Shown here one piece after another: positions 1-64,000 of a stretch of 64,000 bases of DNA. The stretch covers positions 1 to 64,000 of the forward strand of contig DXJL01000056.1 in NCBI GenBank assembly GCA_019057635.1, in the 5' to 3' direction. This DNA is from Candidatus Heimdallarchaeota archaeon. GTDB taxonomy: Archaea; Asgardarchaeota; Heimdallarchaeia; Hodarchaeales; Hodarchaeaceae. The position numbers and the translations under genes were made by a program. The notes below the pieces were generated by a model, which made no database searches, was not told where the DNA came from, and saw nothing but the letters and a program-made list of their open reading frames with translations. Position 1 is the first letter of the stretch; every line of letters starts with the position of its first letter.

Positions 1-278
1 GAATACCCTTGGACATTATAGGGTAATTTATGACATAGTAACAAATTTAGTTCATTTTTTAACTTTGAATAGTCTGTATCTGCTAGGAATAACTGAAGAC
101 GGGGTCCCCAGTGATGATCTGATGATATAGGATCATCAAACCCAAGTACCTCTGATCCAGGGCCGATTAATGCCGCATCATACCTCAGTGAAGGATAGTT
201 CTCAGTTAAAATTGGTTTAACTGCTTCTTCAAAAAAAAAATGACATAATTTCAATCCAGGAATAAAGGAAGGTGCCAT
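1..278 (-). CDS. DUF4037-like nucleotidyltransferase-fold protein, N-terminal part (runs off window edge)
   Basis: Not in ORF track. Manual translation from ATG at 278: MAPSFIPGLKLCHFFFEEAVKPIL...ALIGPGSEVLGFDDPISSDHHWGPRLQLFL, a typical DUF4037 N-terminus. Confidence 0.8.
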   Translation of the reverse strand, partial: MAPSFIPGLKLCHFFFEEAVKPILTENYPSLRYDAALIGPGSEVLGFDDPISSDHHWGPRLQLFLADTDYSKLKNELNLLLCHKLPYNVQGY

Positions 279-752
279 AAATTAATATTCTCTCCCATTG
301 ATTGCCACTTTGGGGCTAAGTCCTTGCATAAGGAGAGGGTTTCCCTCGAGCTTATAATAAATGCTAAACTGTGAAATCCTTTGAAAAGACATCACATTGG
401 ATAATAGAATAAGTATGCTGTTTAGAGAAGAGAGATTGATATACTCACCGTAAGATTTTGTTAATAGGGATTCACCTAATAGAAAAAAACCTTTTAACAG
501 AGATCAAATATTAATTTGAACAAATTATTTTGAGCAAATTTTCTAGATTGAGTATGGTTGAGAGAACAAAAAAATGAGAAAACCTAAGTCTTTCTTTTCA
601 GTTATTTTCTGTATTCTGGCGTTAATTAGTCCCTATTTCACTATTAGTGAAGTAACCGATTATGCTGGTCATAACTTCAGTGAAGATCACTTTGCGGTTG
701 AAATTGAAGTATAAAACCTGTTTGAATGTATTACTTGAGTTCAGTAAAATAC

Positions 753-1253
753 TTAGATCTGAATAACCATCTTTTTCATGAACTCTCTCCCTTCCATTTT
801 GTTCCAAAACCCTAGAGATTGGGGATTATTTGTAGCGACTAATAGTTCGATGTGATTCACCTGCTGAATCATGAACCAGGCTTTTATTGTCTCAAATAAT
901 ACTTTACCAATCCCTTGTCGTTTATGGCCTTCTTTAACGACAATATTATTGACCTGGCCAATTTTTTTCACTTGATATACAGGCGGTTTTTCAATTATCT
1001 GACCAACACAGAAACCGACAATCTGTTCACTGCGTAGCGCAACGTAGATTTTGAAATCATCCTGCTGGAAAATAGTAGTAATGTAGTTTATCCATATTTG
1101 ATCCGCCTCATTAATAGAAGCAAATATTGAGTCAACCTGCTCATGAAAGCTAATAGATTCAACAAAAATCTTTCGAACCGCGGTGAAATCTATTTCTGTT
1201 ATTTCTCGTATACGAACAGCCAAGAGTATCCCTTCATTCTTTTCAAGGGACAA
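753..1253 (-). CDS. GNAT family N-acetyltransferase
   Basis: Motif A VVKEGHKRQGIGKVL and NNPQSLGFWNKM. True start may be the later TTG. Confidence 0.9.
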   Translation of the reverse strand: MSLEKNEGILLAVRIREITEIDFTAVRKIFVESISFHEQVDSIFASINEADQIWINYITTIFQQDDFKIYVALRSEQIVGFCVGQIIEKPPVYQVKKIGQVNNIVVKEGHKRQGIGKVLFETIKAWFMIQQVNHIELLVATNNPQSLGFWNKMEGREFMKKMVIQI

Positions 1254-1346
1254 CGAGAATTCTTTAAAAATATTTGTACAAGTACGAATTCAAGATGCCA
1301 AAAATCATTTGGAATGATCAGATGATGGAAAATTCATTCCTTTTGA

Positions 1347-1955
1347 TCATCCATTAGCTTCTGTTTTCCTACTTAGATACCCACTGAGGATAAGAAAGCC
1401 TGTTAAGGTGGGATATATAATAAAGCGTTCCAGTGTACCCTTCATAAAACCTAAAAATGTTTGAGGATCTTCCACCTCCAAACCAAGATAGGGGAGAAAG
1501 AGAAAACTTGCTATAAGAATAGCTCCTCCTAAAACGCTCAAGGTAACAAGCATAAAGGATTGTTCGATTTTAACTGAGGAAACGAGAAAGATCGCAGCAA
1601 ACAAAAATACGAACCCGGTGAAAATTCCGTGAAAAGGAGGACTGTCTTCAGGAAAGATACCGACTCAGATAGCAGAAATAGCTGTGAGTAAAAGGAAAAG
1701 GGTGGGTACTCGTACTGCATATTCTTTGTAGAAAAAATATGCGCCTAAAAGGACACATAATCCGAGGATAAGGACAGTAGTATTGAAAAGGAACGCTGTT
1801 GTACCCACTCCTAATGAACTAACATAATAAAGACTTGAATTATAAGAATCTGCAATTCCTTCTGCAATTAACACAGTTATGATAAACTGGAGTGGACCAA
1901 AAAAGAGTAAAAATCCCAGAGCCTCCCGATTTCCGAATTTATTAGAAAAATTCAT
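1347..1955 (-). pseudogene. DUF998-like membrane protein interrupted by one in-frame TGA
   Basis: ORFs 1665..1955 and 1347..1604 share a frame. Read-through gives AISAI*VGIFPEDSPPFHG, matching the family motif GxGxFPE-H. YNSSLYYVSSLG near the N-terminus and GTLERF near the C-terminus. Confidence 0.75.
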
Positions 1956-2066
1956 TCATAAATCACCTTACGATAATATGAAGATTCCTAATGAGTTCAA
2001 AAAAGAAATGATCCCTGCACATAATATTACTTGGTCTTCTGTAGAAAAGACGATGGAATGAAATTC

Positions 2067-3035
2067 TCAAGTAATACCATTAGCAATTTTATATCCGTCC
2101 ACCTGCCATCCCAGGACCTCTTTCATCATTATTGTCGCGGTGGAAATCGGTTCTTTCCCAACAATTCGTCTAAAACCATTAATTCCCTTTAGTATTATTC
2201 GCATTGAAGTTTTCTGTAACTCAAATTCAGGTATGGTGGGTTTTATCTCTTGCATAATTACCTGATAGATATAGTTTATATCAGCTAGTTTATCCTTTTG
2301 TTCCGCTGATTCGAATATCCTCCAAGTCTGGTTGAAAATCGTCTGTGCCTCGTCTAATATACTCCTGGCTTCATTATCATAAATACATCCAAAGTGGGCT
2401 AAACTAATGCTGTCATAATCAATTTGTTTTAGTTTTTGAATTGTAGAAGCGAAATCATTCTTATTACAAAAAGGAGGCATAATTGCGGACAGAAAAGCAT
2501 TATTAGCTACTTTCATACCAATGGTATCACCGACAAAGAGATTTTTATTTTTCTCGTCAAGGATAGAAATTTGATCTTTTGTATGCCCAGGTGTGGTGAA
2601 TATCTTCAGTAAAAGCCCGTCTAGATCTACTGTATCTCCTTCTTTTAAGGAACCTACATCTTGAATATTCTGAAACCTCTCTTTTGCATGAAATACTTCA
2701 TTAAATGATTGATCAGTTAGTAAAGGGATAGCTGCCTCAGAGGCTAGCACCTGTATGGATTTTTGCTCTTTCATAGCTTTTTCTCTTAATAAAGGAACAC
2801 CTTGACAATGATCCCAATGAGAGTGAGTTAATAGGATGTAATCAGGTGGAAATACATTTAATTCTTTTAATTTCTTAATAATATGTGGAGCTCCTGTGGC
2901 AGTCCCACTATCGATTAAACACGTTTTTCCTGATTCAATCAGATAGACTCCTCCAACCCCAAAAACATCTGAAAAACCAAAATCAATCAAAGTAGTATCT
3001 GCATTTATTTTACCTGGTTCTCTAATTGCAGTCAT
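2067..3035 (-). CDS. MBL-fold metallo-hydrolase
   Basis: THSHWDHCQG, TPGHT, FVGD and AHFG motifs. Confidence 0.9.
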   Translation of the reverse strand: MTAIREPGKINADTTLIDFGFSDVFGVGGVYLIESGKTCLIDSGTATGAPHIIKKLKELNVFPPDYILLTHSHWDHCQGVPLLREKAMKEQKSIQVLASEAAIPLLTDQSFNEVFHAKERFQNIQDVGSLKEGDTVDLDGLLLKIFTTPGHTKDQISILDEKNKNLFVGDTIGMKVANNAFLSAIMPPFCNKNDFASTIQKLKQIDYDSISLAHFGCIYDNEARSILDEAQTIFNQTWRIFESAEQKDKLADINYIYQVIMQEIKPTIPEFELQKTSMRIILKGINGFRRIVGKEPISTATIMMKEVLGWQVDGYKIANGIT

Positions 3036-3213
3036 AGTTGAGATCCTCCATAACTCATAATATGATAGTCCTCTAGGTTAAAACGTTTTTGCGTTTTCAT
3101 TGTCTCCATTACAGAAAACTCGTGAGAAACGGATGTTAGAAACCCTTGAGGTTAGAAATACCAATTACAAAAAAAAAGATGAGCTGTCATTAAATCATCT
3201 GTAAAACAATCAA

Positions 3214-3280
3214 AAACTCCCCGAACTAGATAAAAAAGAAAGGAGATACCGCCTAGACGGTAATCTCAATACTAAGCTTG
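3214..3280. repeat. Direct repeat copy 1 (duplicate of the tfb 3' end and downstream flank)
   Basis: 62/67 identical to 4191..4257. Core GGAGATACCGCCTAGACGGTAATCTCAATRCTAAGCTTG is 38/39 identical. Confidence 0.95.
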
Positions 3281-3324
3281 TGCTGTTACTCCCAAAATTT
3301 TTTCAGTCAGGGATATCAATGTGC

Positions 3325-3738
3325 TCATCTGTAATTCCTTAGTATTAATCCTTTAATTCGATTAAAATGTTCAACGTTTGCGGTAAGAATAGGGAGATCT
3401 TCTACAAGGGCAATAGAGGCAATGGCTGTGTCTACAAATCCGATGTCTAATCCATTATCCACTAAATGAGCCCGAAGTTTTCCGTATTGTTTTGTATGCT
3501 CATGAGCAAAGGGTAAAACAGTCAACGTAGAGATTAGCGTTTCTAAGGCCATGGATCGTCTTTCCTGCCATTTTCTGCGATATCGTCCGTAATATAGTTC
3601 TGACACGGTAATTGTTGTCGTAACAATATACATTTCTTCTTTGAGGAGCTGAAAAGTTGCTCGTTTCGCAGGTAGGGTTCCAACCAGATAATCTGAAAGA
3701 TAATCAGTATCCACAATGATAGGTTGGTTTAATTCCAT
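3325..3738 (-). CDS. vapC: VapC PIN-domain toxin
   Basis: IIVDTD, TVSELYYG, GFVDTAIASIAL and LTANVEHF PIN motifs. Overlaps the upstream antitoxin gene. Confidence 0.92.
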   Translation of the reverse strand: MELNQPIIVDTDYLSDYLVGTLPAKRATFQLLKEEMYIVTTTITVSELYYGRYRRKWQERRSMALETLISTLTVLPFAHEHTKQYGKLRAHLVDNGLDIGFVDTAIASIALVEDLPILTANVEHFNRIKGLILRNYR

Positions 3739-3953
3739 GCCTGATGAGCTTCCTTCTTAAATTCCGCTAACTCATGATCGTTCAAGTCGGTTTTTAGGCT
3801 CCCAAAGATTTCTAGAAATCTTTCAACATCAGGTTTTGTCGTTAATCGGATGACAGTCTCACTAAACGACTCTCCCTCTTTTTTTGCCTTTTTCAGAAGA
3901 TGATACGCCTTGGGATTTAAACTGATCGTCTTATAGGTCATTTGGATCCTCAT
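3729..3953 (-). CDS. vapB: VapB-type antitoxin (DUF217-like)
   Basis: KTISLNPKAYHLLKKAKKEGESFSETVIRL signature, directly upstream of vapC. Confidence 0.9.
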   Translation of the reverse strand: MRIQMTYKTISLNPKAYHLLKKAKKEGESFSETVIRLTTKPDVERFLEIFGSLKTDLNDHELAEFKKEAHQAWN

Positions 3954-4190
3954 ATATTATTTCATCTATGAGCTTTATTTCTTTTCCTAGTAGCTTTAAA
4001 TTTCTCCCGAGTAATAGGTTGTTCAAAAAAGCAACTCTATACGCGAGAGGATTTACGTGGGTACTTCATTGGAAAATGAGGCTTTCCCCATTCTCTTCCC
4101 CCTTTTTTTTCTATCAAACTACCTAAAAGAAAAAAATTTCTGATTTTTGAAAAGTCGGTGAAATACCAATAAATCATCCGTAAGTATTTC

Positions 4191-4257
4191 AAACTCCCCG
4201 AATATGATAAAAAAGAATGGAGATACCGCCTAGACGGTAATCTCAATGCTAAGCTTG
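4191..4257. repeat. Direct repeat copy 2 (native tfb 3' end and flank)
   Basis: Matches 3214..3280 at offset 977 and contains the tfb TAG stop within a dyad. Confidence 0.95.
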
Positions 4258-5249
4258 CGTACAAGCTCTTTGTAGCGATTTCTCACGGTTACCTCTGTCA
4301 CATGTGCAACTTCGCTTATTTCCCGTTGTGTCCGTCGTTCCCCGTTGATTATTCCGCTGATATAGATTGCTGCAGCGGCTAGGCCGGTTGGGTCTTTCCC
4401 TGCTGTCAATCCCCCGGCTTTGGCGCGTTTTAGGATTTCTGCTGCTTTTCGTTGGCATACTCCTGAGAGTCGTAGTTCTGTTCCAAAGCGCACCAAATAG
4501 TCTATTGGGCTTGCTAACGGGATATTTAGGTATAGTTCGCGTAATAATAGTCGATAACAGCGTCCCAGTTCTTTTTTCGTGATTCGTGATTCTTTTGCGA
4601 TTTCATCGAGTGTTCTGGGGACTCGTCGTACCCGTGCGGATGCGTAGATCGTTGCTGCCACCATGGCTTCTATGGAGCGTCCGCGCACCAACCGTTTTTC
4701 TATTGCTTTTCTATAGATGATTGCGGATGTTTCTTTCACATTTCGTGGGATGCCTAGTTGTGATGCTAGCCGATCCATTTCTGACATTGCGAATGCCAGA
4801 TTTCGATCCATGGAGCTATGGACTCGTGTCCGTATCTGCCATTTTCGTAATCGGTAGATTTGTGCTCGTCGTGATGCGGTTAGTTTATTTCCGAATGTAT
4901 CTCGGTTTTCATATCCTATAATGGTTGATAATCCTTTATCATGTACTGAAAATGTGCTGGGCGATCCTACTCGACTTCGTTTATCTCGTTCTTCGCTATT
5001 AAATGCTCGCCATTCGGGTCCTTCATCTATTAATCGTGTTTCCAGTACGTAGCCGCATTTTTCACAGATCAATTCGCCTCTATTTTCATCTGCTACGATA
5101 TCTGTTGATCCACAGTTTTTACATTCGAGGATTTCTTCCTCGTCTTCTACTTGGCCTTTTTTCTGTGGTTTTGCTTTTGCCTCTTTCATAAGTGCCATTC
5201 CTGAGCGTTCCTTCTCTAACTTGTGATTTTCTGGTCGAGGCGTTAGCAT
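4230..5249 (-). CDS. tfb: Transcription initiation factor IIB
   Basis: Zn ribbon CKNC...CEKCG, GPEWRAF B-reader, two cyclin repeats, TEVTVRNRYKEL. Start may be a later ATG. Confidence 0.98.
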   Translation of the reverse strand: MLTPRPENHKLEKERSGMALMKEAKAKPQKKGQVEDEEEILECKNCGSTDIVADENRGELICEKCGYVLETRLIDEGPEWRAFNSEERDKRSRVGSPSTFSVHDKGLSTIIGYENRDTFGNKLTASRRAQIYRLRKWQIRTRVHSSMDRNLAFAMSEMDRLASQLGIPRNVKETSAIIYRKAIEKRLVRGRSIEAMVAATIYASARVRRVPRTLDEIAKESRITKKELGRCYRLLLRELYLNIPLASPIDYLVRFGTELRLSGVCQRKAAEILKRAKAGGLTAGKDPTGLAAAAIYISGIINGERRTQREISEVAHVTEVTVRNRYKELVRKLSIEITV

Positions 5250-5674
5250 TCCGTATTGGGATTCTCTGCTCTTTACGTTAGGGCTCTCTCACTTTAATGC
5301 GATAAATAAATGCGAGAATATTCTCTTTCTTGCTAAAACCACGGGGAAAATAAATTGCCACCTAGGGTGAGCGCCTGACCTCAATCACCACTGTACATAA
5401 TGCCTTTTTCCTTCTTTATAAACCTTTTCGCAAGACTTATATACCGTTTTTGCTGTTTAGGGTGTTCCTTTTTCCCTTTCCCACCTTGTTTGTACTTTTC
5501 CCTCCCCCTTTTTTAAGCAAATCGCTTTTCAATGTATTTTATTGTTATTATTGTAATTTATTACTTGTTTTACTAGAGAAATTCTCTTTTATCATCTTTA
5601 TCTTGACTATTCCCCGCTCGTTATTCTAGGTTAAAAAATGAGGGAAACGAGTTTTTTGCACTGGAAAACTCTGT

Positions 5675-5869
5675 TTAATTCTTCTTCTGTCGTCGATATA
5701 TCCTTGCAGAAGATATGATCGCTAGTAGCATTATGATAAACCCTGGAAAATTCCCCTTGCTAGAGGTGGTTATTTCTGTTGTTTCGCTGATCGATGTGGT
5801 GGTAGTGGTCGTTGTCGAGTATTTATTGTAAAGATAACCGTTATTTTTACCATGGTAGTCCTTCTTATT
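5675..5869 (-). pseudogene. Orphan C-terminus of a surface protein with a PGF-CTERM-like sorting signal
   Basis: Open frame with no start codon ahead of the sorting signal: ...YSTTTTTTTSISETTEITTSSKGNFPGFIIMLLAIISSARIYRRQKKN* (Thr-rich linker, PGF, hydrophobic segment, basic tail). Confidence 0.7.
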
Positions 5870-5924
5870 TCAGGGTGGGTCGTTCCATTTCTTGTAACAG
5901 ACTATGCTTCTCAATATCAGATGA

Positions 5925-6232
5925 TTCATCGCATTGGTGGTATTGGATATGTGTTGTATTTTATCACCACAACCGCGTATATCATTGATTCTGTTCCTGA
6001 AGATTCAAAGGGTAAGTAGGTGGGTGCATATCAACTAATTATGGGCCTTGCTACGTTCCTTGGTTCTTTATCTATGGGCGTAGTCACTGAATTTCTCATT
6101 CCTGTACTGAGTAAATGGCCAGCAATTTATACTCTTGTCCGTGTTGTTATGTTCTTACGGATCTTCGGTGGTTTAACCTTTTATTTTGTTGACGAACCTG
6201 CTAAACCAAATCTTTCACCCGAAATAAGATAA
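5925..6232 (+). pseudogene. C-terminal remnant of an MFS transporter with an in-frame TAG
   Basis: IGGIGYVLYFITTTAYIIDSVPEDSKGK*VGAYQLIMGLATFLGS..., an MFS TM10-12 pattern. TAG at 6017-6019. Left boundary approximate. Confidence 0.7.
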
Positions 6233-6316
6233 ATTTCCTCTTTCTTTCATCCAAAGAATTAAAATGTTTAATCGTCTAATGATTCGTAATTTCATTTCAT
6301 TACTGGGTGAATACAT

Positions 6317-6919
6317 TTGATCTCTGATGACGACCGTAAGAAAGCCTATGATGAAGGTTTGATTGTTAAAGAATCCGCTTTGGATTTACTTGGCCATTTC
6401 TCGACTGCAGCTGCTATTTTGGCAGGATTTTTCTTAACAGCCGCAATTTTTCTAGTCTCAGTAAATGCTGAAAGAATTGGTTCCAACCAGTACAGTTTTT
6501 TAGACGATCCCATCGGAGATCAGTTTGGTTTCATTGATACGATTCGTCAATCTTTACCCGATTCAATTATTACAGATTACTGGCCTAGTCATTATTCTTA
6601 TATGATTATAATCTTTATTCTCTTGTTTCTGCTTGCCATGTTTTCCTATGCATGCTATATCCAAGCAGGATTATCCCACATGAAAGTTCTTGAAGGAAAA
6701 AGCAGCACACTAGATCGTGTCTGGTTTTGGCAGAAATGGGGCTTACGCATTCTAATAATTGAATTATTTGCCGCTTTTATTTGTCTGCCTTGGGCTATTC
6801 TTCGGTTTGCATTTGAACATGCATTTTCATGGACTTTAATCCTTCTGTCTACTGTCCTTTTGTGTGGTGTTCTCCTTGGTGTGGGGATCAAACTAGTAAA
6901 AATTCGAAAGAAAAATTAA
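6317..6919 (+). CDS. Hypothetical multi-pass membrane protein
   Basis: 200-aa ORF with about 4 hydrophobic segments and a GGTGA SD-like motif upstream. Confidence 0.7.
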   Translation: MISDDDRKKAYDEGLIVKESALDLLGHFSTAAAILAGFFLTAAIFLVSVNAERIGSNQYSFLDDPIGDQFGFIDTIRQSLPDSIITDYWPSHYSYMIIIFILLFLLAMFSYACYIQAGLSHMKVLEGKSSTLDRVWFWQKWGLRILIIELFAAFICLPWAILRFAFEHAFSWTLILLSTVLLCGVLLGVGIKLVKIRKKN

Positions 6920-6935
6920 GAATCCTTCTTTCCTT

Positions 6936-8234
6936 GTGATACCAGAGGCATCTGTTTTGGTTTTGAATATTCGGCATCAATTGCTAGGATTTATGTCAAT
7001 CTCTCATTTTATTCATCATGTGCTATTGTATGCCTTTCCAGCTTTACTTATTCTCATTATTGATGACATTCCTCTCAACTATCTTGAAATGGGTATCTTA
7101 GGTTCTCTTCCTTCTTTAATCATGGCCTTTACCTCCCCATTAATCGGTTATTTAGGAAAAAAACCAGCCACAGGATTTTTCATTGTCCTTATAGGAGTCC
7201 TGCTTTTTGCTGTTTCCTGTTTTAGTATCACGATAGCCAATGACTTTTTTGGATTGTTTGTTGGAAATTTTATCCTTGGTCTTGGTTGTACAACTTATCA
7301 TCCGGTGGGATTAGGCGTTTGTGCGAATTCTTTCACAGAACACAATCGTGGAAAAGCCATGGCTATCAACCATGCAGCAGGTGTTATTGGGACTGCTGTG
7401 AGTCCTTTCAGTACCTTAACCCTGGCTATTTTTGTGTTCACATGGCGTGTAACCTATTTCTTCCTTGGAATATTTTGTGTACTTCTTGTCGTGGGCCTAA
7501 TGTTATGGGTTTTTCTTCAAAATCTGGTTACACGTTTTGAATCTTTAGTAGTAACGAAGGAAAAGAAGAAACCTGAAAGTAGTCCATCAAACAATCTTTC
7601 AATTCGTTCTTCTCCCCATCGAAACTGGATTTTAACTAGTTTAGTACTAATTATATTAATCAGCGCGTTAAGAGGAGGAGTTTATCGATCTATCAGCTAT
7701 TTTACAACAACTTTGCTAAAAAATTTCTATTCTGTGGATGCATTCTTTGCAGGAGTCTTAACCAGTTTGATCCTTTTATTTGGATCTATCTCTGATATCT
7801 ATGGTGCTGTTAAGTCAGATAGATTGGGTCCGCGTGGAAGAACGCGGATAATACTTATTTCGGCACTAATCTCTAGTATTGCGATCGTGGGACTAATTAT
7901 AGTTACTCTAGGTTTTTCGGAGATTTTGGTAATTATTTTCGGATTTTCTATCTTTGCTGTTGGTTTTTATTTGGCTGGAGGAACTTTGCAAGCATTACAG
8001 GCTGATTTAGTCCCTGCGAAAGATAGAACCTTTTTCTACTCAATTGTTTTTTCCCTAGGGCTTGTTATTAGCTCTATTTCTCCCACAGTTTTTGGTGCAT
8101 TACTTGATATGTTCCAGTCCCCAGTTGGTGGATTACTATTTATGCTATCACTGATGATTGCATCTTTTTTTATTACCGAGTTATTTCGACGACGGTTACA
8201 ATTCGCTGAAAGGAATGATTTATTCTCTCATTAA
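6936..8234 (+). CDS. MFS transporter
   Basis: About 12 TM segments, GLGCTTYHP, NRGKAMAINHAAG and SDRLGPRGR. Confidence 0.92.
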   Translation: MIPEASVLVLNIRHQLLGFMSISHFIHHVLLYAFPALLILIIDDIPLNYLEMGILGSLPSLIMAFTSPLIGYLGKKPATGFFIVLIGVLLFAVSCFSITIANDFFGLFVGNFILGLGCTTYHPVGLGVCANSFTEHNRGKAMAINHAAGVIGTAVSPFSTLTLAIFVFTWRVTYFFLGIFCVLLVVGLMLWVFLQNLVTRFESLVVTKEKKKPESSPSNNLSIRSSPHRNWILTSLVLIILISALRGGVYRSISYFTTTLLKNFYSVDAFFAGVLTSLILLFGSISDIYGAVKSDRLGPRGRTRIILISALISSIAIVGLIIVTLGFSEILVIIFGFSIFAVGFYLAGGTLQALQADLVPAKDRTFFYSIVFSLGLVISSISPTVFGALLDMFQSPVGGLLFMLSLMIASFFITELFRRRLQFAERNDLFSH

Positions 8235-8235
8235 A

Positions 8236-9006
8236 TTAAATGTAATAACTTGGTCCTCGGGAGCTTTCATCATCTGATGCGCCTTCTGCTTCCTCTGCTT
8301 GGTGAAGTAAGTCATTTTTCTGAACGGCTTCCTCTATGATTCTATCCAAATCTTCATACTTATAATCCAGTGAAAAGAGTTTTGCTAAGCGTTTCAATAG
8401 ATTTTTGCTGGCTAACGGGTCTGTACCAACAAGCGTTAATTTTCCAAGTAATCCGAAACTTCGTAAACCTTTTTCAGCTGCTAAGGCTGAGAATACACCA
8501 ACTGCTCCGGTTATTTCTCCTCCCTTCAATGGAGAGAGATCATACTCCTCTAACCATTTCATGGTTTCTTCATTATATCCGAATGCGGCGACTTCTGGAC
8601 CTTCTTCCAATGCCCTTAATCCACCTAGACACACAACAGTCTCAGCTTTCAGTTCAATGACGAAATCAAGTACTTCGTTTAGAACTTGAATAATGCCTAT
8701 ATCGTGAGGTTGTGCATCTCCTGTCAAAATTAATAAGTTCGGAGTCGATTTGGTTATGGCATAAATTTCCATACGAGCTAATTGACCAATCCCCTGTTCA
8801 TTGTCAATTTGGACAACGGGGGGGAAAAAGGAACTGTAAATACGGGCTATTTCAACACCGTCATACTGATCGACTAAGAAATTAGCTGCAATCTTCCCAA
8901 TTAGCCCCATACCAGGTAACCCTTGGATAACGACGGTAGGGGACTTTAGTTTTACTTCTGCTAGCTTATGAAAGTAGCTGAAAGAAGTTCCATTTGATTT
9001 GTTCAA
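8236..9006 (-). CDS. PAC2-family proteasome assembly chaperone
   Basis: QGLPGMGLIGKIA, LTGDAQP, CLGG and DPLAS motifs, C-terminal YYI. Confidence 0.92.
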   Translation of the reverse strand: MNKSNGTSFSYFHKLAEVKLKSPTVVIQGLPGMGLIGKIAANFLVDQYDGVEIARIYSSFFPPVVQIDNEQGIGQLARMEIYAITKSTPNLLILTGDAQPHDIGIIQVLNEVLDFVIELKAETVVCLGGLRALEEGPEVAAFGYNEETMKWLEEYDLSPLKGGEITGAVGVFSALAAEKGLRSFGLLGKLTLVGTDPLASKNLLKRLAKLFSLDYKYEDLDRIIEEAVQKNDLLHQAEEAEGASDDESSRGPSYYI

Positions 9007-9139
9007 TCTTGTGCCTCGGTTATCTGTTTGTCATTTCTATTTTATTGACTAGGTTGTGGAAAAAACATCTTAATTCTCTCAAATGGTTATTCGAGACAGA
9101 TAGATCTTTCTTTTTTGATGAAATAAGAAGATACCATCA

Positions 9140-10105
9140 TTAATAATCAAGAGGAGGGCCATCACGTATACCTTGAGGGGTAATATGGAATACAGCTTCT
9201 CGTTCTGCCAGTTCGGGAGAGTCAAATATTCGCGCAATACGGGCCGTCCCTCTTGATTTTCGTAATAAGATTCTATGGGTTGGTCTATGACCCCAAGCGA
9301 ATCCCAACGCAGGTTCTAAATTATTCGCCCCCGCAAATAAATTATCGGGATTACTGAGGATTTGGTTAGTTGTAATTATAGCCAAATTGTATGATTCAGC
9401 TAATCTTTGGAGGGTTTCTGCGTGGGCCATTAGTGTCTGTTGACGACGTGGAAGATTCTCTTTACCGGGAAATTCAGCACGAAAATGTGAGGCCATAGAA
9501 TCAATTATTATTAGTCGTACATTATTTTTCTCAAGCATTTTGTCTGCCTTATCTATGAGCTGTATCTGATGATCTGTATTATAGGCTCGACTCACAAGGA
9601 TATTCTCTAAATATGTCTTTGGATCATCTGTGTACGAATATGCCATCTCTGCTACTCGAGCTGGTGCAAAAGTATTTTCAGTATCTAAAAATAATGCTTT
9701 TCCTTCTAACCCGCCATCCTCTACCGATCTTTGAACATTTAAACATAACTGGAATGAAATTTGAGTTTTTCCTGTAGCAAATGCCCCACTAAACTCCGTT
9801 ATGGATCCTACTGTTATACCTCCTCCTAAGATATCATCTAGAGACTGGGAAGAGGTCGTAATTCTTGGTCTATCAAACTCTTTCTTTAATAATGATGCTG
9901 CGGTTGTCGGTTTATTCATTCCGATGATTTTTCGAGCCTGATTGACAGCCCTTTCTGCGGAAGACTTACTTACTTCACAGCGTTTCATTACTTCCGCAGG
10001 AGGAGTCGCAGCTAGTGCCATTAGACTGGGAAACTCTTCTTGAAGTCGGCCTCGTAGCTCTTTTGCTACAGTTAGCTGGGTAAAATCGTTGGTACTGCTC
10101 ATCAT
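9140..10105 (-). CDS. radA: RadA/Rad51-family recombinase, divergent (possibly a paralog)
   Basis: Walker A GAFATGKT, LDTENTF, LIIIDSMASHFRAEF, TNQ and RIFDSPEL, with an N-terminal helical domain. Confidence 0.85.
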   Translation of the reverse strand: MMSSTNDFTQLTVAKELRGRLQEEFPSLMALAATPPAEVMKRCEVSKSSAERAVNQARKIIGMNKPTTAASLLKKEFDRPRITTSSQSLDDILGGGITVGSITEFSGAFATGKTQISFQLCLNVQRSVEDGGLEGKALFLDTENTFAPARVAEMAYSYTDDPKTYLENILVSRAYNTDHQIQLIDKADKMLEKNNVRLIIIDSMASHFRAEFPGKENLPRRQQTLMAHAETLQRLAESYNLAIITTNQILSNPDNLFAGANNLEPALGFAWGHRPTHRILLRKSRGTARIARIFDSPELAEREAVFHITPQGIRDGPPLDY

Positions 10106-10203
10106 TAATCCTTTCAGTGGATTCAGTTATTAATTTCAAAATTTGAGTATTATGACTCCTACGGTTGAGAAAATTTCTTCGTGGGATATATTAGGGTTTC
10201 TCT

Positions 10204-11115
10204 CTACCGACGTATTTTTCTCAGTAGATAATCTATTATTTTTTTGGCAACGTTTATCTCGGGATTGGCCATTTCAAATGCTTTCCATCCTGGACAGGCA
10301 TTTACTTCAAGGATGTAAGACCCATTTTGGGTAGGAAATAGATCTATTCCAGCTACTTCAATTCCAATTCTTTCTGCTATTTGATGTACTAGTTCTTCAT
10401 CTTCAGGCAACAACTGATATGCTTCACAATTGGCTCCGAGGGCAAAATTTGTTCGCCATTCTCCAGTTGGGGCTATTCGCTTCATGCTGCCAATGATCTC
10501 CTTTCCTATGTAGATTACTCGTATATCCGCAGACGGGGGAGATGAATGTAGAGGCCCAGATCGAAGATATTCTTGGATCATAATTGGTTCAGAAGATCGC
10601 ATAAATAGTGATTCAATAATCTCTTCTGCTGTTTTTGGATTAGGCGCTAACATGCTTCCACTTCCCCGGGTCGCATCAGGTAGTTTTATGACCACAGGAA
10701 ATTTAAAAGCTTTTAACAATTGGTCGGCCTGAAACGAGTTATTAATTAATATTGTTCTAGGTAATTGTACTCCTTTTATCTTTGATAACGATTGATAACA
10801 GCGAAACTTATCTCGTGAAAGAAAAAGAGCCTCTGCTGAAAGAGTACTTGGAATATTCATTAACTCAAAATGCTTCAAACATATTAAACCCATATTTGTT
10901 TGAGATCTTCCGATGCGTGGAACAACCCCCAATAGTGGTAGTAAGGATTGGTTCGCAAATCGAGCATCAGTACCTGAAGAACTAATTAATGGAAAAACAT
11001 ATTGTGTTGATAGAAAAACACCAGAGATATCATTTCTTTGGTTGATATCCTTAAGTAATTGTGTTGTCGGAAAATAGTCTTTATTTCTACTTAGGACACC
11101 TATTTGTTTAACCAC
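10204..11115 (-). CDS. rimK: RimK-family ATP-grasp ligase
   Basis: RDKFRC, FPVVIK, IQEYL, DIRV, WRTNFALG, AGIDL and LEVNACPG. Confidence 0.9.
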   Translation of the reverse strand: MVKQIGVLSRNKDYFPTTQLLKDINQRNDISGVFLSTQYVFPLISSSGTDARFANQSLLPLLGVVPRIGRSQTNMGLICLKHFELMNIPSTLSAEALFLSRDKFRCYQSLSKIKGVQLPRTILINNSFQADQLLKAFKFPVVIKLPDATRGSGSMLAPNPKTAEEIIESLFMRSSEPIMIQEYLRSGPLHSSPPSADIRVIYIGKEIIGSMKRIAPTGEWRTNFALGANCEAYQLLPEDEELVHQIAERIGIEVAGIDLFPTQNGSYILEVNACPGWKAFEMANPEINVAKKIIDYLLRKIRR

Positions 11116-11131
11116 GTAATTCCTCCTAAGA

Positions 11132-11240
11132 TAGCCCCGCTCAGATTCGAACTGAGGTTAGAGAGTATTTCTCCACGGTTCTACGCTTAGTAGACTCGTA
11201 CTATAGAACTCTCTGTGATGGACCACTACACTACGGGGCT
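11132..11240 (-). tRNA. Intron-containing tRNA with a Gln-type body; canonical 37/38 splicing gives anticodon CUA
   Basis: Acceptor AGCCCCG/CGGGGCT+A, anticodon stem GAGAG/CTCTC, T arm CTCAG-TTCGAAT-CTGAG. 36-nt intron at 11167..11202 with BHB-type helix TTCT/AGAA. Anticodon at 11204..11206. Confidence 0.85.
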
Positions 11241-11244
11241 TAAA

Positions 11245-11448
11245 TTAACGAACTGGGCTTGAAAAAGTAAGAATATCATCAATAAGTTCTACGTGTGTAA
11301 TTAACATTCTTCTGCAGCAGTATCGCTTTAAATCAAATGAATCTAATAGTTCTGATGCTTCCTTACCAGCTTTCATGCCGTCTAAAAAATCATCATAATA
11401 GTGGGCAATAACTTTTCCGCAAGTATAACAGCGTATAGGAATCATCAT
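11245..11448 (-). CDS. rpoN: RNA polymerase subunit N (Rpo10)
   Basis: MIPIRCYTCGK...KRYCCRRMLITHVELID. Confidence 0.98.
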   Translation of the reverse strand: MMIPIRCYTCGKVIAHYYDDFLDGMKAGKEASELLDSFDLKRYCCRRMLITHVELIDDILTFSSPVR

Positions 11449-11464
11449 AGTGCTAATTCACCTG

Positions 11465-12118
11465 TTAAAATCCATCATCGCTCAGGGGTCGTCGGCCTCG
11501 TGGGGCTCTAAATAATTCTACCCTTAATTGAGCATCTTTTTCTGGTGTTAATTCACCACGTTCTCTAAGAATTTCCTTTGTTAATAACCAAAATATCATG
11601 GCTAAGGAATTACGCCCTTTATTGTTACAAGGAATAGCAAGATCAATATTACTTATTGTGTTATCAGTGTCAACAAGAGAAATAACAGGGATTCCCATTC
11701 GATAAGCCTCTTTCAGAGCTTGATGATCGAAGTGAGGATCAGTAATTAATACGCTAGTGGGTTCGATAAAATTATATCGTCCTTTGATGCTTGGATTCGT
11801 GAAAATTCCCGGAATAAATCTTCCAGTAATAGGTTCTGCTCCTGTCACTTTACAGAACATTTCTACAGGATAAATTCCGTATGCCCTGACACTACATGCA
11901 GCTACTCGTGACGTATCTTGACGTGCGAGGAATTTCGCTGCAGTACGTATACGATCATCAGTTTTATGGACATCTAAAACGTAAAGCCCATCGTTTCGAG
12001 TCCGATAGATCGCCCAATCCATGCTTTTCATTCCGCTAGATGTTCCAATGTGGACACCTGCTTTTAAGTAATCTTCTAGAGGCGTGAGCAATTCTTCTTC
12101 TTGTATAGGGGCTGTCAT
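11465..12118 (-). CDS. rps2: 30S ribosomal protein uS2
   Basis: YLKAGVHIGT, GRFIPGIFTNP, IPCNNKG. Confidence 0.98.
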   Translation of the reverse strand: MTAPIQEEELLTPLEDYLKAGVHIGTSSGMKSMDWAIYRTRNDGLYVLDVHKTDDRIRTAAKFLARQDTSRVAACSVRAYGIYPVEMFCKVTGAEPITGRFIPGIFTNPSIKGRYNFIEPTSVLITDPHFDHQALKEAYRMGIPVISLVDTDNTISNIDLAIPCNNKGRNSLAMIFWLLTKEILRERGELTPEKDAQLRVELFRAPRGRRPLSDDGF

Positions 12119-12229
12119 TTGAAGAAACTCCTTATAATATCAATCCTTTCTGCATTTAAGTGACAGTTAATCCAGTAAATAACGATGTTAAGAAGTTTTG
12201 TAGATGTCTTTTGCACCTGAAATGATACA

Positions 12230-13003
12230 TCAAAAAAAAACAAATTCTATTGTTTTCTGTTCTGAGTCCGCCCATGTAGCTTTCTTTGACTTTACCATGA
12301 GTTTCATAATAACAGCGAGATCCTTAGGTGGAAGGGATGACCAAGACTGATTCATTTTGACCATATCATAAAGGGTGATCATTTCAAATCCGTTTTGGAA
12401 GGAATAATTGAAAATTTCCTCAGCAAAAGAATTAAGGGTCTTCCAGTATACCCTAAGTCGTGTTTCATCCGTATCCCACCACGAGGCCTTTTCCTGCTCA
12501 ATTAAATACTCAGAAATAGTTTTTAATTGGGAAATTGATAACTTTTTGTGAAGAACTCCATTTTGAAATGGGTAAACTAAGCTAACTTCCTGGAGATCGA
12601 GTATATGCTGATTTAACACACGTGCAAATGCAAGTAAAAAATCCCCCCAGGTTAGCAACCATTGTCTTTTTAATTCAGGATCTTCTGGAATCATCCATCG
12701 CCATGGCTTCGTCACCCAACCAGGTAAAATCGGTTTTACATTAGGATGAACGGTACCAGGTTTTAGCTCAGCTAATGAAATTCGTTCGGATTTCACTGTT
12801 ATCGATTGTTCGACCTTTGATAGTGATTTATGAAACTGTGAATATGGTAAAGCATTGGATAAAGATTTTTGTTTGATTCTTGGAGCTACTATCTTGTTTG
12901 GTTTCGGTCTGTCTGTTGTCACTTCCTGAAGTACATCTTCAAGTACATCAACTGAAGTTTTTTTCTTGTCAACCTTTTCCTTCTTTCGTTGTAATTCGGC
13001 CAT
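12230..13003 (-). CDS. vps25: ESCRT-II Vps25-like protein with N-terminal extension
   Basis: KRQWLLTWGDFLL, YPF, KASWWD...LRVYWKTLNSFAEEIF tandem winged-helix pattern, directly downstream of vps4. Confidence 0.85.
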   Translation of the reverse strand: MAELQRKKEKVDKKKTSVDVLEDVLQEVTTDRPKPNKIVAPRIKQKSLSNALPYSQFHKSLSKVEQSITVKSERISLAELKPGTVHPNVKPILPGWVTKPWRWMIPEDPELKRQWLLTWGDFLLAFARVLNQHILDLQEVSLVYPFQNGVLHKKLSISQLKTISEYLIEQEKASWWDTDETRLRVYWKTLNSFAEEIFNYSFQNGFEMITLYDMVKMNQSWSSLPPKDLAVIMKLMVKSKKATWADSEQKTIEFVFF

Positions 13004-13045
13004 CCATTAACAGCTCATAAATCGGTAAAGATGGATGAGGTTTTT

Positions 13046-14188
13046 CTACCCTCCAAATTTATCGCGCCATTCATCATATCGCGCAAGCTCATCCGGAGCG
13101 ACTGAGGGACGAATATGCATCATGGCATTATGAAAATCAACTGCTTTCGGAGCTCGTACTTGTACACTCATATCAGTTAGGGCCCCTTCTGCATCCAGTT
13201 CACGAATCGGTTGCATCAAGGATTCACGACACACTAGAGCGATATCTGCCGCCGTATATCCCCCTGTAATTTCAGCTAATGCTTTAAAATCAACATCTAT
13301 ACCCATGGGAATCCCTTTTGTATGAATTGAAAATATTACTTCCCTTGCTTCCCTTGCTGGGAGTGTTACATAAACACGACGTTCAAAACGTCTACGCATT
13401 GCAGCATCGATATCCCAAGGCGTATTCGTTGCTCCTATAGTGACCAGTAGTTCATCACCAGTATCAAAGCCTTCTACTGCTTGTAATAGTTGTGTTTTCA
13501 CTCTTCGCATTGCCTCTCCTTCAGAACTCCCACCTCGTGTTCCTGCCAACGCATCAATTTCATCAAAGAAAATTATGGACGGGGCTTCTTCTACTGCTCT
13601 TTCATAGAGTTCATTTACGAGCTTTTCTGACTCCCCCAACCACTTACTTATTAAATTCGCTGCACTTACTGAAAAAAAGGTTGAATCCACTTCAGAAGCT
13701 ACCGCCTTACATAGATAAGTTTTCCCACAACCAGGGGGACCATACATCAGAATTCCTTTCCATGGTTTACGTGCACCTTTGAATAAATCAGGTCGAGACA
13801 TAGGTAAGATGACGGCTTCTCTTAATGCACGTTTAGCCCCCTCCATTCCTGCGACGTCTTCCCACTTCACGTTTGGTTTCTCTCGAACGATAACACTTGA
13901 AATGGCATCTGAAATTTCGTCACTTTTTGGGGATGGAGCGGAAGAAGGGGTCGGGGGTTCAGATGGTTCGATTATTCCTCGAATTTCCTTCACACGTAAA
14001 ATATATTCCATTGCTTTGTGATAATAGAGATTTTTCATATTTGGATCGTCAGTAAAATTTATTAGTTTTTGTAACTGTTCAGCTGCAGATACATAGTATT
14101 TGACTGCTTGCTGAGTCTGTCCACTTTGATCCAGCTTATAAGCCAAGCTAGCATTCTTTTTAGCTGCTTCAAATAAAGGAGAACCCAT
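13046..14188 (-). CDS. vps4: Vps4 AAA ATPase (MIT plus AAA)
   Basis: N-terminal MIT helices, GPPGCGKT, SKWLGESEK, FFDEID, DAAMRRRFERR. Confidence 0.96.
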   Translation of the reverse strand: MGSPLFEAAKKNASLAYKLDQSGQTQQAVKYYVSAAEQLQKLINFTDDPNMKNLYYHKAMEYILRVKEIRGIIEPSEPPTPSSAPSPKSDEISDAISSVIVREKPNVKWEDVAGMEGAKRALREAVILPMSRPDLFKGARKPWKGILMYGPPGCGKTYLCKAVASEVDSTFFSVSAANLISKWLGESEKLVNELYERAVEEAPSIIFFDEIDALAGTRGGSSEGEAMRRVKTQLLQAVEGFDTGDELLVTIGATNTPWDIDAAMRRRFERRVYVTLPAREAREVIFSIHTKGIPMGIDVDFKALAEITGGYTAADIALVCRESLMQPIRELDAEGALTDMSVQVRAPKAVDFHNAMMHIRPSVAPDELARYDEWRDKFGG

Positions 14189-14240
14189 AGTATCACCACG
14201 TAAACATACTTACCTACTTAAGAAGAAAAGTGATTTGTAG

Positions 14241-14855
14241 TCAGCTTTTCTTTATTTTTTCTAGTTCTTTTTGTAATTCTTGGGACCGGATATCGGGAGA
14301 AGGAAGACCAAAATCAGCTGTAGCTGCTTTAGACGCGCTTATCTCTCCAAGAATTTTTTCAACCACTTCATCTTCTTCTCCATCGGTTGTCATCATCTCA
14401 AATCCTTCATCCATTGCTTCTGTCGCAATATCAACTCGCTCTGTTTCGATTTCCATTTGTTGAAGAACACCTTCAAGCTGTGGAATTTTTAATTCGGCAT
14501 TCATTGTATGAAGTGTGCGTACGAGTCCTTTCAAATCCTTACCGATTGCTTGTGTAGCAGCTGCTTGTTCTAACTTAAACTTGATCCCTTTTACCCTGCT
14601 AGCCATTTGTTGGCATGCGCGGGCCATATTCCGGTTTTTGGCTACATCCTTTGCTAATAGTCTAGCAGTTGACATATCACCATCTTCTATGGATTTCTCA
14701 ACTTCTTTTAACATATTTTTTTCTTCTTTTAGCAATTTTTTCCGTTGACGTAACATTCGTTTTTCAACCATTCGAAGTCGAACGATCCACTTCCGTGTAG
14801 AACCGGCTCCACTTCCTCCACCTTTAAGCCATTGACCAAATTTATCAAAAACCAT
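14241..14855 (-). CDS. ESCRT-III subunit, Vps2/24/46 class
   Basis: Amphipathic N-terminus MVFDKFGQWLK, GDMSTARLLAKDVAK, MIM1-like C-terminus ELQKELEKIKKS. Confidence 0.92.
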   Translation of the reverse strand: MVFDKFGQWLKGGGSGAGSTRKWIVRLRMVEKRMLRQRKKLLKEEKNMLKEVEKSIEDGDMSTARLLAKDVAKNRNMARACQQMASRVKGIKFKLEQAAATQAIGKDLKGLVRTLHTMNAELKIPQLEGVLQQMEIETERVDIATEAMDEGFEMMTTDGEEDEVVEKILGEISASKAATADFGLPSPDIRSQELQKELEKIKKS

Positions 14856-14857
14856 GT

Positions 14858-15538
14858 TTATGACCTCAAACCTTCTTCAATCTGTTTCCGCATCTCATCT
14901 AATTTCTTTTTGTCTGCTTCACGTTTTTTTCCAGTGGTGTTTTCTGATATTGGAGAACTAGGTGTTGCAGGAACACTTGTTTCACTTGCTGGAAGAGAAC
15001 TCGATGATAATTCCGCTTCTAATTCCGCCATTTGCATAGATATTCGATCATCTGCTTCAACATCCATTCCGATTTCAGTTATCGAGGTATCTGTAAGAGA
15101 GTCCTCCATATCTGAAACCATTTCTATGGAATCCTCTAAGGACATCATTACTTCTTCTGTCCTTTCAGGTGAAGCTGCTTCAACATTGCTATCAATTGCA
15201 ATTTGTGCCTGCGCTAGTGTCTCTGTTAAAGTAACGTTATCTGCAGAAATATCAAGCGTTTCAATGATACGTTGTAAGTTTGCTATCTTGCTATGAGTGT
15301 TCGTTGTCTGGGTCAAATATAGCTCACGTCGCTTCAGAGCTTGTTGAGCTCCAGGTTTGTTCCCAGATTTTAACAGTTTACGTGCTAACTCATATTGCTC
15401 ATCAGATTGCCTTGAATAGTTTTTTACCTTTATTTCCATTTGATTTATAGTTCTTTTTAACTTCGCTTTTGTTTCAGTTGATGAAGATGGTTTCGATCCC
15501 GTTAAAAACCCTTTAAGTCGTTTCACTTGTATTTTCAA
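14858..15538 (-). CDS. ESCRT-III subunit, Snf7/Vps20/32/60 class
   Basis: GNKPGAQQALKRRELY, acidic C-half, Pro-rich MIM2-like SVPATPSSP. GTG at 15526 is an alternative start. Confidence 0.92.
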   Translation of the reverse strand: MKIQVKRLKGFLTGSKPSSSTETKAKLKRTINQMEIKVKNYSRQSDEQYELARKLLKSGNKPGAQQALKRRELYLTQTTNTHSKIANLQRIIETLDISADNVTLTETLAQAQIAIDSNVEAASPERTEEVMMSLEDSIEMVSDMEDSLTDTSITEIGMDVEADDRISMQMAELEAELSSSSLPASETSVPATPSSPISENTTGKKREADKKKLDEMRKQIEEGLRS

Positions 15539-15737
15539 CTCTCATCTAGCTTATCTGAAATGAGTATCTTCTTTCAGTTAAATATCTTAAGCTAGGTAAA
15601 CAAGGAGTTCTTCTTAAGACTTACTATTGTGCTCCTCTAAATGTTACCAGAAGAGTATTCAGAGAGAATAGGAGAATATTTCATACCTTTTTATGCATAA
15701 AATTATTTCTAAATGACTGTATTGTAATGTAAGAGAA

Positions 15738-16457
15738 CTATCCTACGCCTGGAAATGATATTAATACACCATCTAAGGTATTAGATTTGATTGCTACTTT
15801 TTTATCTATCAACACTTCTATAGATCGTTCTACTCGTTCTATTGTCCAAGTTGATTTTTGAACTAATTCAGTCATTGAAAGCTGGCCATTAGCCTGTGCT
15901 GCCAACTCAAGTATACGTTGATGATCTTGTGTCAGTTCTGGGTCAGTAAACTCGATAATTTTCATTCCTACGAGTGTTCGTATCTGATGAATTAATCCAT
16001 TCGAAGTTAAAAGTTTCAAAGCGTTATTGACGTCTGAAATAGAAACCACAATTCCTTTACTTTCATCATTAAGCTTCAAGATTAATTCTGATACGCTTAA
16101 GATACCCCCTGTATGATTCCGTATCTGTTTACCAATCTCTATAATTCTTAGTCCTAAATAGTTAATATATTCATCATTTCCCTGCAATCGTGATTTGAAT
16201 GAAGGTCTATTACCTACATCATATATTCCAATTGCAAGAGGAAGTCCTAATTCCTCCCTTAGTTCCATAACCTTTTGGGCAAGGTCAGGATTCTTCTTAA
16301 TATCAGAGTTGTACTGAGATTCAAGCTTCTGAAGTTCCTTGTGTAAATTTCTTATTTTTTTACTCATCTCTTTGAGAGACAAGAGGGCCAATTGACTACC
16401 CTTTACCTTCATTGCCGCTTCCTGAGTTATTTTCTCTTCTATACGTCTAAGGCCCAT
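15738..16457 (-). CDS. ESCRT-II Vps22/Vps36 (EAP30)-like protein
   Basis: MGLRRIEEK N-terminus, YLGLRIIEIG...TGGILSVSEL, SISDVNNALKLL, ELTQDHQRIL, WTIERVERSI. Confidence 0.9.
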   Translation of the reverse strand: MGLRRIEEKITQEAAMKVKGSQLALLSLKEMSKKIRNLHKELQKLESQYNSDIKKNPDLAQKVMELREELGLPLAIGIYDVGNRPSFKSRLQGNDEYINYLGLRIIEIGKQIRNHTGGILSVSELILKLNDESKGIVVSISDVNNALKLLTSNGLIHQIRTLVGMKIIEFTDPELTQDHQRILELAAQANGQLSMTELVQKSTWTIERVERSIEVLIDKKVAIKSNTLDGVLISFPGVG

Positions 16458-16797
16458 TTTATTTTTCCTCGAGATTCAATTAAGTCAAGTTCAGTTAGAT
16501 TTCATAGTTCTTCATTTATAATTTTTTACAATACGATACAATAAATCAGAGTAGATAATTTGTTTAATCTTTTCGTCAAGAAACAGTTCTCTATGGAGAG
16601 TAGGAAGATGAAAAACGGGATATATGAGGAGGTTATCGCTTTTTATGAAAGAATTGATTTTTAGGTTCTTAGTAAATAATAGATTCAAAATAGAGCTAGA
16701 TCTTTTCCTCCTCTACTTGTTCCTTTCTTGTCATCTTACTGTAGTGTTATATTTACTTAAAAATCTACATTCATTCTATGATAGATAGGGAACGTCT

Positions 16798-18144
16798 TTG
16801 GGTCTTAGTTCGTCTTCTTCTGAGTCGACGGGTTACTGTTCCTTTTGTGGTTCAGCACTCGTTTCTTCGGAGGTACACAAGTGTTTAGATTGTGGTGCTA
16901 CTTTTTGTCAACAATGTGCAACACGATCTCTTATGACTGGTTCCCGACTCAAGTGTTCCTGTGGATCACCAAATATTGACGCTTTTGACCACATTAAAAA
17001 TGGAAAAGCGGACTTATTAGAAGAAATTTTCGTCCTTAAACGATCTCTCAAGCACGTAGGATATCGTCCTGTTATTCTCTTAAAACGAACTGGCCAATTG
17101 GAGTCAAGATTACGTTCCTTTCGCAAACAATTTCTCATCCCTGGCAATTTGATTGACAAAATCTTTCTAGAGACAAAGAAAATTGAAAATTTTACTTTGA
17201 ATGAATTTCAGGAATATGCTTCAAAGCTCCAAAGAATCTACCATAATGTAGTACGTCACCCAATATCGGAGAATTCTTTTCGTAACTCATCTTTGCAAAT
17301 CTCTCTATTTCAAAAACATATAGCGAGCTTTGATCAGACGGTTGTATCGAAGCTTGAAACCATCTCCGCGCTTATAGAACAAGTAGAGAAAAAATGTGAT
17401 TTATTTGATGAAACACGAAAACACTTAGCCCGATGTCTCGATATTTTTGTTTTAATCCCAGGTGAATTGGGTATTGGCTATTTTTCAAATTTAGATCTAC
17501 ATAATGATAGCTTTAGGAAGACTACTATTGATTTAATTATTACAACGGATAGGATTGTATTACTTCAGAAAAAGAGAACTAATGTTTTAAGCCATAAAAC
17601 TATCATTTGCGATGAATTCTCTCCCAAAGCGCTACTGGATGTACAAAAAAAGAATTCTGGATTTTTAAAGCGGGATAAGCTTTTAATAACTGCTATTAAA
17701 CGAGATTTTGTCATACAGTCTGATGCTCAAAATCTTATTCGGATATTCAATTCACTAAAGTTGAGTTATCTGGGTCGTCCAAGTGACTTGTATATCAATG
17801 AACCATTCCGTGATTGGTCTTCGGAAATTTATCAGGAAAAAATCCTTTCAGCATTAAATTTTCAGAACCATAAAAGTACCCCATCTTCCTCCAATAAGCA
17901 TCCAAGTAAGAATCCAGAGAATATCCCAGATTTTATTAATGGTTTTTTAGAGGAAAGACTACGAGACTTGCGAATTCATGAACTTGCATCAAAACGAGCT
18001 TTACAGGAACTAAAAGAAGGCCGTAAAAAAGTAGCGGGTCGTGAATATTTCGAACTCTTGAAACAATTTGAATTTGAATTAGCGAAAATTGCTGAAGAAA
18101 GGACAGAGCTGCTTATAAGAACTGGTAAAACTAATCTTTTATGA
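16798..18144 (+). CDS. Hypothetical protein: Cys-rich Zn finger, coiled coil, PH-like domain, steadiness-box-like helical C-terminus
   Basis: CSFC..CLDCGATFCQQC..CSC; DLIITTDRIVLL and GFLKRDKLLI; REYFELLKQFEFEL. Domain calls are by eye. Confidence 0.7.
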   Translation: MGLSSSSSESTGYCSFCGSALVSSEVHKCLDCGATFCQQCATRSLMTGSRLKCSCGSPNIDAFDHIKNGKADLLEEIFVLKRSLKHVGYRPVILLKRTGQLESRLRSFRKQFLIPGNLIDKIFLETKKIENFTLNEFQEYASKLQRIYHNVVRHPISENSFRNSSLQISLFQKHIASFDQTVVSKLETISALIEQVEKKCDLFDETRKHLARCLDIFVLIPGELGIGYFSNLDLHNDSFRKTTIDLIITTDRIVLLQKKRTNVLSHKTIICDEFSPKALLDVQKKNSGFLKRDKLLITAIKRDFVIQSDAQNLIRIFNSLKLSYLGRPSDLYINEPFRDWSSEIYQEKILSALNFQNHKSTPSSSNKHPSKNPENIPDFINGFLEERLRDLRIHELASKRALQELKEGRKKVAGREYFELLKQFEFELAKIAEERTELLIRTGKTNLL

Positions 18145-18153
18145 GAACGATTC

Positions 18154-18774
18154 TTATAGATTTTTTAGTTCCCTTCTAAAGTCAGAAAGCCAGCGAGAAC
18201 CTTGTAATTCTAATTTCTTAATCTCCTTGTTTTTCAATAATTGTCCTGGTTTTTGTTTATCCATCCAGTTAATCCACTGATTTATGTCCTGTGTTACCCA
18301 ATGATCATTTCCATACATTGGTGCTCTAACTACAATATCGTGAATTTCATCAAGATAGGGTAACACTCGATCAACAGTTGCGATTGATTCTAAGTGTAGA
18401 AGATCTAGTAATTCAATCGCATTGGCTACAAACTCCGCAGCAATTGTTGGAAGTTTCTTTATGCTTGAATAATCAATTCGACTATAAGCATTATCATCGG
18501 CTCCTTCAGTCATTTTGAGTTTTGAAAGACCCGAAGGGAAAAGTTGGCTAATTCCTTCTTCTTCAATAAATCGATCAACATCAAAATTATACTGTTCTAA
18601 CTCTGAACGTGTCTTTATAATACTAGTTAGAAGGGTTCTATGCTGTTTATGATATGTACTCGAATCGATCTCTCCACGATCATAAGTACGTGAAATTAAA
18701 TCGAGGGTCCCAATATTCGCAAATAATCGGGCTTCTAGATCCCATCTGTGTGATAAGTTTTGAGGAAATGACAT
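18154..18774 (-). CDS. vps28: ESCRT-I Vps28-like protein
   Basis: ARLFANIGTLDLISRTYDRGEIDSSTY and AEFVANAIELLDLLHL. Confidence 0.88.
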   Translation of the reverse strand: MSFPQNLSHRWDLEARLFANIGTLDLISRTYDRGEIDSSTYHKQHRTLLTSIIKTRSELEQYNFDVDRFIEEEGISQLFPSGLSKLKMTEGADDNAYSRIDYSSIKKLPTIAAEFVANAIELLDLLHLESIATVDRVLPYLDEIHDIVVRAPMYGNDHWVTQDINQWINWMDKQKPGQLLKNKEIKKLELQGSRWLSDFRRELKNL

Positions 18775-18783
18775 TGTTTTTAC

Positions 18784-19527
18784 CTAGCTCAAGTATTCTA
18801 ACTGTTTCCGAAGTAAATAAAGCTCTTTGGTATATTTCTTGTATAAACGTGAATATTCAAAGATTGAGATCTCACCAGCAGCATATCTATCTTCTAATGA
18901 TGATAGGAGATCAGAAATGGCAATTCTTTCAGATTCTAGCACTTGTTGATCGGTAACTTCCATTCTCAGAGTCTTTGATGACTCCTCGGAGCTCATCATG
19001 GACCTAGCTCTTAATCTGGCCAATTCTTCATCCTTTGCAGTTAATTGGGCATTTTTAGCGGTTAATTCTGTACGTAATGCTTTTGTTTCTGCAGCTGATC
19101 TAGAATCTCTGTTTTCAATTGCTGGTTCAGTTATTCTCACCATAGTATCGCGTACTGACTTAGCTGTTTCTCCGCGCGGGGTTGGTGGTACACGAGACAT
19201 AAGATTTTTTAAAGCAATAATCACCTGGTAGAGATGAAATTCCGCTCGCCAATTATCCAGAATCCGTAACTGAATAAATCCATCTTTATCAATATTTGGA
19301 TGATCCATCCACCCAATTGCAGTTACAACTGGAGGTACATTGGGAAAGTACTCTGGGAGGAAAATCTCAAATGTGAACATATTCCTTCCCCTGTTTGTTG
19401 TATAAGTTAATGTTCCTTGCCAACGAACAAGAGATTCTCCTACTGGATTGAATCCTGATGCAGCATTATTTGAATATGTTAATTGTGCCTCTCTTGCTAA
19501 TATAAAGTCTCTATCCATTAATTTCAC
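18784..19527 (-). CDS. vps23: ESCRT-I UEV-Vps23/37-like protein
   Basis: E2-like fold with HPN but Gln in place of the catalytic Cys (HPNIDKDGFIQL), Pro-rich linker, coiled coil, steadiness box GEISIFEYSRLYKKYTKEL. Likely ATG at 19518. Confidence 0.9.
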   Translation of the reverse strand: MKLMDRDFILAREAQLTYSNNAASGFNPVGESLVRWQGTLTYTTNRGRNMFTFEIFLPEYFPNVPPVVTAIGWMDHPNIDKDGFIQLRILDNWRAEFHLYQVIIALKNLMSRVPPTPRGETAKSVRDTMVRITEPAIENRDSRSAAETKALRTELTAKNAQLTAKDEELARLRARSMMSSEESSKTLRMEVTDQQVLESERIAISDLLSSLEDRYAAGEISIFEYSRLYKKYTKELYLLRKQLEYLS

Positions 19528-19719
19528 CTAAAACTATGGAAATAGGGAGGAAGATTACTTCTCTTCAAGAATACTCCGCTATCATTTTATCTCTTAGTCA
19601 GGTTAACATTACTTGCTATGCTTAAAAAATCCTCACAATTAGGAAGAGAAAAAACCCGTAGTACACTGTGATTCGCCTATAATACTAAAAATTCTCTTAA
19701 AGCTCTTAACCACAGTTCA

Positions 19720-20934
19720 TCATTTCTTTGCTGATTCAAAAAAGTCCATTACTGCCTCTCCCAATAACTCAAATGCTAAATTGATATTTAAACCTGTTTT
19801 CGCACTTGTTGGGAGATAATGAATGTTAAAACCCCTATATTGCTTAGCCACATGAGAAAGTGTACTAGCAAATTTTCTAGCTTTTGCATCAGAAACACCC
19901 ATTACCCCTTCATCACGTAAATCCGCTTTATTTCCTAATATAATAATGGGAACTGGTCCCCTACCATTAAGTTTCCAAAATTCATTCATCCACCCAACAG
20001 TGTTTTGAAAACTCTCGACACGAGTGGTATCAAAAACCACAATAGCTCCCATAGCGGACATATAATAAGCTTTTCGGACTCCTTCAAACCGAGGCTGACC
20101 AGCAAGATCCCAAATTAAGTATTTGACTTGCCTTCCACCAGAATATAAAACGGGTGACTCTTTGCTCGCTAAATCAGCTCCTATGGTCATCTGATAATCA
20201 TTCCTGAACCCTTCTCCCAGATATTGTCTTCTAATCGATGTTTTTCCGACTGCACCGTCTCCGATTAGAATTATTTTAAGTGTATGGCGTTCTTTAACAA
20301 AAGAAGCTTGAAAACCATCTATTGTTTTTAGTACTTCTTGTTCAAAGTCAGTACTTACCCGTAATCGCTCATCGGAGTACCGTTTCATGATCGTAACAAT
20401 CTGTACTGCGAGCTGTCCTATTCTATCTCTAGTGATTTGTTTTGTTGTGACAATTGAAATTATGTATTTCTCCTCGATCACAAAGAAATGAATTATTTGA
20501 GATTCCAAGGACAATTCTTCAATGAGTTCCCCAAGTTTATGTCGAACGTAATTCTTCATCACATTTAAAATAAAACTCAAAGAAGTTTGGCAGCTAGCCT
20601 TATTTGAAAGACAAATCTCAAATAAAGGACGTCCAGAGTCCTTGAAACACGTTACCATCACTATTTCTTCAGTCTTTTGAGAGTGAAATAACCCAAATTC
20701 TTCGAATTTCTTCTGTTCTTCCTCCTCTGTTGGACGGGAATGGGAGTAGGCATCTTCTAGAATGTGAAGAAAATCACCACCATCAGTTAACGCATTTTCT
20801 AAATCCACTTGTGCCTTTAAATAGAATTCTTCCATTTCCATGGCGGTAATATCTGATTCTATTTGTTTCTCAAGAATGGAAGTATAATCTGGGCTATCTT
20901 GGGGAGAAGACTTCCTATCATCTTCATCTGGCAT
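19720..20934 (-). CDS. Rab-like small GTPase fused to an N-terminal longin-like domain
   Basis: GDGAVGKT, YQMTIGAD, WDLAGQPRF, GNKAD, TSAKTG. Preceded by an acidic leader and a beta-beta-alpha-beta-beta-beta-alpha segment (FKDSGRPLFE...). Confidence 0.85.
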   Translation of the reverse strand: MPDEDDRKSSPQDSPDYTSILEKQIESDITAMEMEEFYLKAQVDLENALTDGGDFLHILEDAYSHSRPTEEEEQKKFEEFGLFHSQKTEEIVMVTCFKDSGRPLFEICLSNKASCQTSLSFILNVMKNYVRHKLGELIEELSLESQIIHFFVIEEKYIISIVTTKQITRDRIGQLAVQIVTIMKRYSDERLRVSTDFEQEVLKTIDGFQASFVKERHTLKIILIGDGAVGKTSIRRQYLGEGFRNDYQMTIGADLASKESPVLYSGGRQVKYLIWDLAGQPRFEGVRKAYYMSAMGAIVVFDTTRVESFQNTVGWMNEFWKLNGRGPVPIIILGNKADLRDEGVMGVSDAKARKFASTLSHVAKQYRGFNIHYLPTSAKTGLNINLAFELLGEAVMDFFESAKK

Positions 20935-21134
20935 AGTTTATCTCCATTTCAATTTGGGGTCTGATATATTAGAGTCCCTGTTCCTTAAATATTGCACTAT
21001 ATTTCAGGAACGAAAAAAATGAAATCCAATTCGTAGACCAAACAGATTTCTTTTATATTGAATAAGTTTTTTTGGTTGCTTCCTATTGAGGTGAAAAGGA
21101 ATTAATTTTAACTGGATAAAAATTAATTCAGAAC

Positions 21135-22139
21135 TTATTCAAATTTAGAAAACAACCAAGGGATTATATACGCGATACAAAAAGCTATTACGAAATACGA
21201 CAAAAAGTTGGTTACTTGAGTAATCCATACGAGTTCAGACTGGAAAATCATCGCAAAATCTTCAATTCCCTTCGCTGCAAAATATAAAACCACAACTGAG
21301 ACAAATCCAAATATTACGCGAAAGAAAACGCTTCCTCTGCTCAAATTCTTAGTTGTAAACTTCACATGTTTTAATTCTAATACTTGGCCAACAACAATAC
21401 CTGCGAACAGACCAGGGTATGTTCCCAGATCAGTTTCAACCCATACCCCTGGATCAGATAATGATATTGATTCATTAAAAGGAAAAATCGTTCCAAGTAC
21501 GAAAGCTATGAAACCTAGAATGATCAAGAGGCCACTAAATAATATACCGAACATAATTTTCTTGGTGTCAGTCCATACCTCAATCCTGGATCCTAGATAA
21601 GGCTCAATCTTGATATATGCCCATGATAGAATAACACCAAATAATACACCAACGACAATGTCGCTTGGCCAATGGACTCCTAAATACGATCTACTTAGAG
21701 GAATGGAAATTAAGAGCACAATACCTACAACGAATAAGGGTACATGTTTTACTTTCTTAATGATATAACCCCAGATAGTTCCTTGGACTTGAGAATGTCC
21801 TGATGGGAAAGAAAAACCTTCTGCACCCCAAATTGTCTCTTGATTGAGTACATTTGTAGTAACCTGAAACTTTTCTGCATTATATACGTAGGGGCGAGGA
21901 TTATGAAAAAAGATCTTTGCTACAGAGTTTAAGTGAGCTGAGAACACGAGTAAATAAATTAATCTAGGTATTAACTCTTTATTCAATGTATAATAAAGTA
22001 GTACTAAGATTATCAAAATAGGTAACGTGTTTCCAAGAGTTGTCAAAACTCCAAAGTAAATATCAAAGAACATATTTGATATACCTTGAATTAACTGTAA
22101 TATACTCTCGCCTAAAGGGCCAAATAACAGATCGGACAT
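21135..22139 (-). CDS. PAP2-family membrane phosphatase
   Basis: KIFFHNPRP, SFPSGHS and SRSYLGVHWPSD catalytic motifs. Confidence 0.93.
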   Translation of the reverse strand: MSDLLFGPLGESILQLIQGISNMFFDIYFGVLTTLGNTLPILIILVLLYYTLNKELIPRLIYLLVFSAHLNSVAKIFFHNPRPYVYNAEKFQVTTNVLNQETIWGAEGFSFPSGHSQVQGTIWGYIIKKVKHVPLFVVGIVLLISIPLSRSYLGVHWPSDIVVGVLFGVILSWAYIKIEPYLGSRIEVWTDTKKIMFGILFSGLLIILGFIAFVLGTIFPFNESISLSDPGVWVETDLGTYPGLFAGIVVGQVLELKHVKFTTKNLSRGSVFFRVIFGFVSVVVLYFAAKGIEDFAMIFQSELVWITQVTNFLSYFVIAFCIAYIIPWLFSKFE

Positions 22140-22323
22140 GATTTCGGACCAGTTTGGATGAAGTATAAAAGATTACATTTAAACTTTCTTCCAAATTAAT
22201 ATAAGAATAAGGCGAGTTCTTCTTCATAACATTCTTAGAAATGAAAATAATTATCAATAAGTGAATTTGATAAATCATTATTCCATAATCAGAGAAGTAC
22301 CCGTCTTTTCGAAGTGATCTCTC

Positions 22324-23073
22324 GTGAGTGAATCTGAATCAATCGTATGTCCAAATTGTAGTGAAAGAAGTCCAGCTGGATATATTTTGTGCCCCTACTG
22401 TGGATTTGATCTAACAAAGATACTGCGTCAAAAACAAAGAATAGGTCTAACTTTCAAAGAACGATTTTCACGTATATGGAGAAGTCTTTCAGATCCTCGT
22501 GATAGTAAAATTCTGTTTAATGAAATTGGTGTTAATCCAGATCGACTAGGAGTTATTATCTTATTGTACCTATTATCGGTCTCATATGCAACCCGGATTG
22601 GAGCTTTTGTAATTAAAGCAAGTAACACGACTTGGCATGATTTTCATTTCATTTACTTCCTCATTCTTCCTTGGCTCGCAGGAATAGCTTTTCTTATATT
22701 GGCATTGTTTGGCTGGATTATTACTACACTTGTCATTTGGCTAATAGCTAAAACACTTGGTGGAAAAGCCAGCTTGCGAGATACATATAGTATTGTAGGT
22801 TATTCATTAGGGCCACTTATCACTGCTTCTTTAGTTGTTTCCATTTTTATCATCTTGTTGGGTAGTCCCCTCAATACTGTTGACAATACCACTTGGATGA
22901 ATTATGCTATTTTTGAAATCATATACCTACCGTTTCTAGCAGTATGTGCTTATCATTGTGGTAATGGTCTCCAATCTGGACATCTGCTAAATCCTACCTA
23001 CTCCTACATAATTTCAGGCGCAATAGCGGGAGGTTTTGCTTTATTTTACCTTATTATTCCCATTATTCTTTGA
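22324..23073 (+). CDS. Zinc-ribbon plus Yip1-domain membrane protein
   Basis: CPNC...CPYCG ribbon, WLIAKTLGGKASLRDTYSIVGYSLGP Yip1 signature, about 5 TM segments. Confidence 0.85.
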   Translation: MSESESIVCPNCSERSPAGYILCPYCGFDLTKILRQKQRIGLTFKERFSRIWRSLSDPRDSKILFNEIGVNPDRLGVIILLYLLSVSYATRIGAFVIKASNTTWHDFHFIYFLILPWLAGIAFLILALFGWIITTLVIWLIAKTLGGKASLRDTYSIVGYSLGPLITASLVVSIFIILLGSPLNTVDNTTWMNYAIFEIIYLPFLAVCAYHCGNGLQSGHLLNPTYSYIISGAIAGGFALFYLIIPIIL

Positions 23074-23092
23074 GCAAAACAAGTATAAGATA

Positions 23093-24133
23093 TTAAGAAT
23101 CAAAAGTTACTTGGAACTTCAACGGTTTAGACAAAGAGGGATCTATTACACGAACAATATCTGCAGATTTTAGTACCGTCGATAATTTTTCCTTGGAGGA
23201 GTCAATTTTTACTGTTCCATGGATCATGACCATTTCCTTTCCAAGATTGAAAGAATAACGTAACTGAGTAACAAAATCATTGATTTGTTGGTCTAATGCT
23301 GATCTTACAGGAATTGCATTCAGTTGATATTCACTAGAGCATACAAAGCAGTTTTTACGCCTTGAAAGTTCGATAGCAGTAAATACTCCAACTGAACCAT
23401 CCCAAAATAAGTAATCTTTGAGTGGTGATAATTTTAAGAGGATTTTCAACGCTTCTTGAGCCATTAATCCTCCTATCACAAACGATACGCTTGAGACTGA
23501 TGGAATATTCTCTTCTGCAGGTTCTTCTTGACGAACTTCTTTTCTTCCCTCCCCAAAAGGAGTACAAGCTTTCTGTAATTCTTCTTCTGGGATTAATGAT
23601 TGACACTCCAAGCATGCATTCTCATGAGGGATTATTACCTGTATGTTTCCTAAGAATCCAAACATTCCTCCTGAAACTAATGGAATGTTATGTTCAACAA
23701 TATATGAATTGACCCATCTTCGATCAATGAATGTATCCAACCCTTCTACAATAACAGATACTGATTCCAAGTCAGATTGTGGAACATCCTGTATCTTCAT
23801 GTTAAGTGCTGTAATTTTTAACTCGGAATTAATTTTCAATAACTCTCGAGTGGCTACTTCTACTTTAGATTTACCAATATCATCCATTCGGAATAGTAAT
23901 TGCCGATTTAAATTACTTATTTCGATCGTGTCAAAATCAACTAATATAAACTCTCCTACTCCCGCCATTGCTAGTGAAACAGCTGCTACTAATCCTAATG
24001 CACCCATCCCTACTATTATAACCTTACCTTCACGAATTTTATCCTGATTCCAATTTTCTATCAAAACTTGCCTGTCATAGCGAATAGTTTGGGAATCGTG
24101 AGTAAATATATCCATTTTTCCTACCCGAATCAA
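23093..24133 (-). CDS. Ubiquitin-activating E1-like enzyme (ThiF/Uba) with C-terminal extension
   Basis: RYDRQ, GMGALG, DFDTIEISNLNRQ, CLEC/CFVC Zn sites, candidate catalytic Cys in KACT, UFD-like tail. Confidence 0.93.
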   Translation of the reverse strand: MIRVGKMDIFTHDSQTIRYDRQVLIENWNQDKIREGKVIIVGMGALGLVAAVSLAMAGVGEFILVDFDTIEISNLNRQLLFRMDDIGKSKVEVATRELLKINSELKITALNMKIQDVPQSDLESVSVIVEGLDTFIDRRWVNSYIVEHNIPLVSGGMFGFLGNIQVIIPHENACLECQSLIPEEELQKACTPFGEGRKEVRQEEPAEENIPSVSSVSFVIGGLMAQEALKILLKLSPLKDYLFWDGSVGVFTAIELSRRKNCFVCSSEYQLNAIPVRSALDQQINDFVTQLRYSFNLGKEMVMIHGTVKIDSSKEKLSTVLKSADIVRVIDPSLSKPLKFQVTFDS

Positions 24134-24338
24134 ATATAGTAAGATTTTATGTTCATTTGCTTTGTGTTTTTAACATATCAATAGAGATTTTAAATTTCCT
24201 TGGAAACAATGACAAAAGAAATCCAAAAGGATATAGAAAACAGTTCCTAAGAACCGATCTTTCTTAAGATAAATGTCCCTTAGAAAACAAAATTATCATA
24301 CAAATGTCCACAAAAGGGGAGGATAAAAAAAATGATGA

Positions 24339-24581
24339 TTAACGAACTATTCCGCCAGTTGTTCTTGTAATCATATATAATTTATCTAGATCTTCTATCC
24401 CTGCTGATTTTAAGGTCTCGCTCTCATCAAGCTGCTTCCCCTGAAATACAAGAATGACTGAACGAGCAGGAATTCGTTTTTGTTGAGCAACTCGCTCTTT
24501 AATTGATGCCAAAGATTCTGTTTTCTCACAGGTGAGCGTAATCTGTCCTCCTCCAATTGCCTGAACGATATTTATCTGCAT
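24339..24581 (-). CDS. Ubiquitin-like protein with propeptide (GG followed by IVR)
   Basis: MQINIV..., IKERV, ILVFQGKQLDESETL, RTTGG-IVR. Confidence 0.93.
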   Translation of the reverse strand: MQINIVQAIGGGQITLTCEKTESLASIKERVAQQKRIPARSVILVFQGKQLDESETLKSAGIEDLDKLYMITRTTGGIVR

Positions 24582-24760
24582 ATTTAATTCCCAGCTTTTA
24601 AATTATTCACCAAATCAAGTTAACCGTAATTTATCTGTCTTTGAGGATAACTTGTAGATCCCACGTATTCACTTGACCTTTAACTTATAAACGATACGAA
24701 TGGGGATTTTGAGAGCCTATAGAACTATTCTTCTTCTCTAAATAAATAGTAGGATTACAC

Positions 24761-25561
24761 CTATTCATCATCATCTGCTTCGAGAAATATTATCCCGTCA
24801 TTTGTGATCTGAAATGTCAATGTTTTAGTAGTATGTTTTGTTCCTCTCATTTTACTGATTCTGAGGATTCGCATCATTTCTCCTCGTACTGACAGCATAT
24901 CCAGATGAATTATCGAATCGGCAATATACTCTTCTCCAAAGATCGAAGTGCCTGTATTACTTGGTAATTCTGATATTGCGAGTGTGGTTACATTTAGTGA
25001 AGCAATATTAGCTAAAAAGCCTGTAGTTAATTTCCTTAAGAAACCCTGATCATTACCATAGTCATAAAATCGAAATGCCGCTAGAGGGTCAATAACAATG
25101 CGTTCAATTTTCTTTTCTTCCACAACTTGACTTATATGATAAAAGACTCTATGTAGGAATGTTGGTAAGGAAGTCTCATCATATGGCACACCTTCGGCTT
25201 CAATGACAAAAGGAGAGCCTTCTGTTAAATTAAGACTATCAGGATCCCATAATTCCCAACCTGAAGGAGTAAAATCAAGCATAACTATTTTTTCTGGTTC
25301 AACATAGTGATTATGATCAAAAAAAGAAAAATTACTCGCATCACGACGAATAGCCCATGGAGGTTCCTGCATAGCTACAAGTAGACCATTTTCATTCTTT
25401 AATGCTCCTTCTGACAGAAAATGCAATCCGAAGATAGTTTTTCCAGCTCCAGCAGGTCCAATAATCAGATTTGTTGTACCTTTGATAAGGCCGCCTTGTG
25501 TAAGCTCATCTAAATAAGGAATACCACTAGTTACTCGTATTTTTTCGAACAAGTGTAGCAC
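24761..25561 (-). CDS. KaiC/RAD55-family RecA-superfamily ATPase (single domain)
   Basis: SGIPYLDEL, GPAGAGKT, RIVIDP, EEYIADSII, ISKMRGTKH. Confidence 0.92.
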   Translation of the reverse strand: MLHLFEKIRVTSGIPYLDELTQGGLIKGTTNLIIGPAGAGKTIFGLHFLSEGALKNENGLLVAMQEPPWAIRRDASNFSFFDHNHYVEPEKIVMLDFTPSGWELWDPDSLNLTEGSPFVIEAEGVPYDETSLPTFLHRVFYHISQVVEEKKIERIVIDPLAAFRFYDYGNDQGFLRKLTTGFLANIASLNVTTLAISELPSNTGTSIFGEEYIADSIIHLDMLSVRGEMMRILRISKMRGTKHTTKTLTFQITNDGIIFLEADDDE

Positions 25562-25741
25562 ACATATCCTCTAAGGGGATCTGGTGAAAAATAGTACCCC
25601 ACTCCTTATTAGTTGAACTCAATTCAAGGGAACCAAAATACTATCTTAGAATTGAAAATTAATATTCTAAAACGCGTAAAAAAGGTTTAAACTTAGCTAG
25701 ATTTGTCTATAAGGATAAATCTTAATATTTTCATTTGATTT

Positions 25742-26311
25742 TCAAATTTGGGTTTGCTCAACCACAACTTTACGATATTTTATCATTTCTTCTACTAGAT
25801 ACTCAAAAGCTACTTCAAGATTTTCACCACTTCGAATCCCACCAGGATCTGTCGCTACAGTGCCAAAAATTTGATATGCATACTCCTTTAGATGAGCTTC
25901 AACAAATGCTTTGTGAATAAAGTCTGGAGATAATGCTATAGGTAAGTCCTGTTTATTTGCTATTACTAAGATTGGTATCTTGCCAGGTATTAAACGTAAT
26001 GCTTCATCTAACCACTGTTCATCGTATCTAAAGTTTCTTTGTGAACTATCTATGACAAAAACAATTCCATCAGCAGTACGAACAAAGCGTTCATGATACC
26101 GCATATCTAAAAATCTCTTCTGCCCGCCCACATCGATTAAACCCAATAACGTAGATCCAATCTCGACATGAGAGATTCCAAAGGCAATCGTTGGTTTTAT
26201 ATTACCTGGTGCGGGATAACCATGTTCTAAGTAAAAGGCGATGGAGGATTTTCCCACTCCACTTGTACCGAGTAATATTACCGAGAATATGTTTTCAGAT
26301 GATGTTTGCAT
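25742..26311 (-). CDS. Arf/Sar-like small GTPase
   Basis: GTSGVGKS, KPTIAF, DVGGQ, GIVFVIDS, ANKQDL. Confidence 0.9.
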   Translation of the reverse strand: MQTSSENIFSVILLGTSGVGKSSIAFYLEHGYPAPGNIKPTIAFGISHVEIGSTLLGLIDVGGQKRFLDMRYHERFVRTADGIVFVIDSSQRNFRYDEQWLDEALRLIPGKIPILVIANKQDLPIALSPDFIHKAFVEAHLKEYAYQIFGTVATDPGGIRSGENLEVAFEYLVEEMIKYRKVVVEQTQI

Positions 26312-26535
26312 ATGGAAATAAATCCTTTCATTAATGCTAACGTCTGAAATAGAACTCAGACATTAAAGATACTGATGTATGTTGTATCTCCTATACACGG
26401 ATTAAAAAAGGAATAGAAACTTTAAAAGAGATTCCAAACTAAAATTGAATCTAGGGACTTAGAAAATAAGAATGTCATTTCAATAGAATTTTATGGGTAA
26501 ATTTCTTAGCTGTACTGAAGCAAGCATATTACTTT

Positions 26536-26931
26536 TTGTGGATTAAAATGGATAAAAAATCTCGTGAAATCAAAATTGAATCTTTGAAAACTCCAAAAGG
26601 AGACGTACCGACTGTTAAAGGATTGGAAACGGTAATTGATTCAGTCTTTTCTGAATATGGAAAAATAGAAAACAGGTTCAATATGCTTCAACAAAAATTG
26701 GAAACCGTTTCAAAAGAAATCGCGAGTCAATCAGGTCTCATAACCGATCTGAGTAAAAGTTTCTCTGATTTAATTGTAATATTAGGAAATTTAGACCGTA
26801 AAATTGAACAACAGCAATCTATTACAACCAATAACCGACATATTGAAACAATTGATTTATTAACATTGAAAAAGGACTTATCACGGATTCTCAGCAAATT
26901 AGAGTCGCTAATGACAACAAATGAGAGGTAG
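26536..26931 (+). CDS. Hypothetical coiled-coil protein
   Basis: Heptad-rich 131-aa ORF. First gene of a three-gene plus-strand run that includes the RING protein. Confidence 0.65.
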   Translation: MWIKMDKKSREIKIESLKTPKGDVPTVKGLETVIDSVFSEYGKIENRFNMLQQKLETVSKEIASQSGLITDLSKSFSDLIVILGNLDRKIEQQQSITTNNRHIETIDLLTLKKDLSRILSKLESLMTTNER

Positions 26932-27022
26932 ACACACTCTTATGGGACAAATCATTCAGTACAAAATTAAATTCACTCTCGAAGGCTCTATATACCGAAA
27001 AAAGTGGATGGAGAATTAAAAT

Positions 27023-27235
27023 ATGAAAGGGAATCGAATAAAATTAATTTCTCGCCCCATTGGAAACTGGGATCCATTTCAAACCTCCTCACGGTGTATT
27101 ATCTGTTGGAAGCCTGTTAAAGATAACGATCCATTAATGGAATGTCCCCACTGCCATAGTAGAGCCCATCAAGAACATATGCTACGTTGGTTAGCAAAGA
27201 AGAATTATTGTCCTTACTGCAATAAAAAGTGGTAA
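27023..27235 (+). CDS. Small RING-finger protein (E3-like)
   Basis: CIIC-x12-CPHC-x4-HQEH..WL..CPYC. GGAG SD upstream. Confidence 0.88.
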   Translation: MKGNRIKLISRPIGNWDPFQTSSRCIICWKPVKDNDPLMECPHCHSRAHQEHMLRWLAKKNYCPYCNKKW

Positions 27236-27236
27236 T

Positions 27237-27692
27237 ATGAACGAAATAACGTACTTACCTATAGTTCTCCAAGAACTGGTACAGGCACTAGAAAATCATC
27301 TGGACCAATTAACACCAAATCGCAAAAGAACATTACCTGTTAAGATAAAGAAACAGAATCAAAATACCATTATAACTTGGAATATCTACTCTGAGCCTCA
27401 AAAGGAAATTACAGGAATATTCTCTGATTTACAGAAAATAATTTCACAAATTCTTGAACAACCTCTAGATGGCGAGCTCATTTATTTTGAAATTAAAAAG
27501 GGTCAAATTATTGATGCAGGAATTAATGCTTTTTCCATTAAACAAGGTTTTTCTTGGGATTTATACCTTTACCAACCTGAAACGTTTGTATACGTACGTT
27601 TGCTACATGAAACAAATCTTGACAGTTGTATCGATGCATGGATTTCAATTGATATTGACCTAATTGAAAACTCTGCTTGGTTTCTTGATTGA
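27237..27692 (+). CDS. Hypothetical protein
   Basis: 151-aa ORF starting 2 nt after the RING stop codon. Confidence 0.65.
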   Translation: MNEITYLPIVLQELVQALENHLDQLTPNRKRTLPVKIKKQNQNTIITWNIYSEPQKEITGIFSDLQKIISQILEQPLDGELIYFEIKKGQIIDAGINAFSIKQGFSWDLYLYQPETFVYVRLLHETNLDSCIDAWISIDIDLIENSAWFLD

Positions 27693-27702
27693 AGAAATGA
27701 CT

Positions 27703-28647
27703 TCAGATAATGCTCCATCGTTTTGAATGAATTTCATAATGGGTACGGCCCTCATTCTCCATCTCCCTTAGAAACGCCGTTACAGTTGTTGATGCCACTC
27801 CTAACTCTTCAAATGGGGAATCCCAAGATATTCCAATAGTGTTAAGGTATTCTTCGGCGATGTAATAGGTTTTCGCTTCTCCTACACTTACAAGTATATC
27901 ATATATTGTATCTTTCGTGTGTTTGTGCTCAAATATCAAATTGTGCAGGTATAAATCGAAAGGATGTGGAACAGGACTCTGGTGAGCAGGACAAATAATA
28001 TCTGTAGATAAATTAGACAACATTTTCAGCACTTTCAACCGTTTCTGAGAATCTCCAGTACCATCTATGAAGAATGAGGCAGGTTTTTCTGGAGCAATAT
28101 TTCCTTCATCGCCTATGAATGTACACTTGGCTGAATAGGCTTGAATTAAGAGAGAATCTTTAGAATGTCCCCCTGTTGATTGCAAAATTAGTTCTTCAGA
28201 CCCTAAATCAATTGTTTCACTATCACTAATACGTGTAATGAGTTCTTCTTTTACTTTCCCAATTTTTGAGAAGAGAGATGATTTCATTGCTAACCTAAAT
28301 TTTGAAGGATTTGGGAATTGCTTATCCAATATATATTTTTGTCCTTCGGTTAGGGCTTTTATTCCTGACTCATGAATTACGATTTGTGGTTTTATCTTTG
28401 ATAGTGCGCTAATACCCGCCCAATGATCAGGATGAGTATGGGTTAGAATTATGTATTTGATATCCGAAGTATCTCTACCTGCTTTTTTAATGAAAGAAAT
28501 TATGTCCTTTCCAACGGATCTCGAGGGTAAATCAATTATTGCTATCTTTTCCCCCATGACCAAATAGCTAGCAAATTCTTCTTTTTGTTTACCTGTTTTC
28601 CCTATAATCCGAAATACTCCAGGAGCCCATTCTACGAAGTTCCCCAT
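27703..28647 (-). CDS. MBL-fold metallo-hydrolase
   Basis: THTHPDHWAG, GGHS, FIGD and PAH motifs. Confidence 0.9.
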   Translation of the reverse strand: MGNFVEWAPGVFRIIGKTGKQKEEFASYLVMGEKIAIIDLPSRSVGKDIISFIKKAGRDTSDIKYIILTHTHPDHWAGISALSKIKPQIVIHESGIKALTEGQKYILDKQFPNPSKFRLAMKSSLFSKIGKVKEELITRISDSETIDLGSEELILQSTGGHSKDSLLIQAYSAKCTFIGDEGNIAPEKPASFFIDGTGDSQKRLKVLKMLSNLSTDIICPAHQSPVPHPFDLYLHNLIFEHKHTKDTIYDILVSVGEAKTYYIAEEYLNTIGISWDSPFEELGVASTTVTAFLREMENEGRTHYEIHSKRWSII

Positions 28648-28820
28648 AATTGTTCACACATTTCATAGTAAAGTGTTTTTTTACGTTTAATATCCTCTAA
28701 ATTTCTTTATTAATGCCTTTCGGTGGAGGAGGTAGGATTTCTGTTTAGGATTTTCTCTGCAACAATAAAGGATAATTTTTAAAAAGAATCACTAGAATCA
28801 AGATCGTATACGAGAGTCCT

Positions 28821-29852
28821 TTGAGGGATACCATATTGAACTTAGACGAATTAATCGAACATGGTTTTATTCCTGTAATTGATCCTACTACACCTGATTC
28901 GCTTGCAGGCCAAGGAGCAAATGCGTTTCTTGCCGAGTACGGAGGAGTGGTTGAAGAAGTAGCGCTTGTTTGCAAGAAAGAGGATGGATTGGTGACTTTT
29001 CGAAGTGGAGCGGCGCCTAGTGATCGAAATTATGAAAACTTCTTTACAGATTTTACAGAATTGGCGAATGATCTTGGTATGAAAACCCATGCATTTTCGT
29101 ATGCCTTTGGTGATTCATATCTCGGATCGGATCCGAATTATTCAATTGGTCGCTCTGATGGCACTCTAATGACTACATATGTCGACCCCAGTATGGAGGG
29201 ATACTGGAAACATCTGAGCCAAATATCTCGTGAAGTGGCCCGTAAACCCATTCGATCATTAGTTCTGCAAGAATTTCTCTTCCCGAGACAGGAATTTTCA
29301 TTTTCGAAAAGAGCAGTTCGAAAATTTGCGGAATTATCAGGTGTAAGTCTTGATACCAGCTACCTAGATATCCAGAAGGACCCTTCTATTCAACGAATGT
29401 TTGAAGATTGGCGTGTTGATCTTATCAGTAGAGCATTTCGTCAAACAGTCGAGAATGCAAGAAGCGAACGACCTAGCTTAGATATTGGCATGGTTGTCCC
29501 AGTGGATCCTGAAACTGAATGGCACGAAGGATTTATTCGTCATTATGGGATAAATCTGGATAGAATTATAGAAATTTGTGGATATGTAATATATCATATC
29601 ATGCCTTATTCTCCCATGTATCCAGAACCTGGTACACCGAGTTGGGATGCTTTAACTCATGCACTTCGTAGTTCAACTCTCTATGAAGAAAGTGGATATA
29701 AAAAAGCATTATTTGTATGGGGATTAGATGCAGAAGATGACATAACTTGGTTAGAGACCTTAAAACAGGAAGTCAAGGCTGATAAAATCTTTGCGAGACT
29801 TGAATATCCTGAAAAATATTCAGTCAAGCGGGAAATTCATCGAGGAGTTTAG
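28821..29852 (+). CDS. TIM-barrel glycoside-hydrolase-like protein (GHL10/DUF4015-like)
   Basis: LVCKKEDG, LGMKTHA, YVDPS, FEDWRVDLISR, HYGINL and IMPY pattern. Confidence 0.6.
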   Translation: MRDTILNLDELIEHGFIPVIDPTTPDSLAGQGANAFLAEYGGVVEEVALVCKKEDGLVTFRSGAAPSDRNYENFFTDFTELANDLGMKTHAFSYAFGDSYLGSDPNYSIGRSDGTLMTTYVDPSMEGYWKHLSQISREVARKPIRSLVLQEFLFPRQEFSFSKRAVRKFAELSGVSLDTSYLDIQKDPSIQRMFEDWRVDLISRAFRQTVENARSERPSLDIGMVVPVDPETEWHEGFIRHYGINLDRIIEICGYVIYHIMPYSPMYPEPGTPSWDALTHALRSSTLYEESGYKKALFVWGLDAEDDITWLETLKQEVKADKIFARLEYPEKYSVKREIHRGV

Positions 29853-29859
29853 ATTCCAT

Positions 29860-30312
29860 CTATTTTTGATTCCAGTGGGCATAGCGTCGAATATAATCCA
29901 GAACCTGATTTCGAAATACATTCTTGTTCCGTTTCCATTGACGTGCTGCGGTCGCGTTAAGCGGATCCTCTGGATTGGGACTAGTTAAAAGAAATCGAAT
30001 TGTTTCGACAACCTGTACCAAGCTATATGCGGGACTCCAATCCTTTCCAAGAACACCTACACACACTTTCTCCCTGAATATATTCACATGCCAAATAGGG
30101 GTTTTAAATCGTACCTTAGGTGGTTCAAATGGGTAACTCCGAGGAATTTTTATTTCTATTACAAATACACCACCCTCATATAACCCCGAACCAAGGATTT
30201 CTCCTTTCCAAAAAGTTAAATCATTATTCACTGATCGGAAGGTAGGTTGTTCCCGAGTTAGTTCTTGAGCTTCAATTGCGAGTCGATCTAACCATTCTTC
30301 TTCCGTTAGCAT
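29860..30312 (-). CDS. Ubiquitin-conjugating enzyme E2
   Basis: YEGGVF, YPFEPPKVRFKTPIWHVNI, catalytic Cys in VCVGVL, WSPA, PNPEDPLN. Confidence 0.96.
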   Translation of the reverse strand: MLTEEEWLDRLAIEAQELTREQPTFRSVNNDLTFWKGEILGSGLYEGGVFVIEIKIPRSYPFEPPKVRFKTPIWHVNIFREKVCVGVLGKDWSPAYSLVQVVETIRFLLTSPNPEDPLNATAARQWKRNKNVFRNQVLDYIRRYAHWNQK

Positions 30313-30558
30313 GGTATCTTCACCGAAATTTTTCCCTGTATCAAAGGAGAGGCTTCTAATTAATAAGTATAAGTGAATAAAGCTCTGATTGTACTTGCAA
30401 TTATGTATCTATAAAATTAGGTTTATAGGAAAGTTGGTTCTATAACAAACATAATCTGACGATAACACTTTTATTTATTTTAAAAGGCAATAATTTACGA
30501 TCATACTCCTCAATATATTAACCTTTCAAAATAATTACGAATTAGGTGACTCTGTTCC

Positions 30559-30855
30559 ATGAGTGAAGCGTATAAAGATATTCTTGACCGGTTTAACAAA
30601 CTCCAAGAAATTATGGTTCTTGATGACAAGGAATTTCGCAAAAATCCAAAAAAAACAGCCCGAATCGCTAGTATGTTAGTAATGGCGAGCTTGTATTCAA
30701 AATTCTCCTTGGATCGTCAATATGCAGTCTTCAAAGCAATGAAACAATCGATGCGGGAAAAAGTTGATAGCTATAAAGCACTAGGAGATTCAGTTGATGA
30801 TATTGCAGCTACCTTAGTCTACGCATCAGAAATTAATAAGAGTAAAACAGGTTAA
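30559..30855 (+). CDS. Hypothetical helical protein
   Basis: 98-aa ORF with AGGTGA SD, divergent from the E2 gene. Confidence 0.7.
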   Translation: MSEAYKDILDRFNKLQEIMVLDDKEFRKNPKKTARIASMLVMASLYSKFSLDRQYAVFKAMKQSMREKVDSYKALGDSVDDIAATLVYASEINKSKTG

Positions 30856-31084
30856 CTCCGAGCTAACCATCAAAGAGACAAGTAATGGGCACTTTGCTAG
30901 AGAAGAACTATTCTTTATCCATTAAAAGTCATAATTAGGCGAGTTCAACAAAGTAACTAGTCATCAGTTTATTGAAATTTTTAGTTTTTTTCGATTTTTC
31001 TGAAAACAAAAAAAATGCAATCGAAAATTCAATTAAAGCAAAATGCGTTATTAAATAAGAGAAACAGTAAGAGGGGGGAGGGAG

Positions 31085-31132
31085 GGGATCCAGCGCTAAT
31101 AAAAAACAATGTTTTTTGGCACGCTGAATCCC
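31085..31132. repeat. Nested inverted repeat in a long intergenic region
   Basis: GGGAT-C-CAGCG...AAAAAACA-A-TGTTTTTT...CGCTG-A-ATCCC. Confidence 0.75.
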
Positions 31133-31526
31133 ATCGTATTCTAGTTTTTATACCGATTAAACCTCAAGTGTCTAACTGGTCATGAGAGCTTCCTTTGCAG
31201 AACTTTATAATATTTTTTATAAGTTACACGAAAAAAACCCATATTCTCTTCACAGACAAAATACACACTTCGCAGTAGATACTCGACAGTATAAGCTCCA
31301 CATTTTTCTTTTATACACCTACTAAAAATTTTCCAAAATTGAGTAAACCCTCGAAAGAATTTTAAATACTCGTTTTTCTGCTCTTTTTGAGGCGAAATAA
31401 CATGTGGGATTGCCAAATGCTTGAATTACTTTGAATTCTTTTTTGGTTTCTTTCAAGATAATACCTTAGTTCGCCTTATTAGGGTTGAAACTTTTTATTC
31501 TACTTGCCTCTCAACTCCTCCCTTAA

Positions 31527-33665
31527 TTGTACTTGATAATTATTTTAGTAAAAAAAATAGCCATTATTTTGGATGTGTCTCTCCTGGAAGATTTAACTGA
31601 TAAGAAATTTGTTGTGTGTCCTGCATGGCCATACGTTAACGCCGTTCCCCATCTTGGAACAATTTTACACCTACTCAGTGCTGATATTTATGTTCGTTAC
31701 TTGAAGCTCCGCGGAGCAAATGTAATTTCAGCAACAGGTTCGGATTGTCACGGGACACCGATTGAAGTTGCGGCTCTAACTGAAGGAATTTCGCCTGAAG
31801 AGCTAGTTAATCGAAATCACATTCAAATTCTAGAGTTACTCCGCACATGGAATATTGATCTCAACTATTCAAAAACTGCTAATTCTTTCCATTATCAATG
31901 GGTACAGGATTTCTACCGTCGATGTTTCGAAAACGGATTTATATTTAGTAAAGAGATTGAGCAATTGTACTGTGAAACAGATAAGCGATTTTTACCAGAT
32001 CGATTTGTTGAAGGGACTTGTCCGCATTGTAAAACTCCAGGAGCACGAGGTGATCAGTGTGATTCTCCAACTTGTGGAAAACCACTTCGTCCAGTTGAAT
32101 TAATCAGTCCTGTATGCAAAATTTGTGGAAAATCCCCAGTGTATAAATCTACAACCCAATGGTATTATGATTTCAGTGCTTTTCAAGAAGAATTGACTGA
32201 TTTCATACAACGAAATCAACAGTTCCCTGATAACGCACGAAAATTTTCCAACCATATTTTGGAGGAGGGGTTACAAGCAAGAACATTAACTCGGGATTTA
32301 GCATGGGGGATTCCTGCGGGTCCAGCAATACCTGAAGCAGAGGGAAAATCAATTTATGTCTGGCTAGAGGCGGTTTTAGGATATATTTCTGCTTCAGCTG
32401 ACCTTGGACTGCGCTTATACAAAGATCCAGACTATTGGAAGCAATTTTGGCTTGATCAAGAAACTCGTACTATTTTCTTTATTGGTAAGGATAATATCTT
32501 CTTTCATACTCTTCTTTTTCCAGCACTCCTTTTAGGAACGAAAGATAGCTACGGGGATCCATTTGTTCTCCCCTACAATGTGAGTACTACTGAATTTCTT
32601 ATATTTGATGATAAAAAATTCAGTAAATCTCGAGGTGTTGGTATCTGGATTGATGAAGCCGCTAAACTTCTACCAACTGATTATTGGAGATATTATTTGG
32701 CAGCAACTCGCCCTGAAATTAAAGATACTTCTTTTACATGGCCTGAATTAGAACAACGTGTGAATAGCGATCTCAATGACGTTTTGGGTAATTATATTCA
32801 TCGTGTTTTTGTTTTATTACACAAATATTTCGAAGGTAAGATTCCTGAATGTCACAGATTAGATGCTACGGATAGAGAATTTGTTTCAGCTATTCATACT
32901 GTTCCCGAATCTGTTGCTGATAATTTTGACAATTTTGAATTTAAGAAGGCAACTACTGCCATAATTGATTTTGCACGAACAGCTAATGGGTATTTGAGTT
33001 CAAAGGAGCCTTGGAAATTGATAAAAACTGACATTACTGCAGTAGAAACCACTTTGTATCTTTGTGTTCAATCAGTTGCTACACTAAGTATTTTGCTATC
33101 ACCAATCATACCTGATTCGGCCACTAAAATATGGGAAGTGCTTAAACAGAAGGGAAACGTCCATAATCAGCTTTTAAGTGAGGCAGGAAAACTCAAATTA
33201 AATCCTGGTTCTGAAATACTAGAATCAAAACCCCTATTCGCTAAAATTGAGATAGAAAAGATACAGAAACAACTTGAGGATATTCATCGAAAACAAAGAA
33301 AGAAGACAAAAAAGGTGAAAAAATTGCCAGATAGAAGAATTATTCCATTCAAAGATTTTGAAAGACTTGATATCCGAATAGGAACAATTAGAAAAGCCGA
33401 GAAAATACCTAAAGCCAAAAATCTCCTTAAAATAAGGGTCGATTTAGGAGAAGAAATTGGAGAAAGACAATTGGTAGCTGGACTCGCATCTTTCCGCAAT
33501 ACTGAAGAATTGATAGATAAAAAAATTACAGTTATTGTTAATTTAGAACCTGCAACCATTCGTGGTGTTAGATCTGAAGGAATGCTTCTTGCAGCAGTAG
33601 AAGGTAAAGATTTAGGATTATTGATTCCTGATAAAGATGTCTCTAATGGAACGAAAGTAAGCTAA
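31527..33665 (+). CDS. metG: Methionyl-tRNA synthetase
   Basis: AWPYVNAVPHLG, GSDCHGTP, Zn knuckles, YVWLEA, KFSKS, C-terminal tRNA-binding OB domain. True start is probably downstream of 31527. Confidence 0.97.
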   Translation: MYLIIILVKKIAIILDVSLLEDLTDKKFVVCPAWPYVNAVPHLGTILHLLSADIYVRYLKLRGANVISATGSDCHGTPIEVAALTEGISPEELVNRNHIQILELLRTWNIDLNYSKTANSFHYQWVQDFYRRCFENGFIFSKEIEQLYCETDKRFLPDRFVEGTCPHCKTPGARGDQCDSPTCGKPLRPVELISPVCKICGKSPVYKSTTQWYYDFSAFQEELTDFIQRNQQFPDNARKFSNHILEEGLQARTLTRDLAWGIPAGPAIPEAEGKSIYVWLEAVLGYISASADLGLRLYKDPDYWKQFWLDQETRTIFFIGKDNIFFHTLLFPALLLGTKDSYGDPFVLPYNVSTTEFLIFDDKKFSKSRGVGIWIDEAAKLLPTDYWRYYLAATRPEIKDTSFTWPELEQRVNSDLNDVLGNYIHRVFVLLHKYFEGKIPECHRLDATDREFVSAIHTVPESVADNFDNFEFKKATTAIIDFARTANGYLSSKEPWKLIKTDITAVETTLYLCVQSVATLSILLSPIIPDSATKIWEVLKQKGNVHNQLLSEAGKLKLNPGSEILESKPLFAKIEIEKIQKQLEDIHRKQRKKTKKVKKLPDRRIIPFKDFERLDIRIGTIRKAEKIPKAKNLLKIRVDLGEEIGERQLVAGLASFRNTEELIDKKITVIVNLEPATIRGVRSEGMLLAAVEGKDLGLLIPDKDVSNGTKVS

Positions 33666-33718
33666 AGTTTTTTAATAATCTATTCCCATCAAGAACTAAT
33701 TTATCTCATATTTTAGGG

Positions 33719-34861
33719 ATGAGCATTATGTCTGAATGGGATTTAGTTCTTTACACAGATGATAAACGAAAAAACGTCAAGAATAAATTAAAGCTTTCTG
33801 ATAAAACTCTGTCTGCAGCTGGCCAACATGGAAAAGCCACGATTCTCGTTGACCATCAAGGGAAAGAGTGGCTTCTGAAAGTGTTTTCTCACATTATCGA
33901 CTTTGACGTAAAAAAAGTATCAGACTTGGAAGTAGATATCCAAGATACTCCCGAACGTAGCCGAGATCGTCTTCATTTATGGCGAGCTTTAAACGAAATG
34001 ACTGCTTCGCGTCTTGGGAGACGATTATATTTAAATGTACCAGAAACACAGCTAATCTGCTCGCGGAAAGTTGCCAAATTCGTACTCAAACCTTCTACAA
34101 TCCTGAAAGAGGAAGATGTAATAATTTTGGATGAAGAGGAGGAAGAAGGGGAATCAGCCGAAGAATTTTATCACTTGTCTGAACGTGAAATTGGATCTTT
34201 AACTACCTCAGATCGTTTTGAGAATGTATTGGCCAGAAAAAGCAATCGTAAAAAAGCTGTTGACGTCTTAGCTCTCCTTCAAGAGAAAATTCCTGATAGT
34301 AAGAATATCGATGAATACTTAGATGATCGAAAAGATGATTTAGACGCTGGATTTGATGCAATACAAAACATCGATGACGCCTATCTTCTATTACCATTCG
34401 ATATTTGGTTAAATGATCCTGATCGGAATGCTGGTAATTACTTAGTTCAAATGGAAAAGAGCAATAAAGCTTCAAGAATATGGGGAATCGATTATGAAAT
34501 GTGGTCCTTTGGAAGTGATATTTGGATGGAGGAGGACAATGTAACTCAAGGGAGAAGTTATTTAACCGCTATTATTCATCCTAAAAGCCATATTTTTGAT
34601 TCTCGTGTAAATCAAACGTTTTATCGAATTCGAATGCTTACTGATGAGGAAATCATCCAAATGACAAAAGCTCCTCAATTGGTGTGCAAATTTTTTGAAT
34701 ATCACATAACTAAAGGCAATTTACTTTCTGATGAAAGAGAGAAATTGAAGCAGGTTGAAGTAAATCTTGAAGATTTCCTTTTAGAATCCCGTCCACGGTT
34801 CGATAAGCTAAGCAATCTGCTAGTTAGACAAATTGGATTACCACCCGATTTTCGAAGTTAA
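33719..34861 (+). CDS. HipA-like / PI3-PI4-kinase-superfamily atypical kinase
   Basis: WLLKVF, NEMTASRLG...VPET, DIWLNDPDRNAGNYLV, WGIDYE. Confidence 0.75.
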   Translation: MSIMSEWDLVLYTDDKRKNVKNKLKLSDKTLSAAGQHGKATILVDHQGKEWLLKVFSHIIDFDVKKVSDLEVDIQDTPERSRDRLHLWRALNEMTASRLGRRLYLNVPETQLICSRKVAKFVLKPSTILKEEDVIILDEEEEEGESAEEFYHLSEREIGSLTTSDRFENVLARKSNRKKAVDVLALLQEKIPDSKNIDEYLDDRKDDLDAGFDAIQNIDDAYLLLPFDIWLNDPDRNAGNYLVQMEKSNKASRIWGIDYEMWSFGSDIWMEEDNVTQGRSYLTAIIHPKSHIFDSRVNQTFYRIRMLTDEEIIQMTKAPQLVCKFFEYHITKGNLLSDEREKLKQVEVNLEDFLLESRPRFDKLSNLLVRQIGLPPDFRS

Positions 34862-34881
34862 TACTTGGCATTAAGAGTTAA

Positions 34882-35838
34882 TCAGAGTTTTAATAACCTT
34901 TCTTGTGATATTTGACCTAATAAGACTTGATAAACTAGTTCAGAGAATTTTTTTATATTTCTAGAAGGAGTAAGATGGTAGACATTTTGCCAAAATGATG
35001 GTAGAATTGACGTTGCCAAGAATGAAGATAGAAAATGTTTAAATTCTTTTTGACCTTTCTTATCTTCAAGGTTATCCTCAACGTCTAGGTAGTGGTTTCC
35101 AACTAATAACGAAGCAATTAGAAAAATAGATTTAGCATTAATTAACGATAATTGAAGACCCACTGGACTCCATGAAAGCCAAGTGAGGACAGAATTAATA
35201 ATTTCTTTTAGATCTGAATCAGAAAATATTATTTCGCAATTAAGAGATGATCGAAAAGATTTCTCGAAAAAATTACTGATCGGCTCTAGATTTAGAGCTT
35301 TTTCATGAATATAATCCTTTTTATTGTTATCAAGGAAGTGAATTTCATTTTGAACTCTTTTTAGGGGGATTGAGCTGAATGGATTATTTGAATCTATCTT
35401 TTCCCCCCAATATTCTTGATAATATGGAATGGCTTCCTCAAGGATATACTCAATCGATGAGTTTTTTATTTGGTCTTGTGGTTGAGCAATCCAATAAAAC
35501 CCAAATCCCCTACATGGATTAATCCATACCAAGGTCTGTTCTGGATTTACTTTCCATAGGATTAAGGGATAAATTTTACATGTTAACGGTTTCAATACAG
35601 TTTTGTGTAATCTACATAATCCTTGGTTATCGAGAAAAACACACTTGTCTCCTCTCAGCAAATAGTCTCGTGAATCATCTTTGTAGAGCAATATTTCACA
35701 ATAAGAATATCTTTTGAAGAGTGATTCTCTTTCTTCAGGGAGAAGTGGGAGTGAATATTCGGTTGCACAGCACTTCATATGGCAAGTGGTACAATTATAC
35801 CCTGTTTGTAAAGAGAATCCTCGAATAAAATTGCCTAT
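34882..35838 (-). CDS. YkgJ-like CxxCxxCC Zn/Fe-chelating protein (probable ATA start)
   Basis: Frame extends upstream of the track ATG to give CTTCHMKCC. Also CVFL..GLCRLH...KPLTCKIYP. GGAGGA lies 6 nt before ATA at 35838. Confidence 0.8.
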   Translation of the reverse strand: MGNFIRGFSLQTGYNCTTCHMKCCATEYSLPLLPEERESLFKRYSYCEILLYKDDSRDYLLRGDKCVFLDNQGLCRLHKTVLKPLTCKIYPLILWKVNPEQTLVWINPCRGFGFYWIAQPQDQIKNSSIEYILEEAIPYYQEYWGEKIDSNNPFSSIPLKRVQNEIHFLDNNKKDYIHEKALNLEPISNFFEKSFRSSLNCEIIFSDSDLKEIINSVLTWLSWSPVGLQLSLINAKSIFLIASLLVGNHYLDVEDNLEDKKGQKEFKHFLSSFLATSILPSFWQNVYHLTPSRNIKKFSELVYQVLLGQISQERLLKL

Positions 35839-35893
35839 AGTAAATCCTCCGGACTAAGAATACATATTATTGATTTTTTTTCGGTATTCATCT

Positions 35894-37666
35894 TTAATAG
35901 CTGAGATTTAATTTATGTAGCTTCTCTTTAGTTGGTACTCCTGAACTATCCCATCCTCTGACATCATAATATTCAGCAAGCATTTTATCAAGTTCTACAA
36001 CACGGTTTCTTGAACCACCAACTATCAACGGATTTTCTAAAAATCGTTTCGGCAGTCGGTCGTCCTTCATTGAAAAACCTGCTTTCAAATTGAATATTTT
36101 TTCAAGGTTCCAAGTTCTTTCACCAATTTTCATTATATCCTTTTCTGAATAATCCTTCTTATGCACAACAGACAATAAACGCGCATAATCTATGGCAGAG
36201 AGAGCAAATGATGAAAAACGACATAGGATGAGAGAATCTACTACTGCGGATAGATCTTCATAGACCTTGACAATTTTTGCTTTACCTGTTGAAGAAAACC
36301 TGTCCATTGGAATCGGGTTGTTAAGTACCTCTGTACTAATCATATAGGATCGAAGATGACAGGCACCTCTATTCGAAGTGGCGTATGCGAGTCCTTGGCC
36401 TTGAACGCCTCTTGGATCATATGCAGGTAGTTCTAGAGATTTTACAGATATAGATAATTCTGGTTGTCCATATTTTTCTGCAAATCTTCTGGATCCTTCA
36501 CTTAATTCGTTACCAATCCCCTTTTTGTGAGCAATATTTCTTATAAGGTCCTCCAAATTATCTGTTTCTCCAAATTTTGGAAAAGAATCTAGAATTCCTT
36601 GTTCAGCTAGCTCCATTGCACAACCTATTGTATTCCCCGTCGATATTGTGTCAAGACCAAGTTGATTGCATAAATAATTAAGTTTACATATCAGAGCTAG
36701 ATTATTGTTGCCAATTTGTGATCCAAATGCCCAAATTGTTTCGAATTCTGGACCTTTTCCCTGTTCTTTGTCATTTATTCGGGTTATATGTCCACACGCA
36801 ATTCGACAACCTGCACAAGCATGTTTACCTACCACATAGAGTTCTTTGAGTTTTTCCCCAGAAATTCCTGGAGCATCATCAAAGGTACCCTCTTGAAAAT
36901 TTCGCGTTGGAAACATTCCTAATTCATTAATAACATTGACAAGTACAGGGGTACCAAAAACTGGGAGCGCAGACTTAGTTACAGGATTTTTTCTTAAGGC
37001 TAAATGTAATTCATCTGAAATTGCCTTTAATTTAGGATTTTTTGCTATCTTATTACCTTTGACTACAATCGCTTTCAGATTTTTAGACCCCATTACTGCT
37101 CCTAACCCACCGCGCCCGAGTGCATGACCTTTATCATTTATAACACATGCTAATAATCCTAAAGATTCTCCTGCAGGACCTATACAAGCAATTCTTGCAT
37201 CTTTCTTAGTTTTTGAATTTAAAATGTCAATTGTTTCCCATGTATCAATATTTTTTAATTCTTCAGCATTACGTACCTCGTAAGTTTCATTCTCCGCATC
37301 TAAATATAAATAACTTAATGTTGGGGCCTTTTCTTCAATTATTACTGCTAAGACACCTAATCCCCGTAGTTCAGGACCAAATCTTCCACCTGAGTTACTA
37401 TCAAAGATTGTAAGAGTTAGTGGAGATTTTGTGATACAGCTATATCGTCCAGAGGTTGGAGCTGATGAACCCGTTAGAGGCCCAACAACAAAGATTAACT
37501 TATTTTCTTTTGAAAGGGGATCAATCTTTGGATTAACCTCATCTGAAAAATATTTTACAGCTAATCCTCTACCGCCTACGTATTCTGACGTAATATCAAC
37601 AGGAATCTCTTCTCTGGTTATTGCTCCAGAAGACAGGTTGCATCTCATAATATACTCTGTGCTCAT
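35894..37666 (-). CDS. aor: Aldehyde:ferredoxin oxidoreductase (tungstopterin family)
   Basis: GGRGLA, KSPLT, CIGPAGE, GRGGLGAVMGSKNLKA, CAGCRIAC, GLDTIS, NRGACH. Confidence 0.96.
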   Translation of the reverse strand: MSTEYIMRCNLSSGAITREEIPVDITSEYVGGRGLAVKYFSDEVNPKIDPLSKENKLIFVVGPLTGSSAPTSGRYSCITKSPLTLTIFDSNSGGRFGPELRGLGVLAVIIEEKAPTLSYLYLDAENETYEVRNAEELKNIDTWETIDILNSKTKKDARIACIGPAGESLGLLACVINDKGHALGRGGLGAVMGSKNLKAIVVKGNKIAKNPKLKAISDELHLALRKNPVTKSALPVFGTPVLVNVINELGMFPTRNFQEGTFDDAPGISGEKLKELYVVGKHACAGCRIACGHITRINDKEQGKGPEFETIWAFGSQIGNNNLALICKLNYLCNQLGLDTISTGNTIGCAMELAEQGILDSFPKFGETDNLEDLIRNIAHKKGIGNELSEGSRRFAEKYGQPELSISVKSLELPAYDPRGVQGQGLAYATSNRGACHLRSYMISTEVLNNPIPMDRFSSTGKAKIVKVYEDLSAVVDSLILCRFSSFALSAIDYARLLSVVHKKDYSEKDIMKIGERTWNLEKIFNLKAGFSMKDDRLPKRFLENPLIVGGSRNRVVELDKMLAEYYDVRGWDSSGVPTKEKLHKLNLSY

Positions 37667-37693
37667 TTTTCATCCTCATTTCAATTCTGAAAA

Positions 37694-38563
37694 TTAGTCA
37701 TAAAATAGATTATATTGTTTATATTGACACATGTGACATCTACTCTTATGGTAAGAATATTGACTTTCTGACATTTTACCAAATGTAGTAGCCCGGACAG
37801 GACACAAACGACAAGGAATTTCATCAATAACCCAGTTATCACTTAACGATAACCATTTCATGTTATTAATTATATTGATCCCTGCACTTGCACCTAACCT
37901 GAATTTTAATGGATCAATTATATTCCCGTTAGCAAGTATCGCCCGTGCAGCATCAGCAAAATTTTTAATTCCTCCCGCAGCCTTTACCCCCATATTTGGA
38001 CCAACAATTTTTCTCATAATGTTAATGTCATATGGAAAAGCTCCATAGGCACCAAAACCTGTTGATGTCTTGACAAAATCTGCTCCCGATTCTTTAGAAA
38101 GCTCACAAGCCTTTATTTTTTCTTCATCAGTTAGATAACAGGTTTCAATGATGACTTTAACAAGTGCAGAATCTGCAGCTGAAACAACATCTTCGATATC
38201 AGCCTTCACATACTTTTCTTGTTGACTTTTCAACATTCCTACGTTAATGACCATATCAATCTCATGAGCACCATTTTCAACGGCTTGTTGCGTCTCCCAC
38301 GCTTTGGATCTAGATTCCATCGCTCCGAGTGGGAATCCAACAACCGAACAAACCTTTATATCAGTATTCTGCAACGTTTCTGCGGCAAGAGAAACATAAC
38401 AAGAATTGAGACAAACAGAATAAAAATTGTATTGAATCGCTTCCCTACACAGATTTTTAATAGCTTCTGGACCTTCCCAAGCATTTAATTTTGTGTGATC
38501 AATTAACTGTGCTATTTCTTCAGGTGTTATCTCAAGTTGAAACGCTTTATATTCAATATCCAT
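37694..38563 (-). CDS. deoC: Deoxyribose-phosphate aldolase with a Cys-rich C-terminal extension
   Basis: IDHTKL, VVGFPLG, EIDMVIN, KVIIET, DFVKTSTGF, VKAAGGI. Confidence 0.95.
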   Translation of the reverse strand: MDIEYKAFQLEITPEEIAQLIDHTKLNAWEGPEAIKNLCREAIQYNFYSVCLNSCYVSLAAETLQNTDIKVCSVVGFPLGAMESRSKAWETQQAVENGAHEIDMVINVGMLKSQQEKYVKADIEDVVSAADSALVKVIIETCYLTDEEKIKACELSKESGADFVKTSTGFGAYGAFPYDINIMRKIVGPNMGVKAAGGIKNFADAARAILANGNIIDPLKFRLGASAGINIINNMKWLSLSDNWVIDEIPCRLCPVRATTFGKMSESQYSYHKSRCHMCQYKQYNLFYD

Positions 38564-38862
38564 ATCCTTTAAACGACTCCTTTCATTTTAAACAAGAGAT
38601 AAAGCAATTATTTACCTAATTTCCTAATTATTTGATCATTAGCAGAGTCTTTTCTCTACTTTTCTTTTTTATTACGTTTGATAGGAAAATATGTACAGTT
38701 GTTCTACTCTAATGGATAGTTACTCCACTTCTTTATAAGTTCTCAGACTTTCTTTCTTGACGGATGGATTCTTCAAAAATACTTCGTCTCAAGAGTAAAA
38801 CATTAAGAAGGATTTAGAAAAGAGAGTAGAACAACGAAGATTCGTTATACGAGTGAATTATT

Positions 38863-39045
38863 ATGGCAGGTAGTCACGGAAGCCTTACAAAAGCTGGAAA
38901 AGTTCGAAATCAGACCCCTAAAGTTGAAGGGCGCAAAAGAAAAGGACTAACACCCATCTTACGCAATAAAAAGAATTATATAAAGAGAATCGTAAGAGAT
39001 ATGCCAGTTGGTCAACCAGAATTTCGTCAAGAAAGACGAAGATAA
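38863..39045 (+). CDS. rps30e: 30S ribosomal protein eS30
   Basis: SHGSLTKAGKVRNQTPKV. Confidence 0.97.
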   Translation: MAGSHGSLTKAGKVRNQTPKVEGRKRKGLTPILRNKKNYIKRIVRDMPVGQPEFRQERRR

Positions 39046-39122
39046 TTTTGTTTGCTCTATTCTCTATATTCTTGTTTTCAAATTAGCTTTACTTGAAGTA
39101 AGGCCGTTTGTTCAAAACCTTT

Positions 39123-39632
39123 TTACAAAATTTCCTTTACAACTCCATATTTTCCCCGCGAATAAGTAATCATTCCAGGATACCCTTCGGTCTTCCATTT
39201 ATCATCAATGTGTAGAGCAACGATCCTTGCAAGAAATAAATCATGCGTTCCCAGAGTAATAATTTGCTCTACCTCACATTCCATATTAACAGGACACTCT
39301 TTGATGGAAGGAACGCTTACTTTACTGCTCTTCTCTCTTGATAAATTACACTCTTTCCATTTATCGATATCTTTTCCTGACTTAGTTCCACATATTTTTA
39401 CTTGAGCTAGCAAAGCTTCTGTAGGAAAGTTAATTACAAATTCTTCTGACTCTTTAATTAAAGTATACGAATACCGTTCAGGTCTTACTCCTATTGAGAC
39501 TATTGGGGGATTTGAACAACACGTACCTGCCCATGAGAGCGTAATTATCGATTCTTTTGTGTTTTGTTTCGCTGATACTAAGATAACTGGGTTGGGATAA
39601 AAAAATGTATTGATAATTTCCTCATTTTTCAT
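39123..39632 (-). CDS. Flavin reductase family protein
   Basis: YPNPVILVS, CSNPP, EFVINFP, CGTKSGKDIDK, LGTHDLF. Confidence 0.92.
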   Translation of the reverse strand: MKNEEIINTFFYPNPVILVSAKQNTKESIITLSWAGTCCSNPPIVSIGVRPERYSYTLIKESEEFVINFPTEALLAQVKICGTKSGKDIDKWKECNLSREKSSKVSVPSIKECPVNMECEVEQIITLGTHDLFLARIVALHIDDKWKTEGYPGMITYSRGKYGVVKEIL

Positions 39633-39784
39633 GCGTTAAACTCTTCCTTAATATCGTCATGTGGAATAAACGAAAATTTGACGAGCTATGGAGGCAAATA
39701 TATCAGGATAAAAAATTATGGTTTATTAACCACCCCTATTACAATCTAGGAGTAATTAGTGTTAAAATTCGATTCATTTCTGAA

Positions 39785-40027
39785 TCATTTTTTAATATGA
39801 TTACCACATCGTTCGCAAAAACGAGATTCGGGAGAGAGTTGAGCTCCACATTGAGTGCAAAATCGAAATTGAGGTAATTTTTTCTTTGTATTACTCGGTG
39901 GGCCCTTATTTTCATCATAATCTGCCCAAACTGACTTATGAGGATCTAATCCCTTCTCTTCTGCAAATTTAAACCATACAGACTTTTGTGTTCGCTTTTT
40001 TTTCAAGTCAGCACCTCTAATTACCAC
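39785..40027 (-). CDS. Small zinc-ribbon protein
   Basis: FCTQCGAQLSPESRFCERCG. Confidence 0.75.
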   Translation of the reverse strand: MVIRGADLKKKRTQKSVWFKFAEEKGLDPHKSVWADYDENKGPPSNTKKKLPQFRFCTQCGAQLSPESRFCERCGNHIKK

Positions 40028-40281
40028 TGATTATGTTGCCACCTTTCGTTGTTTTTCATGTATGAAATGCCTCAAGAACTAAAAAAGCCTTACCATTACG
40101 GAATTCAAAGATCTATTTCTAGGAGTGAAAGAGGAGCTAGTTGCATCCGAGTTTAGCTATTTGTCTTTCCTTTGATCTCATTTTCTCAAGAATTTAATGC
40201 CTTATTTCGACTTAAATTCAATGGACGTATAAAAGAACAACCCAAGAATCACAATGGGAATGGTAGAATGACAAAAAGAGG

Positions 40282-40379
40282 TGGTAGCGGCTGGAGGATT
40301 TGAACCATCCGATCTCGGGGTTTCGCAAGAATTCCTTCTTTATGAGCCCCGCGGGATAACCTAGCTACCCTAAGCCGCT
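40282..40379 (-). tRNA. tRNA-iMet(CAT) with 19-nt canonical intron and encoded CCA
   Basis: A1-U72 (AGCGGCT/AGCCGCT), CGGGG/CCCCG anticodon stem, CT-CAT-A loop, intron at 40322..40340. Confidence 0.93.
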
Positions 40380-40499
40380 AGCCAAATCAAACAAGGAAAC
40401 TTTCCCTTTTCCGAAGCTAAGATTACTAGTTTCGTAAGGTGCTTATTCCGAGTGTTTCCAAGCAATATGAGTCTACTAGCAGTTTTCATTTAACCTTTT

Positions 40500-41180
40500 C
40501 TAACGACGATCTGTCCGTTTTCCCTCAAAATACTGGTATGTGAGGGAGGCCTCCTTTGGTTTATTCTCATGGTTTCTATTCATCGCAGTCAAATCTTTAA
40601 AGTACTCATCTAATGCTAGCATTTTTGTACTTGGTTTCTTACTTGTAGTGGTGATTAACGAACGGTATTTCTGTAACTTTATGATTTCTCTAGTTACGAA
40701 TCTACACCTCGTTAGTCAATTGGATCCAGATTTAATATTACCTATTCTTTTTATGGTTGAATTCAATGATTTGTGTAACTCTTGTATTTTTAGACGAAGA
40801 ACTGAGATTAATATTTTCCTCTCATCGTCAGATTTAGCCTGATCAATGATATGATCCAGTAGCATTGGTTCGCTTGCTATGGCAAATATGATTAATGGTT
40901 CATCAAATCCTGTAGGTCTACCCATCATTGGTATGAATAATTCATTACTATTAACGAGATCCTTCATGTCTAACCTATCGATTTCCGCATTAGTAAATAG
41001 TCCTTGAAATATATTTCTCGGAAATTTCCCTTGCTTACGAAAAGGAAAATCTGAGTTATTAGAGCGTTTTTTATTTTCATCATGTATAAAATCTCTACAA
41101 AATGGTATGACAAATGATGAGACTTCTAAGATAATTGATACTAAAAATTGACCATAAATCCTTCCAGAAGGATTGATTAA
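40500..41180 (-). pseudogene. Possible degraded ORF with one in-frame TGA
   Basis: Frame open from about 41180 to TGA at 40716, then 71 more sense codons to TAG at 40500. No recognisable family. Confidence 0.4.
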
Positions 41181-41271
41181 TCAAAATTATTATAAAATAT
41201 TACATTTAGTTCCAAAATTATCACCACAATTTAGAGTGTTTATCAAATAATTAATAATTCACCTCCTTTCT

Positions 41272-42345
41272 TTGAGAGATAAGACTAGGTACTGTATTTT
41301 GAAGCGTGGTAAGCTGATGTTTGAGTTAAAGTTTGATGAAGAAAAGTGTTTAGCATGTCCTACCTTTGACTGTCTTGTTAAATGCCTGTATATGGACATT
41401 GATAGAGACATCGCAAAAACAGAAATGAAAAAAATAATTTCTGGTGAAGATTCATTTGTCTTACACCAGTGCACAACATGCTACTCATGTGAAGAGTACT
41501 GTGAACGAGGAAACCATCCGTTCTATTTAATTACTGATCTTCAGGAAAAAAAAGGAATCCTTCCAATGCCTAAACCTTTGAAGACCCAATTCATTAACAT
41601 ACCAGTACCAACAAGAAGAGATATCCCACAATTTTGGGCTGCTGAAGAACCGGTAATCTCTCTATGCATTTTCCCAGAGTATATAAATGTAATAAATGAA
41701 TCGAAGCTTTTCGAAGAACTCTCAATTATCATAGGAAGATACTTCTTCTGCCAGCTCATGTATCTCCATTCTGGCAATCCCTCCCTGATTCGAGAAAGGC
41801 TGCCTGGAATAATAGAAAACATTGCGAAACATAATTTTAAAGAAGTTATTTTCTTCCACGATGAATGCTATTCAACTTTTACTTCCTATACCGATGCATA
41901 TGGTATCAAGGTTCCCTTCAAACCCATTCACTTCTTTACTTATCTCTATAATAAATTAAAAGAGCGTAAAGAAGAGATAAAACCACTGAATAAAAAAGTT
42001 GCATACCAACGTAACTGCTCTGCTCGTCTTACTCCAGATAGAGAACATCTCATAGATGATATCTTTGAATTAATAGGAGTAGAAAGAGTAGAAAGAAAGT
42101 TCGATCGAAAAAATGCCTTGTGTTGCGGCGGTGTCATTCGTGGCCAACAAAAATACGATCTATTTAGGGATGTACAAAAGAAAAATGTTGAGGATATGGT
42201 AGATGTGGGAGCTGAATACTGTGTGTTCAATTGTCCCGCCTGTTTCGATTCTCTCTCAGAGAATGTTTCTAAAAAGGATATCAAACCCATAATGATGCAT
42301 GACCTTTGTCTACTCGCTCTTGGTGAGAAAACTGCAAGAAAGTGA
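41272..42345 (+). CDS. Fe-S/CCG-domain oxidoreductase subunit
   Basis: CLACPTFDCLVKC, CTTCYSCEEYC, ALCCGG, FNCPAC. Likely ATG at 41317. Confidence 0.88.
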   Translation: MRDKTRYCILKRGKLMFELKFDEEKCLACPTFDCLVKCLYMDIDRDIAKTEMKKIISGEDSFVLHQCTTCYSCEEYCERGNHPFYLITDLQEKKGILPMPKPLKTQFINIPVPTRRDIPQFWAAEEPVISLCIFPEYINVINESKLFEELSIIIGRYFFCQLMYLHSGNPSLIRERLPGIIENIAKHNFKEVIFFHDECYSTFTSYTDAYGIKVPFKPIHFFTYLYNKLKERKEEIKPLNKKVAYQRNCSARLTPDREHLIDDIFELIGVERVERKFDRKNALCCGGVIRGQQKYDLFRDVQKKNVEDMVDVGAEYCVFNCPACFDSLSENVSKKDIKPIMMHDLCLLALGEKTARK

Positions 42346-43730
42346 TTGAAATGAATACTATATACAAGTCCTTGGTTGAAATAGTGGATGAGGAGTACGT
42401 TTCTAATAGGAAAGAAGATCTCTATATCTATTCCCAAGATCCTGGAATGATGGAACCACATGAACCAGAGTACGTGGTGATGCCAAGAACGACAGAGGAG
42501 GTAGAAAAAATAGCTAAACTAGCCAATGATAAGAAAATACCTATAGTACCAGTGGGAGGATCATTGAGCTTATCAGGTTTAGTTATCCCTCATCATGGTG
42601 GTATTGTGGTGGATTTAAAAAGAATGGATCAGGTGTTGGAGGTTAATGAAAAGAGTCGATATGTTATTATTGAAGCAGGTGTCACAACAGGTAAGTTAAA
42701 AGCGTACTTGGAAAAAAATCATCCAGACCTGAGATTTTCAATACCAGATGCTCCTCCCTCTGCGACAGTTGTAGGAAATATAGTTATTCATGGTCAGGGG
42801 CGTTTGACTCAGCAATATGGCTTCAATTCTGACATGGTTACTGGATTAGAAGTTGTATTACCAACTGGAGAAGTCTGTAAAATTGGGTCGGGTTCAGTCA
42901 GTCCCTACTGGTTTTCCCTAGCTCCTTTACCTGATTTAGCTGGACTCTTTTTAGGTTGGTTTGGCACAACAGGTATCATAACAAAATTGGGGTTGAAGCT
43001 TTATCCAAAGAAGAAGATACGAGATATTGAGGTGTTCGTCGTGGAAGACCCGAATCTTGTTCCAGATGTAATAAATCGAGTCACTCATACAGAGATGGCA
43101 GAAGATATTTTCATTGGTGCCCAACCGTACCCACCTGTGTTTAAAGACATTATAATGATTGGAATGCTATTGACTGGTGACTCTGAGGATGAAATCGAAT
43201 TCAAGAGAAAAATGATTTGGGATGCTCTCCGTATACATATAGATAGTAAAGAGGGAGGGTTTATGATGATGACACCTAGTATCAAGCAAGATCTTTTAGA
43301 GATGCCAACAAGCAGTACCACCAGATTTGCTGATGTGATGAAGGGAGGAGGATTCGAATATTGTGGCCCCATTATTCCAGTTGAAAAATTCCCAGAGGCT
43401 TTTCAGAAGTTACTTGAAATTACCACTAAATACGGGATCACATATGGCAACGCATGTAGGATTATTGGAAGAAGTCACTGTATGATGTTTTCTTTTGGTT
43501 ACCCATTCAACCGTGCTGACCCTGAAAATGTCGAAAGAACGAAGAGTGCTTTACATGACACAAATGTGGCTAGCTTGGATATTGGTGGAGTTCCTTGGAA
43601 GCCTGAAGTTCCTGCTCAGAAAATGATCATGGAGAAAATGGATAAGAACACACTTGAACTAATGAATCGTATAAAGAAAGTCCTGGATCCTAATGGGATA
43701 ATGAATCCAGGAAATTGGGAGGTAGAATGA
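42342..43730 (+). CDS. FAD-binding oxidoreductase (GlcD/D-lactate dehydrogenase-like)
   Basis: PVGGSLSLSG, IEAGVT, GLEVVLPTGEV, GTTGIITK, LDPNGIMNPG. Confidence 0.92.
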   Translation: MIEMNTIYKSLVEIVDEEYVSNRKEDLYIYSQDPGMMEPHEPEYVVMPRTTEEVEKIAKLANDKKIPIVPVGGSLSLSGLVIPHHGGIVVDLKRMDQVLEVNEKSRYVIIEAGVTTGKLKAYLEKNHPDLRFSIPDAPPSATVVGNIVIHGQGRLTQQYGFNSDMVTGLEVVLPTGEVCKIGSGSVSPYWFSLAPLPDLAGLFLGWFGTTGIITKLGLKLYPKKKIRDIEVFVVEDPNLVPDVINRVTHTEMAEDIFIGAQPYPPVFKDIIMIGMLLTGDSEDEIEFKRKMIWDALRIHIDSKEGGFMMMTPSIKQDLLEMPTSSTTRFADVMKGGGFEYCGPIIPVEKFPEAFQKLLEITTKYGITYGNACRIIGRSHCMMFSFGYPFNRADPENVERTKSALHDTNVASLDIGGVPWKPEVPAQKMIMEKMDKNTLELMNRIKKVLDPNGIMNPGNWEVE

Positions 43731-44887
43731 TGTTCGAATACGCGGACCAAATCCACAGGTGTTTCAGATGTGGCTTTTGTAAGTTTCCGAGCGATTTTAC
43801 GGATTTGAATTGCCCATCTTACAATAGATTTCGATTTGAATCTTTTTCCACGGGTGGAAGATTGTGGCTTATATGGGCGTGGTTAAAGGGAGAAATTGAG
43901 TGGTCAAATCATTTAGCGAAAGTTGTATTCTCATGTACCACATGTAAAAATTGTGTTGAACAATGTCCTATGAAATTTAGTGAAGATATCATTGACTGGA
44001 TTGTTGGAACAAGGATGGATATGGTAGAGAAAAGTTTAGTTCCAACACAAATCAGTGAATTCTTGGATAACATCTACAAATACGGAAATCCTTGGGGATT
44101 ACCAAGAAATGAAAGAGATTCTTGGGCTGAAGGAATAAATCGTTACACCTCTGGTGATGAATATCTTTTTTATGTGGGGTGTGCTGGATCGTATGAGACA
44201 CAAGGCCAGAGGATGGCTAAAGCTTTTGCTGATTTTCTAAAAAGTACAGGAAAATCTTTTGGAATTCTTGGTTCCGAAGAAGATTGTGATGGGAATGAAG
44301 TATTTTATGTTGGAGAAAAGGGTTTGTTCCAAGAATTAGTAAAAAAGAATATTGATAAATTCAATGAACTAGACGTGAAGAAAATCGTCACCCTTTCCCC
44401 ACATGCATACAATTCCATGAAAAACAAGTATTTAGGACTTGGAGAGATCGAAGTAGTTCATTACACGCAGCTTCTATTAGAAATGATTCAGAAGGGAGAG
44501 ATACAATTGAAAGAGCTCAATGCAAAGGTAACTTATCATGATCCCTGTTTCTTGGGGAGGTACAACGAAATATATGACATACCAAGAGAGATTCTAAAGA
44601 ATATCCCAGGAATAGAGCTCATTGAAATGGAGAGAAATAGACAAAACTCTTTCTGCTGTGGTGGTGGAAGTGGTAATTTTGTCTTTGATCTACTAGGACG
44701 ATCTGAAGATAGCCCTAGCAGAATTAGAGTTAGAGAAGCTCATGGGACTGGTGCTGAAATTTTGATTATAACATGTCCAAGCTGTTATTGTATGTTAGAT
44801 GAAGCGATAAAAACTGAAAAATTAGAGGGAATTCTGACCTTAAAAGACATCTCAGAGTTGGTAAAAGAATCATTAGAAAAGATTTGA
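43715..44887 (+). CDS. Fe-S/CCG-domain oxidoreductase subunit (GlcF/HdrD-like)
   Basis: CFRCGFC, CTTCKNCVEQCP, YHDPCFLGR, FCCGGG, TCPSC. Likely ATG at 43727. Confidence 0.92.
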   Translation: MGGRMMFEYADQIHRCFRCGFCKFPSDFTDLNCPSYNRFRFESFSTGGRLWLIWAWLKGEIEWSNHLAKVVFSCTTCKNCVEQCPMKFSEDIIDWIVGTRMDMVEKSLVPTQISEFLDNIYKYGNPWGLPRNERDSWAEGINRYTSGDEYLFYVGCAGSYETQGQRMAKAFADFLKSTGKSFGILGSEEDCDGNEVFYVGEKGLFQELVKKNIDKFNELDVKKIVTLSPHAYNSMKNKYLGLGEIEVVHYTQLLLEMIQKGEIQLKELNAKVTYHDPCFLGRYNEIYDIPREILKNIPGIELIEMERNRQNSFCCGGGSGNFVFDLLGRSEDSPSRIRVREAHGTGAEILIITCPSCYCMLDEAIKTEKLEGILTLKDISELVKESLEKI

Positions 44888-45406
44888 ATGAATATTTGAA
44901 AATATAGTAAAAAAAATTTCTTGCAGGTTCCGCTTCTCAACCATCCTTCTAATTAAATGTCTAGTATATACCACGATATATACTTCTCTAGTCTGATTGT
45001 GCGATTGTCGAAGCTTTTCAAGAGTAGATTGTCGTATATCCAACGTATGCCCTCTCTAAATCTTTATATTTTATTTATATACTCTGACGGTTGCATATCC
45101 TTAGTTAAACAACTTCCCTCAATCTCGGTTCTCCCCCTGTTTTGACTAGCTTAACGAGTAGAATGAACAGCTCAATCTGTCACTAGCTTTCGTATTTTAG
45201 AGATTATAAAAAAAAATCATTTTCCCCGTTGTTGATTTAACCGCAGTAGTAGCTAGTTTGGAGTTATTCATATCCAAATATTCTCTTGATTGGGTAGTAA
45301 ATCCACTTCGGCTCACTTCGTGCTAAGTAGAAATATTTAGTTAATAAATTGTCTGATATTGGAACAAGCTGAATTTATGAGAACGATTTGTGTTTCCTAG
45401 AAAATT

Positions 45407-45775
45407 CTATTCAAAGAAAAATCCTTTGAATTCAGTTTCTTGCTGTAACAGCTCTATCACTTGGAGACCTAAAGGCGTTAATTGCCAACCTTTCTCTCCA
45501 CGTTCGACTAAACCAATATCTAAAAGAGAACGACTGTACTTCCCTGTTCGAATATGACTTCTGATCGTGTCTAATCCAACCCCAATAATTTTGCTTAATC
45601 TCTTATAACCCACTGAATCACGATAGAGCTCAATTAGTATTCTCTTCTTCGTCCGACCTAATCGCTCCATAAATTCTTTTGGGTCTTGACTTATTTGAGA
45701 AGAATTGTCTTGTAAAAGCTCTTCAGAAGAATTTGGATTAAGTAAATCGTCCCTAGGTTCTTCTTTTTCCGCCAT
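45407..45775 (-). CDS. Winged-helix DNA-binding protein
   Basis: ILIEL...YKRLSKIIGVGLDTIRSHI...LLDIGLVE..GWQLTPLG. Confidence 0.75.
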   Translation of the reverse strand: MAEKEEPRDDLLNPNSSEELLQDNSSQISQDPKEFMERLGRTKKRILIELYRDSVGYKRLSKIIGVGLDTIRSHIRTGKYSRSLLDIGLVERGEKGWQLTPLGLQVIELLQQETEFKGFFFE

Positions 45776-45818
45776 AATTAATTCCCAAAGATGCTTGTAG
45801 GTAACCTAATAGCTGATA

Positions 45819-46121
45819 TTAGGCTCTTTGAAGTTCTGATCTTCTTGCTCTGGGTCGGCTACGAATCCATTTTTTCCCGCACTCGCCACATGTAATTCGG
45901 ATGTCGACTTTTTTAGTCGTTTTTGATGTCATATTTCGTGAAGCAATGGGTCGTCTTGAATAACGACCATGATTTCCAATTCGTGAAGTCCATCGAGCCA
46001 TTCTTCGGCTACCTTGCCCCATTCCACCACCTCGTTGTTTTGCTTTTTCAAGTTTCACTGATTGCACTGTATGTTTGTTGCAGTGTGGACAGAATGTTCG
46101 CATTTTTGCGGGAATTTTCAC
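45819..46121 (-). CDS. rpl44e: 50S ribosomal protein eL42 (L44e)
   Basis: MKIPAKMRTFCPHCNKHT...KTTKKVDIRITCGECGK. Confidence 0.95.
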   Translation of the reverse strand: MKIPAKMRTFCPHCNKHTVQSVKLEKAKQRGGGMGQGSRRMARWTSRIGNHGRYSRRPIASRNMTSKTTKKVDIRITCGECGKKWIRSRPRARRSELQRA

Positions 46122-46310
46122 CTTATCTAGCTCCAGTCCGATTACCGAAATAACCTTTCTTTGATTGTAAGAAGGTAATTAGTAAATCAATTTTTCCCCA
46201 ATGTTAAAAACTTCCTGCTTTTCTGACGATCATTCTTTGGATACTCTTTATTCTCCAACTTCTGCGATAGTCCTAAAAAGTCGATTTTGACCAACTGATT
46301 TTGAAGTAAC

Positions 46311-47444
46311 TTGCCATTAGATAGAAAGTACAAATCAGTAATTGAATCTGGTATTTTGTTAGGATCCGCTATCTTACTTGCGATATTTATAGCTCTATCA
46401 TTAGCAAATTATCTTGGTAACTCTTCAATGCCAAATGTTGCAGTATCTACCACCAGTATGATGCCAATTTACCGTGGTTTTCAAGACGGAACAGAAAGAG
46501 TCGGTACTCTTTATCCTTTTCGTGGTGATATATTGTTGGTTAGAAAAGTACCAGCAGATACATTAGAGGTTGGTGATGTTATTGTTTTTGATACACCAGC
46601 AGTTTCTGATCCAGTTGTCCATCGCATTGTAGCTAGGTGGCAAGACGAATCGAATACCCTTTTTTTCAAAACGAATGGTGATAACAACCTACCTCCTGAT
46701 AATTGGATCGTTGAAGAAAGCGACGTCATTGGGGTGGTCGTAATTCGTATTCCTCATATTGGTTGGTTTTTGTTAGTAATGCAAACGAATTTGGGAAAAA
46801 TGTTGATTCTAACCCTTGCAGTGTTGGTTCTTTTCGGAGAAGAAATTTTCAGTTATATAGGGTTAATTAAAACCGATAAAGAGGAGGAAGAGAATGAGAA
46901 TGGCACAAAAAACCAAGATGTTGAAAAATTATCAACCAAGACACAATCCAATTCATTCAAGACAATTATTAGAAAGAAAGGAACCGTTTATATCATTATA
47001 GGAATAGCTATACTTATCTTATTCACCTCTAGTAATCTCATAGCTAGTGTATCCCATTCACCTTCTATTGATTGTTTTGCACTCAATGACGCATCAGGTA
47101 ATCAAAGCTTATTAAAATCCTCAAAATATTCACTGAGAACACTTATTTCACGGTATAAATTAGTAGATACAGTATCTGAAACTAGTTACTTCTACCCCAT
47201 TATGATCAAACTTAAATCTGGGGGAATTCTCAATAATATCGATTATTTTGAAATTCGTGTCAATCAGAGTGAAGGATTATATCGGTGGACCATTGTAAAT
47301 AATTATATTGGTGTACATACAATAAGAGGGGGAATAATATCTCAAATAAACGGAACAGTTGAAATTTCGATTTATCTATATACAAGAGGTCTATTTGCAT
47401 CTTCACCTCTAATTTATACTTTTCAGATTTTTCTTCAGGGTTAA
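46311..47444 (+). CDS. Signal peptidase I (Sec11/SipW type) with C-terminal extension
   Basis: VSTTSMMP (Ser), RGD, VGDVIVF, VVHRI (His), TNGDNN..D, IPHIGW. Confidence 0.88.
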   Translation: MPLDRKYKSVIESGILLGSAILLAIFIALSLANYLGNSSMPNVAVSTTSMMPIYRGFQDGTERVGTLYPFRGDILLVRKVPADTLEVGDVIVFDTPAVSDPVVHRIVARWQDESNTLFFKTNGDNNLPPDNWIVEESDVIGVVVIRIPHIGWFLLVMQTNLGKMLILTLAVLVLFGEEIFSYIGLIKTDKEEEENENGTKNQDVEKLSTKTQSNSFKTIIRKKGTVYIIIGIAILILFTSSNLIASVSHSPSIDCFALNDASGNQSLLKSSKYSLRTLISRYKLVDTVSETSYFYPIMIKLKSGGILNNIDYFEIRVNQSEGLYRWTIVNNYIGVHTIRGGIISQINGTVEISIYLYTRGLFASSPLIYTFQIFLQG

Positions 47445-48212
47445 GTGATATTTTATATGGTAAATATGTGTTATTTAGTCGGTACGGCGGGTTCAGGTAA
47501 AACAATGCTGATTTCATCTCTTCAACAATATTTAAAACAAAAAGGAGCAAGTCTAACCATCGTTAACCTTGACCCAGCAGTTCGACATATCCCCTATCAG
47601 GCTGATATTGATATAAGAGATTATATTGACTTTGATCAGCTTGTAGACGAATATAAACTTGGACCGAATGGTGCACTAATTGCTGCGACTGATCTTGTGG
47701 CTGATTACATAAATGATATTAAGGAAAATGTCGAAGAGTTAGGAGAAAGTTCTGATATTGTATTAGTAGATACACCTGGTCAAGTGGAGCTTTTTGCTTA
47801 CCGAAACGCAAGTATAAAAATCACAAGAAGCTTCCCTATAGATTCAAGTTTACTTACCTTTTTATTTGATTCTGCCTTGGTGTCTAATATTTCAGGTTAT
47901 TTATCTGTAAACCTTTTAGCGACTTCTGTACAGATTCGTTTGAATATACCGATAATTCATGTAATGTCGAAAACGGATTTACTCAAACCTCATCAAGTTG
48001 ATGAAATTTTAGATTGGCGAGAAAATCCCTACGATGCAATTGATCAACTGTATGGCATGAATCGCGAATTTGCTTTAAAAACGGGTCAAATATTTGAAAA
48101 TATGGGAGATATTCCGCTTATTCCAGTCAGTTCATTATCTGGAGAGGGGCTCGATCTTCTTAGTGCTCAATTAAGTCGTACTTTTTCCGCAGGGGAAGAT
48201 TGGTCAATATAA
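47445..48212 (+). CDS. GPN-loop GTPase
   Basis: GTAGSGKT, NLDPA, LGPNGAL, DTPGQVELF. Confidence 0.95.
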   Translation: MIFYMVNMCYLVGTAGSGKTMLISSLQQYLKQKGASLTIVNLDPAVRHIPYQADIDIRDYIDFDQLVDEYKLGPNGALIAATDLVADYINDIKENVEELGESSDIVLVDTPGQVELFAYRNASIKITRSFPIDSSLLTFLFDSALVSNISGYLSVNLLATSVQIRLNIPIIHVMSKTDLLKPHQVDEILDWRENPYDAIDQLYGMNREFALKTGQIFENMGDIPLIPVSSLSGEGLDLLSAQLSRTFSAGEDWSI

Positions 48213-48223
48213 TTTTACTCAAT

Positions 48224-48628
48224 TTAAAATCGGGGACCAGGTAACATCCATATTAGCGATGTTAGTACGATAAATAGCAAGGTAAAAGTAAATGTCCCAG
48301 AAAAAAGTAATCGTTTTTGGTCAACTACATCTGGAGTAATTCTCAGTACAAATCTAATGACGGCCATACTTAGCCCTAAGCCAGTTATCAAGAAAAGAAA
48401 CCATGTACTGCTAGGGGAAATTTCAGGGAATAGAACAAAAAAGGTTCCAGTAACGATACCGGTAATTCCACCGAAAACTACTTTTGTATAGTACATTCTA
48501 GTATTGGGAGAAAGTTCATTAAACCTGTAGTTCGATCTTCTAGTTTCAGTAATAGTACTATCCTCATCAGGACGTCGAGTTATCTTACGTATTTTTCTCT
48601 GGCTGATATTTCGTCGTTCTCTTGACAT
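48224..48628 (-). CDS. EMC6/Rab5ip-like three-TM membrane protein
   Basis: YYTKVVFGGITGIVTG and LFSGTFTFTLLFIVLTSLIW pattern, basic N-terminus. Confidence 0.6.
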   Translation of the reverse strand: MSRERRNISQRKIRKITRRPDEDSTITETRRSNYRFNELSPNTRMYYTKVVFGGITGIVTGTFFVLFPEISPSSTWFLFLITGLGLSMAVIRFVLRITPDVVDQKRLLFSGTFTFTLLFIVLTSLIWMLPGPRF

Positions 48629-48902
48629 CTTAATTTCCTTCTACTGAAGATTCTGAAAATTACCTTTAAACGTAGAAATAACTGAGATTGTAAAATATAT
48701 ATACAATTCCAAGTTATTTTGGCTAATAATGGAAAATTAGACACTGAGTTTTATTTTTTTTGAGATCGGCCAGCTACTAAGAGTGATGAACTTCACTTGG
48801 TTTCACCACGGTATTCAAAGTTTTATACTAATATTTTGGAGATATAAAATTAAAGGATTTTGAATCCTGGACTTTTAAAATCAAGGCTACCTAGAGCGAG
48901 AG

Positions 48903-49529
48903 TTGAAGACAATTATGGAATATTCTGGAGAGTATTTGGTTAAGCTTGCGAGGAGGACTATTGAAACCTATTTAAAGAATAAAACAAAAATTAAACCCCC
49001 AAAAGATGCTCCTGGAGATCTCATGGATCAATCAGGTGTATTTGTGACTCTCCATCGTATTGATCAAGGTGATGAACCAGTTTTACGGGGATGTATTGGA
49101 AGAATTCAAAGTCCAGGGAGTACTCTCATCCAATCTACCATTGACTCTGCTATAGATGCTATTATTCACGATTATCGATTCCCTAATGTTACTTTTCCCG
49201 AATTAGATAAGATTACAGTCGAGGTTACAATATTAACAGTTCCTGAAAAAATCATAGTTGAAGATCCAAAAGAATACTTTGATATTATTAAGATTGGCCG
49301 ACATGGGTTAATTGCAGAGCGAGGTTCATTCCAACGTGGGTTATTATTACCCCAAGTACCAGTCCAACAGGGATGGGATATTCAGACGTATCTTGATCAT
49401 GTATGTCAGAAAGCTGGGTTACCATCACATGCCTGGCAAGATCTTGAAACAAATATTTCATTTTTTGAGGGATTTATCTATTCAGAACTTGCGCCAAATG
49501 GAAAAATAAAACAAAATACAGATCATTGA
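48903..49529 (+). CDS. AMMECR1-domain protein
   Basis: GVFVTL, LRGCIG, DYRF, GRHGL, GLLLPQV, CQKAGL. Confidence 0.93.
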   Translation: MKTIMEYSGEYLVKLARRTIETYLKNKTKIKPPKDAPGDLMDQSGVFVTLHRIDQGDEPVLRGCIGRIQSPGSTLIQSTIDSAIDAIIHDYRFPNVTFPELDKITVEVTILTVPEKIIVEDPKEYFDIIKIGRHGLIAERGSFQRGLLLPQVPVQQGWDIQTYLDHVCQKAGLPSHAWQDLETNISFFEGFIYSELAPNGKIKQNTDH

Positions 49530-50665
49530 GTCTTTATTTTTTCCAAAAATATTTCAATTTTCTTTTTATTAATAGGATTGGGTAAAGCAATTTCTAATTT
49601 ATCCCGATAAGCGCAGCAAGTTTTATCATCTAATGACTCAATTGACGGTACATTTCCATGATAACCAAATTGTATTGGCCGTAAACCAACTATATTCGAT
49701 TGAGACTCCATTGCACTTAGTGCTTTAAAACTAATCGTTTCACCATTATGATTAAAGCAGGTAGGACTGATAAACGTCTGAACACTTCCATCTGAAACGT
49801 AATTTTGACATATTGCTTCACAGACGGTCTGACAGTAGAAACAAAGATTATTATCATCCTTATGTAAATCAAAAAATGATTTTAGTTCAATAAAAGCATG
49901 TATTGGAGAAAAATGTTTTTCCACATATTTAATAAAAATATTTTCTGACTTTTTACCAGTTCTGAAGAACAATGGTAGAATTTTGACTCCCCTCTTTTTC
50001 ATAAGCCATGCGGCTAATATTGAGTTCACATTAGGACGAATTAAAGCTATAGCAGTTCCTTGTGAGTTTGAAGGGATTCCATCCATCCCCTTTATGATCT
50101 CTGAATAAATAAATGTCAATTTTCCTCGAACGTCAAGGAATATCTCAACTTGAGGTACCGTAAGATTGACTTTAAGTCCAGAAATGTCAGATTCTAAAAT
50201 TTTACTTCCTAGTTTTGCGGCGATTTCCATTGAGGAAAATGGATGTAAGCCCTCACGTCTGACCCTTACTGCAAAGCTACTATGAGGTGGAAAAAATTCA
50301 AGTGCCAATTTGACACCATTGGCTAGGATTTCTTCTTCATCACTTCTAATGACGAAAGCTTGACTTAAAGAGGAGATCCCACTTATTTGCTGTGCAATTT
50401 GGAGAATAATATTCTGAGGAATAACTGGAGGATTAAAATTAATTAGAAGACGACCACGAAAATCAATTATCGAAAAAGTTAGCTCAGCCTTTTTCAATAG
50501 TTCATTGATATTTGCACGAAGTAAACTGATCATACGACGTCTAGTTCTTCGACTTTTGATCCCAAGTTCTCCTCCCATCCGAATGAGTAGAACATTACTA
50601 CCAATAAGTTCAGAATAACCCTTATTTTGATCCAATGTAAACCCAAGGGGATTAGGAGAATTCAA
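49523..50665 (-). CDS. THUMP-domain ThiI-like protein with degenerate PP-loop
   Basis: IRMGGELGIKS, SFAVRVRR, KVNLTVP, GMDGIP..SQG, AAWLMKKRG. SGGxDS is absent. Confidence 0.82.
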   Translation of the reverse strand: MNSPNPLGFTLDQNKGYSELIGSNVLLIRMGGELGIKSRRTRRRMISLLRANINELLKKAELTFSIIDFRGRLLINFNPPVIPQNIILQIAQQISGISSLSQAFVIRSDEEEILANGVKLALEFFPPHSSFAVRVRREGLHPFSSMEIAAKLGSKILESDISGLKVNLTVPQVEIFLDVRGKLTFIYSEIIKGMDGIPSNSQGTAIALIRPNVNSILAAWLMKKRGVKILPLFFRTGKKSENIFIKYVEKHFSPIHAFIELKSFFDLHKDDNNLCFYCQTVCEAICQNYVSDGSVQTFISPTCFNHNGETISFKALSAMESQSNIVGLRPIQFGYHGNVPSIESLDDKTCCAYRDKLEIALPNPINKKKIEIFLEKIKTQ

Positions 50666-50798
50666 TTAGAGAAAACAGAAGTCTAATATTGTGTGCATAT
50701 AAATGAGCGTTTCAGAGTAACTATAATCTATCATAGCAAAGCTCAAACTTGTCAGGTTTCATCATTACGCTCATAAATATGAATTTGAGGATTTTCCT

Positions 50799-51215
50799 TT
50801 AATCCTCAAGATCATCGTCGTCTTCTTTGAGTTCCTCTGAAGCACGTATTAATTCAGCCATGGAATATTGCTGATCAAACTTTTTCCAGATCGAAGATAC
50901 TATTTCTTCATCTAGTCCTTTAACCTTCTTTTCGACCAGTTTTTTAGCTTCAGCACGTTTCGCAGGTAACTCTGTAAATCCCCACATAGCAGCTGGGACA
51001 GCTTCAGGGTTTTTCTCAATGATGTAAACTGTTCCCTCTTGTTGTTGAAATGAAAAAAACTGAGGTTGGATAAGTGGACAATCTGATAATTTATGTAGTC
51101 CAGTTACAGTAAATAAATGATTACATCTTGTTTTATCTGGGGATGTTGCAGATGTTTTAAAAGCACAGTGACCTTTATCAAGGTATCTCCATGCTGTGAT
51201 TATTTCCGTTTTCAT
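50799..51215 (-). CDS. Mak16-like (eL28/Mak16 family) protein
   Basis: W...HCAFK...RCNHLFTVTGLHKLSDCPL...GTVY...MW..ELP aligns by eye with the Mak16 N-domain (FCSFK, CRNEYNxTGLC, SCPL). Acidic tail. Confidence 0.75.
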   Translation of the reverse strand: MKTEIITAWRYLDKGHCAFKTSATSPDKTRCNHLFTVTGLHKLSDCPLIQPQFFSFQQQEGTVYIIEKNPEAVPAAMWGFTELPAKRAEAKKLVEKKVKGLDEEIVSSIWKKFDQQYSMAELIRASEELKEDDDDLED

Positions 51216-51272
51216 GATTTATCACTCTAATATTTTGAAAGATAACTTTATTGTTTAATACAATAGGATAAT

Positions 51273-51345
51273 AGCCGCTGGTGGGACTTGAACCCACGAC
51301 CAACAGATTACAAATCTGTCGCTCTACCAACTAAGCCACAGCGGC
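51273..51345 (-). tRNA. tRNA-Thr(TGT)
   Basis: GCCGCTG/CAGCGGC+T, ACAGA-TT-TGT-AA-TCTGT, GTGGG-TTCAAGT-CCCAC. No intron. Confidence 0.96.
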
Positions 51346-51557
51346 AACTCTTTTATTTTACTCTCATGTCGATATCAATATAATCTCGAATGGTCGATTG
51401 GTAGAGTTTACTTTGCCTTAAGTTGGGATAACGAAATAAGGTTCACCCCATACATTATTCAACCTACAGGTGGCTTCTATCACCACTCCTTTAATCCGCT
51501 CTTAAATTTGCTTAAAGCCTTACCGAGTAATAAATGATATGATATCGGTTAATTTCG

Positions 51558-51971
51558 TCACTCAATCATTAAATAACTTTGATTTCGAATAAAGAGAGTT
51601 AGGAGCCCTTTTTTTCTAGCTAGTCGCTTCAATTGCCTGTCATTTGTGGCGATCATCCCGTTATGTCTTTCCCCATACTCTAAAAGAATAAAATCGATAT
51701 TTTTGTGATCATAATCTGATTGCCAAATCTTGCAATATTTTTCTACATAGGTGAGGGCAATCTGAGCTTCTTTTTCCACCTTTATTTTTCCGCTCTGGTG
51801 TAGTTTAGTCAGTTCATTGAGAATAGGTCTCAAGACAATTAATTTTCGTTTACCTGGTAGAACACGATCGAGTTCATAGCTCAAATTAAAACTTGTCATT
51901 TGGCCAATGGCCATTAAAAAATTAGTGTCAAGAAAAATAACTTTTCCAGAATCTTCAATAGACGAGATTAT
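51558..51971 (-). CDS. PIN-domain protein, Fcf1/Utp24-like
   Basis: IFLDTNFLM, ILNEL, NIDFILL, IATNDRQLKR. Conserved position after eIF2-gamma. Start is either ATA at 51971 or ATG at 52028. Confidence 0.88.
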   Translation of the reverse strand: MISSIEDSGKVIFLDTNFLMAIGQMTSFNLSYELDRVLPGKRKLIVLRPILNELTKLHQSGKIKVEKEAQIALTYVEKYCKIWQSDYDHKNIDFILLEYGERHNGMIATNDRQLKRLARKKGLLTLFIRNQSYLMIE

Positions 51972-53500
51972 TACCCAGCCCGTTGTTCTTTTCCGCTTGT
52001 GACCGTTCCCCAGCCTATCAAACGCCATCTTCTGTCTATTTGGCGACTAATTGCGATTCTTATACCAGTTTCAGCACATACAGGTAATCGTAAGCTCACA
52101 GCAACATTCCCTTTTGCAGCCATTACCACTTTTCCGACAGTTTTGGCTGTTCCAACACTTAACATCAGATTTTCATGCATTTCTATATTTTGAACCGTGC
52201 TTTGAGATTCGCTTCCAACTACGCGTTCCATCAAATGTGATTCAAATTCTAAAGTATCCCAACTAGGAGGTAAAGAATCAGAATATCCGACAACATTTCC
52301 TACTAACATATCACTCTTTGTTAGAGCAGGATCTAAATTTGTACCAATTCCTATCAATCCCCCTGGATGCGCGGTATCTAATTCCCCAAATCCAGAACGT
52401 AGGCTCACAATTTTTGTATTTAAGAATTTGTATTTGTTCCCTCTCCTAACTCCCGGTCGTATTTGTATATCGTCTCCTACAGAAAATTTCCCCTGAATAA
52501 TACTACCTCCAACAACACCCCCTTGAAGTTTCCCAGGAGATTGACCAGGTTTATTCACATCGAATGATCTGGCTATAAGCATTTGTGGTGGAATATCTGC
52601 ATCTCGGGGAGGTGTCGGAAGATTTTCTTCAATGTTCTGTATCAATAAATCAATATTAGAGTGATGTACAGCACTAATAGGGATAACTGGTGATTTTTTA
52701 GCAGATGTGGTCGAAATGAATTTTTTTAAATCTTTAAAGTTCGTAACAGCTTCTTTTTCGGTAACTAATTCAATTTTATTCTGGCAAACAATAACTTTTT
52801 CCATTCCTATTATGTCCATGGCAGCTAAATGTTCACGAGTTTGAGGCATAGGTACTCGTTCATTTGCAGCTACCACTAAGATAGCTCCATCCATTATACT
52901 TGCCCCAGAAAGCATTGTTGCCATTAACACTTCGTGACCTGGTGCATCTACGAAAGCAACACGTCTTAGCAAGACAGTTTCCTTCCCACAATTGGCACAG
53001 ACTTTTTTTGTTGTGTATTTAGTTGGTGCTTCACACTTTACACATTCACGAAATTCTGTTTCAGCGTATCCAAGTCGAATAGAAATTCCTCTTCGAATTT
53101 CTTCACTATGAGTATCTGGGAATTTTCCTGTTAGTGCTTGTGTCAAAGTTGATTTACCATGATCTACATGACCAATCATACCCAAACTAATCTCTGCTTG
53201 ATTTGGTATTTCATCAGTTTTCTTTGGCCTTGTAGAGGTTTTTTTCTTTGTCGCAGTTTTAGTTGTCTTTTTTGCTGCAGCTTTCTTTTCTTTCGCTGGT
53301 GTTGTCTTTACTGCTTTTTTTGTTTTAGCTTTAGTTGTGATCTTTGTTGCAGTTTTCTTTCCTTTCGTTGCTGTTGCCTTTGTTGTCTTTGTAGTTTTTT
53401 TTGTCGTAGTCTTTGGCAATTTAGACGAATCAACCTCAGTTGATTTCGCTGGGGCAGCTTTTGTCTTACTTGTTAGCGCTTTCTTCTTCCGTGGCGACAT
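51971..53500 (-). CDS. eif2g: Translation initiation factor 2 gamma with Lys/Thr/Ala-rich N-terminal extension
   Basis: GHVDHGKST, RGISIRLGY, DAPGHEVLMATMLSG, QNKIE, RWRLIGWG. Confidence 0.97.
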   Translation of the reverse strand: MSPRKKKALTSKTKAAPAKSTEVDSSKLPKTTTKKTTKTTKATATKGKKTATKITTKAKTKKAVKTTPAKEKKAAAKKTTKTATKKKTSTRPKKTDEIPNQAEISLGMIGHVDHGKSTLTQALTGKFPDTHSEEIRRGISIRLGYAETEFRECVKCEAPTKYTTKKVCANCGKETVLLRRVAFVDAPGHEVLMATMLSGASIMDGAILVVAANERVPMPQTREHLAAMDIIGMEKVIVCQNKIELVTEKEAVTNFKDLKKFISTTSAKKSPVIPISAVHHSNIDLLIQNIEENLPTPPRDADIPPQMLIARSFDVNKPGQSPGKLQGGVVGGSIIQGKFSVGDDIQIRPGVRRGNKYKFLNTKIVSLRSGFGELDTAHPGGLIGIGTNLDPALTKSDMLVGNVVGYSDSLPPSWDTLEFESHLMERVVGSESQSTVQNIEMHENLMLSVGTAKTVGKVVMAAKGNVAVSLRLPVCAETGIRIAISRQIDRRWRLIGWGTVTSGKEQRAG

Positions 53501-53520
53501 AAGAATCCTCGAAGTTTGGT

Positions 53521-53895
53521 TTACAGTAACTCTTCTATCGGGCTACTTCCTCTTTCGGTAATTTTCAGATTAATTTGATAAATATCTTCACTAATCAGAG
53601 AACCCCGAACACGTTTTCGTCTTCTCCGCCCTTTCCGTTGTGGTTTGTATCCTACTCCTCTGTGACCGATGAGTATTCGTTTTGGCATTGCACCGTCTAC
53701 ACCCGGAGCCATTGGAAAACCTGAATGATCAGAACCGCCAGTTATCTTGAATTTATACCCTTCAAAACCAATTGTTGAACCTTCCAGCTCATCCCCAACG
53801 GACATTCCGATTAATGGGCGAGTCATAGAGTCTTCATCTATTTCCTTTTTATAGCTCTGTTTCGCATCAGCTAAATTTAATTGAAATCGAACCAT
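53521..53895 (-). CDS. rps6e: 30S ribosomal protein eS6
   Basis: FKITGGSDHSGFPM, GRRRRKRVRG. Confidence 0.96.
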   Translation of the reverse strand: MVRFQLNLADAKQSYKKEIDEDSMTRPLIGMSVGDELEGSTIGFEGYKFKITGGSDHSGFPMAPGVDGAMPKRILIGHRGVGYKPQRKGRRRRKRVRGSLISEDIYQINLKITERGSSPIEELL

Positions 53896-54164
53896 GTTCT
53901 CATCTCTTACCTTTTTACAATACTACAAAGGTGTGAATTCCTTGTAATCAATAGTAATATCGCTAACAGGTCAATGGTGTCGTTAGATGTTCTTAAGTTC
54001 CAGATTCTTATTTCTTCTTATGAAAGATTTTAAGTCTTTACAGAAGAGCTTTTTCCTATTGGTTAGTTTGTTACAGAAGAAAAAACGTTACCAATTCCAT
54101 TCTACAAATATCTGAGCATTCAACTAATCTCGTGGAATGAACACTTATAAGATACAAATTTTTG

Positions 54165-55958
54165 CTAAACAGCCCAATATTTGTTAACAGTTCTTCGTTT
54201 TATTTCAATCAGTTCACTTAAAGCATCCATTTCTGATCCAGACAGAATTTTATCAGCCAATATCTTTCGAGCGTGAGTCTCTGGAACATTTACCCAGAGT
54301 TCATCACCTTCTTTAACTTGACGACCAGCGGTGGGGCCTTTGATCGCGACAGCAACTTGATTACTCACTTGAGCTTTTGGTAAATTTTCCCCACTGTCTT
54401 GAATTTGCAATAGATGTCCAATTACTTTGTTATCACGGTTTATTAAATCAACCTTCGGAGTCAAAATTCCAGATAGGACTTCTACACCTACAATACAAGG
54501 TTTACACTGCCTAAATATGAAGGGAAGAACTTTAATCTTACTTGGTCTAATAATATCTTTCAGGGCTTCTAGTTCTTCTTCTTGTTGTATTTTGTATTGA
54601 TATTCTTGGTATTCTTCACTAAGCTGATAGATAATATCACTTTGCAATATTGGAATTTGTAATCTATTACTTTCTTCTTGTGCATCCTCGAGAACGGTTG
54701 TTCTAAATGCCAATATAATACCAAATGTTTTATCTTTCTCCTTTGATAGAGAGGCTTGGTAAATATCTTTTTTTGTAACATCACCCACCGCCGCGAAACG
54801 AATCTGTATACTCGAGTCTCTTAAGAAGTTTACTAGGGCTTCCAGTGAGCCTAAAGCATCAGCTTTTACAATAACACCAGCCTCATCTGTTTCCACTAAA
54901 ATACTAGCAAGTTCATCTTCAATTCGTTGAACTGCATCCTTTTCACTTTTTTCAGTAACAACATACAATGAAGAGCCTGCAATTGCATCTTCAAGCTCTG
55001 GAGCGACAATTTTCACCCCTATTGCTGCTATTGCTTCATCAACGTTTTCAAACTTGTTTCTTGGATCCCGAATCTCATCTAGATCTTTTGGTAATAAAAG
55101 TGCACGTACTTTGGTGGATATCACACCATTTTTTCCTGCTATCACGATTTGGGAATCATTTCGAATTATTCCATCAAAGAGGATAACATCAATGGTTGTT
55201 CCAAGCCCTACCTCTTTTTTAACTTCAAGGGCTACTCCTTTTCCACTGTCGAGATGAAGTTCCAGCTGTGTTTTCAGATACTGTTCGGTTAAAGTTGCTA
55301 AGACAAGGAATAGTTCTGGAATACCTTCTCCTGTCACAGCGGAGGTGGGTATTATCGCAATTTTCTTTGCAAAGTTTTTAATTTTATCATATCTTTCAGG
55401 TTCTAGGTTAAAATGGCTTAATTCAGCCATAATTTCGTAAATGACTGTTTGGAGAGCATCTTGTGTACTAGCAGACTGTTTTTTTAATGATTGCACAAGT
55501 GATAATTTTGGATAACTTTTCCAGCCAGGTAGTCTATCGATTTTGTTTGCTGCGATTAAGAAGGGTACTTTATTTCTTACTAGAATTCGTAATGATTCAA
55601 CAGTTTGAGGTTGAATCCCCCTCCGTACATCAATTACAAGAATTGAAAAATTGGCTGTGCTGGCTCCTCTTGATCTCAAATTCATAAAGGCTGCGTGGCC
55701 TGGAGTATCAATTATTAGAATTCCAGGTATATGTAATTTCTTCTTCGCTTCACCCAATAACTTACCACACAATGCAGTAACAGTGTCAATCGGGAAAAAA
55801 CTGGCACCTATATGCTGAGTTATCCCTCCTGTTTCTCGTGCTTGCACTGCTGTGCCTCTTACTTTATCTAGCAAACTTGTTTTTCCAGAATCAACATGAC
55901 CCAAGATAACGGTAATTGGACTCCTCATTAATTCTATAGACTCGTTTTCTTCCGTCAA
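54165..55958 (-). CDS. infB: Translation initiation factor aIF5B/IF-2
   Basis: RSPITVILGHVDSGKT, GGITQHIGA, DTPGH, NKID, KADALGSLEAL. Confidence 0.97.
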   Translation of the reverse strand: MTEENESIELMRSPITVILGHVDSGKTSLLDKVRGTAVQARETGGITQHIGASFFPIDTVTALCGKLLGEAKKKLHIPGILIIDTPGHAAFMNLRSRGASTANFSILVIDVRRGIQPQTVESLRILVRNKVPFLIAANKIDRLPGWKSYPKLSLVQSLKKQSASTQDALQTVIYEIMAELSHFNLEPERYDKIKNFAKKIAIIPTSAVTGEGIPELFLVLATLTEQYLKTQLELHLDSGKGVALEVKKEVGLGTTIDVILFDGIIRNDSQIVIAGKNGVISTKVRALLLPKDLDEIRDPRNKFENVDEAIAAIGVKIVAPELEDAIAGSSLYVVTEKSEKDAVQRIEDELASILVETDEAGVIVKADALGSLEALVNFLRDSSIQIRFAAVGDVTKKDIYQASLSKEKDKTFGIILAFRTTVLEDAQEESNRLQIPILQSDIIYQLSEEYQEYQYKIQQEEELEALKDIIRPSKIKVLPFIFRQCKPCIVGVEVLSGILTPKVDLINRDNKVIGHLLQIQDSGENLPKAQVSNQVAVAIKGPTAGRQVKEGDELWVNVPETHARKILADKILSGSEMDALSELIEIKRRTVNKYWAV

Positions 55959-56243
55959 TACATTCTCTCCAGTATTTTTTCACAATCATTACAAATCATT
56001 CTGTGACTTGACCTGAGAAGATGACAAATGAATGAATTTAATATATCATTTCAATTCGCATTATCTTGATAAGCACCCAGTCTCGCCTAGATTCAATCAT
56101 AAATGCTGATCCAAGTAGCTTACATGTCATGAAATAGAAAATCCTAACACATTGAATTACTTACCGTTGATTAAAAGCGAAAATTTATGACCCTATCCCA
56201 ATTGTATTGATTTGTGTTAGAATTATACGGAGACTGAAACTCT

Positions 56244-56651
56244 TTGCGTAGGGACAATACTCATTATTTCATTTACCCAGAATATTTCGATAAAACACTT
56301 AAACGCAGCGAAGGACGAAGATTATCTATTGAAGATTCATTAGACAATCCTTCAATATTGGAAATTCGATTAGCAGCAGAAAAATTGGGTCTCAATTATG
56401 AGATTAGAGATTCTGGGAGCTATCCTCGCCAATGGTGGAATCCAAAGGGCTTAATTCTCGTCGAGAAAAAAGAATCAAAATTAAAGACAATTCGAACTTT
56501 GAGTTTTGAGATTGACAAAAATATTAAACCTGCGCTTGAGAAAAAAAGAAAAGAAGTCAAAGAAGCAAAGAAGAAAAGAAGTTCTAAACCTAGTATAAAA
56601 ATGTCAAAGAAAAAAAGTAAATCTGAATTTCGTCCAAAAAGACGAAGATGA
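56244..56651 (+). CDS. srp19: Signal recognition particle protein SRP19
   Basis: IYPEYFD...RSEGRR, NPS..EI, YPRQWW..G, Lys-rich tail. Confidence 0.93.
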   Translation: MRRDNTHYFIYPEYFDKTLKRSEGRRLSIEDSLDNPSILEIRLAAEKLGLNYEIRDSGSYPRQWWNPKGLILVEKKESKLKTIRTLSFEIDKNIKPALEKKRKEVKEAKKKRSSKPSIKMSKKKSKSEFRPKRRR

Positions 56652-56763
56652 ATCTTGAATATAGAATTTTTCACTTCTACTGGATTCGTAGCTAAAAGAA
56701 TCAGAATTTCATGAGTATTTCAAGCTTAAAAACAATTGGTAAGGGTTCAACAATGTTTGTATT

Positions 56764-57423
56764 TTGTTGAGGGGGGATAGAATGCGAAAAAAACGTGATA
56801 TATACACGAAACGAGCAAAACAGGAGGGGCATCGGAGTCGTGCATACTATAAACTATTACAAATAGACAAGAAATTCAAGATCTTTAATCCCAAACAAAT
56901 CGTGATCGACCTTTGTGGGGCACCTGGTGGGTTTTCTCAAGTAGCTCGTGACTGTACAAAAGGAAATGCATCAATAATTCTAGTAGATTTTGCTAGAATA
57001 AAACCAATACCAGGAATCAATAAAATTATTAAAGGAGATATCACCCAGCAATCCACCGTTCTTGAAATTCGTGAATCGGTTGAAGAATATCGGTCTACCT
57101 ATAACAGTATTATTGTTCTCGCTGATTGCTCACCAAATGTATCAGGAAATTGGTCAACGGATCAGGCCATCCAAATATGGTTATCTGATGTTGCTCTTGG
57201 AATCGCCAATTTTTTCTTAGCCGTTAAATTTGTTTCCAAGGCGTTTCAAGGAGAATCGTTCAGAAATTTCTTTGATAAAATCAAATTGTTTTATGCAGAT
57301 GTGAAAATTAACAAACCTCCGACGTCTAGAAAGACAAGTGCAGAAATATATGTCATTGCACAGAAAAGACGTGACCTAGGATTGAAATTATACGATACTA
57401 ATTCACTCCTCGCCGATGAATAA
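56764..57423 (+). CDS. rlmE: RlmE/FtsJ rRNA 2'-O-methyltransferase
   Basis: RSRAYYKL, DLCGAPGGFSQ, GDI, DCSPNVSG, SAEIY. Confidence 0.92.
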   Translation: MLRGDRMRKKRDIYTKRAKQEGHRSRAYYKLLQIDKKFKIFNPKQIVIDLCGAPGGFSQVARDCTKGNASIILVDFARIKPIPGINKIIKGDITQQSTVLEIRESVEEYRSTYNSIIVLADCSPNVSGNWSTDQAIQIWLSDVALGIANFFLAVKFVSKAFQGESFRNFFDKIKLFYADVKINKPPTSRKTSAEIYVIAQKRRDLGLKLYDTNSLLADE

Positions 57424-58611
57424 GTGACACAAATGGAATTTTCAAAAATCATTGAAGGAGGAAAAGAATATTATGTCCTTTCTCCAATTATTAACAATAC
57501 GATTCCTAGAAAGTCAGATGAAGTGTTTTTCAATCCCCATCAAAAAATTAACCGTGACATTTCTGTCTTAGTTTTGAAAGTATTTGCCAAATTGAATAAT
57601 AATGATAATATTGTAATTTGTGAACCTTTTGGAGGGATAGGTGTCAGAACCTGCCGTTATGCGTTAGAAGTTCCTTCTTCTACTATTCATTACAACGATG
57701 TTAATCCAAAGGCTTTCAGAATTGCTCAACACAATTTTTCACACTTATCAGAACCGTATAGGGATAAAATTTCTACTCACAATGGGGAATTCACAGATTT
57801 CCTAAATTCATTATATCTGGATCATCCTATAATGGATTTTATGGATATAGATCCTTATGGTTCGCCTATACCCTTTGTACACAGAAGTCTTAAATTCGTT
57901 ACAACACAGGGGTTACTTGCTTTCACAGCAACAGATCTGGCAAGTCTTTCTGGATTATATCCAAGGGCAATGTATGCGAAATACGGTATTGGAATGTTTG
58001 AGGATCGTATCGGTAATGTACATGAGTTAGCTGCACGTTCATTAATTACCGGAATACAAAGTATAGGTTTAACTCAAAACCAATCTTTACTTCCAGTTTT
58101 TACGCTGTATTACAGGCATTTTATTCGTACATTCATGATTAGAATTCGTGGGGTTGACAAAGTTCTTGATCGAACAGGTTTTCTTTGTAAATGCGATAAA
58201 TGTAATACAATGTTTCAAACTTCCCTAACTACAAAAGGAATAGAATGCTCTTTCTGTGAAAGCAATCGAATTAGGAGAGTAGGTCCTTTATATCTTGGAA
58301 AACTTCACAATGAGTCTTATTTAACTCCTCTTAACGATGATCCCAACATTAAAGACAAAAATAGTTCGAAAAATTTGTCGAAGATAATTAATCTAATACA
58401 TGAAGAAAACAAGCTAGATATTCCTTGGTCTTACGATTTACCGCACGTGGCGAAAAAAATCAGTCGACCAATTCCCCCAATGGACTTTATAATAGAAAAA
58501 CTAACCGAATTAGGTTATAAGTGCCATAAAACTCATTATTCGGGTACTAGTTTGAAAACAAATGCAAATTTCTCTGACCTCTGTGAGATACTCAAATTAT
58601 CTAGTGATTAA
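57424..58611 (+). CDS. trm1: tRNA (guanine-N2)-dimethyltransferase
   Basis: VFFNP..KINRD, GGIGVR, NDVN, DIDPYGSP, TATD, GPLYLG, THY...KTNA. Confidence 0.95.
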   Translation: MTQMEFSKIIEGGKEYYVLSPIINNTIPRKSDEVFFNPHQKINRDISVLVLKVFAKLNNNDNIVICEPFGGIGVRTCRYALEVPSSTIHYNDVNPKAFRIAQHNFSHLSEPYRDKISTHNGEFTDFLNSLYLDHPIMDFMDIDPYGSPIPFVHRSLKFVTTQGLLAFTATDLASLSGLYPRAMYAKYGIGMFEDRIGNVHELAARSLITGIQSIGLTQNQSLLPVFTLYYRHFIRTFMIRIRGVDKVLDRTGFLCKCDKCNTMFQTSLTTKGIECSFCESNRIRRVGPLYLGKLHNESYLTPLNDDPNIKDKNSSKNLSKIINLIHEENKLDIPWSYDLPHVAKKISRPIPPMDFIIEKLTELGYKCHKTHYSGTSLKTNANFSDLCEILKLSSD

Positions 58612-58725
58612 ATTATCCAAAAAATCATCCGAAAAAAGATTTATTCTCAATTCAAAATACTCCATTCGGTAAAAGAATCACGTGTGCTTCCTTTATTAAT
58701 TGGATATTACTATCTATAAAATATC

Positions 58726-58838
58726 AGGGACGTAGTCTAGCATGGTTTTAATTGCTTTCTGAATTAACACAGAGGTAATGACTAGATGATTCTTGGTTTG
58801 GGACCAAGAGGTCGCGGGTTCGAATCCCGTCGTCCCTA
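58726..58838 (+). tRNA. tRNA-Pro(TGG) with non-canonical intron in the D arm
   Basis: AGGGACG/CGTCCCT+A, CTTGG-TT-TGG-GA-CCAAG, GCGGG-TTCGAAT-CCCGT, about 36-38 extra nt within the D arm. Confidence 0.9.
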
Positions 58839-59119
58839 CCTTTCTTATCTTCTCAAAGAGTTTCTAATTTTGAATAAAATTAAGACTATCAACGGTATTT
58901 AGTTAATTGAAGTAACATTACTTCTAATGCTCTTTCTGGTTAGAAAAAGAATCAGCCTTTGATAATATTACTATACTAATTTTCTTCCTGTAAATGTTAA
59001 AGAATGATCATTTTTGAAGAGTAAGCTGTTCATCTTCCTCAAGACATAAAACTCAATTATCGTGTTTTAGTTTTTTCAACAATATAAAACGGGTTTCGGA
59101 TAACAAGGAACTTTAGATT

Positions 59120-59995
59120 ATGCTAGATTCATCAATGAAAGGAAAAATCTGTATGATTACAGGTTCAAATAGCGGAATCGGGAAATTCACAGCTCTTGAA
59201 TTAGCCAAATTGGGATCCCATATCATTATGGTCTGTCGGGATTACGAAAAAGGCACCAATACTCAACGGGAGATAATGGAAAAAACTGGAAATTCTGATA
59301 TTGAGCTTTTCATTGCGGATTTAGCTTCACAATCATCGATCAAAGAATTTGTGAAGAGATACAAGGAAAAATATAAAGTGTTACACATTCTGATAAATAA
59401 TGCAGGAACTATGACAAAAAAATGGACAGCCACAGAAGAGGGAAATGAAAGAACATTTGCCATTAATCATCTCGGTCCCTTTCTTTTAACAAATCTTCTC
59501 CTTGATCTGTTAATTGCAGGAGCACCTTCAAGAATAATAACTGTTAGTTCAGGTTTACATCATAATGGTGTCATAGATTTCAATGATATTCAATCTAAAA
59601 AGAAATATGGGAATTTGAAAGCTTATTCTAAGTCAAAATTGGCTAATATCCTTTTCACTTATGAACTCCATGATCGCTTGCAAAGCTCTGGAAACTTGGA
59701 TATTACAGCTAATGTAGTACATCCTGGCTTTACCAGAACTAGCTTTGGGAAAGAGGGACTTTCTTTACTGCAAAAAATTGGATTAATGGTTATTCATCCT
59801 ATAATGGCTATTCCTCCACAAAAAGGTGCAGAGACATCCATCTATCTAGCATCTTCCCCTGAGGTAAAAAACATAAGTGGCAAGTATTTTGTAAAAAAAG
59901 AAATAACCGATTCTTCACCAAAAACCTATGATCGTGAAAGTCAGAAACGTTTATGGATCATTAGTGAACAATTGACTGGAATTGCAACAATTTAA
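59120..59995 (+). CDS. SDR family oxidoreductase (retinol dehydrogenase-like)
   Basis: TGSNSGIG, INNAG, NHLGPF, YSKSK, VHPG. Confidence 0.95.
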   Translation: MLDSSMKGKICMITGSNSGIGKFTALELAKLGSHIIMVCRDYEKGTNTQREIMEKTGNSDIELFIADLASQSSIKEFVKRYKEKYKVLHILINNAGTMTKKWTATEEGNERTFAINHLGPFLLTNLLLDLLIAGAPSRIITVSSGLHHNGVIDFNDIQSKKKYGNLKAYSKSKLANILFTYELHDRLQSSGNLDITANVVHPGFTRTSFGKEGLSLLQKIGLMVIHPIMAIPPQKGAETSIYLASSPEVKNISGKYFVKKEITDSSPKTYDRESQKRLWIISEQLTGIATI

Positions 59996-60007
59996 GGGAG
60001 TTTTACA

Positions 60008-62149
60008 TCAGTCTTGTTCTTGAAGTTCCGCCAAAAGCTCTTCACTAAGCGTTTTCGGAGAGGGAAACCGAATCCGGTTGACAGAGAGCTCTTGACGTTG
60101 AATAGTTTCTTCCTGAACTTCTTGAGTACGTAATTGGACACGGCCTTTAATTTGTACAGTCTTCCCTTCGGAGTCTTTCCGCATTTTTTCAAATATTTGA
60201 TCATCTGTGTTTCCTTCCTCAACCATTCGTTTAACATCACCGCTTTTGAAACCAGTCAAGATTTCACCTGACATTCCAAAGAATGTTACCTTAATTGTTC
60301 CAGTACCGTCGTCTAGTAAGCCACTCAATCTTAGCCGAATAGTTGGATCGATTTTTCCATGTTCACGACAGCTCCATTCCTGTCCTTCTTCGGACTGATC
60401 AACCTTCTTTTTACATACAGAACAACCCCAATAATAGGGAGATTGCTGGAATAATCTGATTACCTTTCCCACAACTTCGATAGTATCACCATCAGCCTCC
60501 TTTGATAATTCAGCTAGATGGGTTTTAATATAGTCAATAGAAGCTTGACCAGAATCAGTAATTTGCTCTTTCCTTTCAATATTTTGTAGCTCAGAGGGAA
60601 TATCGCTAAATCCTTGAATCTCACTTTGGAAATTTAGATGAATTTCCATCCGACCGTCTTGGTTCTCACGAATTCCACCGTATAGTACTTTAATGTACTG
60701 TGTGGTTTGAAAGTCAAATTCTTCTAACTTCAGAACGTTTTCATTCCAAGCAACGATTCTTGTTGTTCCTGAGCCATCTTCTAGTGTTAAAGAACCTACC
60801 TTCCCAGTAGAACCATCAGAGCGATTAAATTCTCTGATTTCCGATTTATTTTGTAATATGCCATGAACACAAGCAATCCCTTTTTCGGGATTAAGGGTAG
60901 CAATATCATTCAAGGGTGGGTCTACATTAATACTCTCTCCTTCAAGCTCTGAAAATTTTGTATTTGCCGTAGTATGGAGTTCTATCGTTTGAAATTTCGA
61001 TAGTGATACACGAAGATTCTCAATTAATAGAGTTTGATCCTTAAATGTATCGAAATCAGAATTTGTCTCATTCCAGATTACAATGGCTGTTACCCCGGTA
61101 TCATCAAAAATAAAAGCACGACGTACACTTCCAGTTGATCCATCTTTACGGGAAAATTCACGAATATCATTTAGTGGCCCTTTTTTCACTTTTACTGACA
61201 CATAGTCGTCCTCAGAACTAATAGCTTCAATGTTTTTCATGGGGGTACTTCTTTGTGTTTCTTCAGACACACTAGATTCCTCCAAAGGTGGCAAAGATTT
61301 GTGGCCAATTTTCGTGACATATGTGGAACGCGTAGAATGAATCTCCGGATTTCCATCACGATCTAGTTTCACATTGGCTCCCTGAATTAGGAGTTCATCT
61401 CCCCGTGTGAAAATAAAGGCTTCCTCTGCTCTTTGATCCCAAAAAACAATTCTTCTGGTAACTCGTTGACCTTTTATGTGCAAATTAGCAACACGACCTT
61501 CTGTCCCATCAGCTCTATTAAATGTAACAAGCCGGCCAAGTTTAATAACTGTTCCTTTTGTATCAATTTCTTGAAGTTCTTCGTCTAGAACATCAAGGTC
61601 AATAATCTCGTCTTCTGGATCGGGATAAATATCCTTCTTTACATCTGTTAAAATTTTAATAATCCCACGATCACCTATATGAAGTTCTAAGTTTCCCGTC
61701 CGTCCCGATTTTGTATAAGCTTGCTTTAGATTAATTATTAACCCACGTTGAAGCTGATTTTCAGATATCTGTTTCGCTTTTATTCCCCAAAGTATTGTTC
61801 TGATGCTATCAGTACCATCATGTAGGAGGATTGGCGCTAATAATCCTTTTCCTCCCTCTCGCGTAAATTCTATGGGATGAAAGATACGTAGAATAACACC
61901 AGATATATTTACTCCTGATAATCCAGGTTCCATTTGTTTTAAGCTTTTAATCGTCAATTCAGGTCGTTTTTTGGTGTCAGGTCTTCCAAGTGGGACACTA
62001 TAATCTTTTGCTATTATATGGGCTGCAGCAATGTCGTTTATGAGAAATTCTAATTCTTCTTTTTTCTTGTCGATTTTCTGTTTGATATCAGCTCTTGAAA
62101 GGCCTGTATGCTGAGAAATCTTCTGAATCAAATCTTCTATGTTAGTCAA
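60008..62149 (-). CDS. Replication protein A large subunit (multi-OB fold with Zn finger)
   Basis: Repeated F-x-R-x-DG-x-x-G / D-x-T/SG..W OB units, CSVC...CREHG Zn finger, LDDGTG. Confidence 0.92.
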   Translation of the reverse strand: MTNIEDLIQKISQHTGLSRADIKQKIDKKKEELEFLINDIAAAHIIAKDYSVPLGRPDTKKRPELTIKSLKQMEPGLSGVNISGVILRIFHPIEFTREGGKGLLAPILLHDGTDSIRTILWGIKAKQISENQLQRGLIINLKQAYTKSGRTGNLELHIGDRGIIKILTDVKKDIYPDPEDEIIDLDVLDEELQEIDTKGTVIKLGRLVTFNRADGTEGRVANLHIKGQRVTRRIVFWDQRAEEAFIFTRGDELLIQGANVKLDRDGNPEIHSTRSTYVTKIGHKSLPPLEESSVSEETQRSTPMKNIEAISSEDDYVSVKVKKGPLNDIREFSRKDGSTGSVRRAFIFDDTGVTAIVIWNETNSDFDTFKDQTLLIENLRVSLSKFQTIELHTTANTKFSELEGESINVDPPLNDIATLNPEKGIACVHGILQNKSEIREFNRSDGSTGKVGSLTLEDGSGTTRIVAWNENVLKLEEFDFQTTQYIKVLYGGIRENQDGRMEIHLNFQSEIQGFSDIPSELQNIERKEQITDSGQASIDYIKTHLAELSKEADGDTIEVVGKVIRLFQQSPYYWGCSVCKKKVDQSEEGQEWSCREHGKIDPTIRLRLSGLLDDGTGTIKVTFFGMSGEILTGFKSGDVKRMVEEGNTDDQIFEKMRKDSEGKTVQIKGRVQLRTQEVQEETIQRQELSVNRIRFPSPKTLSEELLAELQEQD

Positions 62150-62452
62150 AATATTTCAATCCTCTTTTTTTCAGTTTAGTTAGTATAATGCGATTTAAAG
62201 CCTTCTTGTTTGATAATAAGCATACAACAAAGAAATTGCAGATTAATTATACCAATTTTTGTATGGATGATTTTTCCTGTTTATATGTTAGTCAAAGTAT
62301 ATTCTTGACCTAGCTTATATATTCATCAAAAAATGAATATGATAGATTTCATCTTACGAAAAGGGGCACAGTTTCCTTTAATTGATATAACGGTAACAAA
62401 TCAAGGAATTACAATGATTAAAAATCTTTCTGTAGATAATATCAATAAAAGC

Positions 62453-63040
62453 TTACCAGTTTTGATATTTAACACCCAATACCTCTACAATCAGATTGCG
62501 AAGCATGTTACGAAATTCACGACACCCATCCTTTGTTTTAAATGAAATAGAATGTACTTCCAATTTTGGAAGGGAGTATGTTGTCAGAATATCGATGTTC
62601 TGTTTTAACAGGGCTGTGTTTACCTTATCTCTTTTGTTCATCAGTACAAAAGGGGGATATTTCGTTGTTTCACCTAAAAATTGTATCATTTCAATATCGA
62701 TTGGTATTATCCCCTTTTTTTCTAAATTTTCTGTAACAATATGAAAAGTGGATGTGTCAATAACATGAATTCCAAAGATTATAGAATTGTTAGGTTCATC
62801 TAGGAATTGAACGATTTGGTCTTTAATTTTATCTTCCAGTGTTCTTGATCGTTTTGTAATTCTCCCAAACCCAGGTAAATCTACTAAGAAGACATCATTA
62901 ATTAATTGTATAGGGGCAATTCTTAAGGTTGTACCAGCTTTTTTTCCAACTGGTCGTCTAGTGTGGGCCAAATAATTAATCAGAGATGTTTTACCAGCAT
63001 TAGGACGACCTGTTACTGGAATATTATAGGTAATTTTCAT
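62453..63040 (-). CDS. engB: EngB/YihA-family GTPase
   Basis: GRPNAGKT, GKKAGTT, DLPGFG, IPIDIEM, NKRD. Confidence 0.9.
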   Translation of the reverse strand: MKITYNIPVTGRPNAGKTSLINYLAHTRRPVGKKAGTTLRIAPIQLINDVFLVDLPGFGRITKRSRTLEDKIKDQIVQFLDEPNNSIIFGIHVIDTSTFHIVTENLEKKGIIPIDIEMIQFLGETTKYPPFVLMNKRDKVNTALLKQNIDILTTYSLPKLEVHSISFKTKDGCREFRNMLRNLIVEVLGVKYQNW

Positions 63041-63042
63041 AA

Positions 63043-63684
63043 TTAAAACTTTAACAAGAAGGTAAGTAGTAGACCAGAAATTATTGGAACAGTGAGATTA
63101 TCATTTAATTTATCTCCTGTAGTTAATTCAATTATGGCTGAAAGAAGTGATACAAACATATTAACTAATAGAAAATAAGATACAATGATTGTTTGCGGAT
63201 CTCGAATGCTAAACAGATCTAAGATTGGTGCAAATTCTGGATTTATCGAAACGAGAAAGAAAATAAATGTACTGCTAATGAAAGCAGCCAGAAAAAACGC
63301 TAAGAAACCTTCAGCGCTTTTATTCTGAAAACGTTGATATCTATGATTTCCAAATCTCGTTCCAACCACATTGGCAAATCCATCGCCAAAAGCCATCATA
63401 CAAAATACAGATGCTGCTATCCTTAGATCGAGAAAAGTAACTAAAATTAGAACCATGAGAATATACAAAAGTGGACCATATAAATAGCCAGTTCTGATAT
63501 CTCTCTCCCGTGATGCCATAGCCTCAAAACCCTTTTTCCACATTGATGGACGAGCAATGACTATTATAAAAAACAATGCCACAATTGTTATCAAAATTAA
63601 CAACATGCGTGGTAGGATAGCTATTAAGGGAGTTAAGAACCCAAATCCGATATGGATTGTCTTTCTCTTCGTTTCTTGATCCAT
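63043..63684 (-). CDS. Dolichol/phytol kinase-like CTP-dependent membrane kinase
   Basis: RKTIHI, GDGFANVVG, KSAEG, NDNLTVP. Confidence 0.9.
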   Translation of the reverse strand: MDQETKRKTIHIGFGFLTPLIAILPRMLLILITIVALFFIIVIARPSMWKKGFEAMASRERDIRTGYLYGPLLYILMVLILVTFLDLRIAASVFCMMAFGDGFANVVGTRFGNHRYQRFQNKSAEGFLAFFLAAFISSTFIFFLVSINPEFAPILDLFSIRDPQTIIVSYFLLVNMFVSLLSAIIELTTGDKLNDNLTVPIISGLLLTFLLKF

Positions 63685-63726
63685 CTAGTTCATTTCCAAC
63701 TAATAGAATCAGAGATTCTGTACCCC

Positions 63727-64000
63727 TTACGATTCATCAGTTATATCCGATTTTTCTTCTGACACTGGGGTCTTTTGGCCTTCCTCAGATTCCTCAACCA
63801 AAGTATCTAACCAATCCCCAAACACATCAACTCGTTCTTCAATAGGACGGATGGGCTTAGTTGTTTGTATTTTGCATTTTCCACAAAATATTACAGCCGT
63901 ACGGATCTTTCGATCTATGTCAATGTTGATCGAATTAGTAGTGCCACAGATAGGACAATCGAACACAGTAGGTAATGTTGGAATCGGTTTTGTTCTAATT
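63727..64000 (-). CDS. elf1: Transcription elongation factor Elf1 (5' end outside window)
   Basis: Frame is open to the window edge: ...PTLPTVFDCPICG...CGKC...VDVFGDWLD, acidic tail. Confidence 0.9.
   Translation of the reverse strand, partial: IRTKPIPTLPTVFDCPICGTTNSINIDIDRKIRTAVIFCGKCKIQTTKPIRPIEERVDVFGDWLDTLVEESEEGQKTPVSEEKSDITDES

Follow-up and report, generated by a model that had tools for sequence, protein, structure and literature searches.

A tRNA gene with a CUA anticodon between rpoN and rimK

The window analysed here is a stretch of 64,000 nucleotides from a Candidatus Heimdallarchaeota genome (G000). On its minus strand, an intron-containing tRNA gene is embedded in a conserved run of protein-coding genes. 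The features of the locus are:

11465..12118, minus strand: rps2 (ribosomal protein S2), first gene of the conserved S2-RpoN-tRNA-RimK run
11245..11448, minus strand: rpoN (RNA polymerase subunit N), with a stop codon 4 nt ahead of the tRNA 5' end
11132..11240, minus strand: intron-containing tRNA gene with a 73-nt mature product, a Gln-type body (A1-U72, A73) and the anticodon CUA
11203..11240, minus strand: 5' exon, tRNA positions 1-37, comprising acceptor strand, D arm, 5' strand of the anticodon stem and loop bases UUCUAU
11204..11206, minus strand: anticodon C34-U35-A36 (TAG on the plus strand), with U37 at the adjacent base 11203
11167..11202, minus strand: 36-nt intron, placed by ARAGORN with introns allowed, splicing-motif geometry and covariation
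11132..11166, minus strand: 3' exon, comprising A38, 3' strand of the anticodon stem, variable loop, T arm, acceptor strand and A73
10204..11115, minus strand: rimK-like ATP-grasp gene, starting 16 nt past the tRNA 3' end, preceded by a GGAGGA motif and ending in TAG

An earlier, sequence-only reading of this DNA had placed the tRNA in an rps2-rpoN-tRNA-rimK run, and the neighbours were indeed identified as S2, RpoN and RimK. The short distances to rpoN and rimK imply co-transcription. Contigs of two RNA libraries from one sample (window 11234-11504) cover rpoN and not the tRNA, and end at 11234/11235, 5-6 nt inside the tRNA 5' end. Such ends would fit RNase P cleavage of a co-transcript, a weak hint given that contigs cannot show true ends. 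A joint in one DNA run that resembled the spliced form proved to be an intronless tRNA-Gln(CUG) of another organism.

The product folds into a cloverleaf with a 7-bp acceptor stem (AGCCCCG/CGGGGCT) that carries A1-U72 and the discriminator A73, a D stem of three standard pairs and a U13-U22 mismatch, a 9-nt D loop with GG, a 5-bp anticodon stem (GAGAG/CTCTC), a 4-nt variable loop (TAAC) and the T arm CTCAG-TTCGAAT-CTGAG; no CCA is encoded in the 3' exon. Of the fully paired cloverleaf described before, A1-U72, A73 and the variable loop are as stated, and the one D-stem mismatch is the exception. The combination of A1-U72 with A73 is that of archaeal tRNA-Gln, and 11 congeners carry tRNA-Gln genes with the same body at the same locus, so that both body marks and positional orthology to tRNA-Gln(CUG) support the earlier assignment to the Gln type. 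The anticodon departs from this pattern: in place of YUG, which would read CAR, the spliced loop UUCUAUA presents CUA. Read directly on the minus strand, the 43 nt separating GAGAG from CTCTC hold neither CTG nor TTG, as had been reported.

Splicing motif and behaviour of tRNA finders

The intron is framed by a bulge-helix-bulge motif, with two 3-nt bulges, a 4-bp central helix and flanking helices h and h'. In G000 the order is a 5-bp h, an ATA bulge on the 3' side, TTCT/AGAA, an ATA bulge on the 5' side and h'. The central helix arises where AGAA in the 3' part of the intron pairs with loop bases 32-35, and the inner part of the intron folds into h' and a hairpin. Here h' consists of a G-G mismatch followed by UACG/CGUG, which makes the motif near-canonical in G000; it is canonical in two relatives (G020 and G005). 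Cleavage after the second base of each bulge joins UUCUAU to A and yields CUA, U37 and A38. When all 7-nt loops were enumerated from both ends, four of the eight joinings gave this same loop, and the remaining four either lacked U33 or gave AAA or CAA with U37. With introns allowed, ARAGORN placed a 36-nt intron, read the anticodon as cta, gave the tRNA a length of 73 nt and labelled it 'tRNA-Pyl'. The TTCT/AGAA helix beside a 3-nt ATA bulge, proposed in the sequence-only reading, was thus recovered in the motif table, and its splice at 37/38, giving the loop UU-CUA-UA in a 73-nt tRNA, agrees with both geometry and ARAGORN.

Intron-blind searches overlooked the gene. Default ARAGORN found a single tRNA (Thr) in the window, and Rfam gave two tRNA matches elsewhere at the gathering threshold and none at the CUA locus, even with E values up to 10; both misses are explained by the intron. 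With introns allowed, ARAGORN labelled several CUG orthologues of the gene 'cta', 'ctt', 'gaa' or 'aaa', the erroneous 'tRNA-Pyl(cta)' label falling on several among loci L007, L009-L014 and L017. A 'tRNA-Stop(tta)' called elsewhere in G000 (contig C78:2319-2421) is tRNA-Lys(UUU) when spliced at 37/38. Because ARAGORN's intron placement is unreliable, splice sites were taken from the geometry of the splicing motif. Annotation pipelines based on ARAGORN would therefore call this gene tRNA-Pyl, and orphan tRNA-Pyl reports that such pipelines have produced for Asgard genomes may need re-checking.

Two further observations concern unusual tRNA genes. A tRNA at window positions 58726-58840 (plus strand) carries a non-canonical insertion around its D arm; the anticodon arm CTTGG-TTTGGGA-CCAAG identifies it as Pro(UGG). 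ARAGORN wrongly calls this gene Gln(ttg), and the Rfam match is confined to 58769-58838 (29.5 bits). In G016 and G001 (loci L018 and L043), archaeal-type tRNA-Gln genes appear by eye to be interrupted by introns at two places, ahead of the anticodon stem and at 37/38, which would turn the loop TTTTGG into UUG.

Two anticodon states at one locus

A DNA search of 61 genomes (G000 and 60 relatives) returned full-length matches in 17, all of one Hodarchaeota genus that is represented by 22 genomes including G000. The S2-RpoN-tRNA-RimK order is kept at all 17 loci, as are the splicing geometry and the spliced length of 73 nt. Six of them (G000, G002, G020, G004, G018 and G005) carry CTAT, with TTCTAT before the intron, and 11 (L007-L017) carry CTGG, with YYCTGG before the intron, corresponding to Gln CUG with G37. 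The CUG orthologues share locus, intron site and motif geometry with the CUA tRNA, and in the acceptor stem, D arm and T arm they match it exactly or almost exactly. They differ in having G36 and G37 where the CUA tRNA has A36 and U37, and in an anticodon stem of GAGGA/TCCTC as opposed to GAGAG/CTCTC. Pattern scans of public collections, specific to the D arm of this genus and open to any base at 37, found T at position 37 in every CTA match and no CTA-G37 intermediate.

The helices covary as expected of a bulge-helix-bulge intron. Across the 17 orthologues, 94.3% of 493 pair cells are paired, compared with 34.9-51.5% when partners are slid by 1-3 columns. Compensatory changes occur in 10 of 29 pairs, including all five h' pairs, three of the five anticodon-stem pairs have changed on both sides, and none of 500 shuffles reached the covariation score of the real alignment.

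On this comparative sequence evidence, the CUA tRNA is the positional orthologue of an archaeal-type tRNA-Gln(CUG, G37), and CTA-T is the derived state. The sequence-only reading had asked whether CTA is conserved in relatives and had named CTG-G orthologues as evidence against itself. Such orthologues exist at 11 of the 17 loci, yet CTA-T is conserved in six species; being derived as well as conserved, it leaves the finding standing.

The CUA state may have arisen more than once. In a tree of S2, RpoN and RimK, G005 joins the CUG-bearing G019 (support 100/99), and the other five CTA genomes form a separate clade (100/100). A tree that holds all six CTA loci in one clade is rejected (p-AU 0.006), so either the change from GG to AT occurred twice or G019 reverted. 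A group of the six CTA loci plus G019, which was defined after the tree had been seen, is not rejected (p 0.47). The locus tree would thus be compatible with a double origin of the same change, with reversion in G019 as the alternative.

Some orthologues show oddities of their own. Locus L014, in the complete genome G010, has C33 in place of the near-universal U33 (loop CCCTGGA), and this genome also has GlnRS. A first acceptor pair A1-C72 is found in the G005-type CUA tRNA (L006, L168) and in the CUG tRNA of G013 (L017).

Authenticity and purifying selection

The bases around the anticodon, for which the earlier reading had advised verification at 11202-11206, were compared with assembled contigs of two independent DNA runs from other studies. 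The plus-strand bases 11203-11206 (ATAG) are unchanged in both, and the sole difference of these contigs from the window tRNA is an intron base, 11193. CTA is also present in a G005-type gene on a separate metagenome contig. Sequencing error is ruled out by these independent DNA contigs together with conservation in six species.

When the six CTA loci are aligned, 65 of 73 exon columns show no variation, compared with 9 of 36 in the intron. A36 and U37 do not vary within the group, and next to them A, T and G all occur at position 38. Dividing exon difference by the distance between flanking proteins gives 0.31 for the CTA loci and 0.42 for the CTG loci. Synonymous divergence of gatD and gatE between most CTA species is saturated or large (dS at least 1.4 for G000-G020), although it was incomputable for several pairs and the close pair G000-G002 is an exception (dS 0.24). 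In G004 the anticodon stem has undergone a compensated change from G27-C43 to A27-U43. Slow exons against saturated synonymous sites indicate that the gene is neither an error nor a pseudogene. These substitution patterns show purifying selection on the tRNA body, on the anticodon and on U37.

At the rpoN-rimK junction of three congeners (L193-L195), what is left of the tRNA in G017 is a decayed remnant, and no tRNA is present in G011 or G006. Since loss is possible at the same locus within the genus, retention is not trivial.

UAG remains an ordinary stop codon

A tRNA with a CUA anticodon raises the question of whether TAG has been reassigned. Stop usage was counted in long ORFs (200 aa or more), the relatives being represented by 166-400 kb each. 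TAG ends 411 of 1683 long ORFs in G000 (TAA 810, TGA 462), 35 of 169 in G020 and 15 of 72 in G005, all with the CUA tRNA, and 49 of 226 in G010 and 40 of 210 in G019, both with CUG. The TAG share of stops is thus 21-24% in CUA genomes and 19-22% in CUG relatives. A back-up stop follows within five codons at a frequency of 0.34 for TAG, 0.36 for TAA and 0.38 for TGA, which gives no excess for TAG. Pairs of same-frame coding ORFs split by one stop number 32 for TAG, 61 for TAA and 35 for TGA; three of the TAG-split pairs that have no nearby ATG look like adjacent genes. When 540 ORFs of G010 and G019 were aligned to G000, 352 had matches, and the roughly 115,000 aligned residues contained four in-frame TAGs, 11 TAAs and nine TGAs. 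None of the four TAGs lies opposite Gln; they face N, W, K and E, and most of the matches concerned are poor or antisense. The recognition motifs of aRF1 are identical in CTA and CTG genomes, and the factor is encoded once per genome, the exceptions being a fragment in G018 and a second match in G008. The Vps4 and RimK genes themselves end in TAG.

No read-through footprint was therefore found in stop usage, back-up stops, ORF pairs or aligned ORFs. The sequence-only reading had taken TAG for a normal stop and genome-wide recoding for improbable, and stop usage, in-frame TAGs, aRF1 motifs and the TAG ends of vps4 and rimK all agree. UAG remains an ordinary stop codon, from which it follows that the CUA tRNA can be at most a weak read-through tRNA.

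The rimK stop itself (window 10204-10206) is TAG in all six CTA genomes and TGA or TAA in the 10 CUG genomes with a readable stop, including G019, the sister of G005. As this pattern reflects only two independent lineages, it may be due to chance.

Pyrrolysine tRNAs have a short D loop without GG, a 3-nt variable loop, a 6-bp anticodon stem and no T-psi-C sequence. The CUA tRNA has a normal GG-containing D loop, TTCGAAT, a 5-bp anticodon stem, a 4-nt variable loop and tRNA-Gln orthologues, and the earlier judgement that it is not tRNA-Pyl can be upheld. The PylS C-terminal model TIGR02367 had no match in G000, which is 91.6% complete.

A bacterial-type GlnRS with its own tRNAs for glutamine codons

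G000 encodes two class I synthetases of the Glu/Gln type. One is an archaeal GluRS (NF003169, 585 bits, cut-off 516), the other a GlnRS (TIGR00440, 692 bits, cut-off 425.8). Against solved structures, the latter scores 678 bits with 5bnz, 655 with E. coli entries and 427 with the human enzyme, and by these sequence matches it is of bacterial type. It lies outside the window (contig C166:8922-11279; loci L031, L051) together with tandem intronless genes for tRNA-Gln(CUG) and tRNA-Gln(UUG), the nearer about 0.6 kb from glnS; both have A1-U72, but G73 and A37. The check for separate tRNA-Gln genes that the earlier reading had recommended thus turned up a dedicated pair in the same genome. With a bacterial-type GlnRS and its own tRNAs in place, the CUA tRNA is redundant for glutamine codons.

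Within the genus, 12 of 22 genomes gave a GlnRS match. Four CTA genomes are among them, and the two CTA genomes with no match are G004 (89% complete) and G005 (74% complete). An archaeal-type tRNA-Gln(UUG), with A73 and G37, is present in G010, G012, G019 and G006, and was found in none of the six CTA genomes. The failure to find this gene, combined with the change from CUG to CUA, indicates that the archaeal-type tRNA-Gln set no longer serves glutamine codons in these six species. In its accessible part, a 2022 review (PMC9499178) holds that all archaea lack GlnRS, which it explains by A73 versus G73, and gives A1:U72, the D loop and A73 as the marks of archaeal tRNA-Gln. The accessible text of a 2024 preprint (10.1101/2024.07.04.601786) mentions in passing a GlnRS beside cox genes in Hodarchaeales, and this was the one report of the enzyme in this setting that we found.

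In the CTA genomes the archaeal amidotransferase is encoded by two intact neighbouring genes, gatD and gatE, whose dN/dS is 0.02-0.11. GatE scores 333-352 bits in the CTA genomes versus 533-578 bits, and its C-terminal YqeY-like tail is not recognised by Pfam there. In the GatD tree, the CTA genomes, G006 and one of two G019 copies sit on a very long branch apart from their congeners. We considered the low GatE score as a sign of a new function specific to the CTA genomes and rejected this, since the same type occurs in G006, in G019 and in other families: a class-wide search found it as the sole GatE of another family and as a second copy in a further one. It therefore represents an alternative GatDE lineage that is not tied to the CUA tRNA. 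Two deeply diverged GatDE lineages coexist in this genus (G000 contig C183:32189-35432; loci L053-L072), and G019 has both operons.

What the CUA tRNA might do

Comparison of the genes establishes a selected, structurally intact tRNA(CUA), spliceable by its predicted motif, that derives from tRNA-Gln(CUG). As to its role, our leading interpretation, which we hold with about as much confidence as doubt, is that it is a selected but attenuated UAG-reading tRNA of the Gln type. Once a bacterial-type GlnRS and two dedicated tRNA-Gln genes had taken over CAG and CAA, the archaeal-type tRNA-Gln(CUG) would have been freed by redundancy, its archaeal-type UUG partner no longer being found. Adjacent substitutions G36A and G37U would then have turned the loop YU-CUG-G into UU-CUA-U, as seen in six species. 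The spliced tRNA would retain the marks read by GatDE (A1-U72, D loop and A73), and with these kept, the archaeal GluRS could load it with Glu and the retained GatDE could convert this to Gln. The charged tRNA might read UAG in competition with aRF1, the pyrimidine at 37 acting as an attenuator that keeps this reading weak. The outcome would be low-level read-through of UAG with glutamine under an unchanged genetic code. It speaks for this interpretation that GluRS, gatD and gatE are present and that gatD and gatE are under constraint. Weighing against it, the genomes bear no footprint of read-through, A36 together with U37 may abolish charging by GluRS or GlnRS, and GatDE could be kept for other tRNA-Gln genes that also have A1-U72. 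A stronger version, in which the GluRS-GatDE route has been re-aimed through the CUA tRNA at UAG, making the codon deliberately ambiguous between stop and Gln and the components a naturally orthogonal pair, seems to us unlikely, if worth stating.

A serious contender, although one we believe less readily than weak UAG reading, is that the anticodon was moved onto the stop codon and weakened by U37 so that the molecule could be kept for a role other than decoding. Candidates for such a role are a processing signal between rpoN and rimK, cut by RNase P and RNase Z, a partner of GluRS-GatDE, or a donor of activated Glu or Gln. The tight packing of the tRNA, with gaps of 4 nt to the rpoN stop and 16 nt to the rimK start, is in keeping with this, as are the RNA contigs of one sample that end at its 5' end (a weak hint) and the lack of a read-through footprint, which fits a non-decoding tRNA as well as a weak suppressor. 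Moreover, most single changes of CUA would create a missense-reading tRNA, and this could by itself fix the anticodon. However, a pure processing signal needs neither a conserved anticodon nor U37, and both are invariant while position 38 and the intron vary; three congeners manage without an intact tRNA at this locus; and no non-ribosomal user of Gln-tRNA or Glu-tRNA was identified. That the anticodon and U37 are conserved speaks more for decoding, or for recognition of the anticodon by a partner, than for a mere processing signal. A decaying pseudogene of a redundant tRNA-Gln, for which one could cite the redundancy through GlnRS, the archaeal-type tRNA-Gln(UUG) that was not found, C33 in the G010 orthologue and the decayed remnant in G017, is very unlikely: exon constraint equals that of the CUG orthologues, compensatory pairs are kept within the CTA group, as in G004, and most exon columns are invariant despite saturated synonymous sites (G000-G002 excepted). 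Even less credible is a transcript edited or modified, for instance at A36, to read a Gln codon again; the oddity of U37 and the Gln-type body are the only hints of it, CAG and CAA already have dedicated tRNAs, and we know of no archaeal editing of tRNA position 36. Among the outcomes that the sequence-only reading had offered, a weak suppressor and a repurposed RNA both fit the data, and an edited tRNA can be largely set aside. The least probable explanation of all, to which we give practically no credence, is genome-wide reassignment of TAG to glutamine or pyrrolysine with the CUA tRNA as its decoder. The anticodon and the ARAGORN label 'tRNA-Pyl' are all that would suggest it; against it, TAG stop usage equals that of the relatives, in-frame TAG is rarer than TAA or TGA and never opposite Gln, the aRF1 motifs are unchanged, the PylS model has no match in the 91.6% complete G000, and the tRNA does not have the shape of tRNA-Pyl.

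Known systems and significance

Amber-reading glutamine tRNAs are known from other settings. The supE allele of E. coli encodes a bacterial amber suppressor tRNA-Gln(CUA) that is charged by GlnRS. As in the case described here, a glutamine tRNA has changed from CUG to CUA while UAG stays a stop codon; supE is, however, a laboratory or strain allele with a purine at 37, no intron and direct charging by GlnRS, whereas the CUA tRNA, with its U37 and archaeal intron, has become fixed in six wild species and is likely to use the GluRS and GatDE route. Ciliates in which UAR means glutamine possess tRNA-Gln(CUA/UUA), abundant in-frame TAG and altered termination. There, too, a Gln-type tRNA captured a stop codon after duplication or redundancy, but the abundance of in-frame TAG sets ciliates apart from these archaea, in which there is no such signal and aRF1 is unchanged. 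We found no description of such a tRNA in the literature on suppressor or CUA tRNAs of Asgard or Heimdall archaea. Orphan 'tRNA-Pyl' calls in genomes without pyl genes have been reported for Lokiarchaeia and Thorarchaeia, with none for Heimdallarchaeia in the accessible part of that paper (PMC9723677); as far as that part goes, these calls resemble the present gene in having a CUA anticodon in an Asgard archaeon without Pyl machinery.

The textbook view of archaea as devoid of GlnRS is also touched by this genus, in which the enzyme occurs alongside tRNAs with G73 and dismantling of the archaeal-type tRNA set is under way. Coexisting with GlnRS, a set of GluRS, GatDE and tRNA(CUA) would be a candidate orthogonal pair. 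Theories of codon reassignment need an intermediate in which a redundant tRNA captures a stop codon that still ends most genes. The CUA locus looks like that intermediate stage, caught in nature, and it comes with its own material for comparison: the donor tRNA, the cause of redundancy in a GlnRS acquired from bacteria and its retuned tRNAs, and sister species that retain the old state.

What the first reader, a model, noticed from the sequence alone, without database searches (positions are those of the whole stretch)
12230..30312. Ubiquitin-ESCRT supercluster interleaved with a candidate membrane-identity module
Seen: within 18 kb, ESCRT-I/II/III/Vps4 and Ub/E1/E2/RING co-occur with a longin-like/Rab-like fusion, a Yip1 protein, an Arf-like GTPase, a PAP2 phosphatase and a Zn-finger/PH-like protein. 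A PI-kinase/HipA-fold kinase lies 3.4 kb further on. Established: Asgard Ub-ESCRT clusters are known. In eukaryotes, Yip1 binds Rabs, longin domains act as Rab GEFs, and phosphoinositide readers recruit ESCRT. Inference: the locus may encode the upstream GTPase and lipid targeting layer for ESCRT, that is, a proto-endosomal sorting system.
Basis: partly seen in the sequence, partly recalled or inferred. Interest (0 to 1): 0.75.

Follow-up and report, generated by a model that had tools for sequence, protein, structure and literature searches.

The report
Hodarchaeal ubiquitin-ESCRT cluster with Yip1 and GTPases
This is the ubiquitin-ESCRT gene cluster of a Hodarchaeales-type Asgard archaeon. 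A Yip1-type membrane protein embedded in it turns out to accompany the ubiquitin genes in many Asgard lineages, which makes it a testable candidate for how this machinery is tied to membranes.

Summary
Observation confirmed. Pfam places every named gene at the stated coordinates: ESCRT-I/II/III, Vps4, Ub/E1/E2/RING, an N-domain+Rab-like fusion, Yip1, an Arf-like GTPase and PAP2. The Zn-finger protein folds as Zn-ribbon, coiled coil, PH domain and helical hairpin. The "kinase" is unsupported (HipA_C E=0.032).

Interpretation partly supported.
- **Genus synteny:** gene order is kept in 18 of 18 same-genus loci, but so are the flanking rpS2 and RimK, so this proves little.
- **Yip1:** across the phylum, 17 of 41 Pfam Yip1 matches (15 of 28 genomes, 10 of 17 families) lie within 10 kb of Ub/ESCRT genes, against about 0.6-0.9 expected. 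Most sit directly next to E1.
- **GTPases:** longin+Arf-like GTPase fusions flank the cluster in two other families. The host genus also has a second Rab-Roadblock-Roadblock-Yip1 module elsewhere.
- **No support beyond the genus:** PAP2 (missing in 4 of 18 genus loci, 0 of 39 elsewhere), the Arf-like gene, KaiC and MBL.

A 2023 preprint already mentions Yip1 and a Rab-like GTPase in the Hodarchaeia cluster, and the Zn/PH protein matches the published Znr_PH_CC_SB. My library searches found no report of the phylum-wide Yip1-E1 link. No protein interaction could be tested.

The parts
12230..13003 (-). Vps25 (ESCRT-II)
   Evidence: Pfam ESCRT-II, E=6e-16. Present in every genus locus that reaches it.
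13046..14188 (-). Vps4 AAA ATPase (MIT+AAA+Vps4_C)
   Evidence: Pfam AAA E=7e-40, MIT, Vps4_C.
14241..14855 (-). ESCRT-III (Snf7 family), copy a
   Evidence: Pfam Snf7, E=1.4e-16.
14858..15538 (-). ESCRT-III (Snf7 family), copy b
   Evidence: Pfam Snf7, E=1.5e-11.
15738..16457 (-). EAP30 (Vps22/36-like ESCRT-II)
   Evidence: Pfam EAP30, E=8e-20.
16798..18144 (+). 448-aa protein with Zn ribbon, coiled coil, PH domain and C-terminal helical hairpin; candidate ESCRT-I accessory subunit of the Znr_PH_CC_SB type
   Evidence: Seven invariant Cys plus C40 at 90% or more. AF2 model with mean pLDDT 75.8: three helices at 65-212, seven strands plus a helix at 225-325, a hairpin at 378-442. Foldseek hits PH domains, including Vps36 PH 2cay at E=4.5e-4. 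Described type: PMC11188069, section 6.
18154..18774 (-). Vps28 (ESCRT-I)
   Evidence: Pfam VPS28, E=2.8e-11.
18784..19527 (-). UEV-Vps23-like ESCRT-I subunit
   Evidence: Pfam UQ_con E=7.6e-14 and UEV E=7.9e-5.
19720..20934 (-). Fusion of a longin-like N-domain (about residues 88-210) with a Rab-like GTPase (220-395); no C-terminal Cys
   Evidence: Pfam Ras, E=3e-36. In the AF2 model the N-domain has 10-residue-block mean pLDDT 74-91 and topology b-b-a-b-b-b-a-a. Top Foldseek hits are Rab7, Rab4, Rab1 and Sec4. hhalign against Asgard longin domains gives P=0.0018. Found in 18 of 21 other genus genomes.
21135..22139 (-). PAP2 lipid-phosphate phosphatase; accessory, variable occupant of this slot
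   Evidence: Pfam PAP2, E=1.4e-20. Across 18 genus loci it is on the same strand in 6, on the opposite strand at 26-34% identity in 8, and absent in 4. It is a third paralogue that G002, G016 and G001 lack.
22324..23073 (+). Zn-ribbon+Yip1 polytopic membrane protein, convergent with E1 across a 19-bp gap
   Evidence: Pfam Yip1, 47.2 bits against a cut-off of 28.6, plus DZR. Hydropathy gives 4 segments, one long enough for 2 TM helices. Linked to Ub/ESCRT in 10 of 17 families. Tree.
23093..24133 (-). E1 (ThiF family)
   Evidence: Pfam ThiF, E=9e-59.
24339..24581 (-). Ubiquitin
   Evidence: Pfam ubiquitin, E=4.5e-15.
24761..25561 (-). KaiC-like ATPase, paired with the Arf-like GTPase upstream
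   Evidence: Pfam KaiC, E=2e-45. In this genome 3 of 4 KaiC-like ORFs have a small-GTPase ORF within 0.9 kb.
25742..26311 (-). Arf-like small GTPase, at the head of the ArfL-KaiC-Ub-E1 same-strand string
   Evidence: Pfam Arf, 68.6 bits. Present in 14 of 14 genus loci that reach this position. No clear orthologue beside the cluster outside the genus.
26536..26931 (+). 131-aa coiled-coil protein beside RING; the conserved uncharacterised cluster member
   Evidence: HMM hits beside RING in families f8, f9, f17, f18, f19, f20, f22 and f25. Probably the asCOG005522 protein described in 10.1101/2023.07.25.550441, section 5.
27023..27235 (+). RING E3
   Evidence: Pfam zf-RING_2, E=5.8e-7.
27237..27692 (+). 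151-aa unknown protein; start follows the RING ORF end (incl. stop) by 2 bp
   Evidence: No Pfam or NCBIfam hit. Homologues lie beside E1 or Yip1 in f18, f22 and f23.
27703..28647 (-). MBL-fold hydrolase; genus-level neighbour only
   Evidence: Pfam Lactamase_B, E=1.7e-14. NCBIfam hits are all far below their cut-offs. No hit in loci outside the genus.
28821..29852 (+). 343-aa unknown protein
   Evidence: No Pfam hit. Homologues near Ub/UEV in f9 and f12. The f9 homologue has a weak GHL10 hit at E=5.9e-4.
29860..30312 (-). E2 (UQ_con)
   Evidence: Pfam UQ_con, E=1.8e-35.

Best explanation
**What the locus is.** It is the ubiquitin-ESCRT supercluster of a Hodarchaeales-type Asgard archaeon.

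**Shown.**
- One copy each of Ub, E1, E2, RING, UEV-Vps23, Vps28, a Zn-ribbon/coiled-coil/PH/hairpin protein, EAP30, Vps25 and Vps4, plus two ESCRT-III genes.
- A Zn-ribbon+Yip1 five-TM-type membrane protein that accompanies the Asgard ubiquitin operon in many lineages. The tree points to an old, possibly ancestral, association.

**Lineage-specific additions.**
- A longin-like+Rab-like GTPase fusion, placed directly upstream of UEV-Vps28 on the same strand.
- An Arf-like GTPase+KaiC-like pair, upstream of Ub-E1.
- A dispensable PAP2.

**Inferred mechanism.**
1. E1, E2 and RING ubiquitylate membrane-associated targets.
2. UEV-Vps23 and Vps28, together with the PH/Zn protein, read ubiquitin and the membrane.
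3. ESCRT-II, ESCRT-III and Vps4 remodel the membrane.
4. The Zn-ribbon+Yip1 protein is the membrane-embedded platform of this system.
5. In this genus Yip1 works with the Rab-like GTPase, whose built-in longin-type domain acts as its regulator, so that a GTP switch sets where or when the machinery assembles.

PAP2, MBL and the distant 'kinase' are not part of the mechanism.
For: **Core genes:** Pfam; all single-copy in this genome.

**Yip1 linkage.**
- 17 of 41 Pfam Yip1 matches, in 15 of 28 genomes and 10 of 17 families, lie within 10 kb of Ub/ESCRT genes. Chance expectation is 0.6-0.9.
- Immediate Yip1-E1 adjacency occurs in f1, f2, f8, f13, f17, f19 and f25.
- Yip1 lies directly upstream of UEV-Vps28 on the same strand in f2 (L052) and f6 (L040).
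- Linked copies fall in two supported Zn-ribbon+Yip1 clades, 98/98 and 89/84.
- The Zn ribbon is nearly invariant.
- Control: the genus-level flanking genes rpS2 and RimK appear in 0 of 39 loci outside the genus.

**Yip1-GTPase coupling.**
- The second Yip1 paralogue of the genome sits in a Rab-Roadblock-Roadblock-Yip1 string. Both Roadblock genes and Yip1 are kept in 14 of 14 genus loci, with one Roadblock copy only partial in L112. The Rab gene is kept in 13 of 14.
- That Rab groups near the fusion's GTPase domain in the tree.
- In f2 locus L073 the order is RING, Yip1, E1, then a GTPase fragment whose best match is the fusion's profile.

**Longin+GTPase beside ESCRT elsewhere.**
- Proteins with Fuz_longin_1 (27.7 and 27.1 bits; cut-off 26.1) plus an Arf-like GTPase lie about 5-6 kb from Vps28. 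This holds in 3 of 3 f8 genomes that have Vps28 and in 2 of 3 f25 genomes.
- A RING+GTPase fusion sits inside the f25 ubiquitin operon.

**N-domain fold:** AF2 10-residue-block mean pLDDT 74-91 with longin-type strand and helix order; hhalign P=0.0018 against Asgard longin domains, compared with 0.096 against Roadblock.

**PH protein:**
Against:
- Yip1 and E1 are mostly convergent, so they are not co-transcribed.
- Ub-ESCRT clusters exist without any Pfam Yip1 match in the genome in f18 and f20 (2 genomes each). Yip1 is unlinked in f3, f4, f5, f7, f12, f23 and f28.
- Pfam Yip1 also matches in 7 of 14 control genomes, including E. coli, so the family is not eukaryote-like in itself.
- The fusion's N-domain has no Pfam hit even at E<=10 and no PDB sequence hit. 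It is essentially confined to one genus.
- The GTPase lacks the C-terminal cysteines on which eukaryotic Yip1-Rab binding depends (for the sequence; the dependence is recalled knowledge).
- ESCRT-adjacent GTPases in f3 are not orthologous to the fusion.
- Among 78 other Rab-like GTPase loci from metagenomes, none carried Yip1, ubiquitin, RING, E2 or ESCRT-I/II/III genes; one carried a weak E1-like hit. Many of these contigs are short.
- Genus synteny also covers rpS2 and RimK, so it is not specific evidence.
Confidence: 0.5

Rival explanations
1. Yip1 belongs to the ubiquitin module only, for example as a membrane anchor, adaptor or substrate of E1/E2/RING, using its cytosolic Zn ribbon. The GTPase genes (longin-like+Rab-like; Arf-like+KaiC) are separate signalling modules that happen to be inserted in this genus's cluster.
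For: - The tightest and widest linkage is Yip1 with E1, in 7 families. It is not with any one GTPase lineage.
- The GTPase paralogues beside the cluster differ between families.
- Arf-like+KaiC-like pairs recur away from ESCRT: 3 of 4 KaiC-like ORFs in this genome are GTPase-adjacent, and 8 metagenome loci carry GTPase-Roadblock-KaiC-KaiC without Ub or ESCRT.
- The Zn ribbon is kept in nearly all linked Yip1 proteins.
Against: - Both Yip1 paralogues of the genus sit beside a Rab-like GTPase that has a longin- or Roadblock-type partner.
- Longin+GTPase fusions flank clusters that also carry Yip1 in f8 and f25.
- The Zn ribbon is also present in unlinked Yip1 proteins and in the Rab/Roadblock-linked paralogue, so it is not specific to ubiquitin linkage.
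Confidence: 0.25
2. Neighbourhood by descent only. The non-ESCRT, non-ubiquitin genes, Yip1 included, are passengers kept by slow rearrangement, or by transfer of the cluster as a block, and have no functional tie to it.
For: - Within the genus, housekeeping rpS2 and RimK are kept beside Vps25 just as faithfully.
- PAP2 comes and goes.
- MBL, KaiC and the Arf-like gene are found beside the cluster only in the genus.
- Yip1 is convergent with E1.
- Clusters without Yip1 exist.
Against: - Yip1 remains beside Ub/ESCRT in 10 of 17 families, while the other flanking genes are not shared between families (0 of 39 loci for rpS2 and RimK).
- Chance expectation is 0.6-0.9 linked matches against 17 observed.
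- In f2 and f6 Yip1 is co-directional and directly upstream of UEV-Vps28.
Confidence: 0.15
3. One reading: a proto-endosomal identity layer in which PAP2 and a PI-kinase-like enzyme set lipid identity, a PH reader decodes it, and Rab/Arf/Yip1 recruit ESCRT.
For: - The PH fold of the 448-aa protein, with invariant basic residues R240, K241, R252 and K259 (plus R260 at 90% or more) around strands 1-3.
- The PAP2 sequence shows catalytic-type motifs (the motif definition is recalled).
- The 380-aa gene stays 3-15 kb from the cluster in 13 of 14 genus genomes where both are on one contig.
Against: - PAP2 is absent in 4 of 18 genus loci and in all 39 loci outside the genus. Its nearest NCBIfam models are polyprenyl-diphosphate and PGP phosphatases, far below their cut-offs.
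- The 'kinase' has only HipA_C at E=0.032 and no PDB match. It is genus-only and is separated from the cluster by MetRS.
- I know of no reported phosphoinositide system in these archaea (recalled knowledge, not searched).
Confidence: 0.07

Closest known systems
Asgard ubiquitin-ESCRT gene clusters (Hatano et al. 2022, PMC9192718; Lu et al. preprint 10.1101/2023.07.25.550441)
   Same: Same core set and sub-operon logic: Ub/E1/E2/RING; a coiled-coil protein followed by UEV-Vps23, Vps28 and EAP30; and Vps25, Vps4 and ESCRT-III. A close same-genus relative, B3_Heim (its Yip1 is 84% identical, and its contig length equals that of G002:C10), is among the genomes named in the Fig. 1C legend passage of PMC9192718 that I read. 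[quoted passage not shown]
   Different: PMC9192718 contains 'GTPase' 0 times and 'Yip1' 0 times. The preprint reports Yip1 only for Hodarchaeia. It does not mention the N-domain of the GTPase, the Arf-like/KaiC pair, PAP2, or Yip1 beside E1 in other lineages.
Znr_PH_CC_SB candidate ESCRT-I protein (Makarova et al. 2024, PMC11188069, section 6, read in full)
   Same: Zn ribbons, a PH domain, a coiled coil and a C-terminal helical hairpin, encoded among ESCRT-I and ESCRT-II genes.
   Different: Here the domain order is Zn ribbon, coiled coil, PH, hairpin, and eight Cys suggest two Zn sites rather than three ribbons. Homology to their family was not tested directly, because their accessions and supplements were not available to me. 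My genus profile found it in 0 of 39 loci outside the genus, apart from an 18-bit match in L067.
Eukaryotic Yip1/YIPF proteins
   Same: A Pfam Yip1 domain above the cut-off and a multi-spanning membrane topology with a cytosolic N-terminus, plus genomic association with Rab-like GTPases.
   Different: It has an N-terminal Zn ribbon. The partner GTPases lack prenylation cysteines. Pfam Yip1 also matches bacteria and other archaea. Orthology with eukaryotic Yip1 was not tested.
Asgard longin- or Roadblock-fused small GTPases (Tran et al. 2024, PMC10933270; passages read)
   Same: An N-terminal longin-type domain fused to a small GTPase.
   Different: The published fusions belong to the Rag/Arf-like class, whereas this one carries a Rab-like GTPase domain. 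That paper states that MK-D1 GTPase genes are generally not in operons with Roadblock or longin genes, and it does not mention ESCRT. Here the fusion lies within the ESCRT cluster, and a Rab-Roadblock-Roadblock-Yip1 string also exists.

Membership tests
Asgard Ub-ESCRT cluster | Ub, E1, E2 and RING E3 encoded together | tested here: met
   Pfam ubiquitin, ThiF, UQ_con and zf-RING_2, all within 23093-30312.
Asgard Ub-ESCRT cluster | ESCRT-I (UEV/Vps23, Vps28), ESCRT-II (EAP30, Vps25), ESCRT-III (Snf7 x2) and Vps4 with a MIT domain | tested here: met
   All are single-copy in the genome.
Yip1 (PF04893) | Pfam score above the gathering cut-off | tested here: met
   47.2 bits against 28.6; 46.7 bits.
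Yip1 (PF04893) | Five transmembrane helices with a cytosolic N-terminus (recalled definition) | tested here: inconclusive
   A Kyte-Doolittle scan gives 4 hydrophobic segments, one of 41 residues that could hold two helices. No topology predictor was run.
Yip1 (PF04893) | Binds Rab/Ypt GTPases | not testable with these tools
Rab GTPase | Small-GTPase G motifs and closest structural match to Rabs | tested here: met
   GDGAVGKTS, TIGAD, DLAGQ, NKxD and SAK are invariant in 19 sequences. The top 7 Foldseek hits (ranks 1-7) are all Rab or Sec4 chains, and most of the 50 listed are too.
Rab GTPase | C-terminal cysteine prenylation motif (recalled definition) | tested here: not met
   The C-terminus reads ...FFESAKK and none of the 19 orthologues has a Cys there. 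It should therefore be called 'Rab-like', not a Rab.
Longin domain | b-b-a-b-b-b-a-a fold (recalled definition) | tested here: met
   AF2 elements: E91-98, E103-108, H112-131, E140-142, E146-153, E157-164, H169-183, H195-210, with 10-residue-block mean pLDDT 74-91. The fold could not be checked by fold search on its own, because the GTPase domain dominated the hits.
Longin domain | Sequence-profile match to a longin family | tested here: inconclusive
   No Pfam hit at E<=10. hhalign against four Asgard longin domains gives P=0.0018 and probability 15% over 96 columns; two of those four pass Fuz_longin_1, and the f28 one scores 37.3 bits. Against Roadblock, P=0.096.
Arf family | Pfam Arf above the cut-off | tested here: met
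   68.6 bits against 22.3.
Arf family | N-terminal amphipathic helix or Gly2 (recalled definition) | tested here: not met
   Only about 9 residues (MQTSSENIF) precede the first strand, and there is no Gly2. It should therefore be called 'Arf-like'.
Znr_PH_CC_SB | Zn ribbons, PH domain, coiled coil and steadiness-box hairpin | tested here: inconclusive
   The Zn-binding Cys, three long helices, PH fold and a C-terminal helical hairpin are all present. The hairpin's identity as a steadiness box, and homology to the published family, were not tested.
PAP2 | Pfam PAP2 above the cut-off, with an intact catalytic motif | tested here: met
   73.8 bits against 27.2. KxxxxxxRP, PSGH and SRxxxxxHxxxD-type strings are visible in the sequence (the motif is recalled).
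HipA / PI-kinase-like kinase (380-aa gene) | Profile or structure match to a kinase family | tested here: not met
   HipA_C scores 14.3 bits against a cut-off of 30.5, E=0.032. No NCBIfam hit and no PDB sequence hit.

The most novel reading that the evidence does not exclude
The last common ancestor of the sampled Asgard lineages already coupled its ubiquitin-ESCRT machinery to a membrane-embedded Zn-ribbon+Yip1 receptor and to longin-regulated small GTPases. On this reading, the eukaryotic logic of a GTPase switch, a Yip1-type membrane factor and ubiquitin-dependent ESCRT sorting predates eukaryotes. It survives most completely in Hodarchaeales, where a longin-like+Rab-like fusion is wired directly upstream of ESCRT-I.
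Probability: 0.22. Interest if true: 0.85.

Novelty: new variant of a known kind. Interest (0 to 1): 0.6.

Why it matters
How Asgard ESCRT is targeted to membranes, and what it sorts, is an open question. The published work I read covers only the soluble Ub and ESCRT proteins.

- **A membrane-embedded candidate.** A polytopic membrane protein that has stayed beside E1 or ESCRT-I in ten Asgard families is a concrete candidate for the missing membrane link. It is directly testable by pull-down, two-hybrid, liposome and heterologous-localisation assays.
- **GTPases assigned to a pathway.** Published work notes that Asgard GTPases are hard to match to regulators or pathways from genome layout. In Hodarchaeales-type genomes, the longin-like+Rab-like fusion and the second Rab-Roadblock-Roadblock-Yip1 module are rare cases where layout does suggest a pathway.
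- **If the coupling is real,** part of the Rab/Yip1/ESCRT logic moves back before eukaryogenesis.
- **If it is not,** the locus is an ordinary Ub-ESCRT cluster with passengers.

Tried and rejected
- **PAP2 as a core member: rejected.** It is absent from 4 of 18 genus loci. It is a third paralogue that G002, G016 and G001 lack. It is absent from all 39 loci outside the genus.
- **Kinase claim: not supported**. The gene is genus-only and lies at a variable 3-15 kb.
- **Roadblock origin of the fusion's N-domain: no support.** hhalign gives P=0.096 and probability 0.6%. No Roadblock genes were found in loci L031-L090.
- **Pfam Longin (PF13774) in the own genome:** no match, but the control matched nowhere either, so this is uninformative.
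- **Orthology of the f3 ESCRT-adjacent Rab-like GTPases with the fusion: rejected** on a FastTree topology without support values.
- **Wider homologues of the N-domain.** A HMMER scan of 1.84 billion representatives gave 2 clusters. The second, P0002, has the same architecture. Its lineage was not found among 71 class genomes, where only the g1 fusion loci matched (about 30% identity), plus two weak hits near E=3e-4 in f5 and f7. It was also not found in metagenome contigs (nothing, only 2 full-length genus fusions among 80 loci).
- **Fold search of the fusion model** returned only GTPase hits, so it says nothing about the N-domain.
- **DH-PH resemblance of the 448-aa protein:** TM-scores are only 0.16-0.32 with rmsd around 20 Å, so I read it as 'helices plus PH' and not as a GEF.
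- **RNA evidence:** no RNA holder was listed.
- **Earlier-findings tool:** **Protein atlas:** closed or did not hold the sequence.
- **Supplements** of the cited papers were not seen. The supplementary neighbourhood tables of PMC11188069 and PMC9192718, and Fig. 1b of the 2023 preprint, may show Yip1 or GTPase genes that I could not check. Eme 2023 and Liu 2021 were not read.
- **Correction:** my note says '19 of 21'. The correct count is 18 of 21.

Full report
**1. What is at the coordinates.**

- Vps25, Vps4 (MIT+AAA+Vps4_C), two Snf7-family ESCRT-III genes and EAP30;
- a 448-aa Zn-finger protein, Vps28 and a UEV/UQ_con protein;
- a 404-aa protein with a Ras/Roc domain at residues 220-395, behind 214 residues that have no Pfam match;
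- PAP2, Yip1 with an N-terminal zinc ribbon, a ThiF-type E1 and ubiquitin;
- a KaiC-like ATPase, an Arf-like GTPase and a RING protein;
- two short unknown proteins (131 and 151 aa), an MBL-fold hydrolase, a 343-aa unknown protein and an E2.

In the host genome (3.19 Mb, 214 contigs) profiles built from these genes find the ESCRT and ubiquitin genes only here, one copy each. Record titles of close relatives read 'Candidatus Hodarchaeota', 'Candidatus Hodarchaeum mangrovi' and 'Heimdallarchaeota archaeon B3_Heim'. The window therefore comes from a Hodarchaeales-type Asgard archaeon.

**2. Synteny inside the genus, and why it proves little.**

The fusion gene is full length in 18 of 21 other same-genus genomes, at 54-96% identity. 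I fetched 18 loci around it.

tblastn shows the order rpS2, Vps25, Vps4, ESCRT-III x2, EAP30, Zn/PH protein, Vps28, UEV, fusion, [PAP2], Yip1, E1, Ub, KaiC, Arf-like, u131, RING, u151. This holds in every locus as far as its contig reaches; MBL, u343 and E2 follow in all such loci except L024 and L027. Counts:
- fusion, 18 of 18;
- Yip1, 16 of 16 loci that reach its position;
- Arf-like, 14 of 14 loci that reach its position.

Two more full clusters turned up in metagenome contigs.

The housekeeping neighbours rpS2 and RimK are kept just as well. Conservation at this depth therefore cannot separate function from inertia.

PAP2 is the unstable element. It is on the same strand as the fusion in 6 loci, on the opposite strand at only 26-34% identity in 8, and absent in 4. 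The 4 include the closest relative, whose fusion protein is 96% identical. The window's genome has three PAP2 genes, whereas G002, G016 and G001 have only the other two.

**3. Beyond the genus: Yip1.**

I located Vps28 (PF03997) in 97 of 141 Asgard genomes. I fetched 39 loci of about ±10 kb from 20 other families and scanned them with profiles built from the genus orthologues. I then searched Pfam Yip1 in the same 40 genomes and fetched 20 further Yip1 loci.

Result: 41 Yip1 matches in 28 genomes. Of these, 17 matches, in 15 genomes and 10 of 17 families, lie within 10 kb of ubiquitin or ESCRT genes. For a generous 40-60 kb target the chance expectation is 0.6-0.9. The Poisson tail is below 1e-15 and a family-level binomial gives about 1e-10. 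These tails overstate the case, because related genomes are not independent.

The arrangement is specific.
- **Beside E1.** Yip1 abuts E1 in families f1, f2, f8, f13, f17, f19 and f25. The two genes are usually convergent, with gaps of roughly 0-75 bp.
- **Upstream of ESCRT-I.** Yip1 lies directly upstream of UEV-Vps28 on the same strand in f2 (L052) and f6 (L040).
- **Near Ub.** Yip1 lies 1-8 kb from Ub in f9 and f22. One f9 locus carries a Wukongarchaeum record title.

The genus-level flanking genes rpS2 and RimK occur in 0 of these 39 loci.

A maximum-likelihood tree of 35 Yip1-domain proteins puts the linked copies in two supported clades, 98/98 and 89/84, plus one unresolved row. Most members of these clades carry the N-terminal CPxC-x10-CPxCG ribbon. 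Weak Pfam matches without a ribbon fall outside the clades and are unlinked.

Against an obligatory role:
- f18 and f20 have full clusters but no Pfam Yip1 match anywhere in the genome;
- f3, f4, f5, f7, f12, f23 and f28 have unlinked copies;
- Pfam Yip1 also matches 7 of 14 control genomes.

**4. The GTPases.**

*The fusion itself.* Its GTPase domain has Rab-type motifs but no C-terminal cysteine in any of 19 orthologues. The best Foldseek matches are Rab7, Rab4, Rab1 and Sec4.

*The N-domain.* Over residues 88-210 the AF2 model has 10-residue-block mean pLDDT of 74-91, with the strand and helix order b-b-a-b-b-b-a-a. That is the longin order as I recall it. Sequence support is weak:
- no Pfam hit at E<=10 and no PDB sequence hit;
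- hhalign P=0.0018 against four Asgard longin domains, compared with 0.096 against the genome's Roadblock proteins.

A scan of 1.84 billion representative proteins found the N-domain in only two clusters, both with the same fusion architecture.

*Outside the genus.* Small-GTPase ORFs lie within ±10 kb of Vps28 in 11 of 39 loci, from families f3, f8, f23 and f25. With 13-45 GTPase matches per genome in this class, that is not clearly above chance. The f3 copies are also a different paralogue. Two observations are more specific.
- In f8 and f25 the flanking gene is a Fuz_longin_1 (27.7 and 27.1 bits; cut-off 26.1) + Arf-like GTPase fusion. It lies about 5-6 kb from Vps28 in 3 of 3 f8 genomes with Vps28 and in 2 of 3 f25 genomes.
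- The f25 ubiquitin operon also holds a RING+GTPase fusion.

*A second Yip1-GTPase module.* The window's genome has a second Zn-ribbon+Yip1 paralogue on another contig, in the string Rab-like GTPase, Roadblock, Roadblock, Yip1. Both Roadblock genes and Yip1 are kept in 14 of 14 genus loci, with one Roadblock copy only partial in L112, and the Rab gene in 13 of 14. In this genus both Yip1 paralogues therefore sit beside a Rab-like GTPase that has a longin- or Roadblock-type partner.

*The Arf-like gene.* It appears to form a pair with the KaiC-like ATPase.
- 3 of 4 KaiC-like ORFs in the genome have a GTPase ORF within 0.9 kb.
- 8 unrelated metagenome loci show GTPase-Roadblock-KaiC-KaiC.

*A negative control from the GTPase side.* Of the 78 metagenome Rab-like GTPase loci that are not the fusion, none carried Yip1, ubiquitin, RING, E2 or ESCRT-I/II/III genes; one carried a weak E1-like hit. 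Many of those contigs are only 1-5 kb.

**5. The Zn/PH protein.**

Seven Cys are invariant and C40 is kept in at least 90% of sequences. The AF2 model (mean pLDDT 75.8) shows three long helices at 65-212, a seven-strand-plus-helix domain at 225-325 and a helical hairpin at 378-442.

Foldseek matches PH domains: DH-PH modules, neurofibromin Sec-PH, Lam6, GRK2, and Vps36 PH (2cay) at E=4.5e-4. This fits the Znr_PH_CC_SB candidate ESCRT-I protein of Makarova et al. (PMC11188069, section 6, read in full). The domain order differs, and homology to their family was not tested directly.

Invariant R240, K241, R252 and K259 (and R260 at 90% or more) lie around strands 1-3. This is compatible with a head-group pocket, but that is inference only.

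**6. The 'kinase'.**

The 380-aa gene beyond MetRS has only a sub-threshold HipA_C hit, no NCBIfam hit and no PDB hit. It is found only in the genus, at 3-15 kb from the E2 end of the cluster in 13 of 14 genomes where both lie on one contig. I do not count it as part of the system.

**7. Literature.**

[quoted passage not shown] It also describes the coiled-coil protein beside RING.
- Hatano 2022 (PMC9192718; passages read) contains 'GTPase' and 'Yip1' 0 times.
- The two Asgard Arf papers have no neighbourhood analysis that involves ESCRT.
- Tran 2024 (PMC10933270; passages read) describes longin- and Roadblock-fused GTPases. It says GTPase genes in MK-D1 are generally not in operons with such regulators.
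- Searches for Asgard+ESCRT+Yip1, Asgard+Yip1+ubiquitin+Rab and Yip1+Asgard (8 papers) found no report of Yip1 beside E1 outside Hodarchaeia. Supplements and several subscription papers could not be seen.

**8. Reading.**

- **Shown:** a complete Ub-ESCRT supercluster, and a Zn-ribbon+Yip1 membrane protein that accompanies the Asgard ubiquitin/ESCRT-I genes in many lineages, an association the tree suggests is old.
- **Moderately supported:** longin-type+GTPase fusions recur at these clusters, and in this genus Yip1 and Rab-like GTPases form a module.
- **Not supported:** PAP2, MBL, the kinase and a lipid-identity layer.
- **Inferred:** Yip1 is the membrane platform of the system and the Rab-like fusion is its switch.

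No interaction, lipid-binding or expression evidence could be obtained.

Noticed in passing
Own genome, contig C189:27837-31140 (L097/L100), outside the window: A same-strand string of a Rab-like GTPase (177 aa), two Roadblock/LC7 genes and a second Zn-ribbon+Yip1 paralogue. A ParA/MinD-like 563-aa gene lies upstream. The Roadblock proteins are 82-100% identical across the genus, whereas Yip1b is only 31-73% identical.
   Followed up: yes
Window 24761-26311; own genome C67:19712-23321 and C31:42282-43632; metagenome loci L161, L162, L164, L181, L187, L190, L219, L221: KaiC-like ATPase genes sit next to small-GTPase genes in 3 of 4 cases in this genome. Eight metagenome loci show GTPase-Roadblock-KaiC-KaiC. 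This looks like a recurring GTPase/KaiC signalling module. One literature search found no direct description.
   Followed up: partly
L074:9947-10678 (family f25): A 244-aa protein that fuses a RING finger to an Arf-like GTPase. It is encoded inside the E1-E2-Ub-RING operon, at the position where the window has its Arf-like gene, divergent from the u131 homologue.
   Followed up: partly
L043:15039-15956 and L044:15064-15981 (f8); L067:15632-16519 (f25): Proteins of about 300 aa with a Mon1/Fuzzy/HPS1-type first longin domain plus an Arf-like GTPase, 0.7 kb past ESCRT-III in f8 (L043/L044) and about 4 kb past UEV in f25 (L067). These clusters have Yip1 at the other end.
   Followed up: partly
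Window 21135-22139 and the matching slot in L013-L030: The slot between the fusion and Yip1 holds a full-length PAP2 in either orientation (6 same strand at 48-72% identity, 8 opposite strand at 26-34% identity) or nothing (4 loci). This points to an inversion with fast divergence or a replacement, plus repeated loss.
   Followed up: partly
Window 27237-27692 (u151) and 28821-29852 (u343): Two proteins with no family assignment recur at Ub/ESCRT or Yip1 loci in other families: u151 in f18, f22 and f23; u343 in f9 and f12. The f9 u343 homologue has a weak glycosyl-hydrolase-like-10 hit (E=5.9e-4).
   Followed up: partly
Window 16798-18144: The best Foldseek hits of the Zn/PH protein model are DH-PH RhoGEF modules (Dbs, Asef, FARP2, Tiam1, Trio, Vav1) over 300-370 columns. 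TM-scores are only 0.2-0.3, so this is probably just 'helical bundle plus PH', but it may be worth a proper structural comparison.
   Followed up: no
L067:17592-19403 (f25): A 604-aa protein with a Vps36_ESCRT-II (PF11605) hit followed by EAP30, and an 18-bit match to the window's Zn/PH protein profile. It is a possible Vps36-like ESCRT-II subunit with an N-terminal extension.
   Followed up: no
Own genome C150:6486-8294, C82:10636-13911 and C82:17069-18118: Further E1-like/E2-like gene pairs and a second EAP30-like ORF outside the cluster, near several small-GTPase and Roadblock genes on C82.
   Followed up: no
Window 27703-28647: The MBL-fold hydrolase matches beta-lactamase models only far below their cut-offs (for example 47 bits against 240). 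It is a generic MBL-fold enzyme and there is no sign that it is a resistance gene.
   Followed up: yes
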